This document shows, in pieces, positions 1 to 64,000 of a stretch of DNA of 64,000 nt (positions are counted from its first letter, which is position 1; the number at the start of each line of letters is the position of its first letter). The stretch is from assembly GCA_945893045.1 (NCBI GenBank), contig CAMDEA010000004.1, positions 40,717 to 104,716 of the forward strand, given 5' to 3'. This DNA is from Planctomyces sp. SH-PL62. GTDB lineage: Bacteria; Planctomycetota; Planctomycetia; Planctomycetales; Planctomycetaceae. The notes beneath the pieces are model-generated. The model was not told where the DNA came from, did no database searches, and saw only the letters and a list, made by a program, of their open reading frames with translations. The position numbers and the translations under genes are program-made.

Positions 1-3000
1 TGAATCATCTCGTGCTGAACCGTTATCGAACGTCAACGCGACCTGCGCTTGAGCCGTCAGCCGCCGGGACTTTTCGGGATCGTCATGCGCTTCCGTGAGT
101 TCAGCGGCGGTCAGTTCGCGATGGAAGATGCGCACTTCGTCAACGGCTCCGACCAATGGTGACGGGCTTTTGTAATCTCCCACCGAGCCGCCGTTGTCGC
201 CGCCGATCTCCAGAGGTTGCGCGGGATTGGTCGCGATCAACGCCTTGCTTGCGGACTTCGCTTGTAGCTTGCCATTCACATACAGCTTCATCGACTTGTC
301 CGCGCCGAGCACTCCGGCCAGATGACACCAGCCGTTCGGCAGACGAATGTCGGCCGTCGCCGTCGCGAGTTCATTGGCGGCTCGAACATGGAACGACGGT
401 TTGCGTCCTTCAATCGTCAAGGCGTATCCGTTCGTCGGACCACCGTGCGCGACGACAACTCCGGCCGGAGCGTCGGCCTTCACCCAGGCTTCGACGGTCA
501 ATGCCTTCTTGGCGGGATCGAGCGAGTCGGACTTCTCGAACGAGACCGTGAAGGCATCGCCCGCGGCGCGTTTGCCCTTCGCTCCGGGTTTGGCACCGGC
601 TCCAGGAGCCGGCGCGTCTCCGGCGGCATCGCGACTGGCGGAGAAGAGCTGATGTTCGAGCGTCGTGGTCCAGCGGTAGTACTGTGGCTGCCGTGCGTAG
701 CCGAAGACGTCTTTGTCATTGAAGACCATGATGCGGCCGGACGGCGTGTACTTGCCGGCCTGGTAGTAGCCGTTGTGTCCTCCGGCGAAGCTCTTGCCAT
801 AAACCCAATACGAACGATGGAACCAACTGTCGTCGAGGTAGCCCATCGGCGCGAACAAGTGCCGGCCGGGGCCTTTTTGATTTCCCCCTTGTTCCTCCGC
901 GTTTCCCGAGATCGGGCCGATGTCGATGCGTTGTCCCTGCGCGTCAAACTTTTGAGACCGCAGATAAATGAACTCGCTGTCGGACGAGAGGAGGTCGTTC
1001 AAGCCGACCGGCATTTGCAGCGTCTTCAGTCGCACTTGAATATCCTCGCCGGTGACGGGATCACGATCGTCGATGACCGTCTCCGACAACTTCGTGCCGG
1101 TGCGCGGGTCGAGCCGCATGTATCTCATACCTTGATCGAGGAAGCTCGAACGGCCGACGACGAACGTGAGCACATCCTTCTCGACCAGCACCGATCCATG
1201 CACGGGCCAGACCGATTCGATTTGCTCGAACGAACCCAAGCGGCGATCGACCGGAGCGGCTCGATAGCGCCACGCCAGCGCGCCGTCGGACGCGCGCAGG
1301 CAATACACCCAGCCGTCCACCGAGCCGAACAGCAGCCGGCCTTTCCAGTACGTCGGCGGCGAATCGACACGCCCGCCAGCCGTGAATGTCCAACGCGACT
1401 TGCCGTTCGCCACGTCGAGCGCATGCACCGTGTGCTGGTCAATCTGCGCGACGAACACCAGCCGTTCCGCAATCGTGAGGGCGGACAGGCGACCCGGCAG
1501 CTTGATCTCCCAAGCCATGCTCAAGTCTTCGAGCAATTCCTGTCCGGACGAGCCGCTGCGGGCGTTGTCGTGCCGATACGCCGGCCATTCCTCGACCGTC
1601 GCGTCACGCTCTTTGATCGAATCAAACGCCGGACCTTTCTCCAAACGATCGGCCTCGGAGATTTCTTTTGGCAGCCGAGCGGACTTCAGTGGCGGAGCCA
1701 GCGCATTCAACCCGTACAACTTCGCTTCGGGATAGCAGGCGCAGTCGTGCGGCGGAGCGTAGATCAAACCGTTACATGGCATGACTCCGTACAAACAGCC
1801 GCCGCGTACCCAGTGGTTGATGTCCCAGTGCTTGGCATTGAAGTCCACCAACTCGATCCCCGTTCGCGACGGAATCAAGAAGCGATCGGTCGCCTTGGCG
1901 ATGTAGCAGCGATGATGGAACCAGTACGTGTCGATATCGGGAGCAAACTGCGATTTCACTTCGCCCGATTTCGGATCGCGACCGGTGTAGATGCCCGAAT
2001 CACGTCCGCTGGTCGTCGGAGCCACCCACACCAACCCGCCGGTGCAAATCAAATCCTGCGGCGATTGATAGCCGGATGGAGCATGCTCGGATTCCCACAG
2101 CAACTTGCCATCGGCCGCCGAGAACGACTGCATCCGACCATCGCCGCCGGCATGCAGGACGACCTCGCCGTGCAGCACCAGTCGTGGCGCGAAGTGGTAC
2201 GGGAGCGCCTTGCGTCGGGTCGTCGGCTCGCTGGTCCATTGCGGCTTGCCGGTCGCTCGGTCCAGGCTGACGATCTCTTTGCCGTTGGAATAGACCAACC
2301 GTTGGTCGTTCACCGACATCGTCAGCGGCACGATCGTCCCTTCGATCTTCCACATTCGCTTGCCGGTCGCGGCGTCATGCGCCTGAATCTCGCGCGGGCT
2401 TTCGCTCCAGGTGAACTCCCCCGCGACTCGGCCTTGATCGCCGGTGTTGAGCTTCGGCGCGAACTCGTCCAACTCGGACTCCTTCGCATTGACCAGAGTG
2501 AAGAGCACGCCGTTGCTCAGCACGATCTCTTCCGCACCCTTCGTCGATTCGTAGATCAACTCCGTCTGGCCCGTCGCGGCATCGAGCCGGCTGACCGGGT
2601 CTTTGATCCCCGTCGTCACATAGACGTGTTCGTCATCCGCAACCAGCCGGCGAGCCAACTGAGTGGGCCCGCTCTTGAGCGGCCACATTTGATTGTGCCA
2701 CTTGGCAATCGGCCGCTTCCACAGGATCGTGCCGTTGAAGCCGTCGCGCGAGATGAGATGCCACTTCGACGGAAGCTGGATCGAAATCCGCGAGCCTTCA
2801 TCCATGATGTAAGTCATGCGTCCCTTGGCCGAGACCAACGCGCTCATGCTCGCCATGCGATCGTGGTGCCGCGACCAGCGCGGTGAACCGACCCACTGCA
2901 ACCGCTCTGGCGCATCGACCACGCGGTCGTGAGCCACCGGGTTTCCCGTCGAGTCGTGAAAGTAGTGCGTCCAATCGTCGATGTCCTGCGGCCACGGCTT

Positions 3001-3441
3001 GACGAGCTTGGTCCATGCGCCGTTCTGCTGGAGATAACCGACCCCATTCGGGCAGAGCACCCGCAACACTTCGTCCGTCGAGACACCCAGCGACTCTTCC
3101 GCAACCACCAGATTCACGAAGTTGTCGATGTACGGCAGCGACGTGCCACTGAGCCGATCGACCGAGACCGGTCCATAAACTCCCTTCGCCCGCAGATTGC
3201 GGCGAGCCTTCGCCACGTCCTCCGCATCCGGATCAAGTCCTTGCACCTGATAGCTGTCGCTCACCCGCAGTGCGGCGGTGAGTTCTCCGTCGCCGCTTCC
3301 CAAATGGACGACGATCCCTCCTTTGATCCCCGTCGCCTTGAGAATCTCCGCCGCTCGTTCCTTGGGAGCGACCGTCTCTTGAGCCACCGCGACGGCCCCG
3401 AACACGATCCAGCAACCGATCGAGCATTTCCAAATCGTCAT
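1..3441 (-). CDS. Secreted PQQ/BamB-like beta-propeller repeat protein with N-terminal methyltransferase-like module and C-terminal LamG (concanavalin-A-like lectin) domain; 3' end lies beyond base 1
   Basis: Absent from the ORF track because it has no in-window stop. My reverse-strand translation from ATG 3441..3439 (GAGG a few nt upstream) stays open and in frame to base 1. Motifs: MTIWKCSIGCWIVFGAVAVAQE (signal peptide); GGIVVHLGSGDGELTAAL (GxGxG); WPAYRHDNARSG, GKSRWTF, DGWVYCLRASDGALAWRY (propeller repeats); LTVEAWVKAD..WCHLAGV..MKLYVNGK..VDEVRIFHRELTAAEL (LamG). ORF 322..2886(+) is its Arg-rich antisense shadow. Confidence 0.8.
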   Translation of the reverse strand, partial: MTIWKCSIGCWIVFGAVAVAQETVAPKERAAEILKATGIKGGIVVHLGSGDGELTAALRVSDSYQVQGLDPDAEDVAKARRNLRAKGVYGPVSVDRLSGTSLPYIDNFVNLVVAEESLGVSTDEVLRVLCPNGVGYLQQNGAWTKLVKPWPQDIDDWTHYFHDSTGNPVAHDRVVDAPERLQWVGSPRWSRHHDRMASMSALVSAKGRMTYIMDEGSRISIQLPSKWHLISRDGFNGTILWKRPIAKWHNQMWPLKSGPTQLARRLVADDEHVYVTTGIKDPVSRLDAATGQTELIYESTKGAEEIVLSNGVLFTLVNAKESELDEFAPKLNTGDQGRVAGEFTWSESPREIQAHDAATGKRMWKIEGTIVPLTMSVNDQRLVYSNGKEIVSLDRATGKPQWTSEPTTRRKALPYHFAPRLVLHGEVVLHAGGDGRMQSFSAADGKLLWESEHAPSGYQSPQDLICTGGLVWVAPTTSGRDSGIYTGRDPKSGEVKSQFAPDIDTYWFHHRCYIAKATDRFLIPSRTGIELVDFNAKHWDINHWVRGGCLYGVMPCNGLIYAPPHDCACYPEAKLYGLNALAPPLKSARLPKEISEADRLEKGPAFDSIKERDATVEEWPAYRHDNARSGSSGQELLEDLSMAWEIKLPGRLSALTIAERLVFVAQIDQHTVHALDVANGKSRWTFTAGGRVDSPPTYWKGRLLFGSVDGWVYCLRASDGALAWRYRAAPVDRRLGSFEQIESVWPVHGSVLVEKDVLTFVVGRSSFLDQGMRYMRLDPRTGTKLSETVIDDRDPVTGEDIQVRLKTLQMPVGLNDLLSSDSEFIYLRSQKFDAQGQRIDIGPISGNAEEQGGNQKGPGRHLFAPMGYLDDSWFHRSYWVYGKSFAGGHNGYYQAGKYTPSGRIMVFNDKDVFGYARQPQYYRWTTTLEHQLFSASRDAAGDAPAPGAGAKPGAKGKRAAGDAFTVSFEKSDSLDPAKKALTVEAWVKADAPAGVVVAHGGPTNGYALTIEGRKPSFHVRAANELATATADIRLPNGWCHLAGVLGADKSMKLYVNGKLQAKSASKALIATNPAQPLEIGGDNGGSVGDYKSPSPLVGAVDEVRIFHRELTAAELTEAHDDPEKSRRLTAQAQVALTFDNGSARDDS

Positions 3442-3657
3442 CGCCGACCTCAATCATTCGAGTGCAGAAAGGAACAGGTTCGGACACCTCTGACTCGCAA
3501 CAGCGTATCCCGTCTCCGCGTGATCTTGAACCGTGCTGGGAATTCCCAAGCGACTCTTCGGGATCGCATGGCGGCGCGGGATATTGACGGCCAAAACTTC
3601 CACCTACTGCTCGCGTCGATCGCATCGACGGCTGGCCAATTCGTCAATCTACGGAAG

Positions 3658-3752
3658 CTGTAGCCCGACCCCTTGTGGGTCGGTCGATTCGACATGTCTC
3701 GGAGAATTCACACGATTCTGAATCCTCCGACCCACAAGGGGTCGAGCTACAG
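3658..3752. repeat. REPIN-like inverted repeat with GTAG...CTAC termini (two inverted hairpin units)
   Basis: Left arm ctGTAGcccgaccccttgtgggtcgg (3658..3683) is the reverse complement of the right arm ccgacccacaaggggtcgaGCTACag (3727..3752) with one mismatch; 43-nt spacer. Each arm also self-folds (cgaccc-cttgt-gggtcg). It lies in the divergent intergenic region between the two propeller genes. Confidence 0.9.
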
Positions 3753-3901
3753 TTTGCCTAACGCGACGAATTAGCCAGCCGTGCGATCGCATCGACGGTA
3801 CTCGTGAAGCCTCTGCGGCAGTATGCTGAACTGCGATCCTGAAGCGAATTGTCTGGCCGAAAGGCCGCTCTTGATTGGCGATTCTTCAACTGCGAGGACG
3901 A

Positions 3902-6900
3902 ATGATGCGACAACTTTCGACGGCTCACTTTTGCGGTCTGGTTTTGAGCGGGATGTTGTGGGGAGCGATCTCCGGCGGTGTCTCCGTCGCGGCGGATTGG
4001 CCCACCTATCGCGGCGACAACGCTCGCGGCGGTGCGTCGGCGGAGACCGTTCGAGTTCCGTTGCAGCCGCGCTGGATCGCGAGCGCTCCCGGCGTTCCGC
4101 GAATCTCGTTTTCGAGTGCCGAGGGGCGAGTCATCGAAGGGTTTTTGCTGGGACACCGTGCTAAGTACGATGACGCCATCCATCCGGTCGTTGTCGGCCA
4201 GCAAGTTTTCTTCGGGTCATCGGTCGATCATCAGTTGCACTGCGTCGATCTGTTGACCGGCGCGGAACAGTGGACGTTCTACAGCGGCGGGCCGATCCGG
4301 CTCGCGCCGACGGTGAATGGCGGCCGCGTTTATTTCGGTTCCGATGACGGGTTCGTTTATTGTCTCGCCGTTGCCGATGGCCGGCTGCTGTGGAAGCTGC
4401 GGGGCGGCCCGGCGGACGAGTGGTTGCTGGCGCGCGGCGAGATGGTGTCGCGCTGGCCGGTTCGTACCGGCGTGCTGGTGGATGAAGGAGTCGCGTACTT
4501 CGGCGCGGGAATCTTTCCGCACGACAATGTCTTCCTGACCGCGGTGAATGCGGCCGACGGTTCGATCGTCTGGAAGCAGGACAACATCAGTTCGCTCGAC
4601 GCCGGGCGAAACGATTTGTCGCCGCAGGGATACCTGCTCGCGAGCGACAATCTGCTGGTCGTTCCCTCGGGGCGATCGCTGCCGGCGGTGTTCGATCGCG
4701 CGACCGGACGCTTGCTGCACAAGCGCGAATTCGGTTTTCGTTCGACAGCCGGAGGCGTCGTCGGCAGCGTGCAAGCGTTGCTCGCCGACGGGCAAATCTA
4801 TTCGGCCGGGCCGCATCATCTGCTGGCCATGGAACAGAAGACCGGCGACGTCGGTTTTGGCTGGATCGCCGGGCGGCAGATGTCTGTCAGCGGTGACGCG
4901 GCCTACGTCGCCACCGGTGATGTTGTCGCGCGGCTGAATCGGTTGGAGTACGCGACCAACAGCCGCCGCCGGCATCAACTGGAATTGGACATTACGAGCT
5001 TCAACAACCAAATTCGTGCTGCCACCGCCGTCCCCGACAAGGCAGTCGAGATTCGCAAGAAGATCAGCGAGGCTCAAGCGGAACTCAAACGCATCGCCGA
5101 TGTCGGCATCGTCTGGCAGACAAAGTCGACGGACGATTCCGCGCTGCTCGCGGCCGGCGATCTCGTGTTTCTCGGAGGCCAGGGGCGCGTCGCGGCTTAC
5201 TCGGCGAAGTCCGGTGAAAATGTCTGGCAAAGTCACGTCGACGGAGAAGCGCGCGGCTTGGTGATTGCCAACGGACATCTGCTGGTCAGCACGAACACCG
5301 GGCACATCTACAACTTCGCGTCCGCCGAACTCAAGCTGGCCGCGGTGCCACCCGCCGCGAAGCCGATCGACAATCCATTTCCTGATGACAACCTGACCGC
5401 GATGTATCGGCAGGCGGCTGAGGAAATCCTCAAACGCTCCGGCGCGAAAAAAGGCTTTGGCCTGATCGTCGGCAACGAACAAGGGAGGTTGGCTTACGAA
5501 CTGGCGAAGCGCAGCGAACTGAAAATCTACGCCGTCGAAGCGGACGCGAAGAACGTGGCGGCTGCACGGGCCAGCCTGTCGCGAGCCGGACTCTATGGCA
5601 CGCGGATCGTCGTCCATCAGGCCGATCCCGCGAACGTGCCGTACTCGAACTACTTCGCCAACGTCATCGCGTCCGACTCGCTGTTGAGAAACGGTGCGCT
5701 GGTTGGCGATCCGCAAAAGCTCGCGCGGCATTTGAAACCGTTGGGGGGCGCGATCGTGCTGGGCCAACCGGCAGGAGCATCCGGAAAGTCCATCGAGATC
5801 GCCGACGTCACGGCTTGGCTGCAACGAACCGAGCTGGGCGAACATGCTCAACTCAAAGCCGCTGATGGCTGGGCCACGCTGGTGCGCGGTGCGTTGCCGG
5901 GAGCTGGCAACTGGTCGCATCAATATGGCAATGCGGCCAACACGGCGGTCAGTCTCGACAAGCGCGTGAAGGGCGATCTCGGCGTCCTGTGGTTCGGCGA
6001 TCCCGGACCCGGTGACATGGTCAATCGCCATGAAGGGGCGGTCGGCCCGCTCGCGACCGGCGGCCGATTGTTCGTCCAGGGCGAGGACACGATCCAAGCT
6101 TACGACGCTTACAACGGCACGTTCCTGTGGAAGTACGAAAACCCGAAAGCGCTCCGCACGGGCGTCTTTCAAAATCAAAACCCCGGCAACCTCGCGGCGT
6201 CCGACAATCGACTGTTCCATTTCGTGAAAGACCAGCTCATCGAACTCGATGCCGCCACCGGCGAGACCAAACGCATCCACCGTCTGCCGCCCGACAAGGA
6301 CAACGGCAACTACGAATGGGGCTATGTGGCCACAGAGAACGGCTTGCTGTTCGGCACGGCCACCATCCGCAAGGAATTGGAAGCGAAGCTGAAGCGGCGC
6401 GGGCTGAAGACCGATGACGCAACCGATGGCATCTTCGCCATCGACATCGAAACCGGGAAACACCTTTGGACTTACAACGGGGCGAGCATCTCGCATCACA
6501 CCATCGCCATCAGTCCGGAGAACGTCTATTTCATCGACAGCTCGATCACTCCCGAACAACGCGCGGAGCTGCTGCGAGCGGACAAGACCGAGCTGGCTAA
6601 ACTGACCGGCAAGGAACTTGAGATCGCGGAAGATCGCGCCAAGAAAGCCGACCTCCGTCGAGCCGTCGCGTTGAACGCTCGCACTGGCAAGCTGCTGTGG
6701 GCCAATCCGGTGGACGTGACCGATTGCAGCGACATCGGCATCGGCGGCGGCAAGCTCACGCTGATGGTTCACGACAACGTCCTGCTCCTTGGCGGAGCCA
6801 ACGCCAACGGCCACTATTGGAAACAGTTCGTCGCCGGCGAGTTCTCGCGACGCCGGCTGGTCGCGCTCTCCGCGCTGCACGGCTACAAGCTGTGGGCGAA

Positions 6901-7888
6901 GGACGCCAATTATCGGCACCGTCCCATCATCGTTGGCAGCCAGGTCATTGCCGAGCCTTGGTCGTTCGACCTCGGCAGCGGCGAACAGAAGACGCGGCAG
7001 CATCCGCTGACCGGCGCGGCAGAGCCTTGGAGCATCATGCGGACCGGGCATCACTGCGGCATGTTGACCGGTTGCGAATCGGGCATGTTGATGTTTCGCT
7101 CCGGAGCGACTGGTTTCTACGACCTCGATTCCGATCAAGGGACGCGACACTTCGCCGGTCATCGCCTCGGCTGTTGGATCAACGCCATCCCGGCCGGCGG
7201 CCTGGTGATGATCCCCGAAGCCAGCGCCGGCTGCGTCTGCCTGTTCTCGATTGCCTCAACCATCGTCATGGAACCGCGCGAGACGCGCCGCCCCTGGACG
7301 ATCGTCAGCGCGGTCGGTGCGCAGACTCCCGTGCAGTCGATGGCCCTCAACCTCGGCGCTCCCGGTGATCGCAAAGATGCGGACGGCAAAACGTGGCTCT
7401 CGTACCCGCGACACAAGGCGTATCAGGAAACGTCGCTCGACATCAAACTGGATCTCAAACCCAAATTCAAAACCGGGGGCCAATTCACCAGCGTCAGCGA
7501 ATCGCTGCAGCCGATTGACGGGACCGAGTCGCCTTGGCTCTATACGTCCTGGGCCGAAGACGTGGAACAACTCACGCTGCCACTCCTCGGCCCGAAGGAC
7601 CAGCCAGCCACCTACACCGTGCGGCTGCACTTCGCGCGACTTGGCACGAGCGACCGCGAACCGATCGTCTTCGATGTCCAATTGCAGGGAAAAACGGCGG
7701 TGGAGAATTTGACGTTGCCGATCGTCCTCGCTTCGTCCGCGGGAGATGCGGACGGGCACGCGACAGCGATCGTCCGCGTTGTCGAGAATGTACAAGTGAC
7801 CGACAACCTGGTTGTGAACTTCGTCGCCAAACAAGGCAAAGCTCGGTTGAGCGCGATTGAGGTTGTGAGAAACGAAGCCGGACGATGA
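3902..7888 (+). CDS. Secreted PQQ/BamB-like beta-propeller repeat protein with internal methyltransferase-like module and C-terminal malectin-like domain
   Basis: Track ORF 3875..7888 starts at TTG; I prefer ATG 3902, preceded by GAGGA. Signal peptide MMRQLSTAHFCGLVLSGMLWGAISGGVSVAADW. Propeller-type repeats: WPTYRGDNARGG, GRVYFGSDDGFVYCLAVADGRLLWK, GSIVWKQ, GENVWQS, GTFLWKY, GKHLWTY, GKLLWAN, GYKLWAK. MTase-like block GFGLIVGNEQGRLAYELAKRSELKIYAVEADAKNVAAARASLSRAGLYGTRIVVHQAD. Malectin-like C-terminus ATYTVRLHFARLG..IVFDVQLQGK. Confidence 0.9.
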   Translation: MMRQLSTAHFCGLVLSGMLWGAISGGVSVAADWPTYRGDNARGGASAETVRVPLQPRWIASAPGVPRISFSSAEGRVIEGFLLGHRAKYDDAIHPVVVGQQVFFGSSVDHQLHCVDLLTGAEQWTFYSGGPIRLAPTVNGGRVYFGSDDGFVYCLAVADGRLLWKLRGGPADEWLLARGEMVSRWPVRTGVLVDEGVAYFGAGIFPHDNVFLTAVNAADGSIVWKQDNISSLDAGRNDLSPQGYLLASDNLLVVPSGRSLPAVFDRATGRLLHKREFGFRSTAGGVVGSVQALLADGQIYSAGPHHLLAMEQKTGDVGFGWIAGRQMSVSGDAAYVATGDVVARLNRLEYATNSRRRHQLELDITSFNNQIRAATAVPDKAVEIRKKISEAQAELKRIADVGIVWQTKSTDDSALLAAGDLVFLGGQGRVAAYSAKSGENVWQSHVDGEARGLVIANGHLLVSTNTGHIYNFASAELKLAAVPPAAKPIDNPFPDDNLTAMYRQAAEEILKRSGAKKGFGLIVGNEQGRLAYELAKRSELKIYAVEADAKNVAAARASLSRAGLYGTRIVVHQADPANVPYSNYFANVIASDSLLRNGALVGDPQKLARHLKPLGGAIVLGQPAGASGKSIEIADVTAWLQRTELGEHAQLKAADGWATLVRGALPGAGNWSHQYGNAANTAVSLDKRVKGDLGVLWFGDPGPGDMVNRHEGAVGPLATGGRLFVQGEDTIQAYDAYNGTFLWKYENPKALRTGVFQNQNPGNLAASDNRLFHFVKDQLIELDAATGETKRIHRLPPDKDNGNYEWGYVATENGLLFGTATIRKELEAKLKRRGLKTDDATDGIFAIDIETGKHLWTYNGASISHHTIAISPENVYFIDSSITPEQRAELLRADKTELAKLTGKELEIAEDRAKKADLRRAVALNARTGKLLWANPVDVTDCSDIGIGGGKLTLMVHDNVLLLGGANANGHYWKQFVAGEFSRRRLVALSALHGYKLWAKDANYRHRPIIVGSQVIAEPWSFDLGSGEQKTRQHPLTGAAEPWSIMRTGHHCGMLTGCESGMLMFRSGATGFYDLDSDQGTRHFAGHRLGCWINAIPAGGLVMIPEASAGCVCLFSIASTIVMEPRETRRPWTIVSAVGAQTPVQSMALNLGAPGDRKDADGKTWLSYPRHKAYQETSLDIKLDLKPKFKTGGQFTSVSESLQPIDGTESPWLYTSWAEDVEQLTLPLLGPKDQPATYTVRLHFARLGTSDREPIVFDVQLQGKTAVENLTLPIVLASSAGDADGHATAIVRVVENVQVTDNLVVNFVAKQGKARLSAIEVVRNEAGR

Positions 7889-8102
7889 TGAACCTGACAA
7901 TGACTCGAAATGGCGCGGCGCATTGATCGGTGGCCGTCCGCCCGTGCTCGATCAGATCGCCGCCACGCCTTCGGTTAGCGCGGGAAGCCTTCATTGCAGG
8001 GCGATGGCTTGCTGCTGAACTCCACGACAACTCGCACGACGCCTGCAACGGAGGCAAACCCAAGACGGATGAACCGGCATCGAAGAAGAAGGGGAAAAAG
8101 TC

Positions 8103-9602
8103 ATGACTACGAAGATCGCCTCACTCTGCCTCCTCCTTTGGATTCTTTGTCCTTCGCTCGTCGCCGCGAAGAGTCCGAACATCATCCTCCTCATGGGAGA
8201 TGACCACGGCTGGGAGGAGACCGGGTACAACGGCCATCCGCATGTGAAGACACCGGTCCTCGACGAGATCGCCGCGACCGGATTGCGGTTCAATCATTTC
8301 TACGCGGCGCATCCCAGTTGCTCCCCCACGCGAGCCAGCTTCTTGACCGGTCGCCATCCCAACCGCATGGGCACGTTCGCGCCCGGCTGGTCGCTGCGGC
8401 CGCAAGAGATCACGATCGCGCAGATTCTCCGCAAGTCCGGCTACCACTGCGGTCACTTCGGCAAATGGCATGTCGGCCCGGTCAAGGCTGGCTCGCCCAC
8501 CAGCCCCGGCGCGATGGGCTTTCACGATTGGGTCTCGCACGACAATTTCTTTGAGCTGAATCCGTCGTTGTCGCGCAATGGCGGGCCGCCTGAAGTTTTC
8601 CAAGGCGAAAGCTCCGAGATCGTCGTGAATGAAGCGATCCGCTTCATCGACAGCGCCCGACAAGCAGGCAAACCCTTCTTCACGATCGTGTGGTTCGGCT
8701 CGCCGCATGAGCCGTATAGCGGCCTGCCCGCCGATCTCACGCTCTACGATGACTTGCCCGCAAAGTACTCGAAGATGGTCCGCCTCACGTCCAATGAAAC
8801 GGGTGGTCCGGTGACTCGGCCGCAAGGCGAAGTGTTGCGCGAGCGTTACGCGGAGATCACGGCGATGGATCGCGCGATCGGCCTGTTGCGAAAGCACCTC
8901 GCCGCGCAAGGTCTCCGCCAGGACACGCTGCTGTTTTACTGTGGTGATAACGGCACCTCCGCCGACGCCGCGCTCGGCCTGCCGCATCGCGGAGTCAAAG
9001 GCCAGGTCTATGAGGGAGGCACGCTCGTCCCCGGTCTCATCGAGTGGCCGGAGCGCATTCCCAAGCCGCGCACCACCAGCGTCCGCGCGAGCACCAGCGA
9101 CTTGCTCCCCACGCTCAGCGCGCTCGTCGGCCAGCCAGTGCCGGATCGTCCGCTCGACGGCATGGATCTGACCCCCGTGCTGGATGACAAAATGACCGAG
9201 CGCCCCAGCCCGCTCTTTTTCTGGGAATACAACACCGCGCGACTCGCACGCGCGAAGCCCAATCCCTGGATCGATCCTGAGCTGCAAAAGGGGACCACCC
9301 CGCTCGTCAAGTTGATGGGCGGCAAAGCCACGCGCGACTTCACCAACTACCGCCATCCCGCCATCACAGAGGACGACAACTTCGGCCCCCGCGCCATCAT
9401 CGAGGGCAAGTTCAAGCTCGTCATCCATGAGCAGAAAGCCGATGCGCCCAAACGCGAGCTCTTCGATCTCGCAGCCGATCCTGCGGAAAAGGCCAACCTC
9501 ATCGAGCAACAACCCGCCCTCGCTCAAAAACTCCAAACCCGACTCACCCAATGGCAGCAGTCCGTCCTGCGCAGCCTCACCGGTGCGGATTACGAACACT
9601 GA
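8103..9602 (+). CDS. Arylsulfatase (formylglycine-dependent sulfatase family), secreted
   Basis: ATG preceded by AAGGGGA. Signal peptide MTTKIASLCLLLWILCPSLVAA. Motifs NIILLMGDDHGW, CSPTRASFLTGR (C-x-P-x-R formylglycine motif), GKWHVG, FGSPHEPY, YCGDNG. Confidence 0.95.
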   Translation: MTTKIASLCLLLWILCPSLVAAKSPNIILLMGDDHGWEETGYNGHPHVKTPVLDEIAATGLRFNHFYAAHPSCSPTRASFLTGRHPNRMGTFAPGWSLRPQEITIAQILRKSGYHCGHFGKWHVGPVKAGSPTSPGAMGFHDWVSHDNFFELNPSLSRNGGPPEVFQGESSEIVVNEAIRFIDSARQAGKPFFTIVWFGSPHEPYSGLPADLTLYDDLPAKYSKMVRLTSNETGGPVTRPQGEVLRERYAEITAMDRAIGLLRKHLAAQGLRQDTLLFYCGDNGTSADAALGLPHRGVKGQVYEGGTLVPGLIEWPERIPKPRTTSVRASTSDLLPTLSALVGQPVPDRPLDGMDLTPVLDDKMTERPSPLFFWEYNTARLARAKPNPWIDPELQKGTTPLVKLMGGKATRDFTNYRHPAITEDDNFGPRAIIEGKFKLVIHEQKADAPKRELFDLAADPAEKANLIEQQPALAQKLQTRLTQWQQSVLRSLTGADYEH

Positions 9603-9668
9603 ACCGACTCAGGAAAACACCGATCGCCAGAAGAACGACTCGACGTGACGGCGACTGAAAACAGCGAC

Positions 9669-9722
9669 CATCAACCCCAGGTGCCAGCGCGAAGCGGTCA
9701 TGGAGGAACTTGCCGATATCGA
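9669..9722. repeat. ~55-bp sequence shared with 52066..52123 (direct orientation)
   Basis: By hand alignment, the core gccagcgcgaagcggtcatggaggaacttgccgat matches gccagcgcgaagccgtcacggaggaactggctgat at 31 of 35 positions. Both copies also share catcaa upstream. Both lie just downstream of the stop codon of a secreted-enzyme gene. Confidence 0.75.
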
Positions 9723-9732
9723 TTGGAATGAA

Positions 9733-10800
9733 TCAGCAGACGTTGGCAACGGCGTAGCCTCGTTGCGCACTGGCACGCCCGATACCGAGAGCCTCTTTCA
9801 AGGCGAAATCTTTTTTCAGCAGGTTGGTTTCCTGTTCGAGTTGTCGAGCCGATTCCGCTCCGAGACGTGCCGCAAAGGCCGCCGGCGAGGCCGGAAATGG
9901 GAAGTCGCTGCCATGCAGTAACCGACTGCGAACCAGCTCTTCGTGCTCCAGCAGACGACCGAAGTCGCGGACTCGACCGAGGGTGCCCAGCACCGAAGTG
10001 TCGCCCCAGAGTTTCGGATAACGCTTCAGCAACGCCACGAACTCCGGGAGTTGATCCGGGGTGTCCGTGATCCAGCCGGTTCCCGCGTGACAGGCCACGA
10101 CGGTGCAACCTTGATCGAGAGCCAGCTCCAAGCGGCTCGGTGCGGCGAGGTGCTTGTCGATCACCGGAGCACTGTGCTCATGACCGGTGTGAACCAGGAC
10201 CACCATGTTGAGTTCACAGCAGCAGCGGAAAAACTGCGCGTGTTTGCGGTCGGCGATATTCACTCCTTGCGTCGGCGGATGGATCTTCAACAACCGCGCC
10301 CCTTTCGCATGGCAACAGGCGAGTTCCTGCAACGCATCGGCTCGTTCGGGATTGATCGACGGGCACGCGAGCATGGATTCGGAGTGCCGAGCCACCACCG
10401 CGAAGACGTAATCGTTCGGCACATAAAACGACGTGCGTGCCCAGTCAGGCTGGCCGCTGCGATCGTAGACCGCGTCTTGACCCAAGATCGCCACCTGGCT
10501 GAGACCGGACCCCCGCACCTGTTCCGCCAACACCTCCTCGTAGCGTGCGTCGATCGTCTGGCCCGGCACCTGCAGCCGCAGCAGGGCCAGCACGTAACGG
10601 AACTGCAAACCCTCCCTGATCGGCTGCGCAATTCGGCAACCGGTCCCGCCCTCTCCGACTCCAAACAGATGGACGTGGATGTCCAATGTTAGTGGCGGTT
10701 CGCAGGCAGCGGTCTCGGAAGGCATCAGCGATTGGCTCGCGAGCCAAGACGTGCTCAAGGCACTCGCCAGAAAGGATCGACGATTCAAGACGTTGGTCAT
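9733..10800 (-). CDS. Metal-dependent amidohydrolase (TIM-barrel, amidohydrolase_2-like) with Tat-like signal
   Basis: N-terminus MTNVLNRRSFLASALSTSWLASQ. Motifs LDIHVHLFG (HxH), LKIHPP, VLVHTGHEH, VVACHAG, LLHGSDFPFP. Confidence 0.8.
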   Translation of the reverse strand: MTNVLNRRSFLASALSTSWLASQSLMPSETAACEPPLTLDIHVHLFGVGEGGTGCRIAQPIREGLQFRYVLALLRLQVPGQTIDARYEEVLAEQVRGSGLSQVAILGQDAVYDRSGQPDWARTSFYVPNDYVFAVVARHSESMLACPSINPERADALQELACCHAKGARLLKIHPPTQGVNIADRKHAQFFRCCCELNMVVLVHTGHEHSAPVIDKHLAAPSRLELALDQGCTVVACHAGTGWITDTPDQLPEFVALLKRYPKLWGDTSVLGTLGRVRDFGRLLEHEELVRSRLLHGSDFPFPASPAAFAARLGAESARQLEQETNLLKKDFALKEALGIGRASAQRGYAVANVC

Positions 10801-10863
10801 GTCTCAACTCCGAAAAAAGAAACCAGAGGCACGCACTGACACATCGTGAAAAACAGAGAACGA

Positions 10864-11448
10864 TCAAACCGTGTCCCTCACGAGAGCCTGAGCCACCGAT
10901 GCAAACATCTGCTTGCGTTGACGCGGGCCGAGCAGATTCAGCTCGACAATGATGTTGGAAATCGTGGCCAGTCCCAGCAAACCCCAAGCGGCATCGCTGA
11001 CCGGCAGACGATCGCGATCACTCGCGTGATCCGTCCTGATTTGCCGCGATACCCGCTTGTGAAACTGACGGTACATGCGGATCAATGCGGCCCGCATCTC
11101 TTCGTCGTCGGTTTCGGCCAACGCCGTAAAGATGATTCGATAAAACCCCAACTCACCTTGATGCTGCGCCTCATAGGCCACCAGCCGTTCGACTCGCAAT
11201 TTGGGATTGGGGAGATCGACCAGGATCTGCTCCCACTTCTCGGCGCGGGACTGAAAGACGTCGTCGATCGCCGCCAGAAACATTCCCTTCTTGTCCGGCC
11301 AGAGCCGGTACAAGATGTTCTCCCGGACTTGGCAGCGCTGCGCCAGTTCCGCAGTCGTGGTCCGCCGATACCCCAGTTCGCTAAACGTCTGGCAGACGAT
11401 GGGCAACAGCTTCTTGCGCTGTACATCAATTTGGCTGGGACGGGGCAT
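10864..11448 (-). CDS. TetR/AcrR family transcriptional regulator
   Basis: HTH region KKLLPIVCQTFSELGYRRTTTAELAQRCQVRENILYRLWPDKKGMFLAAI. The track ORF starts at GTG 11481; I prefer ATG 11448 (MPRPSQIDVQRKK). It lies 63 nt upstream of the amidohydrolase on the same strand. Confidence 0.9.
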   Translation of the reverse strand: MPRPSQIDVQRKKLLPIVCQTFSELGYRRTTTAELAQRCQVRENILYRLWPDKKGMFLAAIDDVFQSRAEKWEQILVDLPNPKLRVERLVAYEAQHQGELGFYRIIFTALAETDDEEMRAALIRMYRQFHKRVSRQIRTDHASDRDRLPVSDAAWGLLGLATISNIIVELNLLGPRQRKQMFASVAQALVRDTV

Positions 11449-11463
11449 CGCGACACCTTGTCT

Positions 11464-11492
11464 GATAGAGTAAGTAGTCACTTACAATTATC
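11464..11492. promoter_or_regulatory. Candidate TetR operator (imperfect palindrome)
   Basis: GATAgaGTAAGTagtcACTTACaatTATC, with core GTAAGT-agtc-ACTTAC at 11470..11485. It sits 22-37 nt upstream of the preferred tetR ATG, in the region divergent to the PSCyt gene. Confidence 0.4.
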
Positions 11493-11599
11493 GGAGCAGA
11501 GACGATCCGTCAATCGCGGAGCCGCACGTCGTCCGCAATCAGTGGCTGGGCTCGATCGGCCGGATCTTTGCCTCACGGAGGCTGGCTTGGCGCGGGATC

Positions 11600-11720
11600 A
11601 TGGCGGCGTGGGTCGCGTCGAAAGAGAACCCGCTCACCGCACGCGTGAGCGCTGCCACCCATCGCGACTTCGACGAAACTATCTCGGCTGGGACGTCCTG
11701 CGCGAAATGTCCGATTACAC
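11600..11720 (+). pseudogene. Possible decayed fragment of a DUF1553 (PSD1) gene
   Basis: Translation gives AAWVASKENPLTARV. The intact paralogues in this window have AKWLVSPQNPLTARV and ADWITSPANPLTRRV. The next frame gives GWDVLREM against GWDVKHLM of the intact gene. Flanking residues do not align, so this is at best a short, deleted and frameshifted relic. Confidence 0.35.
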
Positions 11721-11806
11721 TGCGAGCAGTTCGCCAACAGACGGTGGCCGAGTTGTCGAGTCACTCGACCGACTCGCCGAGTCGAAACACATCAGGAGCA
11801 CTCGAA

Positions 11807-14194
11807 ATGAACTCGACTGGTCACAAGCTGCTCTTCAGCGCGTTGTGCATACTCTCCGGGGCCACCGGCTGGGCCGATGACCGCGTGAAGTTCAATCGCG
11901 ACATCCGGCCGATGCTCTCGGAGAACTGCTTTCCGTGTCACGGTCCGGATGCGAAGCAGCGACAGGCCGGTCTGCGATTGGATGTGCGCGACGAGGCGCT
12001 CAAGGCGGCGGAGTCGGGCGATGTGGCGATCGTGCCGGGAGACTTGAACAAGTCGCGGCTGTGGGCACGCATCAACAGCGCGGATGCGGCGGAAGTGATG
12101 CCGCCACCGAAGACGTCTAAGTCGTTGACCGCCGCGCAGAAGGGAAAGTTGCGGCAATGGATCGAGCAAGGTGCGACGTATGAGCCGCATTGGTCCTTCC
12201 TGCCGCTCGCACCGGGCACGATGCCAGCGGTGACGCGCGGAGATTGGTCGCGCAGCGATCTCGATCGTTTCATCCTCGCGCGGCTGGAGAGCGAGGGGCT
12301 TGTGCCGTCGCCCGAGGCGGCGAAGGTGACGTTGATTCGCCGCGTGTCGCTCGATTTAACCGGTCTGCCGCCGACGCTCGCGGAGGTGGATGCGTTCCTC
12401 GCCGACGACTCGGAGCAGGCTTATGAAAAGGTCGTCGAGCGATTGCTGAAGTCGCCGCGCTACGGTGAGCGAATGGCGGTGGACTGGCTGGACGCGGCGC
12501 GCTATGCGGACTCGAACGGTTATCAGGTCGATCGTGATCGCGAACTGTGGGCGTGGCGCGACTGGGTGATTCGCGCCTTCAATGACAACATGCCGTTTGA
12601 TCAATTCACGATCGAGCAGATCGCCGGCGATCTGCTGCCGGACGCCACGCGAGACCAGCGGATCGCGACGGGCTTTCACCGCAACCACATGATGAACGAG
12701 GAAGGGGGGATCATCGACGCGGAGTTTCTCGCGGAATACACGGCCGACCGCGTGGAGACGACCGCGACAGTCTGGCTCGGCCAGACCTTCAATTGCTGCC
12801 GCTGTCACGATCACAAATTCGATCCCTTCACACAGCGCGACTTCTACGCGCTGAAGGCATTTTTCCACAACGTTCCCGAACGAGGCGTGGGCAACTACGG
12901 TGCCCACATCCGACAGAACAGTCCGCCGTTCCTGAAACTGCCGGCACCGGAGGTCGAGGCCAAGCTCAATGAGCTGAACGCGCAAGTGAAGACCGTGACT
13001 GAGCAGCTCGCGGCGCTGACGGACAAAACATCGCCCGAGCACACCAAGCTGAACGACCAGTTGACCGACTTCAAGAAGAAAGTCGCCGCCGCTGAGACGG
13101 AGATTCCCACAACGCTGGTCATGGCCGAGTTGCCCGAAGCGCGCCCGACCTTTGTGTTGCTGCGCGGCGTCTACGACAAGCCGGGTGACCGCGTCACCGC
13201 GGCGACACCTGCCGTGTTACCCGCTCTCGCGGACGACCTCCCGCGCAATCGACTCGGTCTCGCGAAGTGGCTTGTCAGTCCGCAGAATCCATTGACGGCG
13301 CGAGTGACCGTGAACCGGCTCTGGCAGCAGGTCTTCGGCACGGGCTTGGCGAAGTCCAGCGAGGACTTTGGTGCTCAGGGAGATCCGCCCTCTCATCCGG
13401 AGTTACTCGACTGGCTCGCGGCCGAGTTCATCCGCAGTGGCTGGGATGTGAAGCACCTGATGAAGCTGATGGTCACGAGCGCCACCTATCGCCAGCAATC
13501 GCACCTCACGCCGTTGCTGCGCGATCGCGATCCTGAGAATCGCCTCCTCGCGCGTGGCACGCGATACCGATTGACGGGCGAGTTCGTGCGCGACCAGGCG
13601 CTCGCTGCGAGCGGATTGCTGGTCGAGAAAATCGGCGGCCCTTCGGTGAAGCCGTATCATCCGCCGGGCCTCTACGAGCAAGTTACCGCTGGCAACGGCT
13701 ACAACATTTATGTCCCCGGCAAAGGGGACGATCTCCACCGCCGCAGCCTCTACACCTATTGGAAACGTTCCGTCCCGCATCCCGCGATGCTGCTGTTCGA
13801 CGCGCCGTTCCGCGAAGCCTGCACGCTGCGACGACCGCGCACGAACACGCCGCTCCAGGCGCTCAACCTGATGAACGACACGACCTATGTGGAGGCGGCG
13901 CGCTTCCTCGCGCACCGCATGCTGCGCGAGGGTGGTGACACGGTGGAGTCGCGGCTCACCCACGGCTTCCGCCTGTTGCTGTCGCGTCCGCCGAGGCCCG
14001 CCGAGTTGGCCGTGCTCCGTGCTGCTTATGAGCGCGCCCGCTTAGATTTTGAAAACGATCGCGAGGCGGCCAAAGCGTTCCTCGCCGTGGGCGATGCAGC
14101 CTCCGATGCAACTTTGAATCCCGGAGAACTCGCCCCGTTCACGGCCATCGCCAGCACGCTGCTCAATCTCGATGAAGTCATCACGAAGGAATGA
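11807..14194 (+). CDS. PSCyt1 / DUF1549 (PSCyt2) / DUF1553 (PSD1) protein, planctomycete cytochrome-c-domain family
   Basis: The track ORF starts at 11600; I prefer ATG 11807 (MNSTGHKLLFSALCILSGATGWA signal peptide). Motifs: FNRDIRPMLSENCFPCHGPDAKQRQAGLRLD (CxxCH), RRVSLDLTGLPPT, CCRCHDHKFDP, NPLTARVTVNRLWQQVFGTG, HPELLDWLA. Confidence 0.92.
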   Translation: MNSTGHKLLFSALCILSGATGWADDRVKFNRDIRPMLSENCFPCHGPDAKQRQAGLRLDVRDEALKAAESGDVAIVPGDLNKSRLWARINSADAAEVMPPPKTSKSLTAAQKGKLRQWIEQGATYEPHWSFLPLAPGTMPAVTRGDWSRSDLDRFILARLESEGLVPSPEAAKVTLIRRVSLDLTGLPPTLAEVDAFLADDSEQAYEKVVERLLKSPRYGERMAVDWLDAARYADSNGYQVDRDRELWAWRDWVIRAFNDNMPFDQFTIEQIAGDLLPDATRDQRIATGFHRNHMMNEEGGIIDAEFLAEYTADRVETTATVWLGQTFNCCRCHDHKFDPFTQRDFYALKAFFHNVPERGVGNYGAHIRQNSPPFLKLPAPEVEAKLNELNAQVKTVTEQLAALTDKTSPEHTKLNDQLTDFKKKVAAAETEIPTTLVMAELPEARPTFVLLRGVYDKPGDRVTAATPAVLPALADDLPRNRLGLAKWLVSPQNPLTARVTVNRLWQQVFGTGLAKSSEDFGAQGDPPSHPELLDWLAAEFIRSGWDVKHLMKLMVTSATYRQQSHLTPLLRDRDPENRLLARGTRYRLTGEFVRDQALAASGLLVEKIGGPSVKPYHPPGLYEQVTAGNGYNIYVPGKGDDLHRRSLYTYWKRSVPHPAMLLFDAPFREACTLRRPRTNTPLQALNLMNDTTYVEAARFLAHRMLREGGDTVESRLTHGFRLLLSRPPRPAELAVLRAAYERARLDFENDREAAKAFLAVGDAASDATLNPGELAPFTAIASTLLNLDEVITKE

Positions 14195-14212
14195 CAGTGT
14201 TACTCGGTTTTG

Positions 14213-14452
14213 CAAGACGAGTCTTGTCTCTACTCCGAAGGAGTTGCGTCTCACAGCCCAGGGTTGTTCGCGAAGCGAGCTACCCTGGGAAAAACACCCA
14301 AACGGACCATGTACCCCGAAGGGGTTCCGTCACATGGAATTTCCGACGGCCGCAACCCCTTCGGGGTAGAGATTGCAATGAACTGCGAACCCAGGGTAGC
14401 CGCGATGCGCGGCAACCCTGGGCTATGTGGCACAACTCCTTCGGAGTAAAGA
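14213..14452. repeat. Compound palindrome: two ~105-bp multi-hairpin units in inverted (head-to-head) orientation
   Basis: Unit structure: TACTCCGAAGGAGTTG, 8 nt, AGCCCAGGGTTG, 13 nt, CTACCCTGGG, ~21 nt, TACCCCGAAGGGGTT. The left copy starts at 14227. The right copy (ending at 14452) is its reverse complement, with conserved blocks and variable linkers. A small hairpin caagac-ga-gtcttg (14213..14226) follows the stop codon. The element fills the intergenic gap between the DUF1553 and DUF1501 genes. Confidence 0.9.
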
Positions 14453-14494
14453 CAAATGTCAAACGATCAATCTTGTAACTTTTGAAAGACGCCC

Positions 14495-15916
14495 ATGACC
14501 GTTGAAACATTTCAGACCGGACTCTCCCGCCGCCACTTCTTGAGTGGCACCGGCGTCGGTGCCGCGGCGCTCGCGTCGTTGCTGAACCCGCAATTGTTCG
14601 CCGACACGCGCGCACCGCAGTTCGCGCCGAGAGCGCGGCGCATCATCTGGCTCACGCAAGCCGGCGCGCCATCGCAATTGGAACTGTTCGATTACAAGCC
14701 GGGACTCGCGTCGCAGTTCGACAAAGACTTGCCCGACTCCATCCGGGGCGAGCAGCGGCTCACCGGGATGACCGCCGGGCAGAAGCGCTTTCCCGTTGCG
14801 CCGTCGGTCTACAAATTCCAGCAGCACGGGGATTCGGGAATGTGGTTGAGCGAACTGCTGCCGCACACGGCGAAGTTCGCGGATGAGATGTGCGTCATTC
14901 GCTCATTGCACACCGAGGCGATCAATCACGACCCGGCGATGACGCTGCTGCAAACCGGCCATCAGATCGGCGGACGGCCCGCGTTCGGTTCTTGGGTGGC
15001 TTACGGACTCGGTTCGGAAAACGCTGACCTCCCCGCGTTCGTGGCGATGATCTCGCGACCCAGCGGTCCGACCAACGCCCAGCCGCTACACGAGCGCATG
15101 TGGAGCTCCGGCTTCCTGCCGTCGCGACATCAGGGGGTGCGGTTCAGTTCGGGAAAGGATCCGGTGCTGTTCCTGTCGAACCCACCCGGCATCACCAGCG
15201 ACCGCCGCCGCGCGATGCTCGATGATGTCGCCGCGCTGAACCGCCTGAAGTTTGCCGAATCTCAAGACCCCGAAACGCAGGCGCGCATCGACCAGTATGA
15301 AATGGCCTTCCGCATGCAGACGGCGGTCCCGGAACTGGCGGACTTGTCGAAAGAACCCGCGAACATCTTTGAACGCTATGGTCCCGAATCCCAGAAGCCC
15401 GGCACCTACGCGGCCAACTGCATTCTGGCACGCCGGCTGGCCGAGCGTGGCGTGCGATTCATTCAGCTCTATCACCGCGGTTGGGACCAGCACGGCGACC
15501 TGCCTAAGGGGATCAAGAGTCAGTGTTACGACACCGATCAGCCTACCGCAGCGCTACTGACCGACCTTCAGGAGCGCGGCTTGCTGGAAGACACGCTCGT
15601 CATCTGGGGCGGCGAGTTTGGTCGCACGGTGTATTCCCAAGGGACGCTCACGGCGAACAACTACGGCCGCGACCATCATCCGCGCTGCTATAGCGTCTGG
15701 ATGGCTGGTGCCGGTGTGAAACGGGGCCACGTCCACGGCGAGACGGATGACTTCAGTTACAACATCGTCAAAGACCCTGTGCATATCCACGATCTCAACG
15801 CCACCGCGCTGCATCTGCTTGGCATCGATCACACCAAGCTCACCTATCGCGTCCAAGGCCGAGACTACCGACTGACCGACGTGCATGGCCAAGTTGTGCA
15901 GGAGATTCTGTCCTGA
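14495..15916 (+). CDS. DUF1501 domain protein (sulfatase-like fold), Tat signal
   Basis: Tat motif GLSRRHFLSGTGVGAAALASLL. Further motifs LFDYKPG, LHTEAINHDPA, WGGEFGRT, GRDHHP. It is the canonical partner of PSCyt/DUF1553 genes. Confidence 0.93.
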   Translation: MTVETFQTGLSRRHFLSGTGVGAAALASLLNPQLFADTRAPQFAPRARRIIWLTQAGAPSQLELFDYKPGLASQFDKDLPDSIRGEQRLTGMTAGQKRFPVAPSVYKFQQHGDSGMWLSELLPHTAKFADEMCVIRSLHTEAINHDPAMTLLQTGHQIGGRPAFGSWVAYGLGSENADLPAFVAMISRPSGPTNAQPLHERMWSSGFLPSRHQGVRFSSGKDPVLFLSNPPGITSDRRRAMLDDVAALNRLKFAESQDPETQARIDQYEMAFRMQTAVPELADLSKEPANIFERYGPESQKPGTYAANCILARRLAERGVRFIQLYHRGWDQHGDLPKGIKSQCYDTDQPTAALLTDLQERGLLEDTLVIWGGEFGRTVYSQGTLTANNYGRDHHPRCYSVWMAGAGVKRGHVHGETDDFSYNIVKDPVHIHDLNATALHLLGIDHTKLTYRVQGRDYRLTDVHGQVVQEILS

Positions 15917-15978
15917 TCGCCAGCTTGCGTCGGCGTTGAACACGGATGCCGCGTGGTCTCGTCGATCTTCCACGTCCA

Positions 15979-16431
15979 CTACACCGCGACCTTCACGACG
16001 ACCTTGCGAACGGCCGCTGGTTGACCATCGACGGCGGAGCCAGGGATATGGCCGTCCTCCGGAAAGAAGATCGTAAAGCTCCCGGCCGGGACCGTTACGA
16101 AACTTCCACTCCCCTCGAACAGCGCGTAGTCGGCCTGCTCATCGTAGGGCTGCTTGATCGTCAGCGTCTGGATGTTCGCGTAGCCCATCTCCTCGACGCC
16201 GGCGGCGACGAACTGCACGTCGATGTATTTTCGATGAGCTTCCCAGACCCCTTGATCACGAGTCTTGGTCGTGTTGTCCTGCACGAGCGCGTAAATATGC
16301 TCGCCCTGAATGGGGATCTTCCCCACTGGCAATTTGGTGCAGTCGTTGTCTCGCAGATACTTCAGCGCCGTCGCGATCCGTTCGCCGAGCACGAAGTAAC
16401 GAGCCGAGTTGTCCAAGCGGTCGATGATCAT
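15979..16431 (-). CDS. YhcH/YjgK/YiaL family protein (DUF386)
   Basis: MIIDRLDNSARYFVLGERIATALKYL..GKIPIQGEHIYALVQDNTTK..WEAHRKYIDVQFV..GSFTIFFPEDGHIPG, a pattern typical of this family. Confidence 0.85.
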   Translation of the reverse strand: MIIDRLDNSARYFVLGERIATALKYLRDNDCTKLPVGKIPIQGEHIYALVQDNTTKTRDQGVWEAHRKYIDVQFVAAGVEEMGYANIQTLTIKQPYDEQADYALFEGSGSFVTVPAGSFTIFFPEDGHIPGSAVDGQPAAVRKVVVKVAV

Positions 16432-16601
16432 TCGATGAACCTTCTATTGGTGTTGTCGCGTGCCAGAGACCCGCTCACATTAACCCGAAACGTCGGCGAG
16501 GGCGAACGCTTCACCGTGTGCGGTTCGGCTGAGAGCATTGAATGCAAAGTTTCGATCGGCGAGTTACGTTATACCTCGCACGGCCATGAGTGAGATGTTT
16601 A

Positions 16602-16655
16602 TTTAACCGCTACGCCATCGGCGTGCGCGCCCACGCCGATGGCGTTGGGGTTAAA
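16602..16655. repeat. REP-like hairpin
   Basis: Perfect 14-bp stem acgccatcggcgtg (16612..16625) / cacgccgatggcgt (16632..16645) with a 6-nt loop, flanked by tttaacc / ggttaaa. It lies upstream of the preferred start of the serine hydrolase gene. Confidence 0.85.
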
Positions 16656-16730
16656 CAGGCAAACGTCTCATCGGAGGCTGTGCGAGCTATATGTCGAATC
16701 GCCGCACACGAAATCAACGGGAGACGAACG

Positions 16731-17891
16731 ATGAAAGTCCTCTGGAGCATCTTGGTCCTCTGGCTCATTCCGAGCCTGTTGCCGGAACTGCGAGCGGAAG
16801 TCCGCGCGGAACGACTGGCTGAAATTCCGTCGGCGATGGACGCGGCGGTGGCCGCTGGGCATGCGGCCGGTGTGGTGACGCTCGTGATGAAAGACGGAAA
16901 GATCGTCCATCACGCGGCGACCGGCTTCGCGGATCGCGAGCAGCAGACTCCGATGAGCAAAGACTCGGTGTTCTGGATCGCGTCGATGACCAAGTCGATC
17001 AGCGCGACGACGATTCTCACGCTGGTCGATGACGGCAAACTGTCGCTCGATGAGCCGGCCTCGAAGTGGTTGCCGGAACTGGGGCAGATGAAGCTCGCGA
17101 ATGGTCAGTCGCCGAGCCGGCCCGTCGCGCTCCGCGACTTGCTCTCGCATACGTCGGGGTTGGCGTTCCCGCCGCGCAAGCCGACCGACGGCGCGCATGC
17201 GCTCAAGGGCTACACGTTGGAGCTGGTGAAGGCTCCGCTCGCCTTCGAGCCGGGATCGAACTACGAGTACGGCTTCGGCATCACCGTGGCCGGTCGCATC
17301 GCCGAGATCGTCAGCGGCAAGCCGTTCGACGAGTTGATGCGCGAACGAGTGCTCGATCCGCTGAAGATGCACGACACCAGTTTTCATCCGGACGATCGGC
17401 TGCGAGCACGCATCGCCAAGACCTACAAGACCGCTGACGACGGTCACGGACTGGTTCGGACTCACAATCCGTTCTTCACTTCGGATGCCGGAGACCGCCA
17501 CATGACCGAGCCATCGGGCGGCTTGTTCTCGACGGCCAGCGACCTGGCGCAGTTCTATCAGATGATTCTCGACGGCGGCGTTTGTCAGGGACGACGCATC
17601 GTGTCCGAGTCCGCGATTGCCGAGATGACGCGGCCTCACAAAGCGGGGGGCAAGACGCTCAGCTACGGACTCGGCTGGCAATGCAGTCCGCCAGACAAAG
17701 CCGCGATCCCCGGCTTCTCACCGCTCGCGTTCGGTCACGGCGGAGCGTTCGCCACTCACGGCTGGATCGACCCCGAACAACGAGTCGTCACGGTCTTCAT
17801 GGTGCAGAACGTTCTCGTCACCGGCAGCGGCAGCATCCGCAATGCGTTTCACCAGAAAGTCACCGGCGCAGGAACTGTCAAAGCTCAGTGA
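16731..17891 (+). CDS. Serine hydrolase, beta-lactamase/PBP4* (class C-like) family, secreted
   Basis: The track ORF starts at 16590 and runs through the hairpin; I prefer ATG 16731 (MKVLWSILVLWLIPSLL). Motifs FWIASMTKS (S-x-x-K), YEYGFG, FGHGGAFATHGWIDP. Confidence 0.88.
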   Translation: MKVLWSILVLWLIPSLLPELRAEVRAERLAEIPSAMDAAVAAGHAAGVVTLVMKDGKIVHHAATGFADREQQTPMSKDSVFWIASMTKSISATTILTLVDDGKLSLDEPASKWLPELGQMKLANGQSPSRPVALRDLLSHTSGLAFPPRKPTDGAHALKGYTLELVKAPLAFEPGSNYEYGFGITVAGRIAEIVSGKPFDELMRERVLDPLKMHDTSFHPDDRLRARIAKTYKTADDGHGLVRTHNPFFTSDAGDRHMTEPSGGLFSTASDLAQFYQMILDGGVCQGRRIVSESAIAEMTRPHKAGGKTLSYGLGWQCSPPDKAAIPGFSPLAFGHGGAFATHGWIDPEQRVVTVFMVQNVLVTGSGSIRNAFHQKVTGAGTVKAQ

Positions 17892-17950
17892 GTCAGTGAA
17901 TGGTGCCGCGAGATTTCCCGAACGATTGAACCTGCGCAGGAGTCACGCGC

Positions 17951-20900
17951 ATGAAGCTGGCCAGCATTCCCGTTTGCTTTCTGATGCTCCTCGCGTGTGG
18001 GCGGGCGGATGAGATTTCGTTTGAACGAGACATTCGACCGATCCTCTCTGCACGCTGCGTTGCCTGTCATGGTGCGAACAAACAAAAAGGGGAGTTGCGA
18101 CTGGATGCGAAGCGCTTGGCTCTGCGTGGTGGTGAGAGCGGCCCGGTCATCGTCCCAGGCAAGAGCGGCGAGAGTCTGTTGTGGCGACGAGTCTCCAGCA
18201 CGAACGATGACGAACGGATGCCGCCGGACGGGAAGCCGCTCACGGCCGAACAACTTGCGGCGTTGAAAGCGTGGATTGATGCCGGAGCAGTCTGGCCGGA
18301 ATCGGACGCGGATCGAGCGGCGGCGAACGACAAGCGGCGCGAGCATTGGGCCTGGCAGCCGATCCAACGAATGACGCCGCCGAACAACGAACATCCGATT
18401 GATACGATTCTCAAAACGAAACTTCATGCCAACGGATTGACGATGTCGCCGGAGGCCGATCGCCGCACGTTGATTCGACGGCTGACGTTTGATCTGCTCG
18501 GACTGCCACCGACGCCGGAAGAGGTTGAAGCGTTCGCCAGCGATCGTGATCCGCAGGCTTACGAAAAACTCGTCGATCGGTTGCTCGATTCGCCGCATTA
18601 CGGCGAGCGATGGGCGCGGCATTGGTTGGACATCGCTCATTACGCCGACACGCATGGCTTCGAGCGTGATCAGCGGCGCGATAATGCGTGGCGTTATCGC
18701 GACTGGGTGATCCGGGCGCTCAACGCCGACAAGCCCTACAACGATTTCTTGCGCGACCAAATCGCCGGCGACGTGCTGCGGCCCAACGATCCCGAGGCTG
18801 TCATCGCCACCGGATTCCTCGCGGCGGGTCCGTGGGATTTCGTCGGGCAGGCGGAGACTCCCAGTCCGGTGCTGAAGCGATTGGCTCGCGCGGACGATCT
18901 CGACGACATGCTGACGCAGGTGATGACGGCGGCGTGCGGAGTCACGATCAACTGTGCTCGGTGTCACGACCACAAGCTCGATCCAATTTCGCAGCGCGAG
19001 TATTACGGTCTGTCAGCCGTCTTCGCGGGAGTGAAGCGCGGCGAGCGTGAAGTCAGCGCGATCGAAGTCCGAGACCTTGCCGCTCGCAAGCAAGCATTGA
19101 ACGCCGAGCTGCAACAGGTTCGTACCGAACAGGCGAAGCTCAGCGGCCGGCATTTCGATCTGGCGGACATCGTCGGCGGTGGCGATGGACTCGGCACTGG
19201 CAAGCTGGGCGAGGGCATTGACCTGATCACCGGCAAGCCTCAGTCGGCGAAGCGAGGTTTCCTCGAAGGAGCCAAGCCAAACATCTTCGCACGCTCGACA
19301 GCGAAGTTTGTGGACGGAGTCGTCATCCCCGACCTCTCGCCGGAAGGAACGCAAATCTCTTCGACCGGCCTGAAGGTGATGAAACCGCCGCGCACGTCGG
19401 GACAAGCGTGGGACGCGATTCGCTTCGGCCCGGTGAACTCGCACTTCTCGACGAAGCTCGACGGTGTCGATTACGCGGCCGACGGTCACACGCTGCTGTC
19501 GCTGCACGCCAACGCGGCCATCACGTTTGATCTCGCCGCGCTGCGCGAAGCGGGTGCGCCCGCCGAAATGAAATTCACCGCGACGGCCGGGTACTTCGGT
19601 CAGACACCCAAGAACGGCGCGAGCTACTTCGTGTACGTCGATGGCGAACTGAAGGCCAATCAGAAAAACATCGGCCGAGACGACGGCGGCCTCGCGGTCG
19701 ATGTGGTGCTTCCGTCCCCCGCGAGGTTTCTCACATTGATGTCCACCGACGGCGGCAACGGCATCGGGCACGACCAGATTTGTTTCGCCGACCCCTGGCT
19801 GGTCGCCGCTCAACCGCCACCGCTGTCCGATGCCGACAAAGTTCAGCTTGCGCGTCTGCAACAACGTCGCGCAGAACTGGAGAAGGAACTCGCGGCGTTC
19901 CCCGTCCCAACGAAGGTCTATGCCGTCATCACCGAAACTCCGCCGCCGGTAAAGCTGCTGAAACGAGGCGATCCCGAACAACCGGCGGACGAGGTTTCAC
20001 CAACATCGCTGTCGTGCGTCAGCGGTCTGAAGCCGGAACTCGGTACGTTGCAGTCGTCCGACGGCGAACGACGCAAGGCTTTCGCCGATTGGATCACGTC
20101 CCCTGCGAATCCGCTGACTCGCCGAGTCATCGTGAATCGGCTGTGGCATTACCACTTCGGGGCCGGCCTCGTGGAAACACCCAGCGACTTCGGACTCGGC
20201 GGCAGTCAGCCATCGCATCCAGAGTTGCTCGATTGGCTGGCCGACGAGTTGCTCGCCCAGCGCTGGTCGCTGAAAGCCATCCATCGCCTGATCTGCACGA
20301 GCGCGGCGTATCGCCAGGAGTCGAGTCGCCGAACTCGTGAGAGTTCGGTGACTGGACGCGGAAACGGAAGTCTCACGACTTCCGCTACGACACAGGCCAT
20401 TGCCATCGACGCCAACAACCGCCTCCTCTGGCGAATGAACCCGTGCCGGTTGGATGCCGAGTCTTTGCGAGACTCGGTGCTGTCCGTGAGCGGCAAGCTC
20501 AACGCGACGATGTTCGGCCCCGGCTATCGCGACTTCGAGTACCAAGAGGAGTACGCCCCGGTCTATCGCTACATCACACCCGACTCGCCCGACCTGTGGC
20601 GGCGCAGTGTCTATCGCTTCGCCGTGCGGACGACGACCCATCAATTTCTGACGACGCTCGATTGTCCAAGTCCCGCGAACCTGGTCCCCGCTCGCAACAC
20701 GACGACCACGGCGCTGCAATCGCTGACGTTGCTCAACAACGATTTCATGCTGCGTCAGAGCGGCTACTTCGCCGACCGCGTGAAGGCCAATGCGGGAACA
20801 GAGCCGACCGCGCAAGTGGCTCGCGCGTTCCAACTGGCTTTCGGTCGCAAGCCGACTTCGGTGGAGACCGCTGCCGCCGTGTCGCTCGTGCAAGGACGCG

Positions 20901-20959
20901 ATCTCACCCAACTCTGTCGAATGCTTTTGAACGCCAACGAGTTTGTGTATGTGGACTGA
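17951..20959 (+). CDS. PSCyt1 / DUF1549 / NPCBM-like / DUF1553 protein
   Basis: Signal peptide MKLASIPVCFLMLLACGRA. Motifs FERDIRPILSARCVACHGANKQKGELRLD, RRLTFDLLGLPPT, CARCHDHKLDP. Inserted NPCBM-like block HANAAITFDLAAL..FVYVDGEL..FLTLMSTDGGNGIGHDQICFADPWL. C-terminal NPLTRRVIVNRLWHYHFGAG, HPELLDWLA. Confidence 0.92.
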   Translation: MKLASIPVCFLMLLACGRADEISFERDIRPILSARCVACHGANKQKGELRLDAKRLALRGGESGPVIVPGKSGESLLWRRVSSTNDDERMPPDGKPLTAEQLAALKAWIDAGAVWPESDADRAAANDKRREHWAWQPIQRMTPPNNEHPIDTILKTKLHANGLTMSPEADRRTLIRRLTFDLLGLPPTPEEVEAFASDRDPQAYEKLVDRLLDSPHYGERWARHWLDIAHYADTHGFERDQRRDNAWRYRDWVIRALNADKPYNDFLRDQIAGDVLRPNDPEAVIATGFLAAGPWDFVGQAETPSPVLKRLARADDLDDMLTQVMTAACGVTINCARCHDHKLDPISQREYYGLSAVFAGVKRGEREVSAIEVRDLAARKQALNAELQQVRTEQAKLSGRHFDLADIVGGGDGLGTGKLGEGIDLITGKPQSAKRGFLEGAKPNIFARSTAKFVDGVVIPDLSPEGTQISSTGLKVMKPPRTSGQAWDAIRFGPVNSHFSTKLDGVDYAADGHTLLSLHANAAITFDLAALREAGAPAEMKFTATAGYFGQTPKNGASYFVYVDGELKANQKNIGRDDGGLAVDVVLPSPARFLTLMSTDGGNGIGHDQICFADPWLVAAQPPPLSDADKVQLARLQQRRAELEKELAAFPVPTKVYAVITETPPPVKLLKRGDPEQPADEVSPTSLSCVSGLKPELGTLQSSDGERRKAFADWITSPANPLTRRVIVNRLWHYHFGAGLVETPSDFGLGGSQPSHPELLDWLADELLAQRWSLKAIHRLICTSAAYRQESSRRTRESSVTGRGNGSLTTSATTQAIAIDANNRLLWRMNPCRLDAESLRDSVLSVSGKLNATMFGPGYRDFEYQEEYAPVYRYITPDSPDLWRRSVYRFAVRTTTHQFLTTLDCPSPANLVPARNTTTTALQSLTLLNNDFMLRQSGYFADRVKANAGTEPTAQVARAFQLAFGRKPTSVETAAAVSLVQGRDLTQLCRMLLNANEFVYVD
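20325..20388. repeat. Double-hairpin REPIN-like element (family A) inside the DUF1553 CDS
   Basis: gtcg-CCGAACTC-gtga-GAGTTCGG-16 nt-CGGAAGTC-tcac-GACTTCCG-ctac. It has the same architecture and stems as 20980..21042 and 39582..39630. It encodes RRTRESSVTGRGNGSLTTSAT (63 nt, 20327..20389). Confidence 0.85.
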
Positions 20960-22481
20960 CTATCGTTCCAAGTCTGACCGTAGCCGAAGTCGTGAGACTT
21001 CGGGCATTCGTGAGAACACCGAACTCTCAGGAGTTCGGCTACATCAATCACGCCGCCAATTCCTCTGGGATCTCGGCGGCGGGTTCGGAAGCGTGGCGCT
21101 CGCGTCGCTGCTGCACGGCGATCGGTTGCTTGCGGCCGAGCCGATGTCGTCGAAGAACCCACTGGCGAGTCGGAAGGCTCACTTCGCGGCGAAGGCCACC
21201 AACGTTGTGCAGATTTTTTGCCCTGGGGGATTGAGTCACGTCGACACCTGGGATTACCGGCCGGAACTGGAGCGGCGACATGGCGAGGCGTTTGATGCCG
21301 AGTTGGGAAAGCAGACGTTTGCCGGTGTCGGCGGCAACTATGCCAAGAGCTTTTGGAAGTTTCGTCAGCACGGCGAGTGCGGTCGCTGGCTGAGCGATCT
21401 GTTTCCGAGGTTGGCGAGCCACGTCGGTGAGATGGCGTTCATTCACTCGATGCAGAGCAAGTCGGCGTTGCATGGGCCGGCGATGTTCATGGCCAACAGC
21501 GGGTTCATTCGCCCCGGCTTTCCGAGCATGGGGGCGTGGGTGACCTACGGACTGGGCAGCGAGAGTGAAAACTTGCCGGCGTTCGTCGTGTTGCCGGACA
21601 CGCGCGGACTCCCTCCGGGTGGATTGGCCAATTGGGCTGCGGGCTTTCTTCCTGCCGTGCATCAAGGAACGGTCATCGAGACGTCCGCCGAGCGGCCTCC
21701 GATCGCCGATCTCTTTCCGCCAGCCGATCGAAGCGTGTCACCGGACGCGGAACGAGACGGCCGCGAGTTCCTGCGAACGCTCAACGTCGCTCATGCGGAT
21801 CGGCGCGGGGATTCGTTGCTGGAAGCTCGCATTGCGGCTTACGAGTTGGCCGCGCGGTTGCAGATGAGTGCTCCCGAAGCGGTCGATCTGTCGGGCGAGA
21901 GCGCGGCGACGCTCAAACCATACGAACTTGACGACCCGGACGTCGGGCCGTTCGGGCGACAATGTTTGCTCGCGCGACGGTTGGTCGAGCGGGGCGTCCG
22001 CTTCGTGCAGATCTTCTGCGGTGCGGAGAACACGTCGTCGAAAAAGATTCGCCCAAATTGGGACAGCCACGAAGACATCGTCCGCGATCACGGCTACTGG
22101 GGCCGAGTGCTCGACACCGGAGCCAGCGCGCTCATTGCCGATTTGAAGCAGCGCGGGCTGCTCGATTCGACGCTCATCATCTGCACGTCCGAGTTCGGCC
22201 GGCAGCCGTTCATGCAAGGCTCACAGAAGGGACGTGATCACAACCCCGGCGTCTTCACCGCGTGGCTCGCCGGCGGCGGAATTCGCGGCGGCACCAGCTA
22301 CGGCACCAGCGACGACCTCGGCTGGCATGCGGCCGAGAATCCCAGCTACAGCTACGATCTGCACGCGACGGCGTTGCATCTGCTGGGGCTCGATCACGAA
22401 CAACTCAGCTTCTATCACAACGGCATCGCCCGCCGCCTGACCGACGTGCATGGCCATGTCATCCGCGATATTTTGGCGTGA
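20949..22481 (+). CDS. DUF1501 domain protein, Tat signal
   Basis: The track start is TTG 20943; ATG lies at 20949, overlapping the stop of the upstream gene (20959). Tat motif SRRQFLWDLGGGFGSVALASLL. Motifs WDYRPE, IHSMQSKSALHGPA, TSEFGRQP, GRDHNP. The start is uncertain because a REPIN (20980..21042) lies between the ATG and the Tat motif. Confidence 0.9.
   Translation: MWTDYRSKSDRSRSRETSGIRENTELSGVRLHQSRRQFLWDLGGGFGSVALASLLHGDRLLAAEPMSSKNPLASRKAHFAAKATNVVQIFCPGGLSHVDTWDYRPELERRHGEAFDAELGKQTFAGVGGNYAKSFWKFRQHGECGRWLSDLFPRLASHVGEMAFIHSMQSKSALHGPAMFMANSGFIRPGFPSMGAWVTYGLGSESENLPAFVVLPDTRGLPPGGLANWAAGFLPAVHQGTVIETSAERPPIADLFPPADRSVSPDAERDGREFLRTLNVAHADRRGDSLLEARIAAYELAARLQMSAPEAVDLSGESAATLKPYELDDPDVGPFGRQCLLARRLVERGVRFVQIFCGAENTSSKKIRPNWDSHEDIVRDHGYWGRVLDTGASALIADLKQRGLLDSTLIICTSEFGRQPFMQGSQKGRDHNPGVFTAWLAGGGIRGGTSYGTSDDLGWHAAENPSYSYDLHATALHLLGLDHEQLSFYHNGIARRLTDVHGHVIRDILA
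20980..21042. repeat. Double-hairpin REPIN-like element (family A), GTAG...CTAC termini
   Basis: GTAG-CCGAAGTC-gtga-GACTTCGG-15 nt-CCGAACTC-tcag-GAGTTCGG-CTAC. Confidence 0.9.
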
Positions 22482-22564
22482 CCTTCTGGAAGCGGCGCGC
22501 GATTCAATCAGCCGGAACGCGCTAGTGCGAGCGATCGCAAATAACCTGTCATGAAACCCCGAAA

Positions 22565-22648
22565 TTCCCACGGATGGCAGAGCAATACCACGGATGAAGA
22601 ATGAGAAGCACTGTTTTATCCGTGGTATCGCCATGCCATCCGTGGGAA
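22565..22648. repeat. Long palindrome whose arms carry tandem CCACGGAT motifs
   Basis: ttcccacggatggcagagcaataccacggat (22565..22595) against the reverse complement of atccgtggtatcgccatgccatccgtgggaa (22618..22648): 3 mismatches in 31; 22-nt loop. Confidence 0.88.
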
Positions 22649-22724
22649 GCACCGGTCCAAGATGCTCGTTCTGATCAACAGGCAGGCCAGCGGTGGTTCT
22701 GGTGGAAGGTGAATTCCAATCTGT

Positions 22725-22767
22725 GGCACTAGCGTCCGGTTCGAGCCATCCCAAACCGGGCTAGCGC
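22725..22767. repeat. Degenerate GCTAGC-centred palindrome (family E-like)
   Basis: ggcactagcgtccggtt - cgagccatcccaa - aaccgggctagcgcc. A partial copy of the loop plus right arm (ccggtt-catcccagaa-aaccggaactagcgcc) occurs at about 31129..31161. Confidence 0.55.
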
Positions 22768-22782
22768 CCTGCGGATAAACTC

Positions 22783-25700
22783 ATGAAACTCAATACGACC
22801 ATCAAGCCACAACGTGGGTTGATCCTGCTTGGTGCTCTCACGCTGCAACTCGCGCTGGCTTGGCCGAGTGCCGCGGATGACAAGCCGGCGAAGGCTGCGG
22901 CGAACGATGCGGGCTGGAAGCATTCCGGTTCAATGTGGCTGCTGACGGATCGCGAAGGGGCCGACCTTCCCGCCGGTACGAAGGTGGAACAGTTCCCGGT
23001 ACTGGTGCGACTGCATCGCGACTTCTTCGACTTCACGCAGGTGAAGCCGAATGGCGCTGACCTGCGATTCTCGTCGAGCAATGGCGAGCGTCTCGCGTTT
23101 CAGATCGAAGACTGGGACGCGACGAATGGGACCACGAGCGTTTGGGTGCGAGTGCCGCTGATCGAGGGGAACTCGCGGCAGGAGATCAAGCTGCATTGGG
23201 GCAACTCGAACGCGACCAGCGAGTCCGATGGCAAAGCCGTCTTCAATGAGTCGAACGGATACCTCAGTGTCTGGCACATGAGTAACGACGTGCGGGACGA
23301 AGTCGGGACGCTCACCAGCACCGACAACGGCACGACACCGACGGCGGGGATGATCGGAACGGCTCGGCATCTGCCCGGCGGCAAGGGTGTCTTCGGAGGC
23401 GACAAGATCCCGAACTATCCGGTCGGCGCGAGTTCTCACAGCACCGAAGCCTGGTTCCGTCCCGAGCGACCGAACACAACGCTCATCGCCTGGGGCAACG
23501 AGCAAGCTCAAGGCAAAGTCGTGATGCAGTTCCGCAGTCCGCCGCACATCCGCATGGATTGCTACTTCTCCGGCGGCAACGTCGCGAGCGACAGCCGCCT
23601 GCCGCTCGGCGATTGGACGCACGTCGTTCACACCTATCGCGAAGGGGAATCGAAGATCTATGTGAACGGCGTGCTGGAAGGGACCAACCTCAAGCAAGGC
23701 CCACCGCTTAACATCCGGACGCCGGCGCGGCTGTGGATCGGCGGCTGGTACAACAACTTTGATTTCGTCGGCGACCTCGACGAAGTCCGCGTCTCACAAG
23801 TCGTGCGTTCGGCGGATTGGATCAAGCTGCAATACGAGAATCAGAAGCCAAACCAGACGCTGGTTGGCCCAATCGTGCAGCCAGCGGATGAGTTTTCGGT
23901 TTCGCAAATGAAAGTGGAAGTCGATGAGGGCCAGTCTGTCACCGTGACGGCAAAGGCCGGAGGGGCTCAAAAAGTTTTCTGGATCTACTCCAATCCGAAG
24001 CTGCCAGCCGACTTCAAACCGGTCGTGGCCACCGATCGGTTCTCTTTCACGTTCCCTGCTGGCCGTGTCTCACACGATGCGTATCGGAAGCTGCAGTTCC
24101 AAGCGATCTACCCCAACGCGGTGAAGTCGCAAGACATCACGATCAAGATCAACGAAGCCATTCCGGAACCGGACTTCACGCTGACTGCTCCGGCAACTTG
24201 GGACGGACGACAAACGATCGAAGTTGTTCCGCGAGTCACCAATCTGGCCGAGTTGAAGGCGAAGGGCGTTGATCAATTGCAATTCAAGTGGTCAGTCAAC
24301 GATGTCGCAGTCATCAAAGAAGTGCTGCCGGGAAAGTTGATCTTAAAGCGAGCACAGGGAAGCGGGATGCTGCGCGTCGAAGTGGCCGTCAGCAACGGCG
24401 GCGGAGCGTGGTACTACGAAACCAAAAAAATCGATGTGAAGGAACCATCGCCATCGGAGGAGCCCTTTACGTTGACTCGACCGCTTACCGCCAACGAGAC
24501 ACCGGAAGACAACCAATTCATTGCTTGTGAGGGGACCGATCAGGACGGTTTTCGTTTTGGCTATTTGACCTATGCCGGGGCACTCACTGAAACAGCGAAT
24601 TCCGTCTTCGTTCGAGTCTTCGCGGACGACAAACTCTTCGCCACTCAGACAGGCAAGCCGACGGCCGAGAAGACGTATTCGTTGTCGGTGAAGCTGAAGG
24701 CGGAGTTGGTGAAATATCGCACCGAATTTGGCACGAAGACCGGCGACAAAGAGACCGTGCTGCACACCGCGAAGAACATCGTTTGCGGCGATGTGTTCCT
24801 CATCAACGGCCAGTCGAACGCCGTCGCCACCGACTTCGGCAAAGAGAACCCGCTCGCCCCCAGCGAGTGGGTCCGCACGTTCGGCGCGACAGCGAGCGAT
24901 CCCAACGGTTCGCGGCTCAAGCTGTGGGCCAATGCGGAAGCTCGCAGTCCGGGTGGCAAGTCGGAGATCGGTTATTGGGGGATGGAACTCGGACGCCGCC
25001 TCTCCGAGCAACACCAGATTCCGATCTGCCTCATCAACGGAGCGGTCGGCGGCACGCGCATCGACCAGCATCAACGCAACAACGCCGATCCCACCGATGT
25101 CAGCACGATCTACGGCCGGCTGCTGTGGCGAATCCAACAAGCCAAGCTGACTCACGGCATCCGCGCCATCCTCTGGCATCAAGGGGAGAACGATCAAGGT
25201 GCCGACGGCCCGACCGGCGGCTATGGCTATGAAACCTATCGCCAGTTCTTCGTCGATCTCTCCGCCAGTTGGAAAGAAGATTTTCCCAACATCGAGCGTT
25301 ACTACGTCTTTCAGATTTGGCCGAAGTCCTGCGCGATGGGGATCAACGGCTCGGACAACCGCCTGCGTGAAGTGCAGCGCACGCTGCCAAAACTGTTCTC
25401 GAACCTCAGCGTGATGTCGACGCTCGGCATCAAACCACCCGGCGGCTGCCACTTCCCGGCAGCCGGTTACGCCGAGTTCGCTCGGCTGCTGAACCCGTTG
25501 ATCGACGCCCAGCTTTATCACCGCCACAGCGATGGCCCCCTCACACCGCCGAACTTGCAGCGCGCCTTCTTCACGACCGAACAACGCGACGAACTCGTCT
25601 TGGAATTCGATTCCCAAATCGTCTGGTCCGACGCGCTGACCAGCCAGTTCCATTTGGACGGAGAACCCAAGTCCGTCGCGTCCGGTTCCGCGAACGGAAC

Positions 25701-25845
25701 CTGCCTCACGTTGAAGTTGAAGAACCCCTCGCAGGCGAAGACCGTGACCTATCTCGATAGCGCCAATTGGAACCCGGACAACCTGCTCTACGGCAAGAAC
25801 GGCCTCGCCGCGCTGACGTTCTGCGAAGTGGCAATCGACGACTAG
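22783..25845 (+). CDS. Secreted DUF2341 + LamG + sialate O-acetylesterase-like (SGNH/CE6-type) fusion protein
   Basis: Signal peptide MKLNTTIKPQRGLILLGALTLQLALAWPSAA. DUF2341-like GADLRFSSSNGERLAFQIEDWDATNGTTSVWVRVP..IKLHWGN. LamG WTHVVHTY..KIYVNGV..LDEVRVSQVVRSADWI. Esterase part GDVFLINGQSNAV, INGAVGGTRI, ILWHQGENDQ. Confidence 0.88.
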   Translation: MKLNTTIKPQRGLILLGALTLQLALAWPSAADDKPAKAAANDAGWKHSGSMWLLTDREGADLPAGTKVEQFPVLVRLHRDFFDFTQVKPNGADLRFSSSNGERLAFQIEDWDATNGTTSVWVRVPLIEGNSRQEIKLHWGNSNATSESDGKAVFNESNGYLSVWHMSNDVRDEVGTLTSTDNGTTPTAGMIGTARHLPGGKGVFGGDKIPNYPVGASSHSTEAWFRPERPNTTLIAWGNEQAQGKVVMQFRSPPHIRMDCYFSGGNVASDSRLPLGDWTHVVHTYREGESKIYVNGVLEGTNLKQGPPLNIRTPARLWIGGWYNNFDFVGDLDEVRVSQVVRSADWIKLQYENQKPNQTLVGPIVQPADEFSVSQMKVEVDEGQSVTVTAKAGGAQKVFWIYSNPKLPADFKPVVATDRFSFTFPAGRVSHDAYRKLQFQAIYPNAVKSQDITIKINEAIPEPDFTLTAPATWDGRQTIEVVPRVTNLAELKAKGVDQLQFKWSVNDVAVIKEVLPGKLILKRAQGSGMLRVEVAVSNGGGAWYYETKKIDVKEPSPSEEPFTLTRPLTANETPEDNQFIACEGTDQDGFRFGYLTYAGALTETANSVFVRVFADDKLFATQTGKPTAEKTYSLSVKLKAELVKYRTEFGTKTGDKETVLHTAKNIVCGDVFLINGQSNAVATDFGKENPLAPSEWVRTFGATASDPNGSRLKLWANAEARSPGGKSEIGYWGMELGRRLSEQHQIPICLINGAVGGTRIDQHQRNNADPTDVSTIYGRLLWRIQQAKLTHGIRAILWHQGENDQGADGPTGGYGYETYRQFFVDLSASWKEDFPNIERYYVFQIWPKSCAMGINGSDNRLREVQRTLPKLFSNLSVMSTLGIKPPGGCHFPAAGYAEFARLLNPLIDAQLYHRHSDGPLTPPNLQRAFFTTEQRDELVLEFDSQIVWSDALTSQFHLDGEPKSVASGSANGTCLTLKLKNPSQAKTVTYLDSANWNPDNLLYGKNGLAALTFCEVAIDD

Positions 25846-25885
25846 AGGTTGAACCACCATACTGGGAATTCCCATTCGTGAATTT

Positions 25886-28800
25886 GTGTGGACAAATCTT
25901 AATTGGACCATGCGACATCAAGAGGAAAGACCACCGATGATGCTCAAGAGTGTTTTCCAAACCGTAGCCACGTTCGCCAGAACGTGGGCTAACCGACGAT
26001 TAGCCCACGTTCTGGCCAGCCCGTTAAAAAACTCGGAAAGATGTAACCCGAAGCGTGAGCGAGGGTCAGAAACTCCGAGAATTCAAGAGTCGAACTCCCT
26101 CGCTGACGCTTCGGGTTACATTTTTCAACAGGCGGTGGCGAACGTGGCGACGACCGGCCTGCTGCTGACACTGCTGACTCTCTGGCCGAGTTCCGCTCCG
26201 GCCGCCGAGCCGGCGTTGCAACTGAAGAAGGGGGATCGCATCTCCTACATCGGCAATACGCTGGCCGATCGCATGCAGCACTCGGCGTGGCTGGAGACTT
26301 ACCTCCATGCGATCAATCCCGAAATGGATCTCACCTTTCGCAACCTCGGCTACTCCGGTGACGAGCTGAAGCTGCGGCAGCGCGAAGACAACTTCGGTAG
26401 CCCGGATCAATGGCTGACGAAGAACAAAGCGAGCGTCGTCTTCTGCTTCTTCGGCTACAACGAGGCTCTGCGTGGTGCGCCGGGTCTGGAAGGGTTCCGC
26501 AAAGATCTCGCGGAGACGATCGACGGGATGCTTGCGCAAAAGTACGACGGCGAAGCGCCGCCGCGGTTGGTGTTCTTCTCGCCAATTGCTCACGAGAACC
26601 TCAAGAATCCGAATCTGCCCGATGGCTCGGCGAACAACGCGAAGCTGGCGATCTACACGAAGGCCATGCAGGAAGTTTGTCAGGCGAAGAAAGTTTTGTT
26701 TGTCGATCTCTTCGCGCCGACGCAGAAGCTTTACGCGGCGGCCGACAAGCCGCTGACGATGAACGGCATTCACCTGCTCGATCACGGCGATCGGGCGGTC
26801 GCCAATGTCATCGTGAAGGAGTTGTTTGGCGTCACGAAGATCGACAAGGCCGAGAAGGAACTCGAATACCTGCGGCAGGCGGTGCTCGACAAGAACTATC
26901 ACTGGTTCAGCCGGTATCGGGTCGTCGATGGCTACAACGTGTTCGGCGGACGCTCGAAGCTGGCGTGGTTCGGGCAATCCAATGCCGACGTGATGATGCG
27001 CGAGATGGAGATCTTCGACGTCAAAACCGCCAACCGCGACGAACGGATTTGGGCGGTGGCTCGCGGCAGTGATCGAGCGGTCTCGGACATCAACTTGCCG
27101 AAAGAAATCGAGGTCAAAACAAACATCCCCGGCAAGCTGGATGGGGGCAAACATCAATATCTCGGCGGCAAAGAGGCGATCGACAAGATGAAGATCGCCG
27201 CAGGGATGCAGGTCAATCTCTTCGCCTCCGAAGAGATGTTTCCGGAGATCGTGAACCCCGTGCAGATGGCGGTCGATACGAACGGCCGTTTGTTCGCGTC
27301 GGTCTGGCCGTCGTACCCGCACTGGAATCCGACTGAGCCTCGGCGCGATCGCATCGTCTGCCTGCCCGACGACAACGGCGATGGCGTGGCCGATCGCTGC
27401 GTGATCTTTGCGGATGAACTCAACAGCGTGACCGGTTTTGAATTCTGGGGCGGCGGCATGTTGGTCGCCGCGTTGCCGGAACTCTGGTTCCTCAAGGACA
27501 CCGATGGCGACGACAAGGCGGACGTGAAGATTCGCATGTTGCAGGGCATGAGCAGTGCCGACTCGCATCACTCGGCCAACGCGGTACTGATGGGCCCGGA
27601 TGGTTGGCTGTATTGGTCGCGCGGCATCTTCAACGTCGCGGCGAACGAAACTCCGACGCAGACATTCCGTTCCGGAGCCAGCGGCGTGCATCGCTTCAAC
27701 CCGCGCACGTTTGAGATGGAATTCCATTTCCCGATTGGACCGAACCCGCATGGCGACGTCATCGATCAGTGGGGCTATCAGTTCGCGAACGACGGCACGG
27801 GCGGGGTCGGCTCGTATGTCAGTATCGGCAAGGGAGTCGGAGCGAAACCGTGGTTCAAGATGCGCGTGCGGCCCGTCGCCGCGACCGGCATCCTCTCCAG
27901 CAGCCACTTCCCGGATCAGAACCAAGGCAACTTCCTGATCTGCAACTGCATCGGATTCCTCGGCGTGTTGCAGCACGAAGTCAAATACAACGGGGCCGAG
28001 ATCACGGCGACGGAGATCGAACCAATCCTCGTCTCGAGCGATCCGAACTTCCGACCGACCGATGTTGAGATCGGCGGTGACGGCGCGCTGTATGTCTCCG
28101 ATTGGAGCAACGCGATCATCGGTCACATGCAGCACAACATGCGCGATCCGAATCGCGATCATGAGCACGGCCGCATCTATCGCGTGACCGCCAAAGACCG
28201 ACCGCTCTTGAAGCCCTTGAAACTCAAGGACAAGCCGATCGCTGAAGTCTGTCAGGCGTTCTTCACGAAAGAGAACAGCAACCGCTATCGCGCTCGCTTG
28301 GAACTCAGCGGTCGCGAGACCAAAGAAGTCACCGCCGCCGTCGGCCAGTGGGCTTCTGCGTTGAACCCCGCGAAGCCCGACGAGGCACAAGCGTTGCTCG
28401 AATGCCTGTGGGTCTTCGAGGAACATCGCGTCCCGAATCTCGAATTGCTTCAGCGCGTCTTCACGGCGGCGGAACCACGAGTCCGCGCGGCGGCCATTCG
28501 CACGCTCGGTCATTGGGGCACACGTCTCACCAATTGGGAGCCGACGCTGCTTGCGGCGGCACGCGATGACTCGGCTCTTGTCCGAGCGGAAGCCGTGAAG
28601 TCGGCGGTTTCGTTCGAGGGACTGACTGCCGCCGAAGCGATCTTCGAGGCGGCCACGCGACCGACCGATCCCGAACTGGATACGGTCCTGAACTACGCGC
28701 GCGGCAAGATCAACGTCGACAAGTTCGTGCAGGAGGCTGTGGCGTCGAAGAAACCGTTGTCGAAGGCGGCTCAGTCGTACGCGCTGCGAAATGCCAGCGT

Positions 28801-31057
28801 TGACGATCTGCTGAAACTGCCGCGCACCGAAGCGGTTTACGAGGCGATCCTGAAACGTCCGAACGCTTCGGCGACCGCACTGCGTGAATCGTTGCGCGGC
28901 CTCGCGGAACTACGGAAAGTGAGTTCGCTGCCGGTCCTCTTCTCGCTCATCGAAGAGCGTGACGCCAACGGCCAAGTCGATGCCGTCGCTGGGCTGAGCC
29001 AACTCCTGGTGGAGCAGCCGGCTGCCGAGCTGAAGAAGGCGCGCGGTCGGATCGAGAACCTCGCGATGAAGTCCAAAGCGGCTCCGATTCGGCAGCTCGG
29101 ATACGTCGCTTGGATCACGACCGACGGATCGGGCGATGCGGCATTCTTCGCCGCGTCGAAGAGCAAAGAGAGCCTGCGCGATCTGCTCGCCGCCGTGCCG
29201 CAAATCAGCGATGAGAAACTGCGCGGCAGCCTCTACAACGAGGTCCGCTCGCTCATGTTCGAACTGCCGCCGAATCTCCAGGCCGAAGCGGGAAGCTTGG
29301 CGCTGCTGCAAGGCGGCATTCAAGTCGATTACTTCCATCCGAATCCGCCGAACGTCGCCGTGGAAACGCTGACGAAGCTCAAGCCGCAAGCCAGCGGCAT
29401 CGTGCCACAGATCGTGATGAACGTGCCGCAGAAGAAAGAATCTGATGCGTTCGCGCTCCGCTTCACCGGCCTGATCCAGATTCCGAAGAGCGGCAAGTAC
29501 ACGTTCTTCATCGCGTCGGACGACGGCTCGCGCGTCTACATCGACGACAAGCTGCTGATTAACAACGACCGGCTGCAAGGCATGACCGAGAAGAACGGAG
29601 CCGTCGAACTCGCCGCCGGCCCGCACCCGATCGTCGTGACGTACTTCGACAACGGCGGCGGCGACGGATTGGAAGTCGCCTGGTCCGGTCCCGATTTTCC
29701 GAAACAGAAAATCGCCGCGAACAACCTCACCGTGAGCGGCGGCGGAGAGACGCTGCACGACGTCGCGATCCGCTCACTGACCGCGATCCCCGGTCACGAC
29801 GCTGAGAAATTCCTCGATCTCGCGTCGCTGGTGAAAGCCGATCGACACCGCTCGGCAGCAATCAGCGCATTACGAGCAATCCCCGAACAACACTGGGCAC
29901 CGAAGGAAGTGCCGGGACTCGTCGATAACCTCGTCGGCTATCTCAGCGGCATCCCGGCCCGCTTCCGCACGGCGGGGCCAGCGCTGGAAGCGGTCGCACT
30001 CGCGAAGTCGCTCTCATCGAAACTGCCGGCCGATCAGGCGAAAGCGATCGCCGATCGCCTGGAGAATCTCGACGTCCGCGTGATTGCGATTGGCACCGTC
30101 GTCGAACGCATGATCTACGACAAAGAAACGATCGTCGTGCAGGCCGGCAAGCCGGTCGAATTCCGTTTCGCGAACACCGACAACATGCCTCACAACTTCG
30201 CGATCGTGCAGCCCGGCTCGTTGGAAGAGATCGGACAACTGGCCGAAGCGACGGGCCGCGACGCGGACGCCAAAGACCGGCAGTTCATCCCCAAGTCCGA
30301 CAAGGTGCTGCTGGGGAGCCGTTTGCTGGGACCAGGCGAGAAGCAAGCTCTGAGTTATGACGTGCCGAAGGTGCCCGGCGTTTATCCGTATGTCTGCACT
30401 TACCCCGGCCACTGGCGGCGCATGTACGGAGCGTTGTACGTCGTCGCGAATCTGGAGGAGTATCAAGGCAACCCCGAAAAATACCTCGCGGCAAATCCGT
30501 TGCCGGTTCGCGACGAACTCATGAAGTCGATCGGTCGCAACACCGAATGGAAGTTCGACGACCTGATTGGTGACGTCAAGAAGTTGCCGCATGGTCGCTC
30601 GTTCGACGTCGGCAAGAATCTTTTCAAAGTGGCCAACTGCGTCGGCTGCCACAAGCTCAACAACGAAGGCCGCGAACTTGGACCGGACCTGACCAAGATC
30701 GAACCCAAGAAGCACACGACCGACGAACTGCTGCGTTCGATCCTGGAACCGTCCAAAGAGATTGCCGAGAAATATCAGTCGAATGCCTTCGTGCTCGATT
30801 CCGGCAAGGTCGTCACGGGCATGATCGTTTCGGAAACGCCGACGGAGATCAAAGTCCTCGTCGATCCGCTCTCGAAAGGGGAACCCGCCGTGTTGCAGAA
30901 GTCGGAGATCGAAGAACGTCGCAAGTCGCCCGTCTCGATCATGCCGCAAGGTCTGTTGAGCAAGCTGACGCGCGAGGAGATTCTCGACTTGATCGCCTAT
31001 GTGTTCGCCCGCGGCGACAAGAAGCACACGCTCTTCGACGAGCATCACCATCATTGA
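25886..31057 (+). CDS. Giant secreted multidomain redox protein: SGNH hydrolase + membrane-bound-dehydrogenase-like beta-propeller + HEAT repeats + PA14 + cupredoxin + cytochrome c (PVC-type heme-binding family)
   Basis: SGNH: GDRISYIGNTLADRM, FCFFGYNEAL. Propeller: DGWLYWSRG, GALYVSDW, GRIYRV. PA14: GKYTFFIASDDGSRVYIDDKLLINND..HPIVVTYFDNGGGDGLEVAWSGP. Blue-copper ligands: MPHNFAIV, YPYVCTYPGHWRRMYG. Heme motif: NCVGCHKLN..SIMPQGL. The start is uncertain. Track start GTG 25886 reads through two REP elements; in-frame GTGs at 26135 and 26144 precede the hydrophobic stretch TTGLLLTLLTLWPSSAPAAEP. Confidence 0.9.
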   Translation: MWTNLNWTMRHQEERPPMMLKSVFQTVATFARTWANRRLAHVLASPLKNSERCNPKRERGSETPRIQESNSLADASGYIFQQAVANVATTGLLLTLLTLWPSSAPAAEPALQLKKGDRISYIGNTLADRMQHSAWLETYLHAINPEMDLTFRNLGYSGDELKLRQREDNFGSPDQWLTKNKASVVFCFFGYNEALRGAPGLEGFRKDLAETIDGMLAQKYDGEAPPRLVFFSPIAHENLKNPNLPDGSANNAKLAIYTKAMQEVCQAKKVLFVDLFAPTQKLYAAADKPLTMNGIHLLDHGDRAVANVIVKELFGVTKIDKAEKELEYLRQAVLDKNYHWFSRYRVVDGYNVFGGRSKLAWFGQSNADVMMREMEIFDVKTANRDERIWAVARGSDRAVSDINLPKEIEVKTNIPGKLDGGKHQYLGGKEAIDKMKIAAGMQVNLFASEEMFPEIVNPVQMAVDTNGRLFASVWPSYPHWNPTEPRRDRIVCLPDDNGDGVADRCVIFADELNSVTGFEFWGGGMLVAALPELWFLKDTDGDDKADVKIRMLQGMSSADSHHSANAVLMGPDGWLYWSRGIFNVAANETPTQTFRSGASGVHRFNPRTFEMEFHFPIGPNPHGDVIDQWGYQFANDGTGGVGSYVSIGKGVGAKPWFKMRVRPVAATGILSSSHFPDQNQGNFLICNCIGFLGVLQHEVKYNGAEITATEIEPILVSSDPNFRPTDVEIGGDGALYVSDWSNAIIGHMQHNMRDPNRDHEHGRIYRVTAKDRPLLKPLKLKDKPIAEVCQAFFTKENSNRYRARLELSGRETKEVTAAVGQWASALNPAKPDEAQALLECLWVFEEHRVPNLELLQRVFTAAEPRVRAAAIRTLGHWGTRLTNWEPTLLAAARDDSALVRAEAVKSAVSFEGLTAAEAIFEAATRPTDPELDTVLNYARGKINVDKFVQEAVASKKPLSKAAQSYALRNASVDDLLKLPRTEAVYEAILKRPNASATALRESLRGLAELRKVSSLPVLFSLIEERDANGQVDAVAGLSQLLVEQPAAELKKARGRIENLAMKSKAAPIRQLGYVAWITTDGSGDAAFFAASKSKESLRDLLAAVPQISDEKLRGSLYNEVRSLMFELPPNLQAEAGSLALLQGGIQVDYFHPNPPNVAVETLTKLKPQASGIVPQIVMNVPQKKESDAFALRFTGLIQIPKSGKYTFFIASDDGSRVYIDDKLLINNDRLQGMTEKNGAVELAAGPHPIVVTYFDNGGGDGLEVAWSGPDFPKQKIAANNLTVSGGGETLHDVAIRSLTAIPGHDAEKFLDLASLVKADRHRSAAISALRAIPEQHWAPKEVPGLVDNLVGYLSGIPARFRTAGPALEAVALAKSLSSKLPADQAKAIADRLENLDVRVIAIGTVVERMIYDKETIVVQAGKPVEFRFANTDNMPHNFAIVQPGSLEEIGQLAEATGRDADAKDRQFIPKSDKVLLGSRLLGPGEKQALSYDVPKVPGVYPYVCTYPGHWRRMYGALYVVANLEEYQGNPEKYLAANPLPVRDELMKSIGRNTEWKFDDLIGDVKKLPHGRSFDVGKNLFKVANCVGCHKLNNEGRELGPDLTKIEPKKHTTDELLRSILEPSKEIAEKYQSNAFVLDSGKVVTGMIVSETPTEIKVLVDPLSKGEPAVLQKSEIEERRKSPVSIMPQGLLSKLTREEILDLIAYVFARGDKKHTLFDEHHHH
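25964..26020. repeat. Family C-like REP (GTAG head) with a degenerate partner
   Basis: GTAG-CCACGTTC-gcca-GAACGTGG-g resembles the arms at 41227 and 44749. An alternative 16-bp stem is ccagaacgtgggctaa (25977..25992) / ttagcccacgttctgg (26000..26015). Confidence 0.75.
26042..26120. repeat. Family B inverted repeat (GTAACCCGAAGCGTGAGCGAGGG arms)
   Basis: tgtaacccgaagcgtgagcgaggg (26042..26065) against ccctcgctgacgcttcgggttaca (26097..26120): one mismatch; 31-nt loop. The same arms occur at 43997..44097 and 48917..49006. Confidence 0.9.
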
Positions 31058-31186
31058 TGCCGTGTCGCAGGCCAACAGCGGTTAGGCTTTCTTGGGAGAG
31101 CCGTGTGATCCATGTCACAGAACTTGGCCCCGGTTCATCCCAGAAAACCGGAACTAGCGCCGCGCGGCTAATTTCTGCGACGCGGA

Positions 31187-33430
31187 TTACACGTACCCGC
31201 GGAAGAGCCGGAGTGTCCAGTCCGCAGCCAGCAACACGCACAGCAGCAAGATCAGCGAAAAATTGTGCCAGAGGTCGAACGCTTGGCGGCGGACCACGGT
31301 TGTTGACGATCGCGAGTCGGAACCGATCCAACCATCGGTCAGGCTGGGATCGATCCGGCGTCCGCCAGTGGCACTCGCCCAGCGTTCGAGAACCGCGAAG
31401 TCCACCGGCGATCCATCGGATTCGTTTCCGCGAGGACTGACTTCGATGACGACCGCTGCCTCCGCCACGTTCTGGCCTTCGCTGCGAGCGGTCACTTCGA
31501 TGCGATAGCGTCCCGGTTGCGACGGCTCGAATTGCGCGGACGGCGAGGCACTCATCGGTTCGCGAGCTTGCAGCGCGAGAGGCAACCGTCGGCCATTCGG
31601 GAGGACGACGGTTCCCTCCAATGCCGGCGCGGCCGATTCTTCAACTGCGGAGATTTCCGTCGCGATCCGGATCGAATCGCCGACTCGATACTGCGTCTGT
31701 TCTGGCCGCAGGAACAATTGGCGGCGGGCCGACGTTTGCTCGGTAGGAGCCAAGGCTCGGAAGGCGTGCTGCCAGAACGCGGAATGCAGCGTCACGCCAT
31801 CATCCGTTCGAGGGCCGTGCGATTGCCAGCGCCACAAGGTGTCCGTGCCGATGAATAAGACCCGCCCGCGTCCGACGCTTTGTTCCGCGATCACCACCAG
31901 CGGACCATAGGCGTTTTGTTGGCCGGCCGTTTCCAAGAGCACCGTGGCCAGCGGGCGTTTGCGGAGCACCGGATAGACATGATCCAACGTCGGCAACGTT
32001 GCGGCGACTTCAGAGGTCGTCGCCTTGTTCTCCGTCAACGTGAACCACGAATTGGCTTTTCCTTCCGGGGTGAGCCGCACTTCGATTTGTCCGGAAATGG
32101 GAGTACCCGATTCGCGTGTCAGCTCCACCGGCAACAGGCGCGTCAGTTCGGGAGTATCAACCCATTCCTCCAGATGCGTGCCGGCCATCACCACCAGAGA
32201 TTTGCCTCCTTCCGTGACGGCTCCGTAGATATGACGGGCCAGGCCGCGCGGCCACGTCGCCGGCCGCACGTCGCCCAACACGAGCGTATCGAAGCCGTCG
32301 ATTTCGCTGCGGCTCTGCGGAAATCCTCCCAGCTTGACGCGGCGTTCCGGCTCGCCGAATTGCACGAACGCATTTTCGCCGCGCGACAACAGCGCCGTCA
32401 GGCTGAAGCTCGGATCATCTTCCAGCACACGGCGGAGGTATTTGAATTCCCACCGCCAACTGTCTTCGAGGATCAGCACATCGTGGCGATCATCGACCGC
32501 CTGCACGTTGACCGCATAAGCCTGATCGACCGACGTTTCGCCCTGCATCAACTGAAAGCGGTAGCGTTTGAGTCCCGCCTCTTTCGGTCGATGCGTGACG
32601 ATCGCGAACTGATCCTGCCCGGCAATCAATCCAGTCAATTCGCGCCGCTGGATTTCCTGGCCATCCTCTTCGACAACGAGCGTCAGCCGATCCAGAGCCT
32701 GATGCGGACGAACTGTGACCTGAAACGCCGTCTCCGATCCGATGAGCACGCGTTGCGCCGCTTGGACCAGCACAATTTCCGCAGACGTGGTTGCCGGTTG
32801 ATCGGAAGCTTTCGCCGGGGCCAGCACATCGAGCGACAACCCCAATTTGTTGGCAACGGCAACAACATCGGCGGAACTGCGATGTTGTCCGTCACTGACG
32901 ATCAGCGCGCGGCTCGGCGTGGCGGACGATTCACGCGACGCATTGAGTAGTCGCACGTAGTTCCAGGCCGACTTCAAACTCGCCGCGACATCGGTCCCCT
33001 CACCGCGAGGCGCGGCTTGATCGAGAGCCACTAGCGTGGTCGGATAGGCTCGCCGGTCGAACGTGAACCAGTGCAGCGCATGAGTCCGAGCGGCAGCCTG
33101 CATCGCCGGGCTGTTCGCGAGTTGTTGCTGCACGTCCTCGAAGCGTGTGCCGTTGACCGCTGGCGACGACATGCTCGCCGAAGTATCGACCAGCACCAGC
33201 AGACTGGGTGAATCGGCAACCGTCCGCGACACCGACAGCACCGGCTGAAACAAGCCCAGGACTAACAGCACGACCATGCCAATTCGTAGCACGGCCAACT
33301 GCACGATCGAACGTCGCGGAACGTGCTTCTGGATCAACAGCCGACTGCCAATCCATAACGCCCCGAGCAGTGCGAGGCCAATCAGCGCGATCAATGCGGG
33401 ATGCAAGACGGGAAAGAGCTGCCAGATCAT
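31187..33430 (-). CDS. Membrane-anchored vWA-like / glutamine-amidotransferase-like domain protein (Bat-operon type)
   Basis: The track ORF extends to 33583, but ATG 33430 shares its A with the upstream stop (TGATG). N-terminal TM segments MIWQLFPVLHPALIALIGLALLGALWI and VLRIGMVVLLVLGLF. MIDAS-like LLVLVDTSASMSS. GATase1-like DVLILEDSWRWEFKYL..FDTLVLGD..KSLVVMAG. C-terminal TM LILLLCVLLAADWTL. Confidence 0.85.
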   Translation of the reverse strand: MIWQLFPVLHPALIALIGLALLGALWIGSRLLIQKHVPRRSIVQLAVLRIGMVVLLVLGLFQPVLSVSRTVADSPSLLVLVDTSASMSSPAVNGTRFEDVQQQLANSPAMQAAARTHALHWFTFDRRAYPTTLVALDQAAPRGEGTDVAASLKSAWNYVRLLNASRESSATPSRALIVSDGQHRSSADVVAVANKLGLSLDVLAPAKASDQPATTSAEIVLVQAAQRVLIGSETAFQVTVRPHQALDRLTLVVEEDGQEIQRRELTGLIAGQDQFAIVTHRPKEAGLKRYRFQLMQGETSVDQAYAVNVQAVDDRHDVLILEDSWRWEFKYLRRVLEDDPSFSLTALLSRGENAFVQFGEPERRVKLGGFPQSRSEIDGFDTLVLGDVRPATWPRGLARHIYGAVTEGGKSLVVMAGTHLEEWVDTPELTRLLPVELTRESGTPISGQIEVRLTPEGKANSWFTLTENKATTSEVAATLPTLDHVYPVLRKRPLATVLLETAGQQNAYGPLVVIAEQSVGRGRVLFIGTDTLWRWQSHGPRTDDGVTLHSAFWQHAFRALAPTEQTSARRQLFLRPEQTQYRVGDSIRIATEISAVEESAAPALEGTVVLPNGRRLPLALQAREPMSASPSAQFEPSQPGRYRIEVTARSEGQNVAEAAVVIEVSPRGNESDGSPVDFAVLERWASATGGRRIDPSLTDGWIGSDSRSSTTVVRRQAFDLWHNFSLILLLCVLLAADWTLRLFRGYV

Positions 33431-35736
33431 CACGGCGTGGCTCCTTCCCGTTCGCGCAGTGGAGCGACAAAGCCGCGCCGGCGCTGATGCGAGGTGCTCA
33501 GTGCCGGATTCATTCGCGGACACAACCAGTGCGCCAAGAAAAACTCGGCGAGCAAGCAGAGGCATGCCAAGCTGATGAGCCACGGTTCCAGAGCCAGCCG
33601 ACGATCAACAGACGCGACTTTCGTGGCCGACGTATTCGGCTGCTCGATGCTGATTTCGGCGGGAGACCACCAAGCACGAAATTTGTCCGGCTCAATCGGT
33701 TCCAGACGGCTGTCAGCTCGGCCGGGTTGAACGACCAAAATCAACTCCGACTCCGCACCAGCGTGTGGCTGGATGTGGTAGAAGCCGGACTCTGCCGTGT
33801 CAGACAGCGTGAGCCACGCGCGATTCGACACCGAATGCACCGAACCTGACAACGCACGGCCAGCCGGCGAGATGACCCGCGGAGATCCGTTCGTGAGCGG
33901 CACGGCGCTAGCCGCCGGTGTCTGGCCCTGACCGGCGGCTAGCGCCGTGCCGCTCAAATGGGACTTGCCACGAACTTCCATCTCGGTCTCGAAAACTGAT
34001 TCCGGCAGCGCCACGGTGATCGTCTCACCGCAAGTTGCCTGACGTCGAAGTCCAGCCGATTGCAGATGCAGCAGCAGGCGATCCACGAGGGGCACGAAAC
34101 TTTTGCGGCGCGGCAGATCGCACCAGCGGTCATCGGCCGAGCCGTTGATCACGATCACGCGACCGGCTTCCACACTTCGCGCGATCAGGGCCGGAGTTCC
34201 GTCCTCCAACGTCGCCAGCACTTCATCGGTCGCCGTCAGCGAACCGAAACGATGCCACGCTCGCGACTCGGTGCCAGCCAGATCGCCCACCTCCGGATCG
34301 ACCAAGCCGGTCAGCAACGGGTGGCGATCGTTCCATTGTTTCCACGGCGATAACCCGCTTCGCTTCGCATCGGCTTGAACGCTTCCCGATAATTCCGCAG
34401 GCAGCAAGCTGTGCGTAGGATCGAGCGGTCGCACAAACGCTCGATTGTAAAGTTCCGTATCGACCGTCGGTCCGAGGAACATGGCCAAGCCGGCACCGCG
34501 ACGAACTCGTTCCGAGATCGCGGTGAATAACGCTTCGCTCAGACCGGGGACATCGGCCAACAGGATCACATCGGCCGACGCGATTTCCGCCGCCGACACG
34601 GTGATCGGAGTCTGGATCACCAGCCGTCCGTCAGCCGCCACCGAGCCGGTTTCCGCCAGCGAACGAATCGCCGTTTCCAATGCCAGACCGGGACGCACTG
34701 CGGCATCAACTCCAGCGCTGGGAGTGATCAGCAGCAGCCGCGGATCGCCGGCGCTGTCGAGATCGCAGAAATACACATCGTCATCGGGCAACTCATCCGA
34801 CGGTTCCAGTTTCAGCGTGACCAGACTTCCCTTCCGATCAAACGTCGTGGGCAATGGTAAGTCGAGCACCGTTCGTCGTCCCGGTTGCAAGGTCAGCGGA
34901 AACTCTTGTGGTTCGACGCCGGACAAACCGGAAACTCGCAGCGTTCGCTGCATGACGCCGTCACTGGTACAAGAGGCTTCCACATGCAGCACGGTTTCTG
35001 AATTTCGAGTTCGCAATCGTGTGGAGGTGAGCCAGGCATTCCGCGGCGCGGGCAAGCCGACATCGATCAATCGCAACGAGACCTTGGCTTGCTCGGCGAT
35101 CTCTCCAGCGAACATCGAAATCTCACTCGTGTTCCAGCCATTCGCAGGGTTGTCGGTCAGGAAGACGACTTCGACCTGGACTCCCGGACGCCGCTGTGCC
35201 AACAACGAACGAATCGGTTCAAACGCGGAGTCGAGCTGCGTCTCCGCCAGTCCCGATTGCAGACCAGATAACGCTGGCAGATACAGAGTGGCCTCGTTGG
35301 TCCACGGAGCCAGCACTTCGGTCGTGCTCCCCGTGAGCAGCACGGCCGTCCGATCTCCCGGCAGCGTTTTGCGGATCAGTTGCGAAGCGAGATCGCGCGC
35401 AGTCTCCCACGGAGTCGGACGTCCTTCGGCACGTCGCCCCATGCTGCGGCTGATGTCGAGCACCACGATGCGATCGAGACCGGTGGCCATTCCAGTCGGA
35501 GACCAGATCGGCCGCGAGAGAGCCAGCACCAGCAGCGTCAGAAATCCGGCTCGCAACAAGAACAGCAACACCTGATGCCACTGAATCCGCCGCGCCATCC
35601 GCTGCTGAGTCAGATGCAACCAACGCAAACTGCTGAACGGCGTCTGCCGCACATGCCGAGGCTTGAAGAGATGCACGACAATGGGAATGGCCAGCAAGAC
35701 CAGACCAAACAGCGCGCCGGAGTTTAAGAAGGTCAT
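33430..35736 (-). CDS. BatA-N (aerotolerance-regulator N-terminal, double-TM) / vWA domain protein
   Basis: MTFLNSGALFGLVLLAIPIVVHLFKPRHVRQTPFSSLRWL (BatA_N signature), second TM VLLFLLRAGFLTLLVLAL, vWA IVVLDISRSMG, C-terminal TM LISLACLCLLAEFFLAHWL. Confidence 0.88.
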   Translation of the reverse strand: MTFLNSGALFGLVLLAIPIVVHLFKPRHVRQTPFSSLRWLHLTQQRMARRIQWHQVLLFLLRAGFLTLLVLALSRPIWSPTGMATGLDRIVVLDISRSMGRRAEGRPTPWETARDLASQLIRKTLPGDRTAVLLTGSTTEVLAPWTNEATLYLPALSGLQSGLAETQLDSAFEPIRSLLAQRRPGVQVEVVFLTDNPANGWNTSEISMFAGEIAEQAKVSLRLIDVGLPAPRNAWLTSTRLRTRNSETVLHVEASCTSDGVMQRTLRVSGLSGVEPQEFPLTLQPGRRTVLDLPLPTTFDRKGSLVTLKLEPSDELPDDDVYFCDLDSAGDPRLLLITPSAGVDAAVRPGLALETAIRSLAETGSVAADGRLVIQTPITVSAAEIASADVILLADVPGLSEALFTAISERVRRGAGLAMFLGPTVDTELYNRAFVRPLDPTHSLLPAELSGSVQADAKRSGLSPWKQWNDRHPLLTGLVDPEVGDLAGTESRAWHRFGSLTATDEVLATLEDGTPALIARSVEAGRVIVINGSADDRWCDLPRRKSFVPLVDRLLLHLQSAGLRRQATCGETITVALPESVFETEMEVRGKSHLSGTALAAGQGQTPAASAVPLTNGSPRVISPAGRALSGSVHSVSNRAWLTLSDTAESGFYHIQPHAGAESELILVVQPGRADSRLEPIEPDKFRAWWSPAEISIEQPNTSATKVASVDRRLALEPWLISLACLCLLAEFFLAHWLCPRMNPALSTSHQRRRGFVAPLREREGATP
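33895..33955. repeat. Family E perfect 25-bp inverted repeat inside the BatA-like CDS
   Basis: gagcggcacggcgctagccgccggt (33895..33919) / accggcggctagcgccgtgccgctc (33931..33955); 11-nt loop. It encodes SGTALAAGQGQTPAASAVPL on the minus strand. A second, less perfect copy lies at 36814..36872. Confidence 0.9.
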
Positions 35737-36788
35737 CGTCGCACCTTGCTGCGCCGGTTCAAATACGCCGACAGCGCCTGATCGTAGGGCTGTCGAGTGT
35801 TGATCAAGTGATAGTCGATGCCGGCTTCCGCCAAACCTTTTCGATAGAACTCACCACTCTGCCGAACTTGTTCGAGATAGCCGTCGCGTACCGCCGCCGG
35901 ATCAATCTCCAACTCCTCACCGGTTTCCATGTCACGGAACTGAGTTGCTCCTTGAAACGGGAACTCCAGTTCGGCGGCATCCTGAAGATGGAACACGATC
36001 ACATCGTGCTTCAGACTGCGCAGTTGCCGGATGGCTCGCAGCGTTTGATCGGGGTCGTCGATCAAATCGCTGATGACGACGACCATCCCCCGCCGTTTGA
36101 GATTCCGCGCGATCTGCCGCAGGCTGCTCGGCATGTCGGTGCCACCAGCCGGCGGATTGTCGATCATCACGCGCATCATCTGACTCAGATGCGGTCGGCG
36201 GCAGCGGGGCTGCACCAACAGGCCCGGCTTCGTCCCGAACAACGCCAGCCCGCAAGCATCCTGTTGCCGCAGCACCAAATAACCCAGGCAACTGGCGAGG
36301 AAGCAGGCGTAATCCCATTTAGTCAGCAAGCCAGTGCCGAAGGCCATCGACGCGGAACGGTCCATGAGCAGATAGCAGCGGAGATTCGTTTCCTCTTCAA
36401 ACCGCTTGATGTAGTAATGGTCCGTGCGAGCATACAGATGCCAGTCGAGATACTTCAGATCGTCGCCGGCAACGTACTCCCGATGATCGGCGAACTCCAC
36501 GGAGAAACCGTGAAAGGGACTCTTGTGGAGTCCATTCAAAAAGCCTTCCACAACCAACCGTGCCAACAGCGGCGATAAGCCGATGCGAGCCAGCACTTCC
36601 GGTTGCAGATATTTTTCTGATGCGGTCCCAGGTAACCCTTCCGCCAAAACCGGCTGTCCCGTTTGCTGTGCCAGAGCCTGATGCAATTTCTGCATGAGCA
36701 CCGACGCTGCCGGACCAAGCTGCCGCCACCAAGCCGTTCGCGGCCCGGTTCGCTGCGGTGTGGTTAGAGGTTGAAGGCTTGTGGACAT
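35733..36788 (-). CDS. DUF58 domain protein (MoxR partner)
   Basis: FHGFSVEFADHREYVAGDDLKYLDWHLYARTDHYYIKRFEEETNLRCYLLMDRSASM. Track start TTG 36845 lies inside a REP element; I prefer ATG 36788 (MSTSLQPL). Confidence 0.9.
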   Translation of the reverse strand: MSTSLQPLTTPQRTGPRTAWWRQLGPAASVLMQKLHQALAQQTGQPVLAEGLPGTASEKYLQPEVLARIGLSPLLARLVVEGFLNGLHKSPFHGFSVEFADHREYVAGDDLKYLDWHLYARTDHYYIKRFEEETNLRCYLLMDRSASMAFGTGLLTKWDYACFLASCLGYLVLRQQDACGLALFGTKPGLLVQPRCRRPHLSQMMRVMIDNPPAGGTDMPSSLRQIARNLKRRGMVVVISDLIDDPDQTLRAIRQLRSLKHDVIVFHLQDAAELEFPFQGATQFRDMETGEELEIDPAAVRDGYLEQVRQSGEFYRKGLAEAGIDYHLINTRQPYDQALSAYLNRRSKVRR

Positions 36789-36813
36789 CGCGGCTATTCG
36801 TTGAAAGGGTTGT

Positions 36814-36872
36814 GAGCGACAAGGCGCTAGCCGTCGGTTCTTCAAAGACCGGCGGCTAGCGCCGTTCCGCTC
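36814..36872. repeat. Family E inverted repeat in the moxR-DUF58 gap
   Basis: gagcgacaaggcgctagccgtcggt (36814..36838) / accggcggctagcgccgttccgctc (36848..36872), with a few mismatches. Confidence 0.85.
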
Positions 36873-36888
36873 AATGAAGCGCCATCAC

Positions 36889-37896
36889 TTACTTCTTCCG
36901 CTCCGGCACGATTTCGAGAAGCCGGCGGACGATGTCGTCCGTCGTCGTCCCTTCGGCCTCGGCGGCGAAGCTGCACGAGAGACGATGACGCAGCACCGGG
37001 AGCGCCAGATGACGCACGTCATCGCACGACACGTTGATCCGACCATTCAACGCGGCGAGACACTTCGCACACAAGATCAGAGCTTGGCTGGCGCGGGGAC
37101 CGGCTCCCCAGGAGATCTGGTCCTCGATGAAATCCGGGACACCCGGTTCGCCCGGTCTCGTCGCGCGGACCAGATCGACGGCGTACTGCGTGACATGCTT
37201 CGATACGGGAAGACTCCGCACGAGCCTCTGCATGTTAAGGACGGTGTCTTGATCGCAGATCGGCTGAAGATCGACGGTCGCGTTCGACGTCGTCCGCTCG
37301 ACGATCTGTTCTTCTTCTTCCAAGCCGGGGTATTTGATGAACGTGTTGAGCAGGAAGCGGTCCTTCTGAGCTTCGGGCAACGGATACGTCCCTTCCTGAT
37401 CGATCGGGTTTTGCGTCGCCAGCACGAAGAACGGTTTTGCGAGCGGGTATGTCTTGCCGCCCGCCGTGACTTCATGCTCTTGCATCGCCTGCAACAGCGC
37501 GGCCTGCGTCTTCGGCGGCGTGCGGTTGATTTCGTCGGCGAGCACGATGTTGGTGAAGATCGGACCGGCCACGAACACCGTCACGCGCTTGCCGGTCGTG
37601 TGGTCATCCTCGATGACATTCGTTCCGACGATGTCCGACGGCATCAAGTCGGGCGTGAATTGGATGCGTTTGAAATTCAACGACAGCAGTTGGGCCAACG
37701 TGTTGATCATCAACGTCTTGGCCAGGCCGGGAACTCCTTCCAAGAGATTGTGCCCGCCGGCGAAGATCGTGATCAGCAATTCCTCCAGAACGGATCGCTG
37801 CCCGACGATCGCACGGGACATGCCGTCCAACATGCGGGTGTGAAGGTCTTTCAATTGCGCTAAATCACGCTCGATGTCGGCAGGTTCGTTGTTCAC
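36889..37896 (-). CDS. moxR: MoxR-like AAA+ ATPase
   Basis: GQRSVLEELLITIFAGGHNLLEGVPGLAKT (Walker A), NIVLADEINRTPPKTQAALLQAMQE (Walker B), FVLATQNPIDQEGTYPLPEAQKDRF. Track start 37971 translates the AATGACGAA palindrome (MIRHSDFVIPSSLGTSSFVI); I prefer GTG 37896 (VNNEPADIERD). The start is uncertain. Confidence 0.93.
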   Translation of the reverse strand: MNNEPADIERDLAQLKDLHTRMLDGMSRAIVGQRSVLEELLITIFAGGHNLLEGVPGLAKTLMINTLAQLLSLNFKRIQFTPDLMPSDIVGTNVIEDDHTTGKRVTVFVAGPIFTNIVLADEINRTPPKTQAALLQAMQEHEVTAGGKTYPLAKPFFVLATQNPIDQEGTYPLPEAQKDRFLLNTFIKYPGLEEEEQIVERTTSNATVDLQPICDQDTVLNMQRLVRSLPVSKHVTQYAVDLVRATRPGEPGVPDFIEDQISWGAGPRASQALILCAKCLAALNGRINVSCDDVRHLALPVLRHRLSCSFAAEAEGTTTDDIVRRLLEIVPERKK

Positions 37897-37908
37897 GGTG
37901 GGACTTTC

Positions 37909-38041
37909 AGAAATGACGAATGACGAAGTACCCAATGACGAAGGAATGACGAAATCCGAATGACGAATCACGATGGTGGGGCCCTGATTTGGGTTTCGTC
38001 ATTCGGATTTCTTTCGTCATTGGGTATTTCGTCATTCGTCA
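37909..38041. repeat. Long imperfect palindrome built from tandem AATGACGAA / TTCGTCATT motifs
   Basis: Five AATGACGAA-type motifs on the left (37909..37967) and four TTCGTCATT on the right (37994..38041), around the centre tcacgatggtggggccctgatttggg. It fills the gap between the DUF4159 gene and moxR. Confidence 0.9.
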
Positions 38042-38046
38042 CTTTC

Positions 38047-39651
38047 CTAATGGCTTAACGCGTACGTGATGATGTTCATGACAACTCGCGTCGCATCGTC
38101 GGCCGCGAGTCCTTTCGCGTAAGCGTTGGACTCGTGATTGACGCCGCTCATCAGATCGAACGGCGAATAAATGACGGCCAGCCGACCGTCGAGAAACAGG
38201 CCGTAAAACTCCGGCATCTCCAGCGTCGGGTCGTCGCGGAGCGCGGGAGGGGTGTATTCCACGCGGTCCACGGGATTCCAGCCGCTGGCAAATAACGGAT
38301 GCGTCGCGGGGAGCTTGATCAACTCGCCTTCGGGAATGACTTTTTTCAGTTCGCGCCGGAAACCGAGATCGAACGGCTTTAAGCCGGCCGCCGCGGTCGC
38401 GACAAGCATCCCGCCCCGTTGCAAGTAATGCCGCAGCCCTTCGACTTCCTCGCTGGTCAATTGAAAATCGTAGTGGCCGGTCATGAAGACGAGCGGAGTG
38501 TCGGCCAATTGTGGATCATCGAGCGACACCGCGACCGGCGAGTAATCGACCTCCAGCCCAGTATTCTCTTTGAGGTTTTGGAGCACGCTGTTTTGCAGCG
38601 CCGGGTTCACGTCCCAACTGCCGCTGTAGGAGACCATCCCAAACCGGAACACATCACCGGCGGCTGTCCGGCCGTCATAGACCGGAAACTCTTGAGCGAG
38701 AAAGCGGCCATACTCGGTCGCTCCCAGGACGTAGGCGACGATATTCACTCCGAGACGCAGTGCCGATTCGCCAACGAAATGTTTTCCCTGCGGATGATAC
38801 GGCTCGCTGCTCCAGGCGGCTCCCATGCCGACGGGAACCAGGATCGCGGCCGCTCGCGTGCCGATATCCAGCGTGTAGATGTCCGGCGGCTGCTGAAATT
38901 GCACGCCATTCACCAGAGTCATCAACTGCTGCACGCGGTATCGCGAGTTGAATAACGGATGATCCTGCGGTGCGCGCATCAGCCGCTTCTGCGGAAAAAC
39001 TTTTCGCATCTCGCGAGCCACCGCCTGCGAGAACTCATCCCGCCCGCGCGCGGCGTTGAACAGGATCGTGCCCCCCTCGGTTAGAAACTTGCGGAGGTTC
39101 TCGACTTCTTTCGGAGTGAACGTGAAGTCGTAATCGCCGGCCATGAAGAGCAACGGGATATCGACCGGATCAAATCCGGGACTCGCGAGCGGCTTTGTGG
39201 CGTACTGATAGTTGTTGCCGTCAGCCAACCGCGCGTTGACTGTGGACATCAGGTAGGAGCCGTCATTCGGAAAGCTCTTCCACTGCTCGAACTTTTGCAC
39301 GGTGCCGTCGGTGTGAACGTACTCCAGCGTTTCGCCGTATTCGATCTTGTGCATCACCGTGAGATTCGTCGGCGGTGGCGGCGTGCGAGTCTGCGTTTTC
39401 CGCTGGCCGGGACCGGGGTCGGGAATCACACCGGTATCTTCGCCGCTGGCCTCCATCTTCTGCGGAGCCTTCACCGGCGGCGGAGGAGGCGCTTCGGCGG
39501 GAGGAAAGTTGACTCGCCGCTGAGCAAACGCTGTGGAAGACGAACCGATCCAGATGCCGAACAAGATCAGCGTGCCGAGAAGTAGCCGAACTCGTGAGAG
39601 TTCGGACCGAAGTCTCACGACTTCGGCTACAGAACAGATTGTTTGCATCAT
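38047..39651 (-). CDS. Secreted protein with two DUF4159 domains
   Basis: DIPLLFMAGDYDFTFTPKEVENLRKFLTEGGTILFNAARG and DTPLVFMTGHYDFQLTSEEVEGLRHYLQRGGMLVATAAAG. Signal-like LLLGTLILFGIWIGSSSTAFAQ. The ATGATG start overlaps the upstream stop. Confidence 0.85.
   Translation of the reverse strand: MMQTICSVAEVVRLRSELSRVRLLLGTLILFGIWIGSSSTAFAQRRVNFPPAEAPPPPPVKAPQKMEASGEDTGVIPDPGPGQRKTQTRTPPPPTNLTVMHKIEYGETLEYVHTDGTVQKFEQWKSFPNDGSYLMSTVNARLADGNNYQYATKPLASPGFDPVDIPLLFMAGDYDFTFTPKEVENLRKFLTEGGTILFNAARGRDEFSQAVAREMRKVFPQKRLMRAPQDHPLFNSRYRVQQLMTLVNGVQFQQPPDIYTLDIGTRAAAILVPVGMGAAWSSEPYHPQGKHFVGESALRLGVNIVAYVLGATEYGRFLAQEFPVYDGRTAAGDVFRFGMVSYSGSWDVNPALQNSVLQNLKENTGLEVDYSPVAVSLDDPQLADTPLVFMTGHYDFQLTSEEVEGLRHYLQRGGMLVATAAAGLKPFDLGFRRELKKVIPEGELIKLPATHPLFASGWNPVDRVEYTPPALRDDPTLEMPEFYGLFLDGRLAVIYSPFDLMSGVNHESNAYAKGLAADDATRVVMNIITYALSH
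39582..39630. repeat. Double-hairpin REPIN-like element (family A), GTAG...CTAC termini
   Basis: GTAG-CCGAACTC-gtga-GAGTTCGG-a-CCGAAGTC-tcac-GACTTCGG-CTAC. It covers codons 8-24 of the DUF4159 gene (SVAEVVRLRSELSRVRL). Confidence 0.92.
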
Positions 39652-41330
39652 GGCAGGCTGACCTCGATGGTCGGTTTCTTTTCATTCGGATTGGCACGAT
39701 ACCAACCGACCTCCGGCGTGACTGTCACCGACTTCAAGATTTTCCGCTCCGTGCCCGCGGCCTGTACCGGCCCAACAATGTTGAGTTGATACGCCGGAGT
39801 GAGCTGGAGTTTCGCATCCGCGTCGTATTGCCAACTCCGCACGATGAGCGGTTCCAACGATTGCGGCAACGGAGTGAAGCCGTTTTTCAACACCGGTGCC
39901 GGCGAGTTGCGAATGTTGGGATCTTGCGCGCCAGCCGGTAAGGGCGTAGCCGGTTGCGCTGTCTTCATCTCGACGACCAATCCCAAAGGAACCTGCCCGC
40001 TGACTTGGGCCACCACAAAGTTCAGCATCTGCACCGCCGGCAAACGCGGCTTTCCCGCGACGGTCGGAGTCGGAGCCCACCCCGGTGGGAAAGTGATGTC
40101 TTGAGGCGTTATCGGCGAATTGATCAAGGTCAACGGACCAGTCGCCATGTAGATCTTGTACCCATTGGGATTGGGGACCATGTCGCGGATCACGAGATTC
40201 GTCATCTGGATCGTCGCGCCGCCGTGATAGTAGGCCGATTGCGATCCAGCGATCGTGATATCTTCCAACGTCCCCGCCGCGCTGGTCAGCGTCATGCCGT
40301 GCGTGCAGTCCTTGATGAGCAACTGCTTGACCATGAATCCGCTGCCGTACCAATACAGACCCTGAGCACATTTCTCGATCACGTTGTTGGTCATGATGCA
40401 CTCCGGCTGGCCGTAGCAGGTGATGCCGCTCGGATAGTTGCCGCGGATGGTGTTGCCTCGGACTTCAATCAACTGACAGCCGATGAGGTAGAGGGCCGGT
40501 TGTGGCACGGGAAACGGGTCGTCTCGCTCGAACTGGTTATCCGCCACGACGGCGGAATCACACGAGGTGATCATGAGACGGCTCATGCCGCCGAACCGGT
40601 TCTTGATCACGTTGATCCGCTCGCCCGGCTTGGCACCAGTGTTGTCGATGCCCGTCGGCTGAGCGTAGATGTTGATGAGTTCCGCTCGTTGAATGTCGAA
40701 CGTCGATCCGGTCGCGGCTTCCAAGATCGCCGTGGGATCGGGCTGAGGCATTCCCGCTGGGACTTCTTTCTTAGGCGGCCGCGAGACGATCGCCGCATTG
40801 CGCTTTCCTTGAGGCAGGCCCAGCCGCCCCGATACGACGAAGCCGCCTCCCTTGGCGATCTTGAGCATCCGCTGTTCGGGGTCTTCGGCCACGAGCCGGA
40901 ATTCGTGCTGATCCTTCGCCGACTTGGAAGCATCCATGCGGATGTAGCCGTAGCTTTCCACGAGACCATTCGCACAGAGCACGATCGGTCCCGCCGCGAC
41001 TTTGAATTGCAGCACGGCTCGCGGATCGAGCGACAGTTGTTTGCAAGTGATCTGCGCCTCGTCATTGCGGTTGAAGGTCACGGTGTCATCGCGCGCAATC
41101 ACGACATCGTCGTCCGCAACAGGAACCTTGCCGCCGCGCCACGTCGCCGGGTCAGTCCAGTCTCCACCGCCGGATGCGTTGGAATAGATCTCGTCGGCGA
41201 AGCCGATCCCGGCAGCGCAAACAATCGTAGCCACGCTCGCCAGAGCGTGGGTGTATTGCCGTTGAACATCCCACGCTCTGGCGAGCGTGGCTACCATCGC
41301 GATTGTGAATCGGCTCAGCGATTTATTCAT
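39648..41330 (-). CDS. Secreted right-handed parallel beta-helix repeat protein
   Basis: Repeats IKNRFGGMSRLMITSCDSAVVADNQF, IEVRGNTIRGNYPSGITCYGQ, NNVIEKCAQGLYWYGSG, IKDCTHGMTLTSAAGTLEDITIAG. The track ORF extends to 41426; ATG 41330 forms an ATGA overlap with the upstream stop (MNKSLSRFTIAMVATLA..). Confidence 0.8.
   Translation of the reverse strand: MNKSLSRFTIAMVATLARAWDVQRQYTHALASVATIVCAAGIGFADEIYSNASGGGDWTDPATWRGGKVPVADDDVVIARDDTVTFNRNDEAQITCKQLSLDPRAVLQFKVAAGPIVLCANGLVESYGYIRMDASKSAKDQHEFRLVAEDPEQRMLKIAKGGGFVVSGRLGLPQGKRNAAIVSRPPKKEVPAGMPQPDPTAILEAATGSTFDIQRAELINIYAQPTGIDNTGAKPGERINVIKNRFGGMSRLMITSCDSAVVADNQFERDDPFPVPQPALYLIGCQLIEVRGNTIRGNYPSGITCYGQPECIMTNNVIEKCAQGLYWYGSGFMVKQLLIKDCTHGMTLTSAAGTLEDITIAGSQSAYYHGGATIQMTNLVIRDMVPNPNGYKIYMATGPLTLINSPITPQDITFPPGWAPTPTVAGKPRLPAVQMLNFVVAQVSGQVPLGLVVEMKTAQPATPLPAGAQDPNIRNSPAPVLKNGFTPLPQSLEPLIVRSWQYDADAKLQLTPAYQLNIVGPVQAAGTERKILKSVTVTPEVGWYRANPNEKKPTIEVSLP
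41227..41294. repeat. Family C REPIN: perfect 25-bp arms, GTAG...CTAC termini
   Basis: GTAG-CCACGCTC-gcca-GAGCGTGG-g (41227..41251) / c-CCACGCTC-tggc-GAGCGTGG-CTAC (41270..41294); 18-nt spacer. Each arm also self-folds. Confidence 0.93.
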
Positions 41331-44116
41331 GGCCGCTCTCCCGGAGATGACCCGTCGATGAAGTTGCTCAGCCAATGCAATTCTTCGTCGGAGACGGCGC
41401 GCACTTGGAACCCGTCGATCTCGCACGCTCCGGTCAGCAGATAACTCATCACGATGCGGCCATCCAAAGCTTGCGGTGGGGCATCAAGCATGTATCCCAC
41501 TTTCCGCCAGGCTCCATACGTCCGCTCCACGAAGTAGGTGCTGGTCCCTTTCACGGGGACCGTGTCGTTGCCTTGGCCGTAAAGGCTCAGCGAAACGTGC
41601 GAGTTGAATCCGGGATACGCCGTCAACAAGTCTTCGCGATACCAGCATTCGACCCAGTAATGACCGCTCGTGGTCAGGTTCGGCAACGGACGTTCGAGCG
41701 TCAGGTATCCCAGATAAACCGGATGAGCTTCCAGCAATCCAACGTGCGGTCCCGACAGCCCCAGGCCGCGCGCGAACTTCAGATTGACCGGCTTGCCGAA
41801 CCACTGCGGTTCTTCCGGCTCGAAGCCACTGACGACATCGGCGAACGGCGGCAACTTCGGCGAACCTCCGTCCGTCGGAGGGACAGCGCGAGCCAGACGT
41901 TCCTCGAACTGTTTCTTGCGATCGGCCAATTTCTCTTTCTCGAAGTATTTGGGAAATGCCTGTTCCAGTTGAGCGAGCCGTTTCAGTGCTTCAGTCATCT
42001 GACCCATGCGAACCAGACATTCCGCCATGCCATGCAGCGTGCGGTCTCGATAGCCGGCCCACTGTCGCAGTTGCAGCAAGACTTCGTAGTTCCGCAGCGA
42101 GGCGTCGTACTTTCCGGCGACACGATCCGCCTCGGCTCGCAGGAAGCGATACAAGCCTTCGAGCTTTTGATCCGGGTAATTCAACTCAATCTTGTCGAGC
42201 AACAACCGAGTCTCGCGGATGTCTCCCGTCCGCAGTTTTTGTTCGGCGACTCGCAACAGCGCCCCGCGTGTGACCGCTTCGGATTGCGCGGTCGCCAGGA
42301 ATGCGTCCCCGCCCAACGTGGCGGCTATGCGGTACAGCTCGCCGGCCGCTTTGATCTGGCCGGCTTCCGCGAACAGGTCGCCGCGGTGGATCGCCACGAG
42401 GCGCATGTCGGGATGTTCGAGGCGACGATGCTTTTCCAAGATCGCGTCGAATCGCCGCGCCGCTTCATCCAGGTCTTTGAATTGCCGATGCACGATGTCC
42501 GTCGCCGTCAGTTGGATTCCCACTTGCAGCGTCGGCAGCTTGTTGAATTCTTGATTGGCCTGTTCGAGCACCTTCTCCATCTCGGCTTTGCGACCGTTGT
42601 GTCCCAGAGCGGTGATCAACGACTTGAACAACTCGGCGCGAAATTGCGGATCGAGTCCCAGTGCGGCCAGGCGATGCTTCGCCAACTTTTCCAGGAGCGG
42701 CCAACGCTCCGGTGCTTCCGACGACATCAGCAGATCCAAGATCCGATCCTGCCGCTCGGCCGAAAGCTTTTCGACTTGAACGTCGGCCGCTAATTCTCGA
42801 ATGACGTATCGCATGGAAAACGGACTGATCGAACCCGGTGCTCCCCACACATGCACTCGGCGCTGAAACTGCGGCAACGATCCTCCGCCCGACAACGTCA
42901 CCACATAATCGCCGGGAGCAAAGAAAACATGCCGCACGCTCCGGCCGACCGCTTCCGTGCCGTCGCCGAAATTCCACTTGAGTTGAGTTTCCTCCGGCAA
43001 ATCCCCCTGAGCTTCAAAGCGGACGAGATACAGCGTCGAATCGCCAGACGTCACCAGCGAATCATCAATGCCGTAACCAAACGACGCGCCGGTATTTGGA
43101 CCGGCCACTTCCAACGTGGCGACGTGAGCGTAATCCGGATGCACGAACATGTCGCGCGGCACATAGGCCCAGACTTTCGCGGCCGGCGGAACCCACAACA
43201 ACGAACATCCGCCGTAAGTGCCGGGGCTTTCCTTCAGCACATGAAACATCTCGATGGGATGCACGCCGGCCTTCAGTTCAATCTCCGCTCCGATGGACTT
43301 CGTCGGAATCGAACCGGTCAAGCGTTGATTCGATCCGGGCCGGTCGCAAACTTTGAAGCCGTCGATGAAGAGAAACGACGCGTCCTCAGAGTTCACGAAG
43401 AACCGATACACGCCGTCGGCTTTGATATTCAAGTGCCCGCGATACGTCACCGCGTAATCACGCGGATTGGCCGGGCGAACGGGATTGCTGTTCTGTACCA
43501 TCTCCGAGACAAGCCCATTCGCCACGACGGGGTCGCTCTTCGTCAGCCCGTCGCGAACCGCCGTCCAATTGGAAATGTCGGTCCCCTTCCAGTCACGAGC
43601 CTCCAGGACGATCCCTTCGGGAATCGGCGCGGCGGCTGCCGGCGGCGCGGCGGGATTTCTGGCATGAACCCAGTACCAGACGTCCGCCCCATGCCGCGGA
43701 AATTGAATCAGCGTGTCTCCATGAGGAGCATGAGACAGCACAGCCACCGGCAGCGCAGTTCCATCGGCACAGACGACCGCGACATCCGATCCATCAGGCT
43801 TCAACCAGCCACCGGTTGGCAACCGAGCCACGATTGACTTCGATGTCGATTGCGCCGGACTCAAACCCATCAGTCGGAGCGTGTATCGCAACTGATAACC
43901 ATCGAGCCAAGCGGGCTGTTTCTCCGGCAACAGTTCGACGACGTTCTTCTGCGGCTCGGCAGGCGCTGCGGTGGCCTGTGCGAAAGCCGCAACCAAGTAA
44001 CCCGAAGCGTGAGCGAGGGCGAGCGCTCCAAGCAGCATGAATTTCGACAGCATCCGCGTCACGTGGCGCATCCGCCCTCGCTCACGCTTCGGGTTACATG
44101 TCGAATACCACTGCAT
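41327..44116 (-). CDS. Secreted PA14 - PKD - TPR-rich protein
   Basis: PA14: YRGHLNIKADGVYRFFVNSEDASFLFIDGFKV..GVHPIEMFHVLKESPGTYGGCSLLW. PKD: LKWNFGDGTEAVGRSVRHVFFAPGDYVVTLSG. A long TPR-like helical region follows. The track ORF runs to 44176 and would overlap the upstream gene by 52 nt. I prefer ATG 44116, which has GAGG upstream and lies 8 nt after the upstream stop; ATG 44071 or 44053 are also possible. Confidence 0.82.
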   Translation of the reverse strand: MQWYSTCNPKRERGRMRHVTRMLSKFMLLGALALAHASGYLVAAFAQATAAPAEPQKNVVELLPEKQPAWLDGYQLRYTLRLMGLSPAQSTSKSIVARLPTGGWLKPDGSDVAVVCADGTALPVAVLSHAPHGDTLIQFPRHGADVWYWVHARNPAAPPAAAAPIPEGIVLEARDWKGTDISNWTAVRDGLTKSDPVVANGLVSEMVQNSNPVRPANPRDYAVTYRGHLNIKADGVYRFFVNSEDASFLFIDGFKVCDRPGSNQRLTGSIPTKSIGAEIELKAGVHPIEMFHVLKESPGTYGGCSLLWVPPAAKVWAYVPRDMFVHPDYAHVATLEVAGPNTGASFGYGIDDSLVTSGDSTLYLVRFEAQGDLPEETQLKWNFGDGTEAVGRSVRHVFFAPGDYVVTLSGGGSLPQFQRRVHVWGAPGSISPFSMRYVIRELAADVQVEKLSAERQDRILDLLMSSEAPERWPLLEKLAKHRLAALGLDPQFRAELFKSLITALGHNGRKAEMEKVLEQANQEFNKLPTLQVGIQLTATDIVHRQFKDLDEAARRFDAILEKHRRLEHPDMRLVAIHRGDLFAEAGQIKAAGELYRIAATLGGDAFLATAQSEAVTRGALLRVAEQKLRTGDIRETRLLLDKIELNYPDQKLEGLYRFLRAEADRVAGKYDASLRNYEVLLQLRQWAGYRDRTLHGMAECLVRMGQMTEALKRLAQLEQAFPKYFEKEKLADRKKQFEERLARAVPPTDGGSPKLPPFADVVSGFEPEEPQWFGKPVNLKFARGLGLSGPHVGLLEAHPVYLGYLTLERPLPNLTTSGHYWVECWYREDLLTAYPGFNSHVSLSLYGQGNDTVPVKGTSTYFVERTYGAWRKVGYMLDAPPQALDGRIVMSYLLTGACEIDGFQVRAVSDEELHWLSNFIDGSSPGERP
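43997..44097. repeat. Family B inverted repeat, perfect 23-bp arms
   Basis: gtaacccgaagcgtgagcgaggg (43997..44019) / ccctcgctcacgcttcgggttac (44075..44097); 55-nt loop. It encodes CNPKRERG...LAHASGY at the N-terminus of the PA14 gene. Confidence 0.93.
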
Positions 44117-44124
44117 TCCACACC

Positions 44125-44829
44125 TCACTGCGGCTCGTAAGTGATCCGCAACTTCCAAAGTTTGGCACCATTCCAAAATGGCGAATGCGTGCGGAACCAG
44201 CCCATCGCTTCATCGGTTGTGATCTGCCAGCCGAAATTCGGAACGGTTCCCGAATACCACAACTCGACGTCTTCCGTGACGTTGAAAGTATGCTCGCCCG
44301 CGCCTTGGATTGAAGCCGAGGCCGTCGCCTTGACGGCTCGGTCTTGTCCCAGCCCCAAGGCACCTGGTGTGTGCCATTCCAAACGATTGGGTCGCGTGAT
44401 GCGATACTGGTGTGAGACGCCCGCACCCCAGCCCTGCAAGATACGGCGAACCTGCACGCGAACGCCGGTCGCGGGATAGACCTGAGCGTACGGCACGACC
44501 CATTCCGCCTTTGTGATCCGCTGACCGGGCGGAATCTTTTCGAGCGGATAACGGATCAGGAACGACGTCTTGGGAGTCAGGTCAATCTGATGATTGCCAT
44601 ATTCTCCGTTGGCATTCACGACCGCCGCCCAACTCATCCGCGGAGCATCCTCCGAGATCGCGGCCATCAGTTCGCAATCGGCGTCGGTCAGCACGATCGT
44701 CTTCGCCGACGCGGTTGATGCCATCAGGACGAGCAGCAGCACAGCCAAGTAGCCACGCTCGCCAAGAGCGTGGGTTCTCACGAATTCGCCCACGCTCTTG
44801 GCGAGCGTGGCTACCGAAGGATGACTCAC
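44125..44829 (-). CDS. Small secreted Trp-rich beta-sandwich-like protein (possibly DNRLRE-type domain)
   Basis: GTG 44829 forms a GTGA overlap with the upstream stop. Hydrophobic core AVLLLVLMASTASA. The body (RITKAEWVVPYAQVYPATGVRVQVRRILQGWG..NRLEWHTPG..FNVTEDVELWY..WQITTDE) resembles accessory carbohydrate-binding/DNRLRE-like modules. The functional call is weak. Confidence 0.65.
   Translation of the reverse strand: MSHPSVATLAKSVGEFVRTHALGERGYLAVLLLVLMASTASAKTIVLTDADCELMAAISEDAPRMSWAAVVNANGEYGNHQIDLTPKTSFLIRYPLEKIPPGQRITKAEWVVPYAQVYPATGVRVQVRRILQGWGAGVSHQYRITRPNRLEWHTPGALGLGQDRAVKATASASIQGAGEHTFNVTEDVELWYSGTVPNFGWQITTDEAMGWFRTHSPFWNGAKLWKLRITYEPQ
44749..44814. repeat. Family C REPIN: perfect 26-bp arms, GTAG...CTAC termini
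   Basis: GTAG-CCACGCTC-gccaa-GAGCGTGG-g (44749..44774) / c-CCACGCTC-ttggc-GAGCGTGG-CTAC (44789..44814). It covers codons 6-27 of the small secreted protein gene. Confidence 0.93.
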
Positions 44830-46235
44830 GGCATCTTCTCCACGGGGACATACAGCTTGCCGAACTTCGGCGACCAGGCGATCGCTTCGACCGTCGGGTT
44901 ATTGACCGTCATCTGCACGGCCGACGGTTTGAATTTCCCTTCGGCGTCCAAGTCGATCAGACAGATGCGCCCATTCGCTCCGATCGCCAACTGATTGGCT
45001 TTTTCCAAGACCAACGGAGTGCTGTAATACACGAAGTTGTCGTTGGTCATGGTCTGCGGGGCCAGCGTGAGTTGCCCATCGGCGTGCTCCATCCGATTGA
45101 TGCGTCCGTCGTAAATCAGCGTTGCGATATAGATCGACGGAACGGTCGGATGCACGGCGACTCGGTAGCGATACGCGGCATACGGCTGAACGTAGAAATA
45201 ACAGTAGCGCCCCAATCGGTCGGAGAGCACCCAACTGACCGGACCGGAGTGACCCGCCAGAAAAACGGCATCGTCATTGAAGGGGGCGTAGCTGTACGGA
45301 GCCGGCACACTGGCGAACGAGTAGGTGGTCGCCTCCATGTACTTTCGCAAGACGAGCGGCTGCCCGGCGGCTTTCGATTGTTCGATGGCCGCGAGCTTCG
45401 CGATTCGCGCCGCATTGGCGGCAACAGGATCAAGCGGCGGAAGCGGCACGATGGGCTTCACATCTTCCGGCGGCGAATTCGGCGGAGCGAAGGCCGGCAA
45501 TCCGTCGGGATCGAGCACGAACCAGCCGATGGTCGTGACCAGTTTCTTCGTGCGATCCAGTTGCTGCATGTTGGGAACGTACAACCGCGTTATCGCCGAG
45601 TTCAGCGCGAATCCGCCAGCCAGCGCTCCGCAACTGAAGTCCGCTCCGCGCGCCGTGGCGAAGATGAGCTTCGGTTGCGGTTCGTCGAGACCGTAGATCA
45701 ACAGATGATCGAACTCGGCCGAGACGGCCGGATCGGTCCGCTTGTCGTCGGGCAACGGTTCGACATCGTGCCAGACATAAAGCAGCGGCAGCCGAGGATG
45801 ACACAGCAGACCGAGCACATGGTTCGGTCGCGCACTCAACGCAGCCGGCTTCGGCAACGTGATCGTCACCGGATCGCCGGCAACGATTTGTCCCTGAGCA
45901 TCCAATCGGAAGAGCGACACATGCGCTGGAGATTTCGGACGATGCGCCACGGCGAGCACGCCGGCGACATCATTGACCGCGACATGCCTTGCAGCCGGAG
46001 CAACCACGGTGGCCACAAACGGCAACGGAGTTTCCGGGACGGTGCGCACGCGAATTTCACGCTGCGCGAATGCGGGATTGGCCGCACTGATGAAGCAAAA
46101 CAAGACCGCAACGGCCCGCTTGAATTCTGGCAGAACGATGTGGGCAGAACGATGGGAAGAAAATGATTGAGTCACCTTGTTTGACTGCATCATTCTTGTT
46201 CCCATCGTTCTGCCCACATCGTTCTGCCAATTCAC
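44826..46235 (-). CDS. Secreted protein, beta-propeller-like (lactonase/YncE-style repeats)
   Basis: Recurrent blade-end motifs CHPRLPLLYVWHD, AITRLYVPN, VHPTVPSIYIATL, WSPKFGKLYVPVE. Signal-like FKRAVAVLFCFISAANPAFAQ. GTG 46235 overlaps the upstream stop (GTGA); alternative ATGs at 46193 and 46190 lie in the loop of the palindrome. Confidence 0.7.
   Translation of the reverse strand: MNWQNDVGRTMGTRMMQSNKVTQSFSSHRSAHIVLPEFKRAVAVLFCFISAANPAFAQREIRVRTVPETPLPFVATVVAPAARHVAVNDVAGVLAVAHRPKSPAHVSLFRLDAQGQIVAGDPVTITLPKPAALSARPNHVLGLLCHPRLPLLYVWHDVEPLPDDKRTDPAVSAEFDHLLIYGLDEPQPKLIFATARGADFSCGALAGGFALNSAITRLYVPNMQQLDRTKKLVTTIGWFVLDPDGLPAFAPPNSPPEDVKPIVPLPPLDPVAANAARIAKLAAIEQSKAAGQPLVLRKYMEATTYSFASVPAPYSYAPFNDDAVFLAGHSGPVSWVLSDRLGRYCYFYVQPYAAYRYRVAVHPTVPSIYIATLIYDGRINRMEHADGQLTLAPQTMTNDNFVYYSTPLVLEKANQLAIGANGRICLIDLDAEGKFKPSAVQMTVNNPTVEAIAWSPKFGKLYVPVEKMP
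46128..46229. repeat. ~100-bp hairpin with perfect 31-bp arms made of tandem GCAGAACGATG motifs
   Basis: tggcagaacgatgtgggcagaacgatgggaa (46128..46158) / ttcccatcgttctgcccacatcgttctgcca (46199..46229); 40-nt loop that contains ATGATG on the minus strand. Confidence 0.93.
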
Positions 46236-49200
46236 GGCATTCGATCCGGTGCCGCCAACCGTTGGTAGTAGGTCTTCACGGCCTCTTCGTAACCCGGCGG
46301 AACGGATCGCGCGGGGTCATCCAGGACGTTGCCACGGACACGCTGTTCGCGGGGCAGACTCGCCTGGAATCCTGAGTGGGCCTGGTGAAACACCTGCAAC
46401 ACGCCGCGAACTCGTTCGAACGTCTGCTGCTGCAAACGAAAAATCTCCGCCGATGGCCGATCGTTGAGGCTGTGCAGGTTCGCCTGCATCTGGTCAATCA
46501 ATTGGTCGAGGTGTTCGGTCGGCAGATAAAGATTCTTGAGGTCTTTGCGGATCGTCTTCAGTCGCTCGATGATCTGTTCCTGCTTGCCGTTCATGTCGCG
46601 CATCATTTCGGCGACGCTGGCATCGAGTTTCCCGCCCTGACGTTCGACGATCGAATTCTTTGCTTGCGGCTTGTCCATCCGATTGATCATGTCGTCGGTC
46701 CATTCGCCGACATCGCTGAGACTGAACTTGGCGTCATCCGATTCCACCTTCCGTCCACCGATGCCGGTCGAGGTGTCAGATTGCGGATCGTTGCTCTTGG
46801 TTTCTTTGACCGTGTCCTTCTGGTCGGGGACACGATCCTGGCCTTCCTGGACTTTGTCTCGGCCACGGCGATTGATCGATTCATTGCCGACGGCCACGCC
46901 ATGAGCACGCGCCCCTTGCCGACCGATGCGCGACGCTCCGCCGACATTTGTCGTGGGAGGTTTTTGATTGCCGGTCGCTGACGCGGCGGCCGTCGAGTTC
47001 AAATCGCCACCCTGCTTGCCGACGTCGCCCTTCTCGTTGATGTTGAAAGCCGCGTTGAGATTGTAGGTCTCGTAGTTCTCCTTCATCGCGTCTTCTTCTT
47101 CGAGCAGATCGCCGACGAGGTCTTCGAACTTTTCCTGAATGTGCGGCTTGACCTTGTTCCCTTTGCGATCGGATTGGTTCGGGAAGCTTGGTTCGCCACC
47201 GGGAGTTTTCGCCAGGCTGAGATTCTTGAACTCCTGCCGCATCCCTGTGTCTGCTCGCTGCAATCCCGGCACCGCGCTATCGGGAAAGAGATAGTCGTTG
47301 GGCTTCGATTCGTCGTCCCCTTCGCCCTTTTTCTTTTTCTGTTGAGCCACTTCCGCCTGATGAATGATCTCTTCCAGCTTCAACCCGTCGGGTTCATCGA
47401 GCCGATCGTCGGAGTAGCCTTCCTTCAGCTTGCCCAACTCGGCCTGACGGTCGAGCTGGCTCTTGTCGAGTTGGTCTTTCTCCGCCAACAGCTTTCTCGC
47501 CGCTTCCGTCATTGCCTCGCGCAGCTTCGTGTAGATGTCCTCCAGCGCGGCCGCCGCTTGTGTCTGTTGCTGAGCCGCCAGCGACCAGTTTTGCGCTTCG
47601 ATCGCTGATTGAGCCGACTTCTGCATCGCGAGCAACACATCACCGACTAACGCATCGGCGGTTTGAGCAAACGCTTCGCTCAACGGCGACTCGGATTCCG
47701 CAGCTCGTTCGGCCAGCCCGGAAAACGCGGTGGCGGCCAATCCGCACAGTTCGATGAGTTTTTGCTGCCGTCGCGCGGCCGTGACGTGCGTGTTTGGCGA
47801 GCCGGAGGGCGTTAGCCCCCGGACAGTTGAATCGGAATCCGTCCGGGGGCTAACGTCCACCGGCTCGCCTGTTCGATCCGCGAATCGAACCGATTGATCC
47901 CGCAGAATCGCCTGCCGATCAGCGAGCATCCGCAGGAACGGCGTCATGTGGGCCAATTCCCATTCCTTGCGAAAGTGCATGTACTGCTTGTGAATCTCGC
48001 CCAGACTTTGCAGCGTCCGAGCCATTGTGGCTCGCGCGTCGGCAAATGAGGTGCGACGACCGGCCGCGTCATCTCGCGTGGCCACGCTGTCCAATACTCG
48101 AATGGCTCGGATCATTTCCGAATCCGCCAGCATCGCGACTGACAACCGCAAGCTGCCGGCCGGAGGTGCCATCTCGCGAGCGATCCGGCCGGCCGTTTGT
48201 CGCAGTTGATCCTGTGTCTTGGAATGCTCCGCCGCTTCCATGACCAGTGCCTTCACCCGTTCCGGAACATTTCCATCGGCGGCAGGATCGGCATCGAGCT
48301 TGCGAATCAGCACATCGAGCGCCGCATGAAGTTTCTGCTCGACCGCAATCGCGCCCGCGATCTCCGCTTCGGATTTCAGAATCTGCTCGTACAGCAACTG
48401 CAACTGCGAACCATCGCCCGTCATGAGCAACAAGTGCGTGGTTCCTGTCGTCCATGTCTCGGCACGATCCGGCCGCGCATCCGATGCACGAGCGGCCAAC
48501 TCAATTCGATCGCCTTCCGAAACTCCAAAGGTGATCGGCGTGATTTCGACAGGATTCGTTGTCTGCCGAGCGTTGCCTGCCGGCCAAGTTTGAAGCGCGA
48601 TCCAACCGTCATCCTCCATCGGCTCTGCGTTGACGTTGATCTTCACCTTGCGGAAAAACAGCCCGGTGCGTGACAGCCCAATGTCATCCAGCGCATCCAC
48701 CTGCAACGCCATCGCCGAGTCGATCGGCAACTCGCCGTTCGTCGGCAGTCCCGTCAACGTCGGGCGCGGGAGTTCATCGGCCACGGTTCGGATGTTGAAC
48801 CAAGCACTGAGATGCGGAGGTCGATTGGCTCGCTCCGTTTCCAGCGCGTACTCAGTGACGTTCGCAAACGTCAGTTCGCCAGAAAACTCGGTCGCACTGA
48901 GCTTCTTCAATTCGATGTCACCCGAAGCGTGAGCGAGGGAGGATGTTTCCGCATGGTGGTCGGCGGCGACTGGAAGACTCACTCCCTCGCTGACGCTTCG
49001 GGTGACATGGTGATTCGCGTCGTCGGTTGAAGATGCCGAACCTTCCCGCAGCCGCAACCGGACTGCTTCCACCGGTTGATCGAACACGAAATTCAGTTGT
49101 GCTTGGGTTCCTTCGAGCGCCTCCAGATCGCCGCTGGTCTGCACCGACTTGTCGGGCAGTCGCGTGTACTCTGGAAAGTGGTAGTTCACCTCGACCGATT

Positions 49201-50035
49201 GCAGCCGAGCCGGCGTCGGCACCTCGATCCGGTAATACGGACTGGTGAAGTCACCGCCATGCACGGCGTAGGACAGACTCCGCTGAATGTTGCGAAGGGT
49301 GTAAGTCACCGTCTCGCTGTGGACCGAAACCAACTGCGTGCTCCGACGATTCTGTTCGTCGAGAAGAATCGAGATTTCAGCGGGCCGCTCACCGAGAATC
49401 CGCACACGGATCTCGACATCGCCCGACGCTTCGATATTTCCCGGTTCCACCTCCAGCCGTGTCCGATAAACCGGATCGACGGAAGCGAATGGCAGCAGAA
49501 TCCGTTTAGCGGAACTCGCAAACCGCTGAGGCTGCCACATCCAACCAATCGCGGCGATGGCGGTGAATGTTCCCGCCAAAGCCAACCACATCGCGGCCGG
49601 TTGAACTGCGACGGCCGCCGGCAACCGCAGTTGAGAAAGCTGGCGGCAATTCTCCTGAACGAGTGCCGGTGCCAAGGCGTACTGTCCCTGCGCCGACTCA
49701 CGGCTTAACTGCAACGTGTTGATCAGCCGGTTCTGAATCTGACCGGCGAACCGCCGCTCGATCGCCAAGGCAATTTCATCGACAGTCGCATGACGCTCGT
49801 GCCAGCGCTGCGCCAGACTTCGTCCAAACCAAAACAGGACGACCGCGAGACCGCTTGCCGTCGCCAATCGCCCCCATATGGGGAGATGCACGAGGTTGTC
49901 CACCAGCACGGCGAGTAAGAAGTAGCCCCAGACGGCGGACAGAGTCCAACCCAAAGCCCCCAACAGATTCCAGCGCTGCCAGCGCGTGCGTTGCGATTCC
50001 ATCAAATGTCGCAGGCCATCAATGCGATCAATCAT
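46232..50035 (-). CDS. Large two-TM membrane protein with long charged coiled-coil region (DUF4175-like architecture)
   Basis: ATG 50035. TM segments WNLLGALGWTLSAVWGYFLLAVLV and LATASGLAVVLFWFG, followed by DEIALAIERRFAGQIQNRLINTLQL. Long acidic/basic low-complexity and coiled-coil tracts. C-terminus PPGYEEAVKTYYQRLA. The family assignment is from memory of the architecture and is tentative. Confidence 0.85.
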   Translation of the reverse strand: MIDRIDGLRHLMESQRTRWQRWNLLGALGWTLSAVWGYFLLAVLVDNLVHLPIWGRLATASGLAVVLFWFGRSLAQRWHERHATVDEIALAIERRFAGQIQNRLINTLQLSRESAQGQYALAPALVQENCRQLSQLRLPAAVAVQPAAMWLALAGTFTAIAAIGWMWQPQRFASSAKRILLPFASVDPVYRTRLEVEPGNIEASGDVEIRVRILGERPAEISILLDEQNRRSTQLVSVHSETVTYTLRNIQRSLSYAVHGGDFTSPYYRIEVPTPARLQSVEVNYHFPEYTRLPDKSVQTSGDLEALEGTQAQLNFVFDQPVEAVRLRLREGSASSTDDANHHVTRSVSEGVSLPVAADHHAETSSLAHASGDIELKKLSATEFSGELTFANVTEYALETERANRPPHLSAWFNIRTVADELPRPTLTGLPTNGELPIDSAMALQVDALDDIGLSRTGLFFRKVKINVNAEPMEDDGWIALQTWPAGNARQTTNPVEITPITFGVSEGDRIELAARASDARPDRAETWTTGTTHLLLMTGDGSQLQLLYEQILKSEAEIAGAIAVEQKLHAALDVLIRKLDADPAADGNVPERVKALVMEAAEHSKTQDQLRQTAGRIAREMAPPAGSLRLSVAMLADSEMIRAIRVLDSVATRDDAAGRRTSFADARATMARTLQSLGEIHKQYMHFRKEWELAHMTPFLRMLADRQAILRDQSVRFADRTGEPVDVSPRTDSDSTVRGLTPSGSPNTHVTAARRQQKLIELCGLAATAFSGLAERAAESESPLSEAFAQTADALVGDVLLAMQKSAQSAIEAQNWSLAAQQQTQAAAALEDIYTKLREAMTEAARKLLAEKDQLDKSQLDRQAELGKLKEGYSDDRLDEPDGLKLEEIIHQAEVAQQKKKKGEGDDESKPNDYLFPDSAVPGLQRADTGMRQEFKNLSLAKTPGGEPSFPNQSDRKGNKVKPHIQEKFEDLVGDLLEEEDAMKENYETYNLNAAFNINEKGDVGKQGGDLNSTAAASATGNQKPPTTNVGGASRIGRQGARAHGVAVGNESINRRGRDKVQEGQDRVPDQKDTVKETKSNDPQSDTSTGIGGRKVESDDAKFSLSDVGEWTDDMINRMDKPQAKNSIVERQGGKLDASVAEMMRDMNGKQEQIIERLKTIRKDLKNLYLPTEHLDQLIDQMQANLHSLNDRPSAEIFRLQQQTFERVRGVLQVFHQAHSGFQASLPREQRVRGNVLDDPARSVPPGYEEAVKTYYQRLAAPDRMP
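47804..47861. repeat. Family D inverted repeat inside the DUF4175-like CDS
   Basis: cgttagcccccggac (47810..47824) / gtccgggggctaacg (47841..47855), perfect; extendable to 21 nt with 2 mismatches; 16-nt loop. It encodes VSPRTDSDSTVRGLTPSG. Confidence 0.88.
48917..49006. repeat. Family B inverted repeat inside the DUF4175-like CDS (90 bp)
   Basis: gtcacccgaagcgtgagcgaggg (48917..48939) / ccctcgctgacgcttcgggtgac (48984..49006). It encodes VTRSVSEGVSLPVAADHHAETSSLAHASGD in frame. Confidence 0.9.
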
Positions 50036-50261
50036 GTGACCTCAGCCAACACACAGGCAGCTTTTCGTGGAATGCGGCGTCGCGTAAGTTTCGCTCGGCC
50101 AGTATATGCCTCGCCGCAAAGCCTGTTCAACAACGTCGCTGAATTCCAACGGCTAAGCAGAACGTCTCCGGAGGTCGTGTCGATTCGATGGAAAGGTGAC
50201 TGGGCTGCCAAAGCAATGGTCGTGCGAGAGCGATTGGCGTGAAAAGCGGAAAGGGAGACCG

Positions 50262-52055
50262 ATGAGCCGAAAGTACCGCAATCATCGCTTTTCATCCTTT
50301 GTGATGCTGACCGCTGTCTGCATCGGTTCCGGCCAAACCATCCTGGCGGAGAGCGGGCCGCCGGAAGTGCAGGCCGGGTCGCCGACATTGCTCGGAATCA
50401 CGGGATTGTCCGTGAACGGGCAGGTTCATGCGCACGGATTACCGACGACGTGGCAGGTCGAATACGGTGCGACGGCGGCGTATGGCAAGAAGTCCGATGC
50501 GAAGCCGATCCCGCCTCGGCTGGCGGCTCATTATCGCGAGTCGTGGAATGCAGGCTGGAACGGTTGGAACAGTTGGTGTCCCAAGCGGCTCCACTTCAAT
50601 GACGGCGGCCAGCAGAAGGGCTACATCAGTTACGAGGGGAGTCCCCGCGATGACCACAATCACGACGACGGTGTCGGCACCGTGCATCTCACGCCCTACA
50701 TGTATCCCGGCAGCCTCAGCTTGAGCAGCGGCGCGCCCAGCGCGTACCTCGGCGGCGGCGATCCCGATTTCCGCGACGCGATCATCAAGCAGTCGGTGCG
50801 CGGGCGTGACTGGAAGCCCAACGGCACCGAACTCATCTGGTGGTCGCAGGCGCAAAGCAACATCGAAGAGAATCCCGACGACATGACGCTCAGTCCGAAT
50901 TACAAACATCCCAACTGGTCTTACACCGGAAAGAACCTCACCGATCTGCTCGGCACCGGCCAGTGGGAGACCGCCGAGTACCGGCTGTTGAACGATACGA
51001 ATGCCTGGAGCTACTGCGGCAACAACAAAGGTGAGAAACGCTACGACGCCTACTGGTCCATCGACGAGACACAACGGCACTTGAACCTCGACTTGTTCCA
51101 CATGGTGATGTTCGTCGATCCCAACCACCGGCCGACCGGCGCGATCGACTTCGATGAGTTTGAAGTGACCTATCGGAATTACTCGCTGGCGTTTCCCAGC
51201 AACGGCGGCCAGTTGATTTCGTCGCCGAGCGGTTCCGCCGATGCTCCGAAGAACCTCACCGACGGCTGGCGAAACGGCGCGGAAAAGATGTGGAAGAGCG
51301 CCGCCCATCCGAGCGGCCCGCTGGAGTTCATCTACGAGTTCGCGAAACCGGTGACGATCGAGAAGGTCCAGTTGCATCAGCATCCAGAGTGGCCGAGCAA
51401 GGAGGTTGAAGTCCTCGTGTCCGAAGAGGGCACGAATTGGAAGCCGCTCGTCCGCGGCGAGATGCTCGACAAACATCCGCACGGAGCGAACTACAACTTC
51501 CTGCTGAAAAAGAAATTGTCTGCGCGGGCCAAACAAGCGAAGGTGCGGATTCTCTCCGGCCACAAGCCCGAACACTGGGGACTCGGCGAGATCGAATTCT
51601 TCGGCACCGGAGCGGTCTCTCTGCCCGATGACGACTGGTTCCATGTGAACGTCGATCTGTTGGATCTCCAGCCCGGCGAAACGATCCATTACCGCTTGAT
51701 CGCTATGAACGCGAAGGGCACGGCCACCGGCGTCGATCAGATGTTCTCGCTGCCGGCGGACACGCGACCGCATGTCATCACCGGCCCCGCGAGCCGCATT
51801 CATGACGGCACGGCGAAAGTCGAAGGCCGGCTCAACCCGCTCGGCAAGAAGACTGAGTTCTTTTTTGAATTCGGCCCGACGAAAGTCTACGGACGCAAAA
51901 CGTCTCCACGCTATGGCGGCCTGCAAATCACGCCGCGACTGGCTTTCGACACACTCACCGATTTGATCCCCGGTGCGACGTACCACTATCGGCTCGTCGC
52001 CGTGAACGAAACCGGAACAACCTACGGCGAGGATGCGACACTGGAATCGAAGTAG
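50262..52055 (+). CDS. Secreted protein with F5/8-type-C (discoidin)-like domain and Fn3/PKD-like repeats
   Basis: I prefer ATG 50262, preceded by GGAAAGGGAG (MSRKYRNHRFSSFVMLTAVCIGSGQTILA). Discoidin-like LEFIYEFAKPVTIEKVQLHQHPEWPSKEVEVLVSEEGTNWKPL..WGLGEIEFFG. Repeated TWQVEYGATAAYGKKS, GETIHYRLIAMNAKGTATG, GATYHYRLVAVNETGTTYGED. Confidence 0.8.
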   Translation: MSRKYRNHRFSSFVMLTAVCIGSGQTILAESGPPEVQAGSPTLLGITGLSVNGQVHAHGLPTTWQVEYGATAAYGKKSDAKPIPPRLAAHYRESWNAGWNGWNSWCPKRLHFNDGGQQKGYISYEGSPRDDHNHDDGVGTVHLTPYMYPGSLSLSSGAPSAYLGGGDPDFRDAIIKQSVRGRDWKPNGTELIWWSQAQSNIEENPDDMTLSPNYKHPNWSYTGKNLTDLLGTGQWETAEYRLLNDTNAWSYCGNNKGEKRYDAYWSIDETQRHLNLDLFHMVMFVDPNHRPTGAIDFDEFEVTYRNYSLAFPSNGGQLISSPSGSADAPKNLTDGWRNGAEKMWKSAAHPSGPLEFIYEFAKPVTIEKVQLHQHPEWPSKEVEVLVSEEGTNWKPLVRGEMLDKHPHGANYNFLLKKKLSARAKQAKVRILSGHKPEHWGLGEIEFFGTGAVSLPDDDWFHVNVDLLDLQPGETIHYRLIAMNAKGTATGVDQMFSLPADTRPHVITGPASRIHDGTAKVEGRLNPLGKKTEFFFEFGPTKVYGRKTSPRYGGLQITPRLAFDTLTDLIPGATYHYRLVAVNETGTTYGEDATLESK

Positions 52056-52065
52056 CCGCCGCCGG

Positions 52066-52123
52066 CATCAATTCCCACAGGCTGCCAGCGCGAAGCCGTC
52101 ACGGAGGAACTGGCTGATCGCGA
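52066..52123. repeat. Second copy of the ~55-bp sequence at 9669..9722
   Basis: See 9669..9722. Here it forms the 5' part of the putative histidine-kinase relic. Confidence 0.75.
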
Positions 52124-52400
52124 AGCGGGAGAACAAACCGATCGTGTCGCTGCGACTGTTGGGCAAGCTGACCTACGAATTGAGCTGCGCGAACATGGTC
52201 GCAAACGTGCTGGCTTATGCGCGGTTGGAAAAGGGACGTCCGACCAATCGCACCGAAGAATGATCGCTCGGCGACCTGCTGGATCGCTGCTGGCCGCGCT
52301 GGTGGCAGCGTGTGTCAGAATCGCCATTGCGTTTGGAACTGATCCTCTCCGAACGAGTTCGCGACACGCGGCTCACCAGCCTGACCTGCATGTTCCTAAC
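52084..52400 (+). pseudogene. Possible frameshifted fragment of a sensor histidine kinase
   Basis: One frame reads ..LGKLTYELSCANMVANVLAYARLEKGRPTNRTEE*. This resembles the NVLAYARLERGR segment downstream of the H-box in a histidine-kinase family, recalled from memory. The next frame continues LGDLLDRCWPRWWQRVSESPLRLELILSE... There is no intact start, H-box or ATP-binding domain. Confidence 0.35.
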
Positions 52401-52464
52401 GGCATCCATTGCGCGTCGCGCCAGCCTGGAAAGTACGACAAAACTCCGCACCAACAAATCGGTT

Positions 52465-55400
52465 TCATCGCGGACGTTCGGTGATCGTCACTCGATGCAG
52501 CGGGCCGTTGCGATTCCAAGACACGAGGCCGTGTTGAGAGGAAACGCCGTGGTAGGAGAAGAGATTCTCTTTCGGCAGCGGGCGCGGCGCGAGCAATTCG
52601 AACTTCCAATCGCGCGTGTTGAGCCGCGCCCAACCACCGTAGGCGGCGACGAAGCAGTCATCCCCTGCGACGAACAAACTCCCTTCGACCGAGATGATGT
52701 TGTCGCGTTTGGGTGAGGCGATGAAGAGTTCGCTCTTCCAAGGGGCTTCCGGTTTCAGGAAGTCTGGAGCAAGCGACTCGAACAGGTGGATTGTGTTCTG
52801 AATCAGCCGTCCGTTGGCGGCAACCACGGGTCGCCAAGGATACCCGTCTTCGCGAAAGTTGCCGGGCAAGGCGGAGACCTTCAGCGAGGTGAGGTCGATC
52901 ACCAACGGTTGGATTTCGGTCGCTCGGAAGGGGGCCATGCGGCGGCCGAGGATCGCCACCGGGCGTGGGATCGGTTGCGGTTTTTGAAAGAGCGTCAGCC
53001 ACGTCGCTTCGGCGGCGATGTCGGCGTTTTGGAATTGAGTCAGATCGCCGAGCTGCGCGACCTTCGTGCCCTGCTGAATGATCTTCACATCCCACGAGTC
53101 AGCCGGTTCGAGCGTGACGACCGCAATCCAGAGCCGCTTCAACGGACCATAGTTTGCCGCCACGAGACAGCGACCCTGACCGAACGGCAGGATTCTCAGC
53201 GACGGCGCGGTACGCAATGCCGATCCCGGATAGTTCTGGTCTTGAAACAGCGGGGATGGCTTCGGATCAAACGGCGGCAACTGCGTCGCATCGGCCACGA
53301 GCGTGTCACTCTCCGGTGAGCCCCCCTTCGACGATTGCGCCGGAAAATGCCCCAGCAGTTTGCCGCTGAGGTCGAGCACTCGCAGACCTGACTCGGCGGT
53401 GACGACCCACAGCCAGCGGCCATCGAAAAGCACTTCGTGCAAGAAGTCGCGTGAGTATTTGACGGCGAGTTTTGGCCGCTGAAAGATCGGTTTCAATTCG
53501 CCGCCGACTGGCATCAGCCAAAGTTGGTCGCTGTTCCAAACGGCGTCCAGGCCGTCGCCGCAGCGCGTAATGACCTCGAACGGAGCCTGCGTTCCCTCGA
53601 TCGGCTCGAATCGTACGAGTGGCCGATCGTCCGGCTTGGGCGGTTCGTTGCTGGGCGGCGGCTGACGCTTCTTGGTGGCGATGAACTCTCCGAAGCCCTT
53701 GTCATTCACGGCGTGAATTGTCGTCAGGATCTTGTCGATGTCCGCCACGAGTTCTTCGCTGTCGGGATACTTCTTCCGCCAGGTGGTCAGGAACTTTTGC
53801 AGCGACTCGAATTCGGCGGTGATCTCTTCTTTCGATTTCGATTGCGTGCGAACCGCCTCACCCCACATGCCGCAGCGTCCGTAGAACTCACCCCAGGGAT
53901 GTTTCGATTCGATCAAGCGGTTGTAGTGCGCGATCAACTCTCCGTCGCCCAGTTTGTGAACCGTGACGTAGTTCAGATTGTCGCCGCTGCCAAACCCGAT
54001 CTGAGCCATCCCCATTTTGGAGGGCATGGCTCGCGCGACCAGCGACGGGATCGGCCAGCGCGGATGATGCACTTCCGTCGCCAGACGTTCGATGTCTCGC
54101 AAACCTTGAATCAGCTCCTCGCGTTTCGGAGCGACCAGCGAAGTTCGGCTGATGTTTGTCACCGTGCTGGCTGCCGAGCGGCTCCACAATTTCGACTGGC
54201 CTGCTGGATTCGGTCCCCAGATGACCTGCGTCGCCCCGATGGCTCGCCGCACCTCATCGAGCGGTTCGCCGCGCCGCGGTTTCGCGTCCAGCCGATGCAA
54301 CCGCGGAATGTTGTCCCAGAAGAATTGCTGTTTCAGCGTGTGACGAGTGGCTTTCGAGTCGGGCTTGTGCTGCACAGGAACCGGCAGGATCATCCCGTGT
54401 GACCACAACATGCTCCCCTCGACGAGATTCAGTTCGCGATTCGCGAGCATCCCTTCGATCAATTGCAAACAGCGGCGACTGTGCTCGAACACGGCGGCCT
54501 CGTGAATGGCTCGCAACTTGTGAGACGCCTCCGTCGGCTTGAACCCACCCTGGCCTTCCACCTTCGTCATGACCTTGATCTCGGCTTGCGTATGCTGCCG
54601 CTGCATCACTCGCGATCCGTGAAAGTAGTCCGTCAGCAACCGCAATCGCTCGTTGAACGGATCGTGCAGCAACAGCGCCGATTCACGCAGCGCGATCGCT
54701 TCGGGAAACGCACCCAGCCGAGTGAAATTCTCCGCCCGCTTGAGCAACGCCAATCGTTGTTGATCGCGAGACAGTTTTGTTTTCGTCGCCGCCGATTTCA
54801 GAATCCCGCTCGCCACGTCGCCCGACAGCCAGGTCGCCGCTTCACTGAGCTTGAGCTTGTCTCGCTTCCACGTCCCGGTTTTCCCGCCGCTGGCTTTGAC
54901 GGAGACATCGAGCGTGACCTTCGACGCCTCGACCGCGCGAGCCAACTCCGGGATCACAAACTCCGCCTCGATCAGCGTTGGTACGACGCGGTCCTTGATG
55001 TTGCCGCCCGTGCGTTCGAGTTCAATGCCGATCGCGCGCGCCTCTTCGATTTCCAACACCGCCGTCCCCGGCTGTTCGCTGAGCGCCTGTCCGAGCAGCC
55101 CCGCCAAGCCGAACTGCAAATGATCGAACTCGTGCGTCAGCGACTTCGACAGAAACGGCGACACCGCGATGATCTGCTCGACCCCGCGAGCGAACTTCGT
55201 CCGCGTTCGCTCAATCTCAGCCGCGATGTTCGAGACCACTTGATCCAGCCGATCGGCCGCGAGTTCAAACTGTTCCAATTTCAATCGCGATCCGTAGCGG
55301 CATTCGCAGACAACCAACTTGACCGACTTCTTGCCGTCCTGCTCGGCCAACGACAACAGCACGAGCGCATCCGCTTTCAACCGCTGCCCGACATCCAAGC

Positions 55401-55677
55401 GCTGAGCCGCCCCATCCGCTCCGAAGAGCTTGGTCAGCTCCACCTCGCGAGCGATCGCGTCCCACTGCTCGCGCTCGACCAATTCCAACTTGCGTTTGGA
55501 AAGCTCCGCCACCAGCAAGTCCGACACCCCCGCATCCCGCACCGCCGGAGACGCCAAGACCGCCCAACGCTGAAAGGAAACGGGACTGGCAAGTTTGTCC
55601 GCCGGGGACACAAGTTGCGGGGCCAGGACAGAGACAATGACCGCGGCGAATCGCAGCCTGAAGTACTTGGTGAGCAT
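52465..55677 (-). CDS. Giant secreted protein, paralogue A: twin CsgG/LpoB-like N-terminal modules + helical region + beta-propeller-like C-terminal region
   Basis: ATG 55677; signal-like MLTKYFRLRFAAVIVSVLAPQLVSPA. Module 1: WAVLASPAVRDAGVSDLLVAELSKRKLELVEREQWDAIAREVELTKLFG..ADALVLLSL. Module 2: IIAVSPFLSKSLTHEFDHLQFGLAGLLGQAL..AVLEIEEARAIGIELE. It aligns along its full length with 55731..59504. Confidence 0.85.
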   Translation of the reverse strand: MLTKYFRLRFAAVIVSVLAPQLVSPADKLASPVSFQRWAVLASPAVRDAGVSDLLVAELSKRKLELVEREQWDAIAREVELTKLFGADGAAQRLDVGQRLKADALVLLSLAEQDGKKSVKLVVCECRYGSRLKLEQFELAADRLDQVVSNIAAEIERTRTKFARGVEQIIAVSPFLSKSLTHEFDHLQFGLAGLLGQALSEQPGTAVLEIEEARAIGIELERTGGNIKDRVVPTLIEAEFVIPELARAVEASKVTLDVSVKASGGKTGTWKRDKLKLSEAATWLSGDVASGILKSAATKTKLSRDQQRLALLKRAENFTRLGAFPEAIALRESALLLHDPFNERLRLLTDYFHGSRVMQRQHTQAEIKVMTKVEGQGGFKPTEASHKLRAIHEAAVFEHSRRCLQLIEGMLANRELNLVEGSMLWSHGMILPVPVQHKPDSKATRHTLKQQFFWDNIPRLHRLDAKPRRGEPLDEVRRAIGATQVIWGPNPAGQSKLWSRSAASTVTNISRTSLVAPKREELIQGLRDIERLATEVHHPRWPIPSLVARAMPSKMGMAQIGFGSGDNLNYVTVHKLGDGELIAHYNRLIESKHPWGEFYGRCGMWGEAVRTQSKSKEEITAEFESLQKFLTTWRKKYPDSEELVADIDKILTTIHAVNDKGFGEFIATKKRQPPPSNEPPKPDDRPLVRFEPIEGTQAPFEVITRCGDGLDAVWNSDQLWLMPVGGELKPIFQRPKLAVKYSRDFLHEVLFDGRWLWVVTAESGLRVLDLSGKLLGHFPAQSSKGGSPESDTLVADATQLPPFDPKPSPLFQDQNYPGSALRTAPSLRILPFGQGRCLVAANYGPLKRLWIAVVTLEPADSWDVKIIQQGTKVAQLGDLTQFQNADIAAEATWLTLFQKPQPIPRPVAILGRRMAPFRATEIQPLVIDLTSLKVSALPGNFREDGYPWRPVVAANGRLIQNTIHLFESLAPDFLKPEAPWKSELFIASPKRDNIISVEGSLFVAGDDCFVAAYGGWARLNTRDWKFELLAPRPLPKENLFSYHGVSSQHGLVSWNRNGPLHRVTITERPR

Positions 55678-55730
55678 GACGCGGGATTCTCAGTCTATGA
55701 GGGAACGGATCGCGAACGATCGCGGACAAA

Positions 55731-58700
55731 TCACTCCGTTTCCGTCCCCGCAGGATTTGGAAAGCTGGAATGATCGCTCAATTGAAGATCGGGAATTGTG
55801 ACGAGGTGTTTTTTGCCTTGAGGTGAAATGGTCGTGCTGACTCCGTGAATTCCACGTAATGCTTTGCATTGAGCAAGGGCTTTCAGTCCGTCGTCGGTGA
55901 ACGCCGGGCCGTACACAAACAACGTCCGCAGATTGCTGAGGTGTCGGACATGCTCCAAGCCTTGATCCGAAAAACCGTTTCCGTTGGTGGTCCCTTCCAA
56001 GTGCAGGAAAACCACCTTGGACGGTGATTTCAGGAACGCGAGTCCTTCGTCGGTGATCTTGGTTTCGACAAGCCGCAGTTGATTCACCGCAGCCAGTTGT
56101 CCGATGGTTCGCATCCCCGCATTGGTGATTGGCGCTTGAACCAACCGCACGTCGGCGAGTTGATGCAAGTCTTTCAGCAACGCCAGTTGTTCATCCCCTC
56201 CCCGCCACTGGGCTGGCAAGTAGACGATGGTTTCCCAGGTTTGCTCGGCGGTGCTGTTGATGTTGAATCGTTGGCTCCACCCCCAGTGAGTGCCGACTCG
56301 TCCGCCCAACTCCTGAATGCGCTGCACCGCCGCCGCATGTTCCTGGCGGCGAGTCTTGGGGACAAACGGGAATTCGTTTTCGATCTTGTTCCACTCGTCC
56401 CAGGGTTGGTCGATCAAGACCTGGTAGAGTTGGTCACGAAGATTCCAGGCCACGACTCCGTAAACCGCCGAGGCCGCGCAAAACTGGAACCGCTGATGAA
56501 ACGGCAAAGCCTGCGTCGTGAGTTCCTCGATCGTTTCCCGCTGGAGGTCCACGCGAGACCAATGCCGGTTGGGGATCACCGCTCGACCAGCGGCATCTTG
56601 GAACGGAGTGGACCTCGGCTGAACCCCCCAGAGGCGATCCCCGTAACGTTGATTCGGAAATGGCTGCGACCTTTTCCAATCGGAGTCCAACGACTCGCCG
56701 GGAACGAGCAAATCCAATGCGGTCGTCCCAACTCCCAGAACCCGATCTCCGCTGGTGATGTAAAAATCGTGAGACAGCTTCGGTGTTGGCTCGGCTGCGG
56801 GGACGCTGACGCTCAGCGTCTGCAAATCGATCAACAGCGGTGGTAAGTCTTGGATGCCGACCGTTCGGCCGATCAGCAGCGTGCGTTGAGGATCTCGACG
56901 AAGCTCAAATGCGAACTTCGGCTTGAACGTGCAGTGGGAGTCCGTCATCGCCGTCGGATCGAAAGAGACGCCGGCCGTGTGAATGACCCGAGCCGTGACG
57001 CTCTTGGGATTCGCCTTGGTCCGTCGCAGTTCGGCGATCCAAACGCGCTTTTCGCGGCCGATCAGACCAAGTGCCAAACAGCGTCCTGGTGCGATGGGCC
57101 ACAGCGGCAGCAGTCCCTGATACTCGGTCGGCCACGGTCCACGATTCAGCTTCCAAGCGGTCTCCGGGAACGTCGCGACGGCGTCGAATCGAGGCAGCGT
57201 GTTCGACACGTCCTCTTTGGCATCGCTGACACTCGGCTGATTCCCGGCCGGTGCCAGTGGCAGCTTCGCGACGGTTTCACCGGTGGCAGAAATCAATTGG
57301 ATCCCTTTTTGAATCGACGGAATCCAGAACACTTCGCCGTCCCAAGTTGGCTCAATCAGCCGATCGGGAAGGTTGACCGAGAAGATCGTCCGCGGTGGTT
57401 TGCCGGGCTGAATGACATCCACCCGTGTGTGCGTCCAAGCGACATCGAGCGAATCATGGCAACGTTTCCAACCAATCCACGGAGCCGGAATGCCTAACGG
57501 ACGGAATAGAACTCGCTGCTGCGGAGCAGGCTCAGGAATGAGGTTTCGAGGCAGTGAATGTTTTTTGACAAGCCCTTCGCCTGCACCTTTTCCTTTGGGA
57601 GATTCCATCACCAACCGCTTGCGACTCCAACGATCTTCCAAGGTCTCCAGGATTCGGAGCACCGCAAACTCGGCGGAGTTTCGGTCGTCGCACTCGGAAG
57701 CCGCCAGCATTTTCGTGAACTCTGCACGCAAGCGGAGCAACTCGTTCAGCAACGACTGCATGTCGGCCGGAGTTTTGGCGGAGTCTCCCCTCGCGGATAA
57801 TTCGCCGACTCGCCCGCACCAGCCAGCCGCCCCTTTCTGCTTCCGCAGGCGATTCAAGAAGTCCGACTGTTCGGAGTCTGGAACCTTCAATCGGGTGAGC
57901 GTGTCGGGAAGCGTTTTCACCACCAATTCCAGCGCTTCCGCAAGCGGGTAATCCTGTGGAAACACTTCGTCAAACAGCCGCTCGACATGGTTCAGCCAGA
58001 GCTTGGAATCACCGGGCACTTTCCGGCCTTCAGGAATCTGACTTTCGATCCAAGCCTGTTCCCAGCGGATGGCGACTTTCGCACAGAGATGCTGCTGCAA
58101 ATACCGTGAGACAGGTGCTCGCGGATTGACGTTGGACCGGTCTCGAAATCGCGGATGAAGCTGGCCATCACGAAGCTGAAAATCCAGTTGAGAGAGAAGC
58201 GGCCAGAGTCGTCCGCCGATTTGATGATAAACCGCCTCCGACGGCAGCGGCTGGCGAGCGGCTCGAAACGCAAACAGAAATCCGGTGCTCTCGGACATCG
58301 ACCTCAACAGGTACGCGGCCTCGATGCGATTCACCAAGCGATTCGACAACAGAAAGTCCAAATGGCCCCCCGCGATTTCGAACAGCTTTTGGTGATCTTG
58401 GAACTGATACTTTTCACCCGCGTGAATCTCGTCACCGTGATTCAACTTTAAGGACAGCAGCAAGCTTTCCTGAATCAACGCAATCCGCTCACCCACATCC
58501 TGCGGTTGCAGCAACAAAGCGGCTTCTCGGAGTTCCGTCGAATGCCGGAAGCTATTGGCCTCAGCCATGACCTGAGCACGCTGAGCCAACCGCTCAAACT
58601 GCTGCTCGCGCGACAACGGAGCGCCATGAGTGGTCTCCATCAACTGCAAGAGGCTCGTGGGGAGACTCCGTGTCAGGTGGTTGATCACTTCGTCCGAGGT

Positions 58701-59504
58701 CAGTCCTGACTTTTCGATTCGCTGGCGATCTGCCTTCGCTCCAACGACGTCCACGGCCAGACGGAACGAGTTCTTCTTGGCGGTCCCCAACACTTCAAAT
58801 TCCCCCTCGACGAACACCGGCACGCGACGCTCTCCCAGGACTGTTCCCGTCAAACTCAACTCGCGGAGAATCTGCCGAGCCTCCTCGACCTCCAACACAG
58901 CGATCCCCGGAGCGTCCGCGAGCGAAGTCTGTAGCAAGACCGAATAGCCCGCTTGCAAGTGATCGAAATCGTGCGTCAGATTCCGAGAAACAAACGGTAA
59001 CACCGCCACGATCCTGCCGACGCCACCAGCGAATCGTTTGCGTGACTCCTCAACCGCGCCGCAGACTTTTTGCACCAAGAGTTCCACGCCGTCGGCTGGA
59101 AACGGAAAGTGCTCCAACCGCAATCGCGAGCCGTAACGGCAATCGCTGATGACCAGCTTCACGAATCTCTTTTTGTCGTGTTCGACCAACGACAGCAACA
59201 CGAGCGCATCGGCCTTCACCAGTTGGCCGACCTTCAGACGCCGCGCCGCGCCGTCCGCGGCAAGCAACTTCGAGAGTTCGATCTCCTTCGCGACGGCCTC
59301 TATTTGTTCGCGCTCCACCAACTCAAACGACTTCTGCGATAGCTCCACCGTCAGCAAGTCTGGCAGACCTGTGGCGGCGACCTCCGGCGCGGACAACACC
59401 GCCCAGCGTCGGAAGTGGGGTTCGTCCGCAGGCGCGGCGACGACTCGGCACAACAAACCGATCCAGACGCAAAGGGTGAGAAGTCGCGATTTGGTCATGT
59501 TCAT
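55731..59504 (-). CDS. Giant secreted protein, paralogue B: same architecture plus C-terminal leucine-rich repeats
   Basis: The track start is TTG 59507; ATGs lie at 59504 and 59498 (MNMTKSRLLTLCVWIGLLCRVVAAPA). WAVLSAPEVAATGLPDLLTVELSQKSFELVEREQIEAVAKEIELSKLL..ADALVLLSL; IVAVLPFVSRNLTHDFDHLQAGYSVLLQTSL..AVLEVEEARQILRELS. LRR tail: LKDLHQLADVRLVQAPITNAGMRTIGQLAAVNQLRLVETKITDEGLAFL..LRTLFVYGPAFTDDGLKAL. Confidence 0.85.
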   Translation of the reverse strand: MNMTKSRLLTLCVWIGLLCRVVAAPADEPHFRRWAVLSAPEVAATGLPDLLTVELSQKSFELVEREQIEAVAKEIELSKLLAADGAARRLKVGQLVKADALVLLSLVEHDKKRFVKLVISDCRYGSRLRLEHFPFPADGVELLVQKVCGAVEESRKRFAGGVGRIVAVLPFVSRNLTHDFDHLQAGYSVLLQTSLADAPGIAVLEVEEARQILRELSLTGTVLGERRVPVFVEGEFEVLGTAKKNSFRLAVDVVGAKADRQRIEKSGLTSDEVINHLTRSLPTSLLQLMETTHGAPLSREQQFERLAQRAQVMAEANSFRHSTELREAALLLQPQDVGERIALIQESLLLSLKLNHGDEIHAGEKYQFQDHQKLFEIAGGHLDFLLSNRLVNRIEAAYLLRSMSESTGFLFAFRAARQPLPSEAVYHQIGGRLWPLLSQLDFQLRDGQLHPRFRDRSNVNPRAPVSRYLQQHLCAKVAIRWEQAWIESQIPEGRKVPGDSKLWLNHVERLFDEVFPQDYPLAEALELVVKTLPDTLTRLKVPDSEQSDFLNRLRKQKGAAGWCGRVGELSARGDSAKTPADMQSLLNELLRLRAEFTKMLAASECDDRNSAEFAVLRILETLEDRWSRKRLVMESPKGKGAGEGLVKKHSLPRNLIPEPAPQQRVLFRPLGIPAPWIGWKRCHDSLDVAWTHTRVDVIQPGKPPRTIFSVNLPDRLIEPTWDGEVFWIPSIQKGIQLISATGETVAKLPLAPAGNQPSVSDAKEDVSNTLPRFDAVATFPETAWKLNRGPWPTEYQGLLPLWPIAPGRCLALGLIGREKRVWIAELRRTKANPKSVTARVIHTAGVSFDPTAMTDSHCTFKPKFAFELRRDPQRTLLIGRTVGIQDLPPLLIDLQTLSVSVPAAEPTPKLSHDFYITSGDRVLGVGTTALDLLVPGESLDSDWKRSQPFPNQRYGDRLWGVQPRSTPFQDAAGRAVIPNRHWSRVDLQRETIEELTTQALPFHQRFQFCAASAVYGVVAWNLRDQLYQVLIDQPWDEWNKIENEFPFVPKTRRQEHAAAVQRIQELGGRVGTHWGWSQRFNINSTAEQTWETIVYLPAQWRGGDEQLALLKDLHQLADVRLVQAPITNAGMRTIGQLAAVNQLRLVETKITDEGLAFLKSPSKVVFLHLEGTTNGNGFSDQGLEHVRHLSNLRTLFVYGPAFTDDGLKALAQCKALRGIHGVSTTISPQGKKHLVTIPDLQLSDHSSFPNPAGTETE

Positions 59505-59541
59505 CAATGGGTCTGAAGATTGAACGATGAGTTGAGCCGAT

Positions 59542-62500
59542 TCATTTCGATTCCGGGCGTGGCGTCAAAGTTTTGTTCGGCTGGCTGGGTTCGGGGACGT
59601 TGAGATCAAGCACAAAGTCGTCGCGCGATTTGGGCAAGTCGACGTAGGTGTACCGGCGAAAGCCCGTGAGGCGAATCTTTCCTGGCAGCAGGCCCTCGAT
59701 CTGGAACTTGCCATCGGCGTCGACTTTGGTGACGCCGCTGAAGAAGCTGCCCGAGAGGTTGCCTCGGTGATCTTTGCAGTGTTGGTCGAATCGCAAAGTC
59801 CGATCGCCGCCGGCGGTCAGTCCTTCGATTCGTCCCGAAAGGGTCAGCGACGGCAGGAGCTTCCAGACTTGGTCGGCCTTCCCACCTTCGACATTCGTCA
59901 GGACGAGACGCGGCTTGCCATCGACATCGACACGCATCGTGCAGGGCAGCTTGTCGGCGAGTTGATTGAGCACGAACTTTCCGTCGGGGTCGGTCTTCGT
60001 CATTTCTCTCGCGTTCGGGTAGTAGCTTCCGATGCGATCGTACAACAGCAGGATTGGCGCGCCGGCGACTGGCTGGTCATTCTCATCCACGACTCGTCCC
60101 GAAGTCGGTTGTGCTCGCGGGATTTTGAGCTTCGCTGGTTCACCTTCGACGGCACGGAGTTTGATCCCGCCCGTCGGCTGATGTCCGGGAGCGCGGATCG
60201 TGAAGGTGTATTCGTCCTGGGCAGCGTGGTCCAAACGAACTTGCCCCTCGGCGTCGGAAGCGAGTTTGATGGGAAAGTTTCCGAAGCGACACACGGCCGC
60301 GACTTCGGCGTTCGGCACCGGTTGGTTGGCGTCGTTGAGCACGGCGACATTCCAGGTGAAGCCACGTTTTAAGGTGATCGTCCCCAGGTCGAGCGTCTCG
60401 CCCGGCTTCGCTTCTTTGAGTTCCACGATCGTTGGAGCGTAACCCGGCACGGTGATGCAGGCTGAAATCATCCCGGCATCGACGCGTGCCGCGAGCTTGC
60501 CAGTTCGAATGGACGGGCCTTGTCCCGAAACCGAGCCGTAGTGAGTTTCCTTGCCCGACGTGTATGGCCCCGAGTGCGACTTGATCCAGCAGGTGCCATC
60601 GCTTCCGAGCGGTTGGTCATCCTCGGTGACGATCGTGGCTTGAACGATGCAGGTCTTCGGCGTTGTCGATGCGAACGGCACGGCGACTTTGGCGGGAGCG
60701 GTCGGAATCGGCTGCGTCGGCATCGGAGCCGCGAGGTCGATCACATAGTCATCGTTCGTTTTCGGAAGCTCGACTTCAAAGAACCTCCGAAAGCCTTCCA
60801 ACTGGATCACACCGGGGATCAGGTCGTCGATGCGGAATCGACCTTCCGCGTCGAGATTGATTTCACCACTGAAGAGCGACACCGCCGGTTGGCCTCGTTC
60901 GTTAAGAATGCGTTGACTGTATTTCAATTGCCGCCGGTCTTGGGGACTCAGCCCGATGACTCGGCCCGACAGGCGAATCAGCGGCAGCAGCTTCCAAACT
61001 TGATCCGTTTGCCCGCCGGTGACGTCAGTCCGGCCGAACCGCGTTCGATCTTCGACTTCCACATGGATCGTGTGCTGTGCGTCTTTCAGTTGATCGAGCA
61101 CGAACCGGCCGTTGGCATCGGTCTTGGCAATCTCGCGTCCATTGCCGACGCCATAGCTGCCGGACTTCAAGATCAGCCGTGCCCCGGCAACCGGCTTGCC
61201 GTTTTCATCGACGACGGTTCCGGTTGTCGGTCGAGCACGCAACAACTTCAACGTCGTGACGCGATCGGCTCGCGCGGGGACTTTGGCAAACGCCATCGGT
61301 TGATGTCCGGGAGCACGCACGATCAACGAGTACTCCGCTTCTGCCGCGTGAGGCAACCGCGCCGCGCCGTCTGCGCCGCTGGCTGTACTCGTCGCCACTT
61401 CCGTGAAACGGCAGACAGCCGAGACTTCCGCGTTCGGAACCGGCTGGCCCACGTCGTTCTGGATCGTGAATCGCCAATCGAAGCCTCGTTTCAAAGTGAT
61501 CGTTCCCAGGTCGAGCGTTTCTTTAGCCTTCCCTTCGCGCAGTCCGACGATGGCCGGCGCATATCCCGGCGCGAGAATGCCGAGCGAGATCATGCCCGGC
61601 TGCATCTCGGCCTGGGCGAGTCCTCCATCAAGTTTGACTCGCAGCCCCGACGAATTGCCGTAAACGGTCTCGCCGTTGCGATCCGACGGATTCTGGAATG
61701 ACTGAAATAAGACAGCACACTGCTCGGCATCCAATCGGACTTTGTCTTCCGTCTGAATCAACGCTTTCACGAGGCACTTCGCCAACGGAACGTACGGCGT
61801 GGAACGTGCGGAAGCATTCGGCATTGTCGCGCGAGCGACTTGGCCATCAGGTGACTTGTTCACCGGGCTGCCCGTTCCCAAATCCAGTCGCCAGATCGTG
61901 CGCGAGTCTGCCGCGACAAATTGCCGCCCGTTGGCCAGCAGATCAAAACCGACGCGCGGAGCAAACCGCTCCGATCCGTTATCGGGCGACGGCAATTTCG
62001 TGTACTCGTGCCGATCCAACGACAGCCGAGCGAAGGGACTCGCCGACCACAGAAATCCATCCACCACCAGCGGCGGCGATTCCATCAAGAAGTTTCCCAC
62101 GTCGGGTGAGCGCAGAACCTTGGCTTGAACACGGGCGAGATCGACCTCGATCGTGCATGACATGTTGGAAATCACGACTCGGTCGCCGCGCAGCGGGCCG
62201 GTCCACACGATGTTGTCGCCACTGAGCTTCGGCCCCCAGGTTCCCTGATCTGCTTCGACGATGTTGAGCAACTCCGTGAAGCGGCCATCGGCGGGAGTCA
62301 GTTGCCACAAGTGGTCGCCGATCGCGAACACGATTCGCTTCCGCGCCGAGTCGGCGATCAGCATCGGGACGCGAAACGGCTTCCGGTCGTCAAACGGCGA
62401 GAGCTTTTGTTTGCGGCGGCTGGAGGCCAGCACGTCGCACCGGTTTTGAGCGAGGTCATACGCGATCAAATAACCGTCGCCGATTCCCGCATAGATTTTC

Positions 62501-64000
62501 CCATCCAACACGGCAACCGACCGAACGTTGTTGGTCGGCAGTCCCTCGTCCACGCCAATGCGACGCGGCGTGCCGTTGGCCAGCGGGAACATCACAATCC
62601 CGGCTCCGTCGGTGGCGACGAAGAGCGTCTCCTTTTCAACGCACATCGACGTGACGAGTTGTGTCGCGAAAAAAGTCGGCCGCGTCGCGACGGAAAGTTT
62701 CAATTCGGTCTTCGCCAGCAATGACGCCTCGCCGCCCGACAACGGCACTCGGACGAGCTGCAACTCACGCTGCGCCCCTTCCACCTTCGTCGCGACACAA
62801 TAAGCGTCGTCCTCGATCACGATCATCCCGACCAATTCGCTCAATTGCCGAAACCGACCCAAGTCAAACACCTTCGTCGCCTGCGACCACGGCCGCGACG
62901 GCGGTTCTGCCGCGGCATCCGGATGGTGTTGCCGCCAGTCGGTCAGCGCGGCCTGATAGTTGTTCTTCAATCGTGCCCGCTCTTCGGGCGGTTCGCGAAA
63001 ATGCGGCGAGTCCAAAACAAACAGCGCCTTCTCAAACAACTCCGATTGCTTGCGGTCGCTCGCGGCATTCACTGCGATGCCCATGACTTTGCCATGCAGA
63101 TCGAAGCGAGCCAGCATGAACTCGCAGAAGGCGATCGCTTCGCGTGCAACGAATTCGTCGTTCGTCTTGCCCGGCATCGCGTCGAGCGCTCCCGGCCACG
63201 CTTCGTAAACCGTGTACCGAGTCCGCTCCGCATCCCAAGGTTCCGGCGACGTGACAATCTCCTGAGCCAACTGCCGGTACTCGGCGGCGAAGCGGCGTTG
63301 CCCCTCGTCCTCCGAGATCGTTCCGAGCAATACCTCGCCTCGAAGCTGAGCCAGCACTCCGTACAACCGCACGATCGGCCGCGAGTGCGTTCGCATCGCC
63401 GCGTGCTGTGATGTCATCAGCCGTGCGAACACCGGCTCATCGAGCTTGCCGGTCCAAGTGTTTGGCCCGACGAAATACGACAGCAACATGTCCAACCCCG
63501 CCGCGCCGTCGGTCGTGTTGAACTGCGGCTGCCAATTCTTCGTGACCGCCAGCCAACGTTCGGAAATCTGGCCGATCGCGCGAGCGTACTGCTCGGTATC
63601 GACCGAAGCCGCGCGGATGACATTCAACTCGTGCAACGTATTCAGCCCATAATTGTCGAGCAGGTTCGGGTCCGCCCCAGCCTTCGCCGCCAAGCCCGCG
63701 ATGTAATCCAGTCCGCGCTGACGGAACGCCTGCAAGACCTCGTCGATCCGTTTCTTCCTCGGCGATTCCGACGCATTCCGCAGCCCACGCAGCCGATCGC
63801 CCAGATAACCGAGTGGCTGATTGAACGTGACCCAATGTGCCGATGGCCGAGTCAATCGCGCGTTGATCTCGATCGCGCGACTGGCGTGCGTCAGCAGCGT
63901 GTCAAGCACCGCGTCTTCGACCTGCGCGTCCATCCAAAACCGCTCGCTGCTGACAGAAACAATGTTGTGCCGCTCCGGCCAGAACAGGAACTTCGCGTAA
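59542..64000 (-). CDS. Giant protein: helical N-terminal region + Reg_prop-like beta-propeller + two tandem ~357-aa units of carboxypeptidase-regulatory-like beta-sandwich domains; 5' end possibly beyond the window
   Basis: The track gives 59542..63933. My translation of 63934..64000 in the same frame (YAKFLFWPERHNIVSVSSERFW-MDAQ) has no stop, so the ORF may start outside the window. Propeller: LFVATDGAGIVMFPLANGTPRRIGVDEGLPTNNVRSVAVLDGKIYAGIGDGYLIAYDL. Sandwich domains: TGTVVDENGKPVAGARLIL..TDANGRFVLDQL, LSGRVIGL..LDAEGRFRIDDLIPG. Confidence 0.85.
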   Translation of the reverse strand, partial: YAKFLFWPERHNIVSVSSERFWMDAQVEDAVLDTLLTHASRAIEINARLTRPSAHWVTFNQPLGYLGDRLRGLRNASESPRKKRIDEVLQAFRQRGLDYIAGLAAKAGADPNLLDNYGLNTLHELNVIRAASVDTEQYARAIGQISERWLAVTKNWQPQFNTTDGAAGLDMLLSYFVGPNTWTGKLDEPVFARLMTSQHAAMRTHSRPIVRLYGVLAQLRGEVLLGTISEDEGQRRFAAEYRQLAQEIVTSPEPWDAERTRYTVYEAWPGALDAMPGKTNDEFVAREAIAFCEFMLARFDLHGKVMGIAVNAASDRKQSELFEKALFVLDSPHFREPPEERARLKNNYQAALTDWRQHHPDAAAEPPSRPWSQATKVFDLGRFRQLSELVGMIVIEDDAYCVATKVEGAQRELQLVRVPLSGGEASLLAKTELKLSVATRPTFFATQLVTSMCVEKETLFVATDGAGIVMFPLANGTPRRIGVDEGLPTNNVRSVAVLDGKIYAGIGDGYLIAYDLAQNRCDVLASSRRKQKLSPFDDRKPFRVPMLIADSARKRIVFAIGDHLWQLTPADGRFTELLNIVEADQGTWGPKLSGDNIVWTGPLRGDRVVISNMSCTIEVDLARVQAKVLRSPDVGNFLMESPPLVVDGFLWSASPFARLSLDRHEYTKLPSPDNGSERFAPRVGFDLLANGRQFVAADSRTIWRLDLGTGSPVNKSPDGQVARATMPNASARSTPYVPLAKCLVKALIQTEDKVRLDAEQCAVLFQSFQNPSDRNGETVYGNSSGLRVKLDGGLAQAEMQPGMISLGILAPGYAPAIVGLREGKAKETLDLGTITLKRGFDWRFTIQNDVGQPVPNAEVSAVCRFTEVATSTASGADGAARLPHAAEAEYSLIVRAPGHQPMAFAKVPARADRVTTLKLLRARPTTGTVVDENGKPVAGARLILKSGSYGVGNGREIAKTDANGRFVLDQLKDAQHTIHVEVEDRTRFGRTDVTGGQTDQVWKLLPLIRLSGRVIGLSPQDRRQLKYSQRILNERGQPAVSLFSGEINLDAEGRFRIDDLIPGVIQLEGFRRFFEVELPKTNDDYVIDLAAPMPTQPIPTAPAKVAVPFASTTPKTCIVQATIVTEDDQPLGSDGTCWIKSHSGPYTSGKETHYGSVSGQGPSIRTGKLAARVDAGMISACITVPGYAPTIVELKEAKPGETLDLGTITLKRGFTWNVAVLNDANQPVPNAEVAAVCRFGNFPIKLASDAEGQVRLDHAAQDEYTFTIRAPGHQPTGGIKLRAVEGEPAKLKIPRAQPTSGRVVDENDQPVAGAPILLLYDRIGSYYPNAREMTKTDPDGKFVLNQLADKLPCTMRVDVDGKPRLVLTNVEGGKADQVWKLLPSLTLSGRIEGLTAGGDRTLRFDQHCKDHRGNLSGSFFSGVTKVDADGKFQIEGLLPGKIRLTGFRRYTYVDLPKSRDDFVLDLNVPEPSQPNKTLTPRPESK
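59578..61775 (-). repeat. Intragenic tandem duplication (two ~1.07-kb units)
   Basis: Unit 1 is 60709..61775 (CLVKALIQTED...GMISLGILAPGYAPAIVGLREGKAKETLDLGTITLKRGFDW...DYVIDLAAPMPTQP). Unit 2 is 59578..60651 (CIVQATIVTEDD...GMISACITVPGYAPTIVELKEAKPGETLDLGTITLKRGFTW...DFVLDLNVPEPSQP). The units are colinear along their whole length and diverged. Confidence 0.9.

Follow-up and report, generated by a model that had tools for sequence, protein, structure and literature searches.

GTAG-headed REP doublets and other palindromic repeats in a freshwater planctomycete genome

A 64,000-nt stretch of DNA from a lake-water planctomycete, analysed here in its entirety and called the window, carries about 20 short palindromic repeats. 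They are best explained as non-autonomous palindromic elements of a freshwater planctomycete, of which those with a GTAG head were spread by a REP/RAYT mechanism and the others are mobile too, a reading to which we assign a probability of roughly 0.7. GTAG REPs with RAYTs are already known in this phylum, and the window elements belong to that kind.

Results

The palindromes listed in an earlier, sequence-only reading of the window were all found, either exactly or displaced by a few bases. A scan for inverted repeats whose arms span 16 nt or more returned 16 in the window, compared with 0-3 (mean ~0.6) in 30 simulated first-order Markov sequences. The long palindromes were confined to 3.6-49 kb, and the scan showed none in the remaining 49-64 kb. 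A degenerate pattern describing the hairpins of families A and C matched the window nine times and 100 shuffled sequences not once; together with the two units of the element at 3658, the window contains 11 GTAG-type units. The sequence-only reading had counted eight unrelated families, a number that shrinks to about five kinds. Families A and C and the 3658 element, previously held apart, share one pattern and constitute a GTAG superfamily; D and E, also listed separately, have the core GGCG-YY-AGCC-S-CCGG in common. The third kind is B, a long inverted repeat whose single arms form no hairpin of their own (folding z-score -1.2), the fourth comprises three palindromes made of ACGRATG-type short repeats and the fifth is one compound element. 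A single long hairpin with 24-27 nt arms (16602-16655, between divergent genes) has a weak claim to family status.

The 3658 element is a GTAG REP doublet (3660-3750) with the sequence GTAG-CCCGACCC-CTTGT-GGGTCGG ... CCGACCC-ACAAG-GGGTCGAG-CTAC. It is enclosed by an outer inverted repeat (3632-3645 / 3765-3778) that is in turn bracketed by 14-nt direct repeats (3618-3631 / 3785-3798), the sole candidate for a target-site duplication. Family A doublets lie at 20325-20388 (degenerate, with the head GTCG, inside the gene 17951-20959 on the + strand), at 20980-21042 (between the PSD1 stop at 20959 and a DUF1501 gene) and at 39582-39630 (1-nt spacer, right behind the ATGA stop/start overlap of a DUF4159 gene). 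Family C is represented by an element with a truncated second hairpin (25964-26016) and by doublets in the signal-peptide coding region of a beta-helix gene (41227-41294) and behind a GTGA stop/start overlap (44749-44814). In the folds, the 4-nt GTAG stays unpaired at the head of each unit, ahead of a stem of 7-8 bp and a loop of 4-5 nt (z-scores -4.7 to -5.2); the stem begins with CC and finishes with GG, the loop is a G-Y-S-A tetraloop, and units are usually paired as head-out inverted doublets. Both the folds and the pattern agree with the architecture that had been proposed for A, C and the 3658 element, that of REPIN-like inverted doublets running from GTAG to CTAC. A REP is defined as a unit of 20-40 nt in which an unpaired 5′ GT[AG]G precedes an imperfect hairpin; these three have that structure, and the GT[AG]G head is lacking in B, D/E and the short-repeat palindromes. 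Doublet counts and folds likewise revealed the REPIN arrangement, in which a short spacer separates two REP units of opposite orientation and the whole can fold into a long hairpin. A first pass over other genomes yielded 47 doublets, and a looser pattern 72 distinct ones of 49-113 nt, the window's own included. Repeat boundaries are exact at GTAG and CTAC, and metagenome contigs part exactly at 39582 and 39630. No target-site duplication was seen in the doublet set of the looser pattern, so that the GTAG doublets do not show the combination of terminal inverted repeats and target-site duplication that characterizes a MITE.

Covariation was analysed in 179 units from other genomes, representing 38 sequence variants. 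Full pairing at the four degenerate stem positions was observed in 173 of them; under shuffling the number averaged 39 and never exceeded 56. When each unit was read from its own GTAG, G.T pairs numbered 41 and A.C pairs 1, and the excess of G.T appeared in both units of the doublet although these lie on opposite strands. Such an asymmetry in two opposed units is easier to reconcile with a DNA-strand-specific substrate than with a single transcript. The stems of the two units differed in 53 of 69 doublets, which are thus mostly heterodimers, and mismatches averaged 0.13 within units against 2.3 between them: pairing is kept by the unit and not by the doublet. Covariation and placement at junctions are also compatible with selection on RNA structure.

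Outside the GTAG superfamily, family B occurs at 26036-26126, directly 5′ of the signal-peptide region of the gene 25886-31057 (+), at 43994-44100, where the spacer has the likely ATG of a PA14/PKD gene (- strand) and the right arm encodes part of its signal peptide, and at 48915-49008. The D palindrome lies at 47796-47869 and the E palindromes at 33894-33956, in a BatA/VWA-family gene (- strand), and 36813-36873, in the MoxR-DUF58 spacer; a degenerate D/E-type element is found at 31129-31172. A composite element (22506-22768) has three components, namely a solo D/E-type unit (22506-22529), a short-repeat palindrome of CCACGGATG (22565-22648) and a degenerate E-like doublet (22725-22768). The other short-repeat palindromes are that of the DUF4159-MoxR spacer (37911-38044), with five copies of AATGACGAA in its arms and family members in other planctomycete loci, and that of a gene junction at 46128-46229, with two copies of GGCAGAACGATG per arm. 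In the compound multi-hairpin element (14231-14448, PSD1-DUF1501 spacer), CCCAGGG...CCCTGGG clamps enclose GTAG-like hairpins and C(TTCG)G hairpins. Its building blocks recur in one relative, L124, at other junctions.

These B, D/E, short-repeat and compound elements are probably mobile as well, since they are multicopy and phylum-wide, are found at the same sites and vary from one relative to another. It is rather unlikely that B, D/E and the short-repeat palindromes are MITE- or TIR-type elements moved, independently of GTAG/RAYT, by another enzyme such as a TIR-associated Y1, a class-3 Y1 or a DDE transposase. Long inverted arms, the missing GTAG head and the unfolded B arm would suit such elements; moreover, TIR repeat families tied to TIRYTs, a Rhodopirellula baltica TIRYT included, have been described (PMC3733652), and class-3 Y1 proteins, chiefly from Planctomycetes, occur amid atypical multicopy hairpins (PMC6006769). 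However, the 80 RB2408-type TIRYT loci that we searched (321 kb) contained no B, D or short-repeat motif, and the class-3-like Y1 motif was absent from every fetched locus. A comparison by eye of filled with empty sites gave no clear target-site duplication at B or E insertions. In addition, the heads of B, GTAACCCGAAGCGTGAG, and A, GTAGCCGAAGTCGTGAG, resemble each other, and D-type units fold into a head, an 8-bp stem and a G-Y-Y-A loop, two features that hint at kinship with the GTAG units. In the loci examined, no transposase was seen beside B, D/E or short-repeat palindromes. An assignment of families A to E and the short-repeat palindromes to the RB2408-type TIRYTs was rejected: A/C motifs were also missing from those loci, the E core matched three times in the 321 kb, which is the chance level, and the loci possess a different terminal repeat of their own, AAAGGTGTCAGGAACC.

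The elements had been taken by implication to be extragenic. Four window copies turned out to be in-frame insertions within real genes. The family A copy at 20325 inserts ~19 aa into a loop of the PSD1 domain, the E palindrome at 33894 belongs to a 96-nt in-frame insertion, and the 1267-aa gene 46232-50035 (-) harbours two in-frame elements, the D palindrome and the B element at 48915; the doublet at 39582 is also open in frame. Coding was weighed as the driving force of repetition, in the form of recurrent peptide modules such as the signal-peptide segment ALAHASGY. The B right arm does translate as (A/S)LA(H/D)ASG(Y/D) in several genes, and through several elements an open frame runs from an upstream start into a signal peptide. 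Yet this DNA is found in other frames too, on either strand and in true spacers, and the sequences are palindromic. Doublets are not preferentially a multiple of three in length (17, 27 and 28 in the three classes), and a crude test classed 58 of 74 GTAG doublets from other loci as intergenic-like. The distribution over frames and strands largely refutes this explanation, which we consider highly improbable.

Syntenic relatives (80-92% identical) were found to have other families, or no element, at the corresponding junctions and intragenic sites. At 33894, L121 has an empty site and L126 a B element; the spacer of 36813 has family A in L121 and family C in L126; the site of 37911 has a B element in L126 and that of 39582 a B-like element in L124. 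At 41227, L121 carries an E element and L124 a B element, and at 46128, L121 carries a B element and L124 another palindrome. L121 shares the D palindrome at 47796, with arm changes that mirror each other, and L124 lacks it; at the B site of 48915, L121 has an E-type element and L124 a degenerate B. The doublet at 44749 is conserved in L121 and L126, and a 440-nt compound region takes its place in L124. A 218-nt segment of the composite element (22523-22740) was 80% identical to a non-syntenic locus of a related genome. Positions thus vary between close relatives as anticipated, and presence or absence at orthologous sites, without target-site duplication, is the behaviour of mobile DNA.

The same data bear on whether the palindromes are mainly selected RNA signals (stabilisers between cistrons, terminators or translation-control hairpins), their repetition reflecting a convergent need at junctions. 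In the packed minus-strand array at 36-50 kb nearly every junction has a palindrome, the stems covary, likely start codons fall in the spacer or loop of the 43994 and 46128 elements, and REPs are known to stabilise mRNA (PMC3733652). Convergence would nevertheless have to produce the same families at unrelated loci of many genomes, while close relatives swap families or leave junctions empty; nor does it predict copies within protein domains or arrays around RAYT genes, and the G.T asymmetry in both opposed units is inexplicable by one transcript. As an origin of the repeats we hold RNA signalling to be unlikely; it is compatible as a secondary effect, and the elements may have such a side effect at the RNA level.

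The elements proved to be repeated elsewhere. The GTAG hairpin was present in at least 119 genome stretches, and among the matches listed all were from Planctomycetota, Verrucomicrobiota or Lentisphaerae (PVC), a taxonomic range that an exact-pattern scan sets as a lower bound; several relatives hold multiple GTAG copies. The GTAG type also recurs in the source metagenome, where depth peaks and many diverging contigs were seen over elements, although copy estimates from depth blend the source genome with other community members.

As the sequence-only reading had noted, the window contains no RAYT, and other Y1 transposases are absent from it too. Apart from the RAYT loci themselves, ~1.2 Mb of fetched REP-bearing loci were also free of RAYTs. 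With RB11751 as the query RAYT, we found flanked genes of its type in L128 (Gemmataceae) and L130 (Planctomycetaceae), with hairpin arrays of the same type on both sides; each side carries at least two doublets of the GTAGCCGAAGTC-GCCA-GACTTCGG type. An HUH-Y1 gene among REPs of one type, the mark of a REP/RAYT system (REPtron), is thereby found in relatives, so that the predicted flanking of RAYTs by REPs was observed in two planctomycete genomes. RB11751 has the HUH and Y motifs, and proteins of its type have more than 860 homologues (~60% identity). They are very divergent, falling under the Pfam Y1_Tnp and NCBIfam cut-offs; against NCBIfam REP_Tyr_transpos they reach E values of 1e-7 to 1e-10, below the family cut-off. 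We assume a cognate RAYT in the source genome because relatives have one, and a RAYT is probably active there.

Discussion

The mobile-element reading can be put as follows. The likeliest mechanism is that already established in REP/RAYT systems. A single-copy HUH-Y1 RAYT of the divergent RB11751 type would recognise the single-stranded hairpin in its folded state together with the 5′ GTAG, and would cut and rejoin it by a putative single-stranded-DNA mechanism, so that copies would spread without target-site duplication. Copies would survive at harmless spots, that is, between cistrons, in 5′ signal-peptide regions and in protein loops or linkers, where they would be read through in frame. 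A more far-reaching version, which we put forward as doubtful though with some chance of being right, is that Planctomycetota and some other PVC bacteria have an ancient repertoire of palindrome classes turning over at a few shared "landing pads", one family taking the place of another at a given site between close relatives, that the elements routinely supply coding sequence and that the non-GTAG classes are moved by the same divergent RAYT or an unrecognised enzyme. The landing pads may be junctions between cistrons, the 5′ regions of signal-peptide sequences and linkers within proteins, and the coding sequence supplied may consist of start codons, signal-peptide n-regions and loop inserts.

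The closest known systems are GTAG-20, -21 and -22 of R. baltica and GTAG-17 to -20 of Opitutus terrae, described together with RAYTs (Di Nocera, De Gregorio and Rocco 2013, PMC3733652). Like the window elements, they have a GTAG head, a 6-9 bp stem and inverted dimers, and they show several families per genome and intragenic in-frame copies. The same study reported intragenic GTAG REPs and many tyrosine transposases in both species, precedents by which the coexistence of many families, thought unusual in the sequence-only reading, is not so. Peptides of the published intragenic copies (VRLRS; SRIRQEF...RILANPA) are those of family A and of the GCCA-loop class (PMC3733652), and it is from these peptides that we infer identity with the published families. 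In those two species REPs flank the RAYT gene, a likeness that here comes from relatives. The source, in contrast, is a freshwater uncultured lineage with other stem variants, and phylum-wide spread and family swapping at orthologous sites, both seen here, are not in PMC3733652. The REPIN-RAYT systems of Pseudomonas and Enterobacteria (Bertels and Rainey 2011, PMC3116915; E. coli BIMEs, TnpA-REP) share with ours the inverted REP pair with spacer, a single-copy domesticated Y1 transposase amid its REPs, the absence of target-site duplication and intergenic placement. Unlike them, the planctomycete system has a very divergent RAYT and mostly heterodimer doublets, and a sizeable share of its copies overlaps coding sequence.

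Rickettsia palindromic elements (RPEs) are also in-frame palindromes in functional genes, adding 20-30 residues to tolerant loops, but their sequence is unrelated and their host has another lifestyle. We know of no transposase for RPEs. They are CGTC-tagged (PMC3733652).

The GTAG REP/RAYT system, known from two reference genomes, is hereby extended to a whole phylum whose members are mostly uncultured. In planctomycete gene calls it would account for many odd repeat peptides and "hypothetical" extensions at the N terminus, and in planctomycete assemblies for contig breaks. One conserved gene cluster, in which the elements at given sites vary across four relatives, makes a compact natural test set, bearing on whether such elements are tolerated junk or serve expression control or signal-peptide function.

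A resemblance was also noted to the Acido-Lenti-1 RNA motif (Rfam RF01687; Weinberg 2010, PMC2864571). Both A units of the 39582-39630 doublet match it on the CTAC strand with 25.1 and 23.1 bits; these scores lie below the gathering score of 37, and the 3′ half of the motif is unmatched by the two units. Judged by sequence, the relation is one of resemblance and not of membership: the 5′ hairpin and CUA tail of the motif (CCUAGCgC-UgAC-GcGCUAGG-CUA) are the reverse complement of a GTAG-CC...GG unit with a GTCA loop.

The palindromes reduce to a few kinds, one of them a GTAG REP superfamily

An inverted-repeat scan recovered every palindrome listed in the sequence-only reading, at exact coordinates or a few bases off. 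With a minimum arm length of 16 nt, 16 inverted repeats were counted in the window, compared with 0-3 in 30 Markov simulations, and a degenerate pattern for the hairpins of families A and C matched nine times in the window and never in 100 shuffles. The interpretation of these palindromes as REP/REPIN elements was largely correct: they are a known kind of element in a new lineage. The real number of unrelated kinds, however, is smaller than the eight families proposed. Families A, C and the element at 3658 follow one plan, consisting of an unpaired GTAG, a CC...GG stem and a G-Y-S-A loop (GTGA, GCCA or GTCA), and their units are mostly paired with heads pointing out, GTAG/CTAC closing both ends. 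Palindromes D and E have a common core, GGCG-YY-AGCC-S-CCGG, and a D-type unit folds into a head, a 4+4 bp stem and a G-Y-Y-A loop. Family B is an inverted repeat of 23-27 nt whose single arm has no fold of its own and whose head (GTAACCCGAAGCGTGAG) is similar to that of A (GTAGCCGAAGTCGTGAG). Three "iteron" palindromes (22565-22648, 37911-38044 and 46128-46229) are built from ACGAATG, ACGATG or ACGGATG repeats, and the compound element at 14231-14448 (originally placed at 14213) combines CCCAGGG...CCCTGGG clamps with GTAG-like and C(TTCG)G hairpins, components that are also present in a syntenic relative (L124). An outer 14-nt inverted repeat, CTGGCCAATTCGTC / GACGAATTAGCCAG, encloses the GTAG doublet at 3660-3750. 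Two copies of a 14-nt direct repeat, GATCGCATCGACGG, bound the whole arrangement (3618-3798), on the left abutting the inverted repeat and on the right 6 nt from it; they look like a target duplication made by a larger element that carried the doublet.

The window has a G+C content of about 60% and codes for typical planctomycete proteins, including two PSCyt1/PSCyt2/PSD1 and DUF1501 pairs, a sulfatase, a MoxR-DUF58-BatA/VWA cluster, DUF4159, and PA14/PKD and beta-helix proteins. No tRNA genes were found in it, and an Rfam search gave no match at gathering score; permissive matches were generic miRNA-precursor hairpins and sub-threshold hits to Acido-Lenti-1 (RF01687), for which both A units at 39578-39639 scored 25 and 23 bits, below 37. 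Reverse-complemented, the Acido-Lenti-1 consensus (CCUAGCgC-UgAC-GcGCUAGG-CUA...) reads like a GTAG-CC...GG unit whose loop is GTCA, so this family of candidate sRNAs may in fact consist of REP-type repeats.

One hairpin plan is spread through the Planctomycetota

When 185,579 species genomes were scanned once for the A/C hairpin pattern, matches came from at least 119 genome stretches. About 109 of those listed were Planctomycetota (Pirellulales, Planctomycetales, Gemmatales and two labelled Kuenenia), and the remaining ones were Verrucomicrobiota or Lentisphaerae, except for one labelled merely "uncultured bacterium". The 179 units listed fell into 38 variants with co-varying stems: the four degenerate stem positions were fully paired in 173 of the 179, compared with a mean of 39 after shuffling. 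Pairing is kept unit by unit, with 0.13 mismatches within units versus 2.3 between units, and the two stems were unlike each other in 53 of 69 doublets. Among non-Watson-Crick pairs, 41 were G.T and one was A.C when units were read from GTAG, a bias present in both doublet units although they lie on opposite strands. Such a bias is expected if the active form is a folded DNA strand with a 5′ GTAG, and we infer that this would be the active form here, as in REP/RAYT systems. The repeat boundary was exactly GTAG/CTAC; no target-site duplication was found at GTAG doublets, and the only sign of a target motif was that C or T is weakly favoured at position -1.

Palindromes of the B, D, E and AATGACGAA types were also present in unrelated planctomycete loci bearing the GTAG pattern and, apart from three chance-level matches to the E core, were absent from 321 kb of control loci. 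In one public lake-water metagenome run, which contained 96% of the sampled words of window 38-45 kb, depth was several-fold higher across the elements, and many contigs matched an element alone, diverging at 39582/39630, 43995-43998 and 49003. A further depth peak, at 37088-37671, was not linked to a palindrome; it lies in the part of the MoxR gene that codes for the conserved AAA core, common to many community members.

GTAG REPs in inverted dimers, with several families per genome, RAYT flanks and in-frame intragenic copies, are already known, including in Rhodopirellula baltica and O. terrae (PMC3733652), and REP insertions that preserve the reading frame and "double-foot" REPs have also been described (PMC6006769). 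The peptides of intragenic R. baltica REPs (PMC3733652) match those coded by A and by the GCCA-loop class, so that A and C are most likely members of those R. baltica families. What seems undescribed is the phylum-wide spread of one hairpin plan, the co-occurrence of non-GTAG families with GTAG elements, and the substitution of families for one another at a single site.

RAYT genes of relatives are flanked by related doublets

In R. baltica, Di Nocera et al. (PMC3733652) described GTAG families 20-22 together with "a plethora" of tyrosine transposases, and published the sequence of RB11751, a RAYT (REP-associated Y1 tyrosine transposase). More than 860 RB11751 homologues (clusters) were found at about 60% identity throughout the Planctomycetota. 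No Pfam match is recorded for the family, and most of its proteins are labelled hypothetical; its members score under the Pfam and NCBIfam cut-offs but reach E values of 1e-7 to 1e-10 against REP_Tyr_transpos. Three of these genes were fetched with their flanks. At least two doublets of the GTAGCCGAAGTC-GCCA-GACTTCGG type, members of the A/C superfamily, lay on each side of the RAYT gene in two MAGs, one from the Gemmataceae and one from the Planctomycetaceae, and in Roseimaritima multifibrata the gene was flanked on both sides by GTAG hairpins with a different stem. From these flanking doublets, the REP-RAYT link holds in Planctomycetota for the A/C-superfamily hairpin, as seen in relatives. 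At one of these loci (L130), the RAYT gene takes its stop codon from the TAG of a flanking GTAG.

The RAYT link is shown in relatives only; the window itself yielded no Y1 transposase, as had been claimed. Searches of the window and the fetched loci (regular expressions, and phmmer with 7-11 RAYT/TIRYT queries) returned only two degraded RB2408-like fragments. RB2408-type TIRYTs were considered as mobilisers of B, D/E or the short-repeat palindromes and rejected: at 80 loci their flanks were unrelated, and none of the window's families was found near these genes. They are flanked instead by inverted repeats of the AAAGGTGTCAGGAACC / GGGGTCAGG type, 50-80 nt upstream and 0-35 nt downstream of the gene, in agreement with the GGGGWSAS motif reported for TIRYTs. 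Carriage by phages was not supported either, since the GTAG pattern occurred in only 13 viral stretches and the B pattern in 12, and no RAYT was found on these contigs.

Families replace one another at orthologous sites

The window was compared with syntenic loci of three relatives, the closest genome found (MAG GCA_945905295.1, locus L121; 85-92% nucleotide identity across 21 kb) and two at about 80% (L124 and L126). At the PA14/beta-helix junction the window carries C, L121 E, L124 B, and L126 135 nt of no recognised family. The 1267-aa/469-aa junction holds a short-repeat palindrome in the window, B in L121, another palindrome in L124 and no recognised family in L126. Between the beta-helix and DUF4159 genes, the window has A and L124 a B-like element, with extra genes in L121 and L126; between DUF4159 and MoxR, a AATGACGAA palindrome in the window and one of the same type in L121 correspond to an E-like element in L124 and B in L126. 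The MoxR/DUF58 junction has E in the window, A in L121 and C in L126, the site being outside the L124 locus. Finally, the 469-aa/234-aa junction has C in the window, L121 and L126, and a 440-nt compound region in L124.

A 218-nt composite (22523-22740), in which E-like end units surround a CCACGGATG palindrome, is 80% identical to positions 2058-2273 of a non-syntenic locus (L118) of the closest MAG. Its presence at two non-syntenic loci indicates that it has moved, or been copied, as one unit. At both loci it adjoins a DUF1501 gene, in opposite orientation relative to the gene. The D elements at 47796-47869 and at L121 2913-2971 show several arm differences, every change being mirrored in the opposite arm; either selection or repair has preserved the hairpin, or a copy of another subfamily landed at the same site. 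L121 also contains an inserted toxin-antitoxin-like module of two genes, a 75-aa protein and a PemK-family toxin (L121 6682-7256, the B site at window 43994-44125), and extra small genes at two further junctions.

Many copies lie in coding sequence

Contrary to the extragenic placement that had been implied, many copies lie in coding sequence. For four window copies, translation is unavoidable. A20325 lengthens a PSD1 domain loop, between YRQxS and DxxNRLL, by about 19 residues. E33894 lies within a 96-nt in-frame insert of a BatA-family protein, where the L121 site is empty and L126 has an in-frame B. D47796 and B48915 occupy two sites in the 1267-aa protein; in its orthologues the first site carries D or is empty and the second carries E or a decayed B, with the frame kept in every case. 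A 798-aa gene carries an A element in L121 and only a decayed remnant in the window.

At five junctions, an open frame runs from a stop/start overlap (ATGA or GTGA), or from an ATG in the element spacer, through the element and into the signal-peptide hydrophobic core of the downstream ORF. Starts located 3′ of the element would give signal peptides of only 13-15 residues. Together, these open frames and short alternatives suggest that the five copies are translated as signal-peptide n-regions. The MoxR/DUF58 and DUF4159/MoxR elements are truly intergenic. In a crude survey of 74 GTAG doublets at other loci, 58 were intergenic-like, 14 were open into the downstream ORF and two were intragenic. 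A common reading frame for the B arms was suggestive, not significant, and was contradicted by the L121 and L124 copies. The 1267-aa gene, of unassigned function and with no Pfam domain, also shows a strongly negative AT skew (-0.21) at 46001-48000.

Follow-up and report, generated by a model that had tools for sequence, protein, structure and literature searches.

The locus studied here raises the question of what a Bat-type MoxR/von Willebrand factor A (vWA) system acts on when it is encoded in one run with six further genes, most of them for exported proteins. Within the window (the whole stretch of 64,000 nucleotides that was analysed), positions 31187-50035 are filled by ten tightly packed, co-directional minus-strand ORFs (g1-g10, Table 1), and an ORF check bore out the genes and coordinates given in the preliminary description. 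The unit lies between a divergent plus-strand gene starting at about 50262 and a convergent plus-strand gene ending at 31057. An eleventh ORF (50032-50388, 118 aa) was discounted for its junk-like Arg/Ser-rich translation and its overlap with the divergent gene. The divergent intergenic region holds a single sigma-70-like match (50130-50101, minus strand), and the count of promoter-like matches there is not above chance. The junctions are as first described at g2/g3 (GTGA), g3/g4 (gap of 8 nt), g4/g5, g5/g6 and g8/g9 (ATGA) and g9/g10 (TGATG), but the GTGA overlap at g1/g2 exists only if g2 starts at GTG 46235; with ATG 46205 or ATG 46193, which are equally possible, there is a gap of 26-38 nt. 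Wider gaps separate g6 from g7 (about 150 nt, with the g7 start at GTG 37896) and g7 from g8 (about 100 nt).

Table 1. Features of the ten-gene unit and its upstream region, in positions of the window.
Feature	Coordinates	Strand	Evidence
Divergent intergenic region 5' of g1	50036..50261	.	likely promoter region
g1, 1267-aa inner-membrane protein, remote DUF4175 relative	46232..50035	-	profile homology, AlphaFold2
g2, exported 7-bladed beta-propeller with helical insert	44826..46205	-	AlphaFold2, Foldseek
g3, exported 234-aa DNRLRE-domain (CBM96-like) beta-sandwich	44125..44829	-	NF033679 and orthologues
g4, exported 929-aa PA14-PKD-TPR protein	41327..44116	-	domain matches
g5, exported 560-aa right-handed beta-helix protein	39648..41330	-	Beta_helix/NosD
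g6, exported protein with two DUF4159 domains	38047..39651	-	DUF4159 231 bits, two stretches
134-nt palindromic element, fills g6/g7 gap	37911..38044	.	RNA fold
g7, MoxR AAA+ ATPase	36889..37896	-	AAA_3 204 bits, AAA_lid_2 69 bits
Palindromic element in g7/g8 gap, GGCGCTAGCCGCCGG family	36813..36873	.	
g8, DUF58 protein, vWA fold, DRSAS MIDAS	35733..36788	-	DUF58 188 bits and VWA_2
g9, BatA-type membrane protein	33430..35736	-	BatA_N/TIGR02226 and VWA_2
g10, second membrane vWA protein, DTSAS MIDAS	31187..33430	-	weak VWA_2

Topology was assigned from hydropathy, the positive-inside rule and analogy. Signal-peptide-like N-termini were found by the hydropathy scan in g2-g6, and two N-terminal and one C-terminal transmembrane (TM) segments in each of g9 and g10; with the TM region of g1, the earlier claim that all products except MoxR and the DUF58 protein carry a signal peptide or TM segments holds. 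Neither g7 nor g8 showed a TM segment in the scan, and g8 is therefore predicted to be cytoplasmic. The g7 ATPase, which we take to be the MRP type of MoxR in the scheme of Snider and Houry, carries a Walker A (GVPGLAKT) and a Walker B (LADEINR) motif; from GTG 37896 it has 335 aa, its orthologues have 331-335 aa, and those across phyla are 69-80% identical. In g9, the two N-terminal TM segments form a hairpin with a basic loop, after which come the vWA domain (DISRS MIDAS), a long middle region and the C-terminal TM segment. Its topology was set by analogy with the BatA-type protein BB0173, whose vWA domain has been shown experimentally to be exposed to the periplasm (PMC5700661). The same 2+1 TM layout in g10 is combined with C-terminal domains of the Ig-like type and, in the middle of the protein, a possible GATase1-like domain. 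Of its first label, vWA/GATase-like, the vWA half stands, with invariant MIDAS residues, the weak VWA_2 match and a weak match to BatB (3ibs), while the GATase half goes back to one weak DUF4350 match in one orthologue. With both Walker motifs and three DxSxS MIDAS motifs present, the engine and its adaptors look intact.

The cluster resembles the MoxR-type Bat operons with which it was compared (B. fragilis BatI, R. anatipestifer bat, Borrelia bb0170-bb0176 and Leptospira bat) in its operon organisation, in the adjacency of the MoxR AAA+ gene and DUF58, in BatA-type membrane vWA proteins with an N-terminal double-TM domain and a MIDAS, and in a TPR-containing partner. It differs in that MoxR is not the first gene, that no BatD or SH3-type (BatE) domains were detected in the ten products, that g9 and g10, at about 750 aa, contain additional regions of Ig-like or GATase1-like kind, and that six further genes (g1-g6) are attached. 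As the locus encodes a beta-propeller alongside MoxR and vWA proteins, and as g7 weakly matches bpMoxR (E 2.4e-8), one might also think of a MoxR-vWA-beta-propeller ternary conflict (defence) system. This reading is largely refuted, and we regard it as hardly credible: g7 scores 204 bits with AAA_3 versus 34 bits with bpMoxR, its P-loop (GVPGLAKT) departs from the GXXXTAKS variant that such systems are described as having, effector/EAD domains are absent, none of the ten proteins has a PADLOC match, the g2 propeller is exported, and gene content is fixed across phyla where conflict-system components are described as variable (PMC7159879).

The six attached genes had been presented as uncharacterised envelope proteins, which overstates their novelty, since g1 is DUF4175-like, g6 is a DUF4159 protein and g3-g5 have recognisable glycan-associated folds; nearly all the domain calls themselves were borne out by Pfam or profile matches and, for g2, by a structural model. 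The most conserved accessory gene is g6 (76% mean column identity across phyla), whose product has a Pro-rich N-terminus, invariant across phyla, and a match to PDB 4i66. No Pfam match was obtained for g1; its profile matches PF13779-annotated proteins (E 1e-39 to 1e-29) and aligns with DUF4175-type proteins (hhalign 99.8%). On this homology g1 is a remote DUF4175 relative and, like the double-DUF4159 protein g6, no new kind of protein. The hydropathy scan flags one TM segment in g1 (27-45), and two further helices (about 57-72 and 146-167) were read from the sequence and from the AlphaFold2 structure modelled for P0066, which is 78% identical to g1. A conserved segment of roughly 70 aa, also present in DUF4175-type proteins, separates TM helices 2 and 3, and we predict it to be cytoplasmic. 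The TM region is followed by three to four Ig/FN3-like sandwiches (Ig/FN3/MG-like folds), a helical bundle of roughly 300 aa, a Gly/Asn/Arg-rich segment that is invariant across phyla and modelled with low confidence, and a shared C-terminal motif (PPGYEEAVxxYYxRL).

Two simpler operons bear on how g1 and g6 relate to the core. In a Verrucomicrobiae MAG (GCA_022072455.1, L041), a g1-like protein closes a simple MoxR-DUF58-BatA/vWA-vWA operon of the PVC group, and this counts in favour of g1 belonging with the MoxR core. That operon has the g7-g10 equivalents in the same order, with stop/start overlaps, and then a 2057-aa homologue of residues 12-543 of g1 (hhalign 99.7%), encoded downstream of the core whereas g1 lies upstream in the window. 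It has no DUF4159 protein and no g2-g5, and because its MoxR is only 56% identical to g7 it belongs to a different clade. The four-gene RL3499-RL3502 operon of Rhizobium leguminosarum reportedly encodes, besides MoxR and DUF58, a DUF4175 protein and a membrane protein with BatA_N and DUF4159, which gives it the domain repertoire of g7, g8, g9, g6 and g1. It has no counterpart of g2-g5 or of the second vWA protein, and in our cluster DUF4159 forms a separate exported double-domain protein. The title of the R. leguminosarum study, as cited in PMC5700661, speaks of a broadly conserved MoxR operon and of cell-morphology and envelope-integrity defects upon its mutation (Vanderlinde et al. 2011).

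What sets the cluster apart is g2-g5, whose four products are exported by the Sec route and have folds of the kind used in glycan recognition or processing. For g2, which has no Pfam match, AlphaFold2 confirmed the seven-bladed beta-propeller (pLDDT 87, pTM 0.86), with Foldseek matches to WD40, YncE and 1ri6-like structures. Its relatives comprise 265 cluster representatives in 1.84e9, some of them fused to CBM9 or Laminin_G_3 (LamG); the fusions still adjoin g1, and g3 in 2/3 loci. Although g3 falls just under the NF033679 cut-off (33.4 bits against 34, E 4e-8), all 13 of 13 orthologues match the DNRLRE domain, which is related to the alginate-binding CBM96 and is found in lyases and disaggregatase (PMC9971899). 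The g4 product consists of an N-terminal domain, a PA14 (matching 6qdi), a PKD (matching ColH), a roughly 300-aa TPR region with weak TPR matches and a C-terminal region that matches no family. For g5, 55 homologues were found, and the motifs DNTG...ER and CD are invariant; g5 has a weak N-terminal G8-like match, and it otherwise hits generic beta-helix models only. No catalytic CAZyme family was detected in the cluster. As in the Methanosarcina disaggregatase and in alginate, hyaluronate and pectate lyases with DNRLRE/CBM96, a right-handed beta-helix goes with a DNRLRE-type sandwich, but here the two are on separate polypeptides (g5 and g3), to which no catalytic family is assigned. The CBM9/Laminin_G_3 fusions, the DNRLRE-CBM96 relation, PA14/PKD and the beta-helix together point to a glycan link, presumably through binding.

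Such folds would also suit a catabolic locus for polysaccharide capture or degradation, with g5 as a secreted beta-helix lyase or hydrolase, g2-g4 as its binding partners, the MoxR genes as a folding or maturation helper only, and feeding on algal or other environmental glycans as the purpose. The nearest solved beta-helix to g5 is a fucoidan lyase (E 0.04, non-significant), and the carriers of the cluster, all uncultured MAGs, are aquatic PVC bacteria. A GH29 fucosidase lies directly upstream of the cluster in L023 and a sulfatase adjoins the g1-g2 pair in L045, but each is a single instance, and the flanking genes vary from locus to locus. We consider this reading unlikely, as the conserved set includes no recognised GH/PL catalytic family, transporter, sulfatase or regulator, its largest proteins are scaffold-like membrane proteins, and the cross-phylum identity of g6-g8 (63-80%, against 30-45% for g1-g5, g9 and g10) is not what a substrate-specific catabolic locus usually shows.

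All ten genes, with their order unchanged, are found again in MAGs labelled Planctomycetota, Verrucomicrobiota (Chthoniobacterales/Spartobacteria) and Lentisphaeria. The cluster, at first taken to be specific to planctomycetes, is therefore PVC-wide though rare. A gene order kept in three phyla, at a protein identity of 30-45%, is beyond chance, and the ten genes are supported as one conserved gene set and no chance neighbourhood; they are syntenic in related genomes, whereas loss of synteny would have refuted the preliminary description. In nearly all loci with enough flank g1-g5 lie ahead of g6-g7, and in each of the three phyla the same six boundaries are tight (-4, -1, +3 nt). Gaps are always present at g6/g7 and g7/g8, and large hairpins occupy both of them in this window; the element in the first folds as RNA with -78.6 kcal/mol (z = -11.6). 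Nine palindromic hairpin elements were seen inside the ten-gene operon. Close relatives carry insertions of 180-840 nt at the sites of this window's overlaps, L010 and L042 have the g1-g6 block with no MoxR core next to it, L009 has g1-g3 in inverted orientation, and in L018 g4-g5 stand alone. Loci of these last three kinds count against the reading favoured below, and the hairpin gaps, the insertions, the split blocks and the inversion put the fixed stoichiometry and co-translation once proposed for these genes beyond the data.

The hairpin-bearing gaps, the split blocks and the inversion also favour a generic Bat-type stress or aerotolerance system (envelope or redox homeostasis) in which g2-g5 are co-located passengers, mechanistically uncoupled, so that the locus amounts to two or three independent neighbouring units (g1-g3, g4-g6, g7-g10). 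The published Bat/MoxR phenotypes, which are stress or aerotolerance defects with no glycan phenotypes, speak for this view and against a glycan role. We nevertheless think it quite improbable, as g7 directly follows g6 in 20/22 informative loci from three phyla at an accessory identity of 30-45%, which is hard to explain without functional coupling. Moreover, L041 couples a g1-like protein to the core although g2-g6 are missing there, and in the limited sample of full-flank loci, all fetched via g5, close g7-g10 orthologues are never found without g1-g6.

We tentatively favour, with a probability of roughly 0.4, an extended Bat-type MoxR/vWA cell-envelope system in which an inner-membrane/periplasmic scaffold carries a glycan-binding module. 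Three modules may be distinguished: (i) a putative cytoplasmic engine, the MoxR ATPase g7 with the MIDAS-bearing DUF58 adaptor g8; (ii) a membrane/periplasmic scaffold, in which the vWA/MIDAS and Ig-like domains of g9 and g10 would face the periplasm between the basic TM hairpin and the C-terminal anchor, g1 would add a TM anchor, its predicted cytoplasmic segment and about 1100 periplasmic residues, and g6 would be the soluble double-DUF4159 component; and (iii) the lineage-restricted g2-g5, with their propeller, DNRLRE/CBM96-like, PA14-PKD-TPR and beta-helix folds. In published work, MoxR-vWA pairs remodel dedicated clients (PMC9976466, PMC13036017, PMC3893208; see also PMC7159879), and NorQ/NorD, RavA/ViaA and CbbQ/CbbO likewise combine an AAA+ MoxR ring with a MIDAS-vWA adaptor, acting on cytoplasmic or membrane enzymes by metal insertion or inhibitor release. 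The presumed clients here, in contrast, are mostly extracytoplasmic, and the engine would therefore reach them via short cytoplasmic segments only. MoxR-DUF58 may contact g1, g9 and g10 at their short, conserved cytoplasmic segments and use ATP to assemble or remodel the scaffold. The scaffold would recruit g2-g5 via contacts of the MIDAS-peptide and TPR-peptide kind, for which the invariant Pro-rich g6 N-terminus and the invariant Gly/Asn/Arg-rich g1 segment are candidate docking peptides. Once assembled, the complex would bind or process a polysaccharide, whether one belonging to the cell's own envelope or one captured from outside. Since no outer-membrane component and no transporter is found among the cluster's genes, surface exposure is unsupported, and the MoxR/vWA-matured surface assembly of the preliminary description is still conjectural. 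A literature search found no publication on the extended ten-gene set, in keeping with the earlier statement that no described function was known for it. The cluster offers candidate clients for a widespread MoxR/von Willebrand-type ATPase system.

The ten-gene cluster is a Bat-type MoxR/vWA envelope operon to which a conserved, putatively glycan-binding module of four proteins is added. Ten ORFs, all on the minus strand, occupy positions 31187-50035, between a divergent plus-strand gene starting at about 50262 and a convergent plus-strand gene with its end at 31057, and reading of the ORFs and their junctions confirmed the gene arrangement initially proposed. We number the genes g1 to g10 from the 5' end of the operon, the MoxR-DUF58-vWA core being g7-g10. 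A 118-aa ORF across the start of g1 was left out of the count because it translates into an Arg/Ser-rich sequence and runs into the divergent gene. At the junctions we found again the GTGA overlap of g2/g3, the ATGA overlaps of g4/g5, g5/g6 and g8/g9, the TGATG of g9/g10 and the 8-nt gap of g3/g4; the GTGA claimed for g1/g2 exists only if g2 starts at GTG 46235, with ATG 46205 and ATG 46193 as equally plausible starts. With GTG 37896 taken as its start, g7 has 335 aa, as do its orthologues, and lies about 150 nt from g6, and a gap of about 100 nt separates g7 from g8. GC content is even over the whole window, and there is thus no sign of recent acquisition. Promoter and terminator scans gave no more matches than expected by chance, and Rfam matched nothing anywhere in the 64-kb window.

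Family scans of the ten products upheld most of the labels that the preliminary description had assigned. The MoxR protein g7 (AAA_3, 204 bits; AAA_lid_2, 69 bits) has intact Walker A (GVPGLAKT) and Walker B (LADEINR) motifs, and is followed directly by the DUF58 protein g8 (188 bits). The BatA-type protein g9 (PF07584, E 1.7e-14; TIGR02226, E 3.7e-17; VWA_2, E 2e-14) has an N-terminal double-TM domain followed by a vWA domain with the MIDAS motif DISRS. The last product, g10, has a weak VWA_2 match and no significant relative in a PDB sequence-profile search. MIDAS DxSxS motifs are intact in g8, g9 and g10. Hydropathy analysis predicts no TM segment in g7 and g8; in g9 and g10 alike it predicts a basic TM hairpin at the N-terminus and one TM segment at the C-terminus. 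Following the positive-inside rule, and by analogy with the Borrelia BatA-type protein BB0173, for which a periplasmic topology has been established experimentally (PMC5700661), g9 and g10 are expected to expose their large domains to the periplasm.

A MoxR with intact Walker motifs, an adjacent DUF58 protein and a BatA-type membrane vWA protein are features that g7-g9 share with the Bat operons; in contrast, the BatD and BatE-type (SH3) components of the latter have no counterpart in g1-g10 according to Pfam and NCBIfam. As the cluster joins a MoxR, vWA proteins and a beta-propeller, we also considered a ternary conflict system dedicated to defence, whose bpMoxR ATPases often carry a GXXXTAKS P-loop (PMC7159879). 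However, g7 scores only 34 bits against bpMoxR, compared with its 204 bits against AAA_3, and its P-loop departs from that form. Moreover, no effector or EAD domain was found by Pfam in the ten proteins, PADLOC matched none of them, and the propeller of g2 bears a signal peptide and is thus predicted to be exported.

The first gene, g1, had been called DUF4175-like, which is right at the superfamily level. Pfam scanning of g1 and some 10-11 orthologues, with the PF13779 model included, gave no match at E <= 1. A profile of g1 orthologues nevertheless matched seven proteins that carry the PF13779 annotation (E 1e-39 to 1e-29 for six of the seven), and hhalign paired residues 6-525 of g1 with one such protein, P0118, at 99.8% (E 4.5e-30). 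Finally, the C-terminal motif of g1, PPGYEEAVxxYYxRL, takes a form, P-x-(G/E)Y-x-x-(A/L)V-x-x-YY, that is common to P0118 and P0139, both PF13779-annotated. The architecture also agrees with DUF4175: N-terminal TM helices, a long extracytoplasmic region, Gly/Gln-rich low complexity and the C-terminal motif. A structural model of a 78%-identical homologue shows, in order, the TM helices, three to four Ig/FN3-like sandwiches, a helical bundle of about 300 residues, a near-invariant Gly/Asn/Arg-rich stretch of low confidence and C-terminal helices. With this model as the query, Foldseek found nothing more specific than generic Ig, FN3 and macroglobulin-like strings, and a PDB sequence-profile search found no significant relative. 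One TM segment of g1 emerged from the hydropathy scan and two more helices were placed from sequence and model; between the second and third lies a conserved segment of about 70 residues (73-145), which would be cytoplasmic, leaving about 1100 residues outside the cytoplasm. In a Verrucomicrobiae MAG (locus L041), an overlapping operon encodes MoxR, DUF58, BatA/vWA and vWA proteins and then a 2057-aa protein, whose N-terminal 500 or so residues are homologous to g1 (99.7%), and we therefore regard g1-type proteins as regular partners of the MoxR core. The neighbourhoods of two DUF4175-annotated proteins (L039, L040) contain no MoxR operon, so that the support for a putative general association of DUF4175 with MoxR comes from the Verrucomicrobiae locus.

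Sec-type signal peptides are predicted from hydropathy for g2 to g6, of which g2-g5 are the distinctive addition to the cluster. Neither g2 nor its 12-13 orthologues belong to a sequence family by Pfam scan, and PDB sequence-profile searches with g2 and g3 yielded no significant relative. The AlphaFold2 model of g2, from an alignment of 35 homologues (structure-prediction alignments were built from database proteins), shows with confidence (pLDDT 87, pTM 0.86) a beta-propeller of seven blades and a single helical insert. Searched exhaustively with HMMER, the g2 profile matched 265 cluster representatives out of 1.84 billion, 163 of them at E <= 1e-30; this is a genuine family, though a rare one. 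Some of its members carry, as fusions, a CBM9 domain at the N-terminus or a Laminin_G_3 lectin domain at the C-terminus (P0297, P0315 and P0311, at L043, L044 and L045, respectively), and these still adjoin g1, with g3 alongside in two of the three loci. At L045, g1 and the g2-LamG fusion stand as a pair with no g3-g6 adjacent. The g3 product is probably a DNRLRE-domain protein: its match to NF033679 falls just short of the curated cut-off (33.4 versus 34 bits, E 4e-8), and the 13 orthologues tested all match as well (best E 2.7e-10). DNRLRE domains are akin to the alginate-binding CBM96 and are present in disaggregatase, S-layer proteins and several polysaccharide lyases (PMC9971899). The g4 protein combines PA14, PKD and a TPR region, and g5 is a Beta_helix/NosD protein with an additional weak G8 match. 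Each of the four folds is associated with glycan recognition or processing, and the CBM9 and Laminin_G_3 fusions give added weight to this link. Such folds might also be expected of a catabolic locus for polysaccharide utilisation, but the ten genes include no recognised GH or PL catalytic domain, transporter or regulator. Besides, the sequence matches of g5 are generic ones; it has no significant PDB relative by sequence-profile search, the best solved structure being a fucoidan lyase at E 0.04.

In g6, DUF4159 (PF13709) is found in two stretches, with 231 bits against a cut-off of 25.9. The second of these domains matches PDB 4i66 (E 5e-15), the sole PDB match of g6 and the one solved structure of the family, with no known function. 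A search for DUF4159 in plasmids retrieved one Gemmatirosa protein, without MoxR neighbours.

To follow the cluster in other genomes, we used g5 as the anchor because it is central in the operon. Homologues of g5 make up just 55 clusters in a set of 5.8 billion proteins, and the locus scan with a nine-sequence g5 alignment (one genome per GTDB species) gave 38 loci. By tblastn with all ten proteins, the complete set was found in conserved order in MAGs labelled Planctomycetota, Chthoniobacterales/Spartobacteria (Verrucomicrobiota) and Lentisphaeria, with g4 and g5 swapped in the last. The cluster is thus PVC-wide yet rare. The earlier interpretation is partly supported: it holds as regards a conserved gene set tied to the MoxR core, the loss of synteny that would have refuted it not being observed, whereas its claim of specificity to planctomycetes was wrong. 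Identities with distant loci are 27-46% for g1-g5, g9 and g10, and 63-80% for g6-g8. Of the 22 loci with enough downstream sequence, 20 have g7 immediately after g6, the exceptions (L010, L042) carrying g1-g6 only. All three phyla again show the tight junctions, g6/g7 and g7/g8 being gapped throughout. We had considered that the operon might be a juxtaposition of independent units, or a generic Bat stress system; linkage kept across phyla argues against both readings.

Several loci depart from this organisation. The g1-g3 genes are inverted at L009, and L021 has no g1 upstream. An additional 1318-aa ORF, unmatched in Pfam, separates g3 from g4 at L015 (2856-6812) and at the same position at L016; L015 also has further small ORFs within its g6/g7 and g8/g9 gaps. 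An isolated g4-g5 pair is found at L018, where a 1896-aa ORF was rejected as a g4-g5 fusion, the two genes being in different frames. Lone g5 paralogues (L011, L020, L022) are second copies in MAGs that also have the full cluster, and the neighbours of the lone copies and of the pair (L011, L018, L022) gave no hint of function. A GH29 alpha-L-fucosidase directly upstream of g1 in a Lentisphaeria locus (L023, 2814-4082) and a sulfatase adjoining the g1-g2 pair of L045 (4241-5710) are single, non-conserved instances. The records of L001, L015, L018 and L029 are titled Kuenenia stuttgartiensis, Klebsiella sp. or Akkermansia muciniphila; these titles are probably binning or naming errors, as the proteins group with Planctomycetota- or Verrucomicrobiota-labelled loci. 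Likewise, the labels of the L015 and L016 MAGs (Klebsiella, Proteobacteria) look wrong, their proteins grouping with Chthoniobacterales-labelled loci.

The overlapping junctions had been taken to argue for fixed stoichiometry, a rigid reading that the repeat content of the operon speaks against. Nine of the 13 long inverted repeats of the window lie within the 18.8-kb operon; they are palindromic hairpins of 60-135 nt, of several sequence families, which we take to resemble REP elements or Rickettsia palindromic elements.

Palindromic hairpin elements within and outside the operon
Coordinates	Location	Predicted fold
37911-38044	fills the g6/g7 gap	-78.6 kcal/mol, z = -11.6
36813-36873	fills the g7/g8 gap	
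46128-46229	5' end of g2	
44749-44814	5' end of g3	
43994-44100	5' end of g4	
41224-41297	5' end of g5	
47796-47869	in frame within g1	
48915-49008	in frame within g1	
33894-33956	in frame within g9	
3628-3782	outside the operon	
16602-16655	outside the operon	
22565-22648	outside the operon	
26036-26126	outside the operon	

Both sites in g1 coincide with lineage-specific insertions in the orthologue alignment, and since hairpins cover the 5' ends of g2-g5, the start codons of these genes are uncertain. In two close relatives (L003, 1670-2047; L006, 4547-4846), g5/g6 contains a palindromic insert of 300-380 nt, rich in AATGACGAA repeats and resembling the g6/g7 element of the window, where g5/g6 is an ATGA overlap. 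Non-repetitive inserts of about 650-850 nt are present at g3/g4 in L004 and L005, and in L005 also at g5/g6 and g8/g9.

Beyond the operon, the convergent gene (25886-31057, plus strand) encodes a 1723-aa product with C-terminal CxxCH haem-binding motifs. In tblastn, part of this product can be aligned to the PA14 region that g4 orthologues have at other loci, and its N-terminal region has a copy of the ACCCGAAGCGTGAGCGAGGG palindrome. On the other side, two large tandem genes of the minus strand (52465-55677 and 55731-59507; 1070 and 1258 aa) have clearly similar N-terminal halves, as paralogues would, and the former has only a faint CsgG-like match (E 0.013).

The cluster thus brings together an intact AAA+ engine and three MIDAS adaptors; its remaining eight proteins bear signals for export or for the membrane, and linkage is conserved across three phyla. 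One might envisage that MoxR-DUF58 acts on short conserved cytoplasmic segments of g1, g9 and g10, and so assembles or remodels a periplasmic scaffold of g1, g6, g9 and g10, which would hold the putative glycan-binding module g2-g5. As docking peptides, the candidates would be the Pro-rich N-terminus of mature g6, which is invariant, and the likewise invariant low-confidence segment of g1; peptides of this kind are typically recognised by TPR, propeller and MIDAS domains. We give this mechanism, modelled on the general scheme for MoxR-vWA pairs (PMC7159879), a probability of roughly 40%. It is a good deal more doubtful that the operon encodes a hitherto unrecognised, PVC-specific, ATP-powered trans-envelope machine, in which a cytoplasmic MoxR-DUF58 motor would work via the conserved cytoplasmic segments of three inner-membrane proteins and so assemble or actuate a g2-g5 complex that handles glycans in the periplasm and at the surface.

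Among described systems, the Bat operons and the Rhizobium RL3499-RL3502 operon come closest; mutation of the latter causes envelope and morphology defects, going by a title cited in PMC5700661. MoxR-DUF58-vWA operons occur in several bacterial phyla and their mutants show stress, virulence or envelope defects, but their client and biochemical role have not been established (PMC5700661). Our literature search found no publication combining these genes; the mentions of DUF4175 concern other matters and that of DUF4159 is the Pfam database paper. In practice, work on the cluster is limited in that each carrier found is an uncultured aquatic MAG. It nevertheless links the Bat core, in three phyla, with exported proteins that form a fixed set and have interpretable folds, and supplies candidate clients for this long-unexplained system, together with invariant peptide motifs as candidate docking sites. 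Should the operon indeed encode a trans-envelope machine as outlined above, no clients of a Bat-type MoxR system, the substrate of which has been elusive since 1999, would have been identified before g2-g5.
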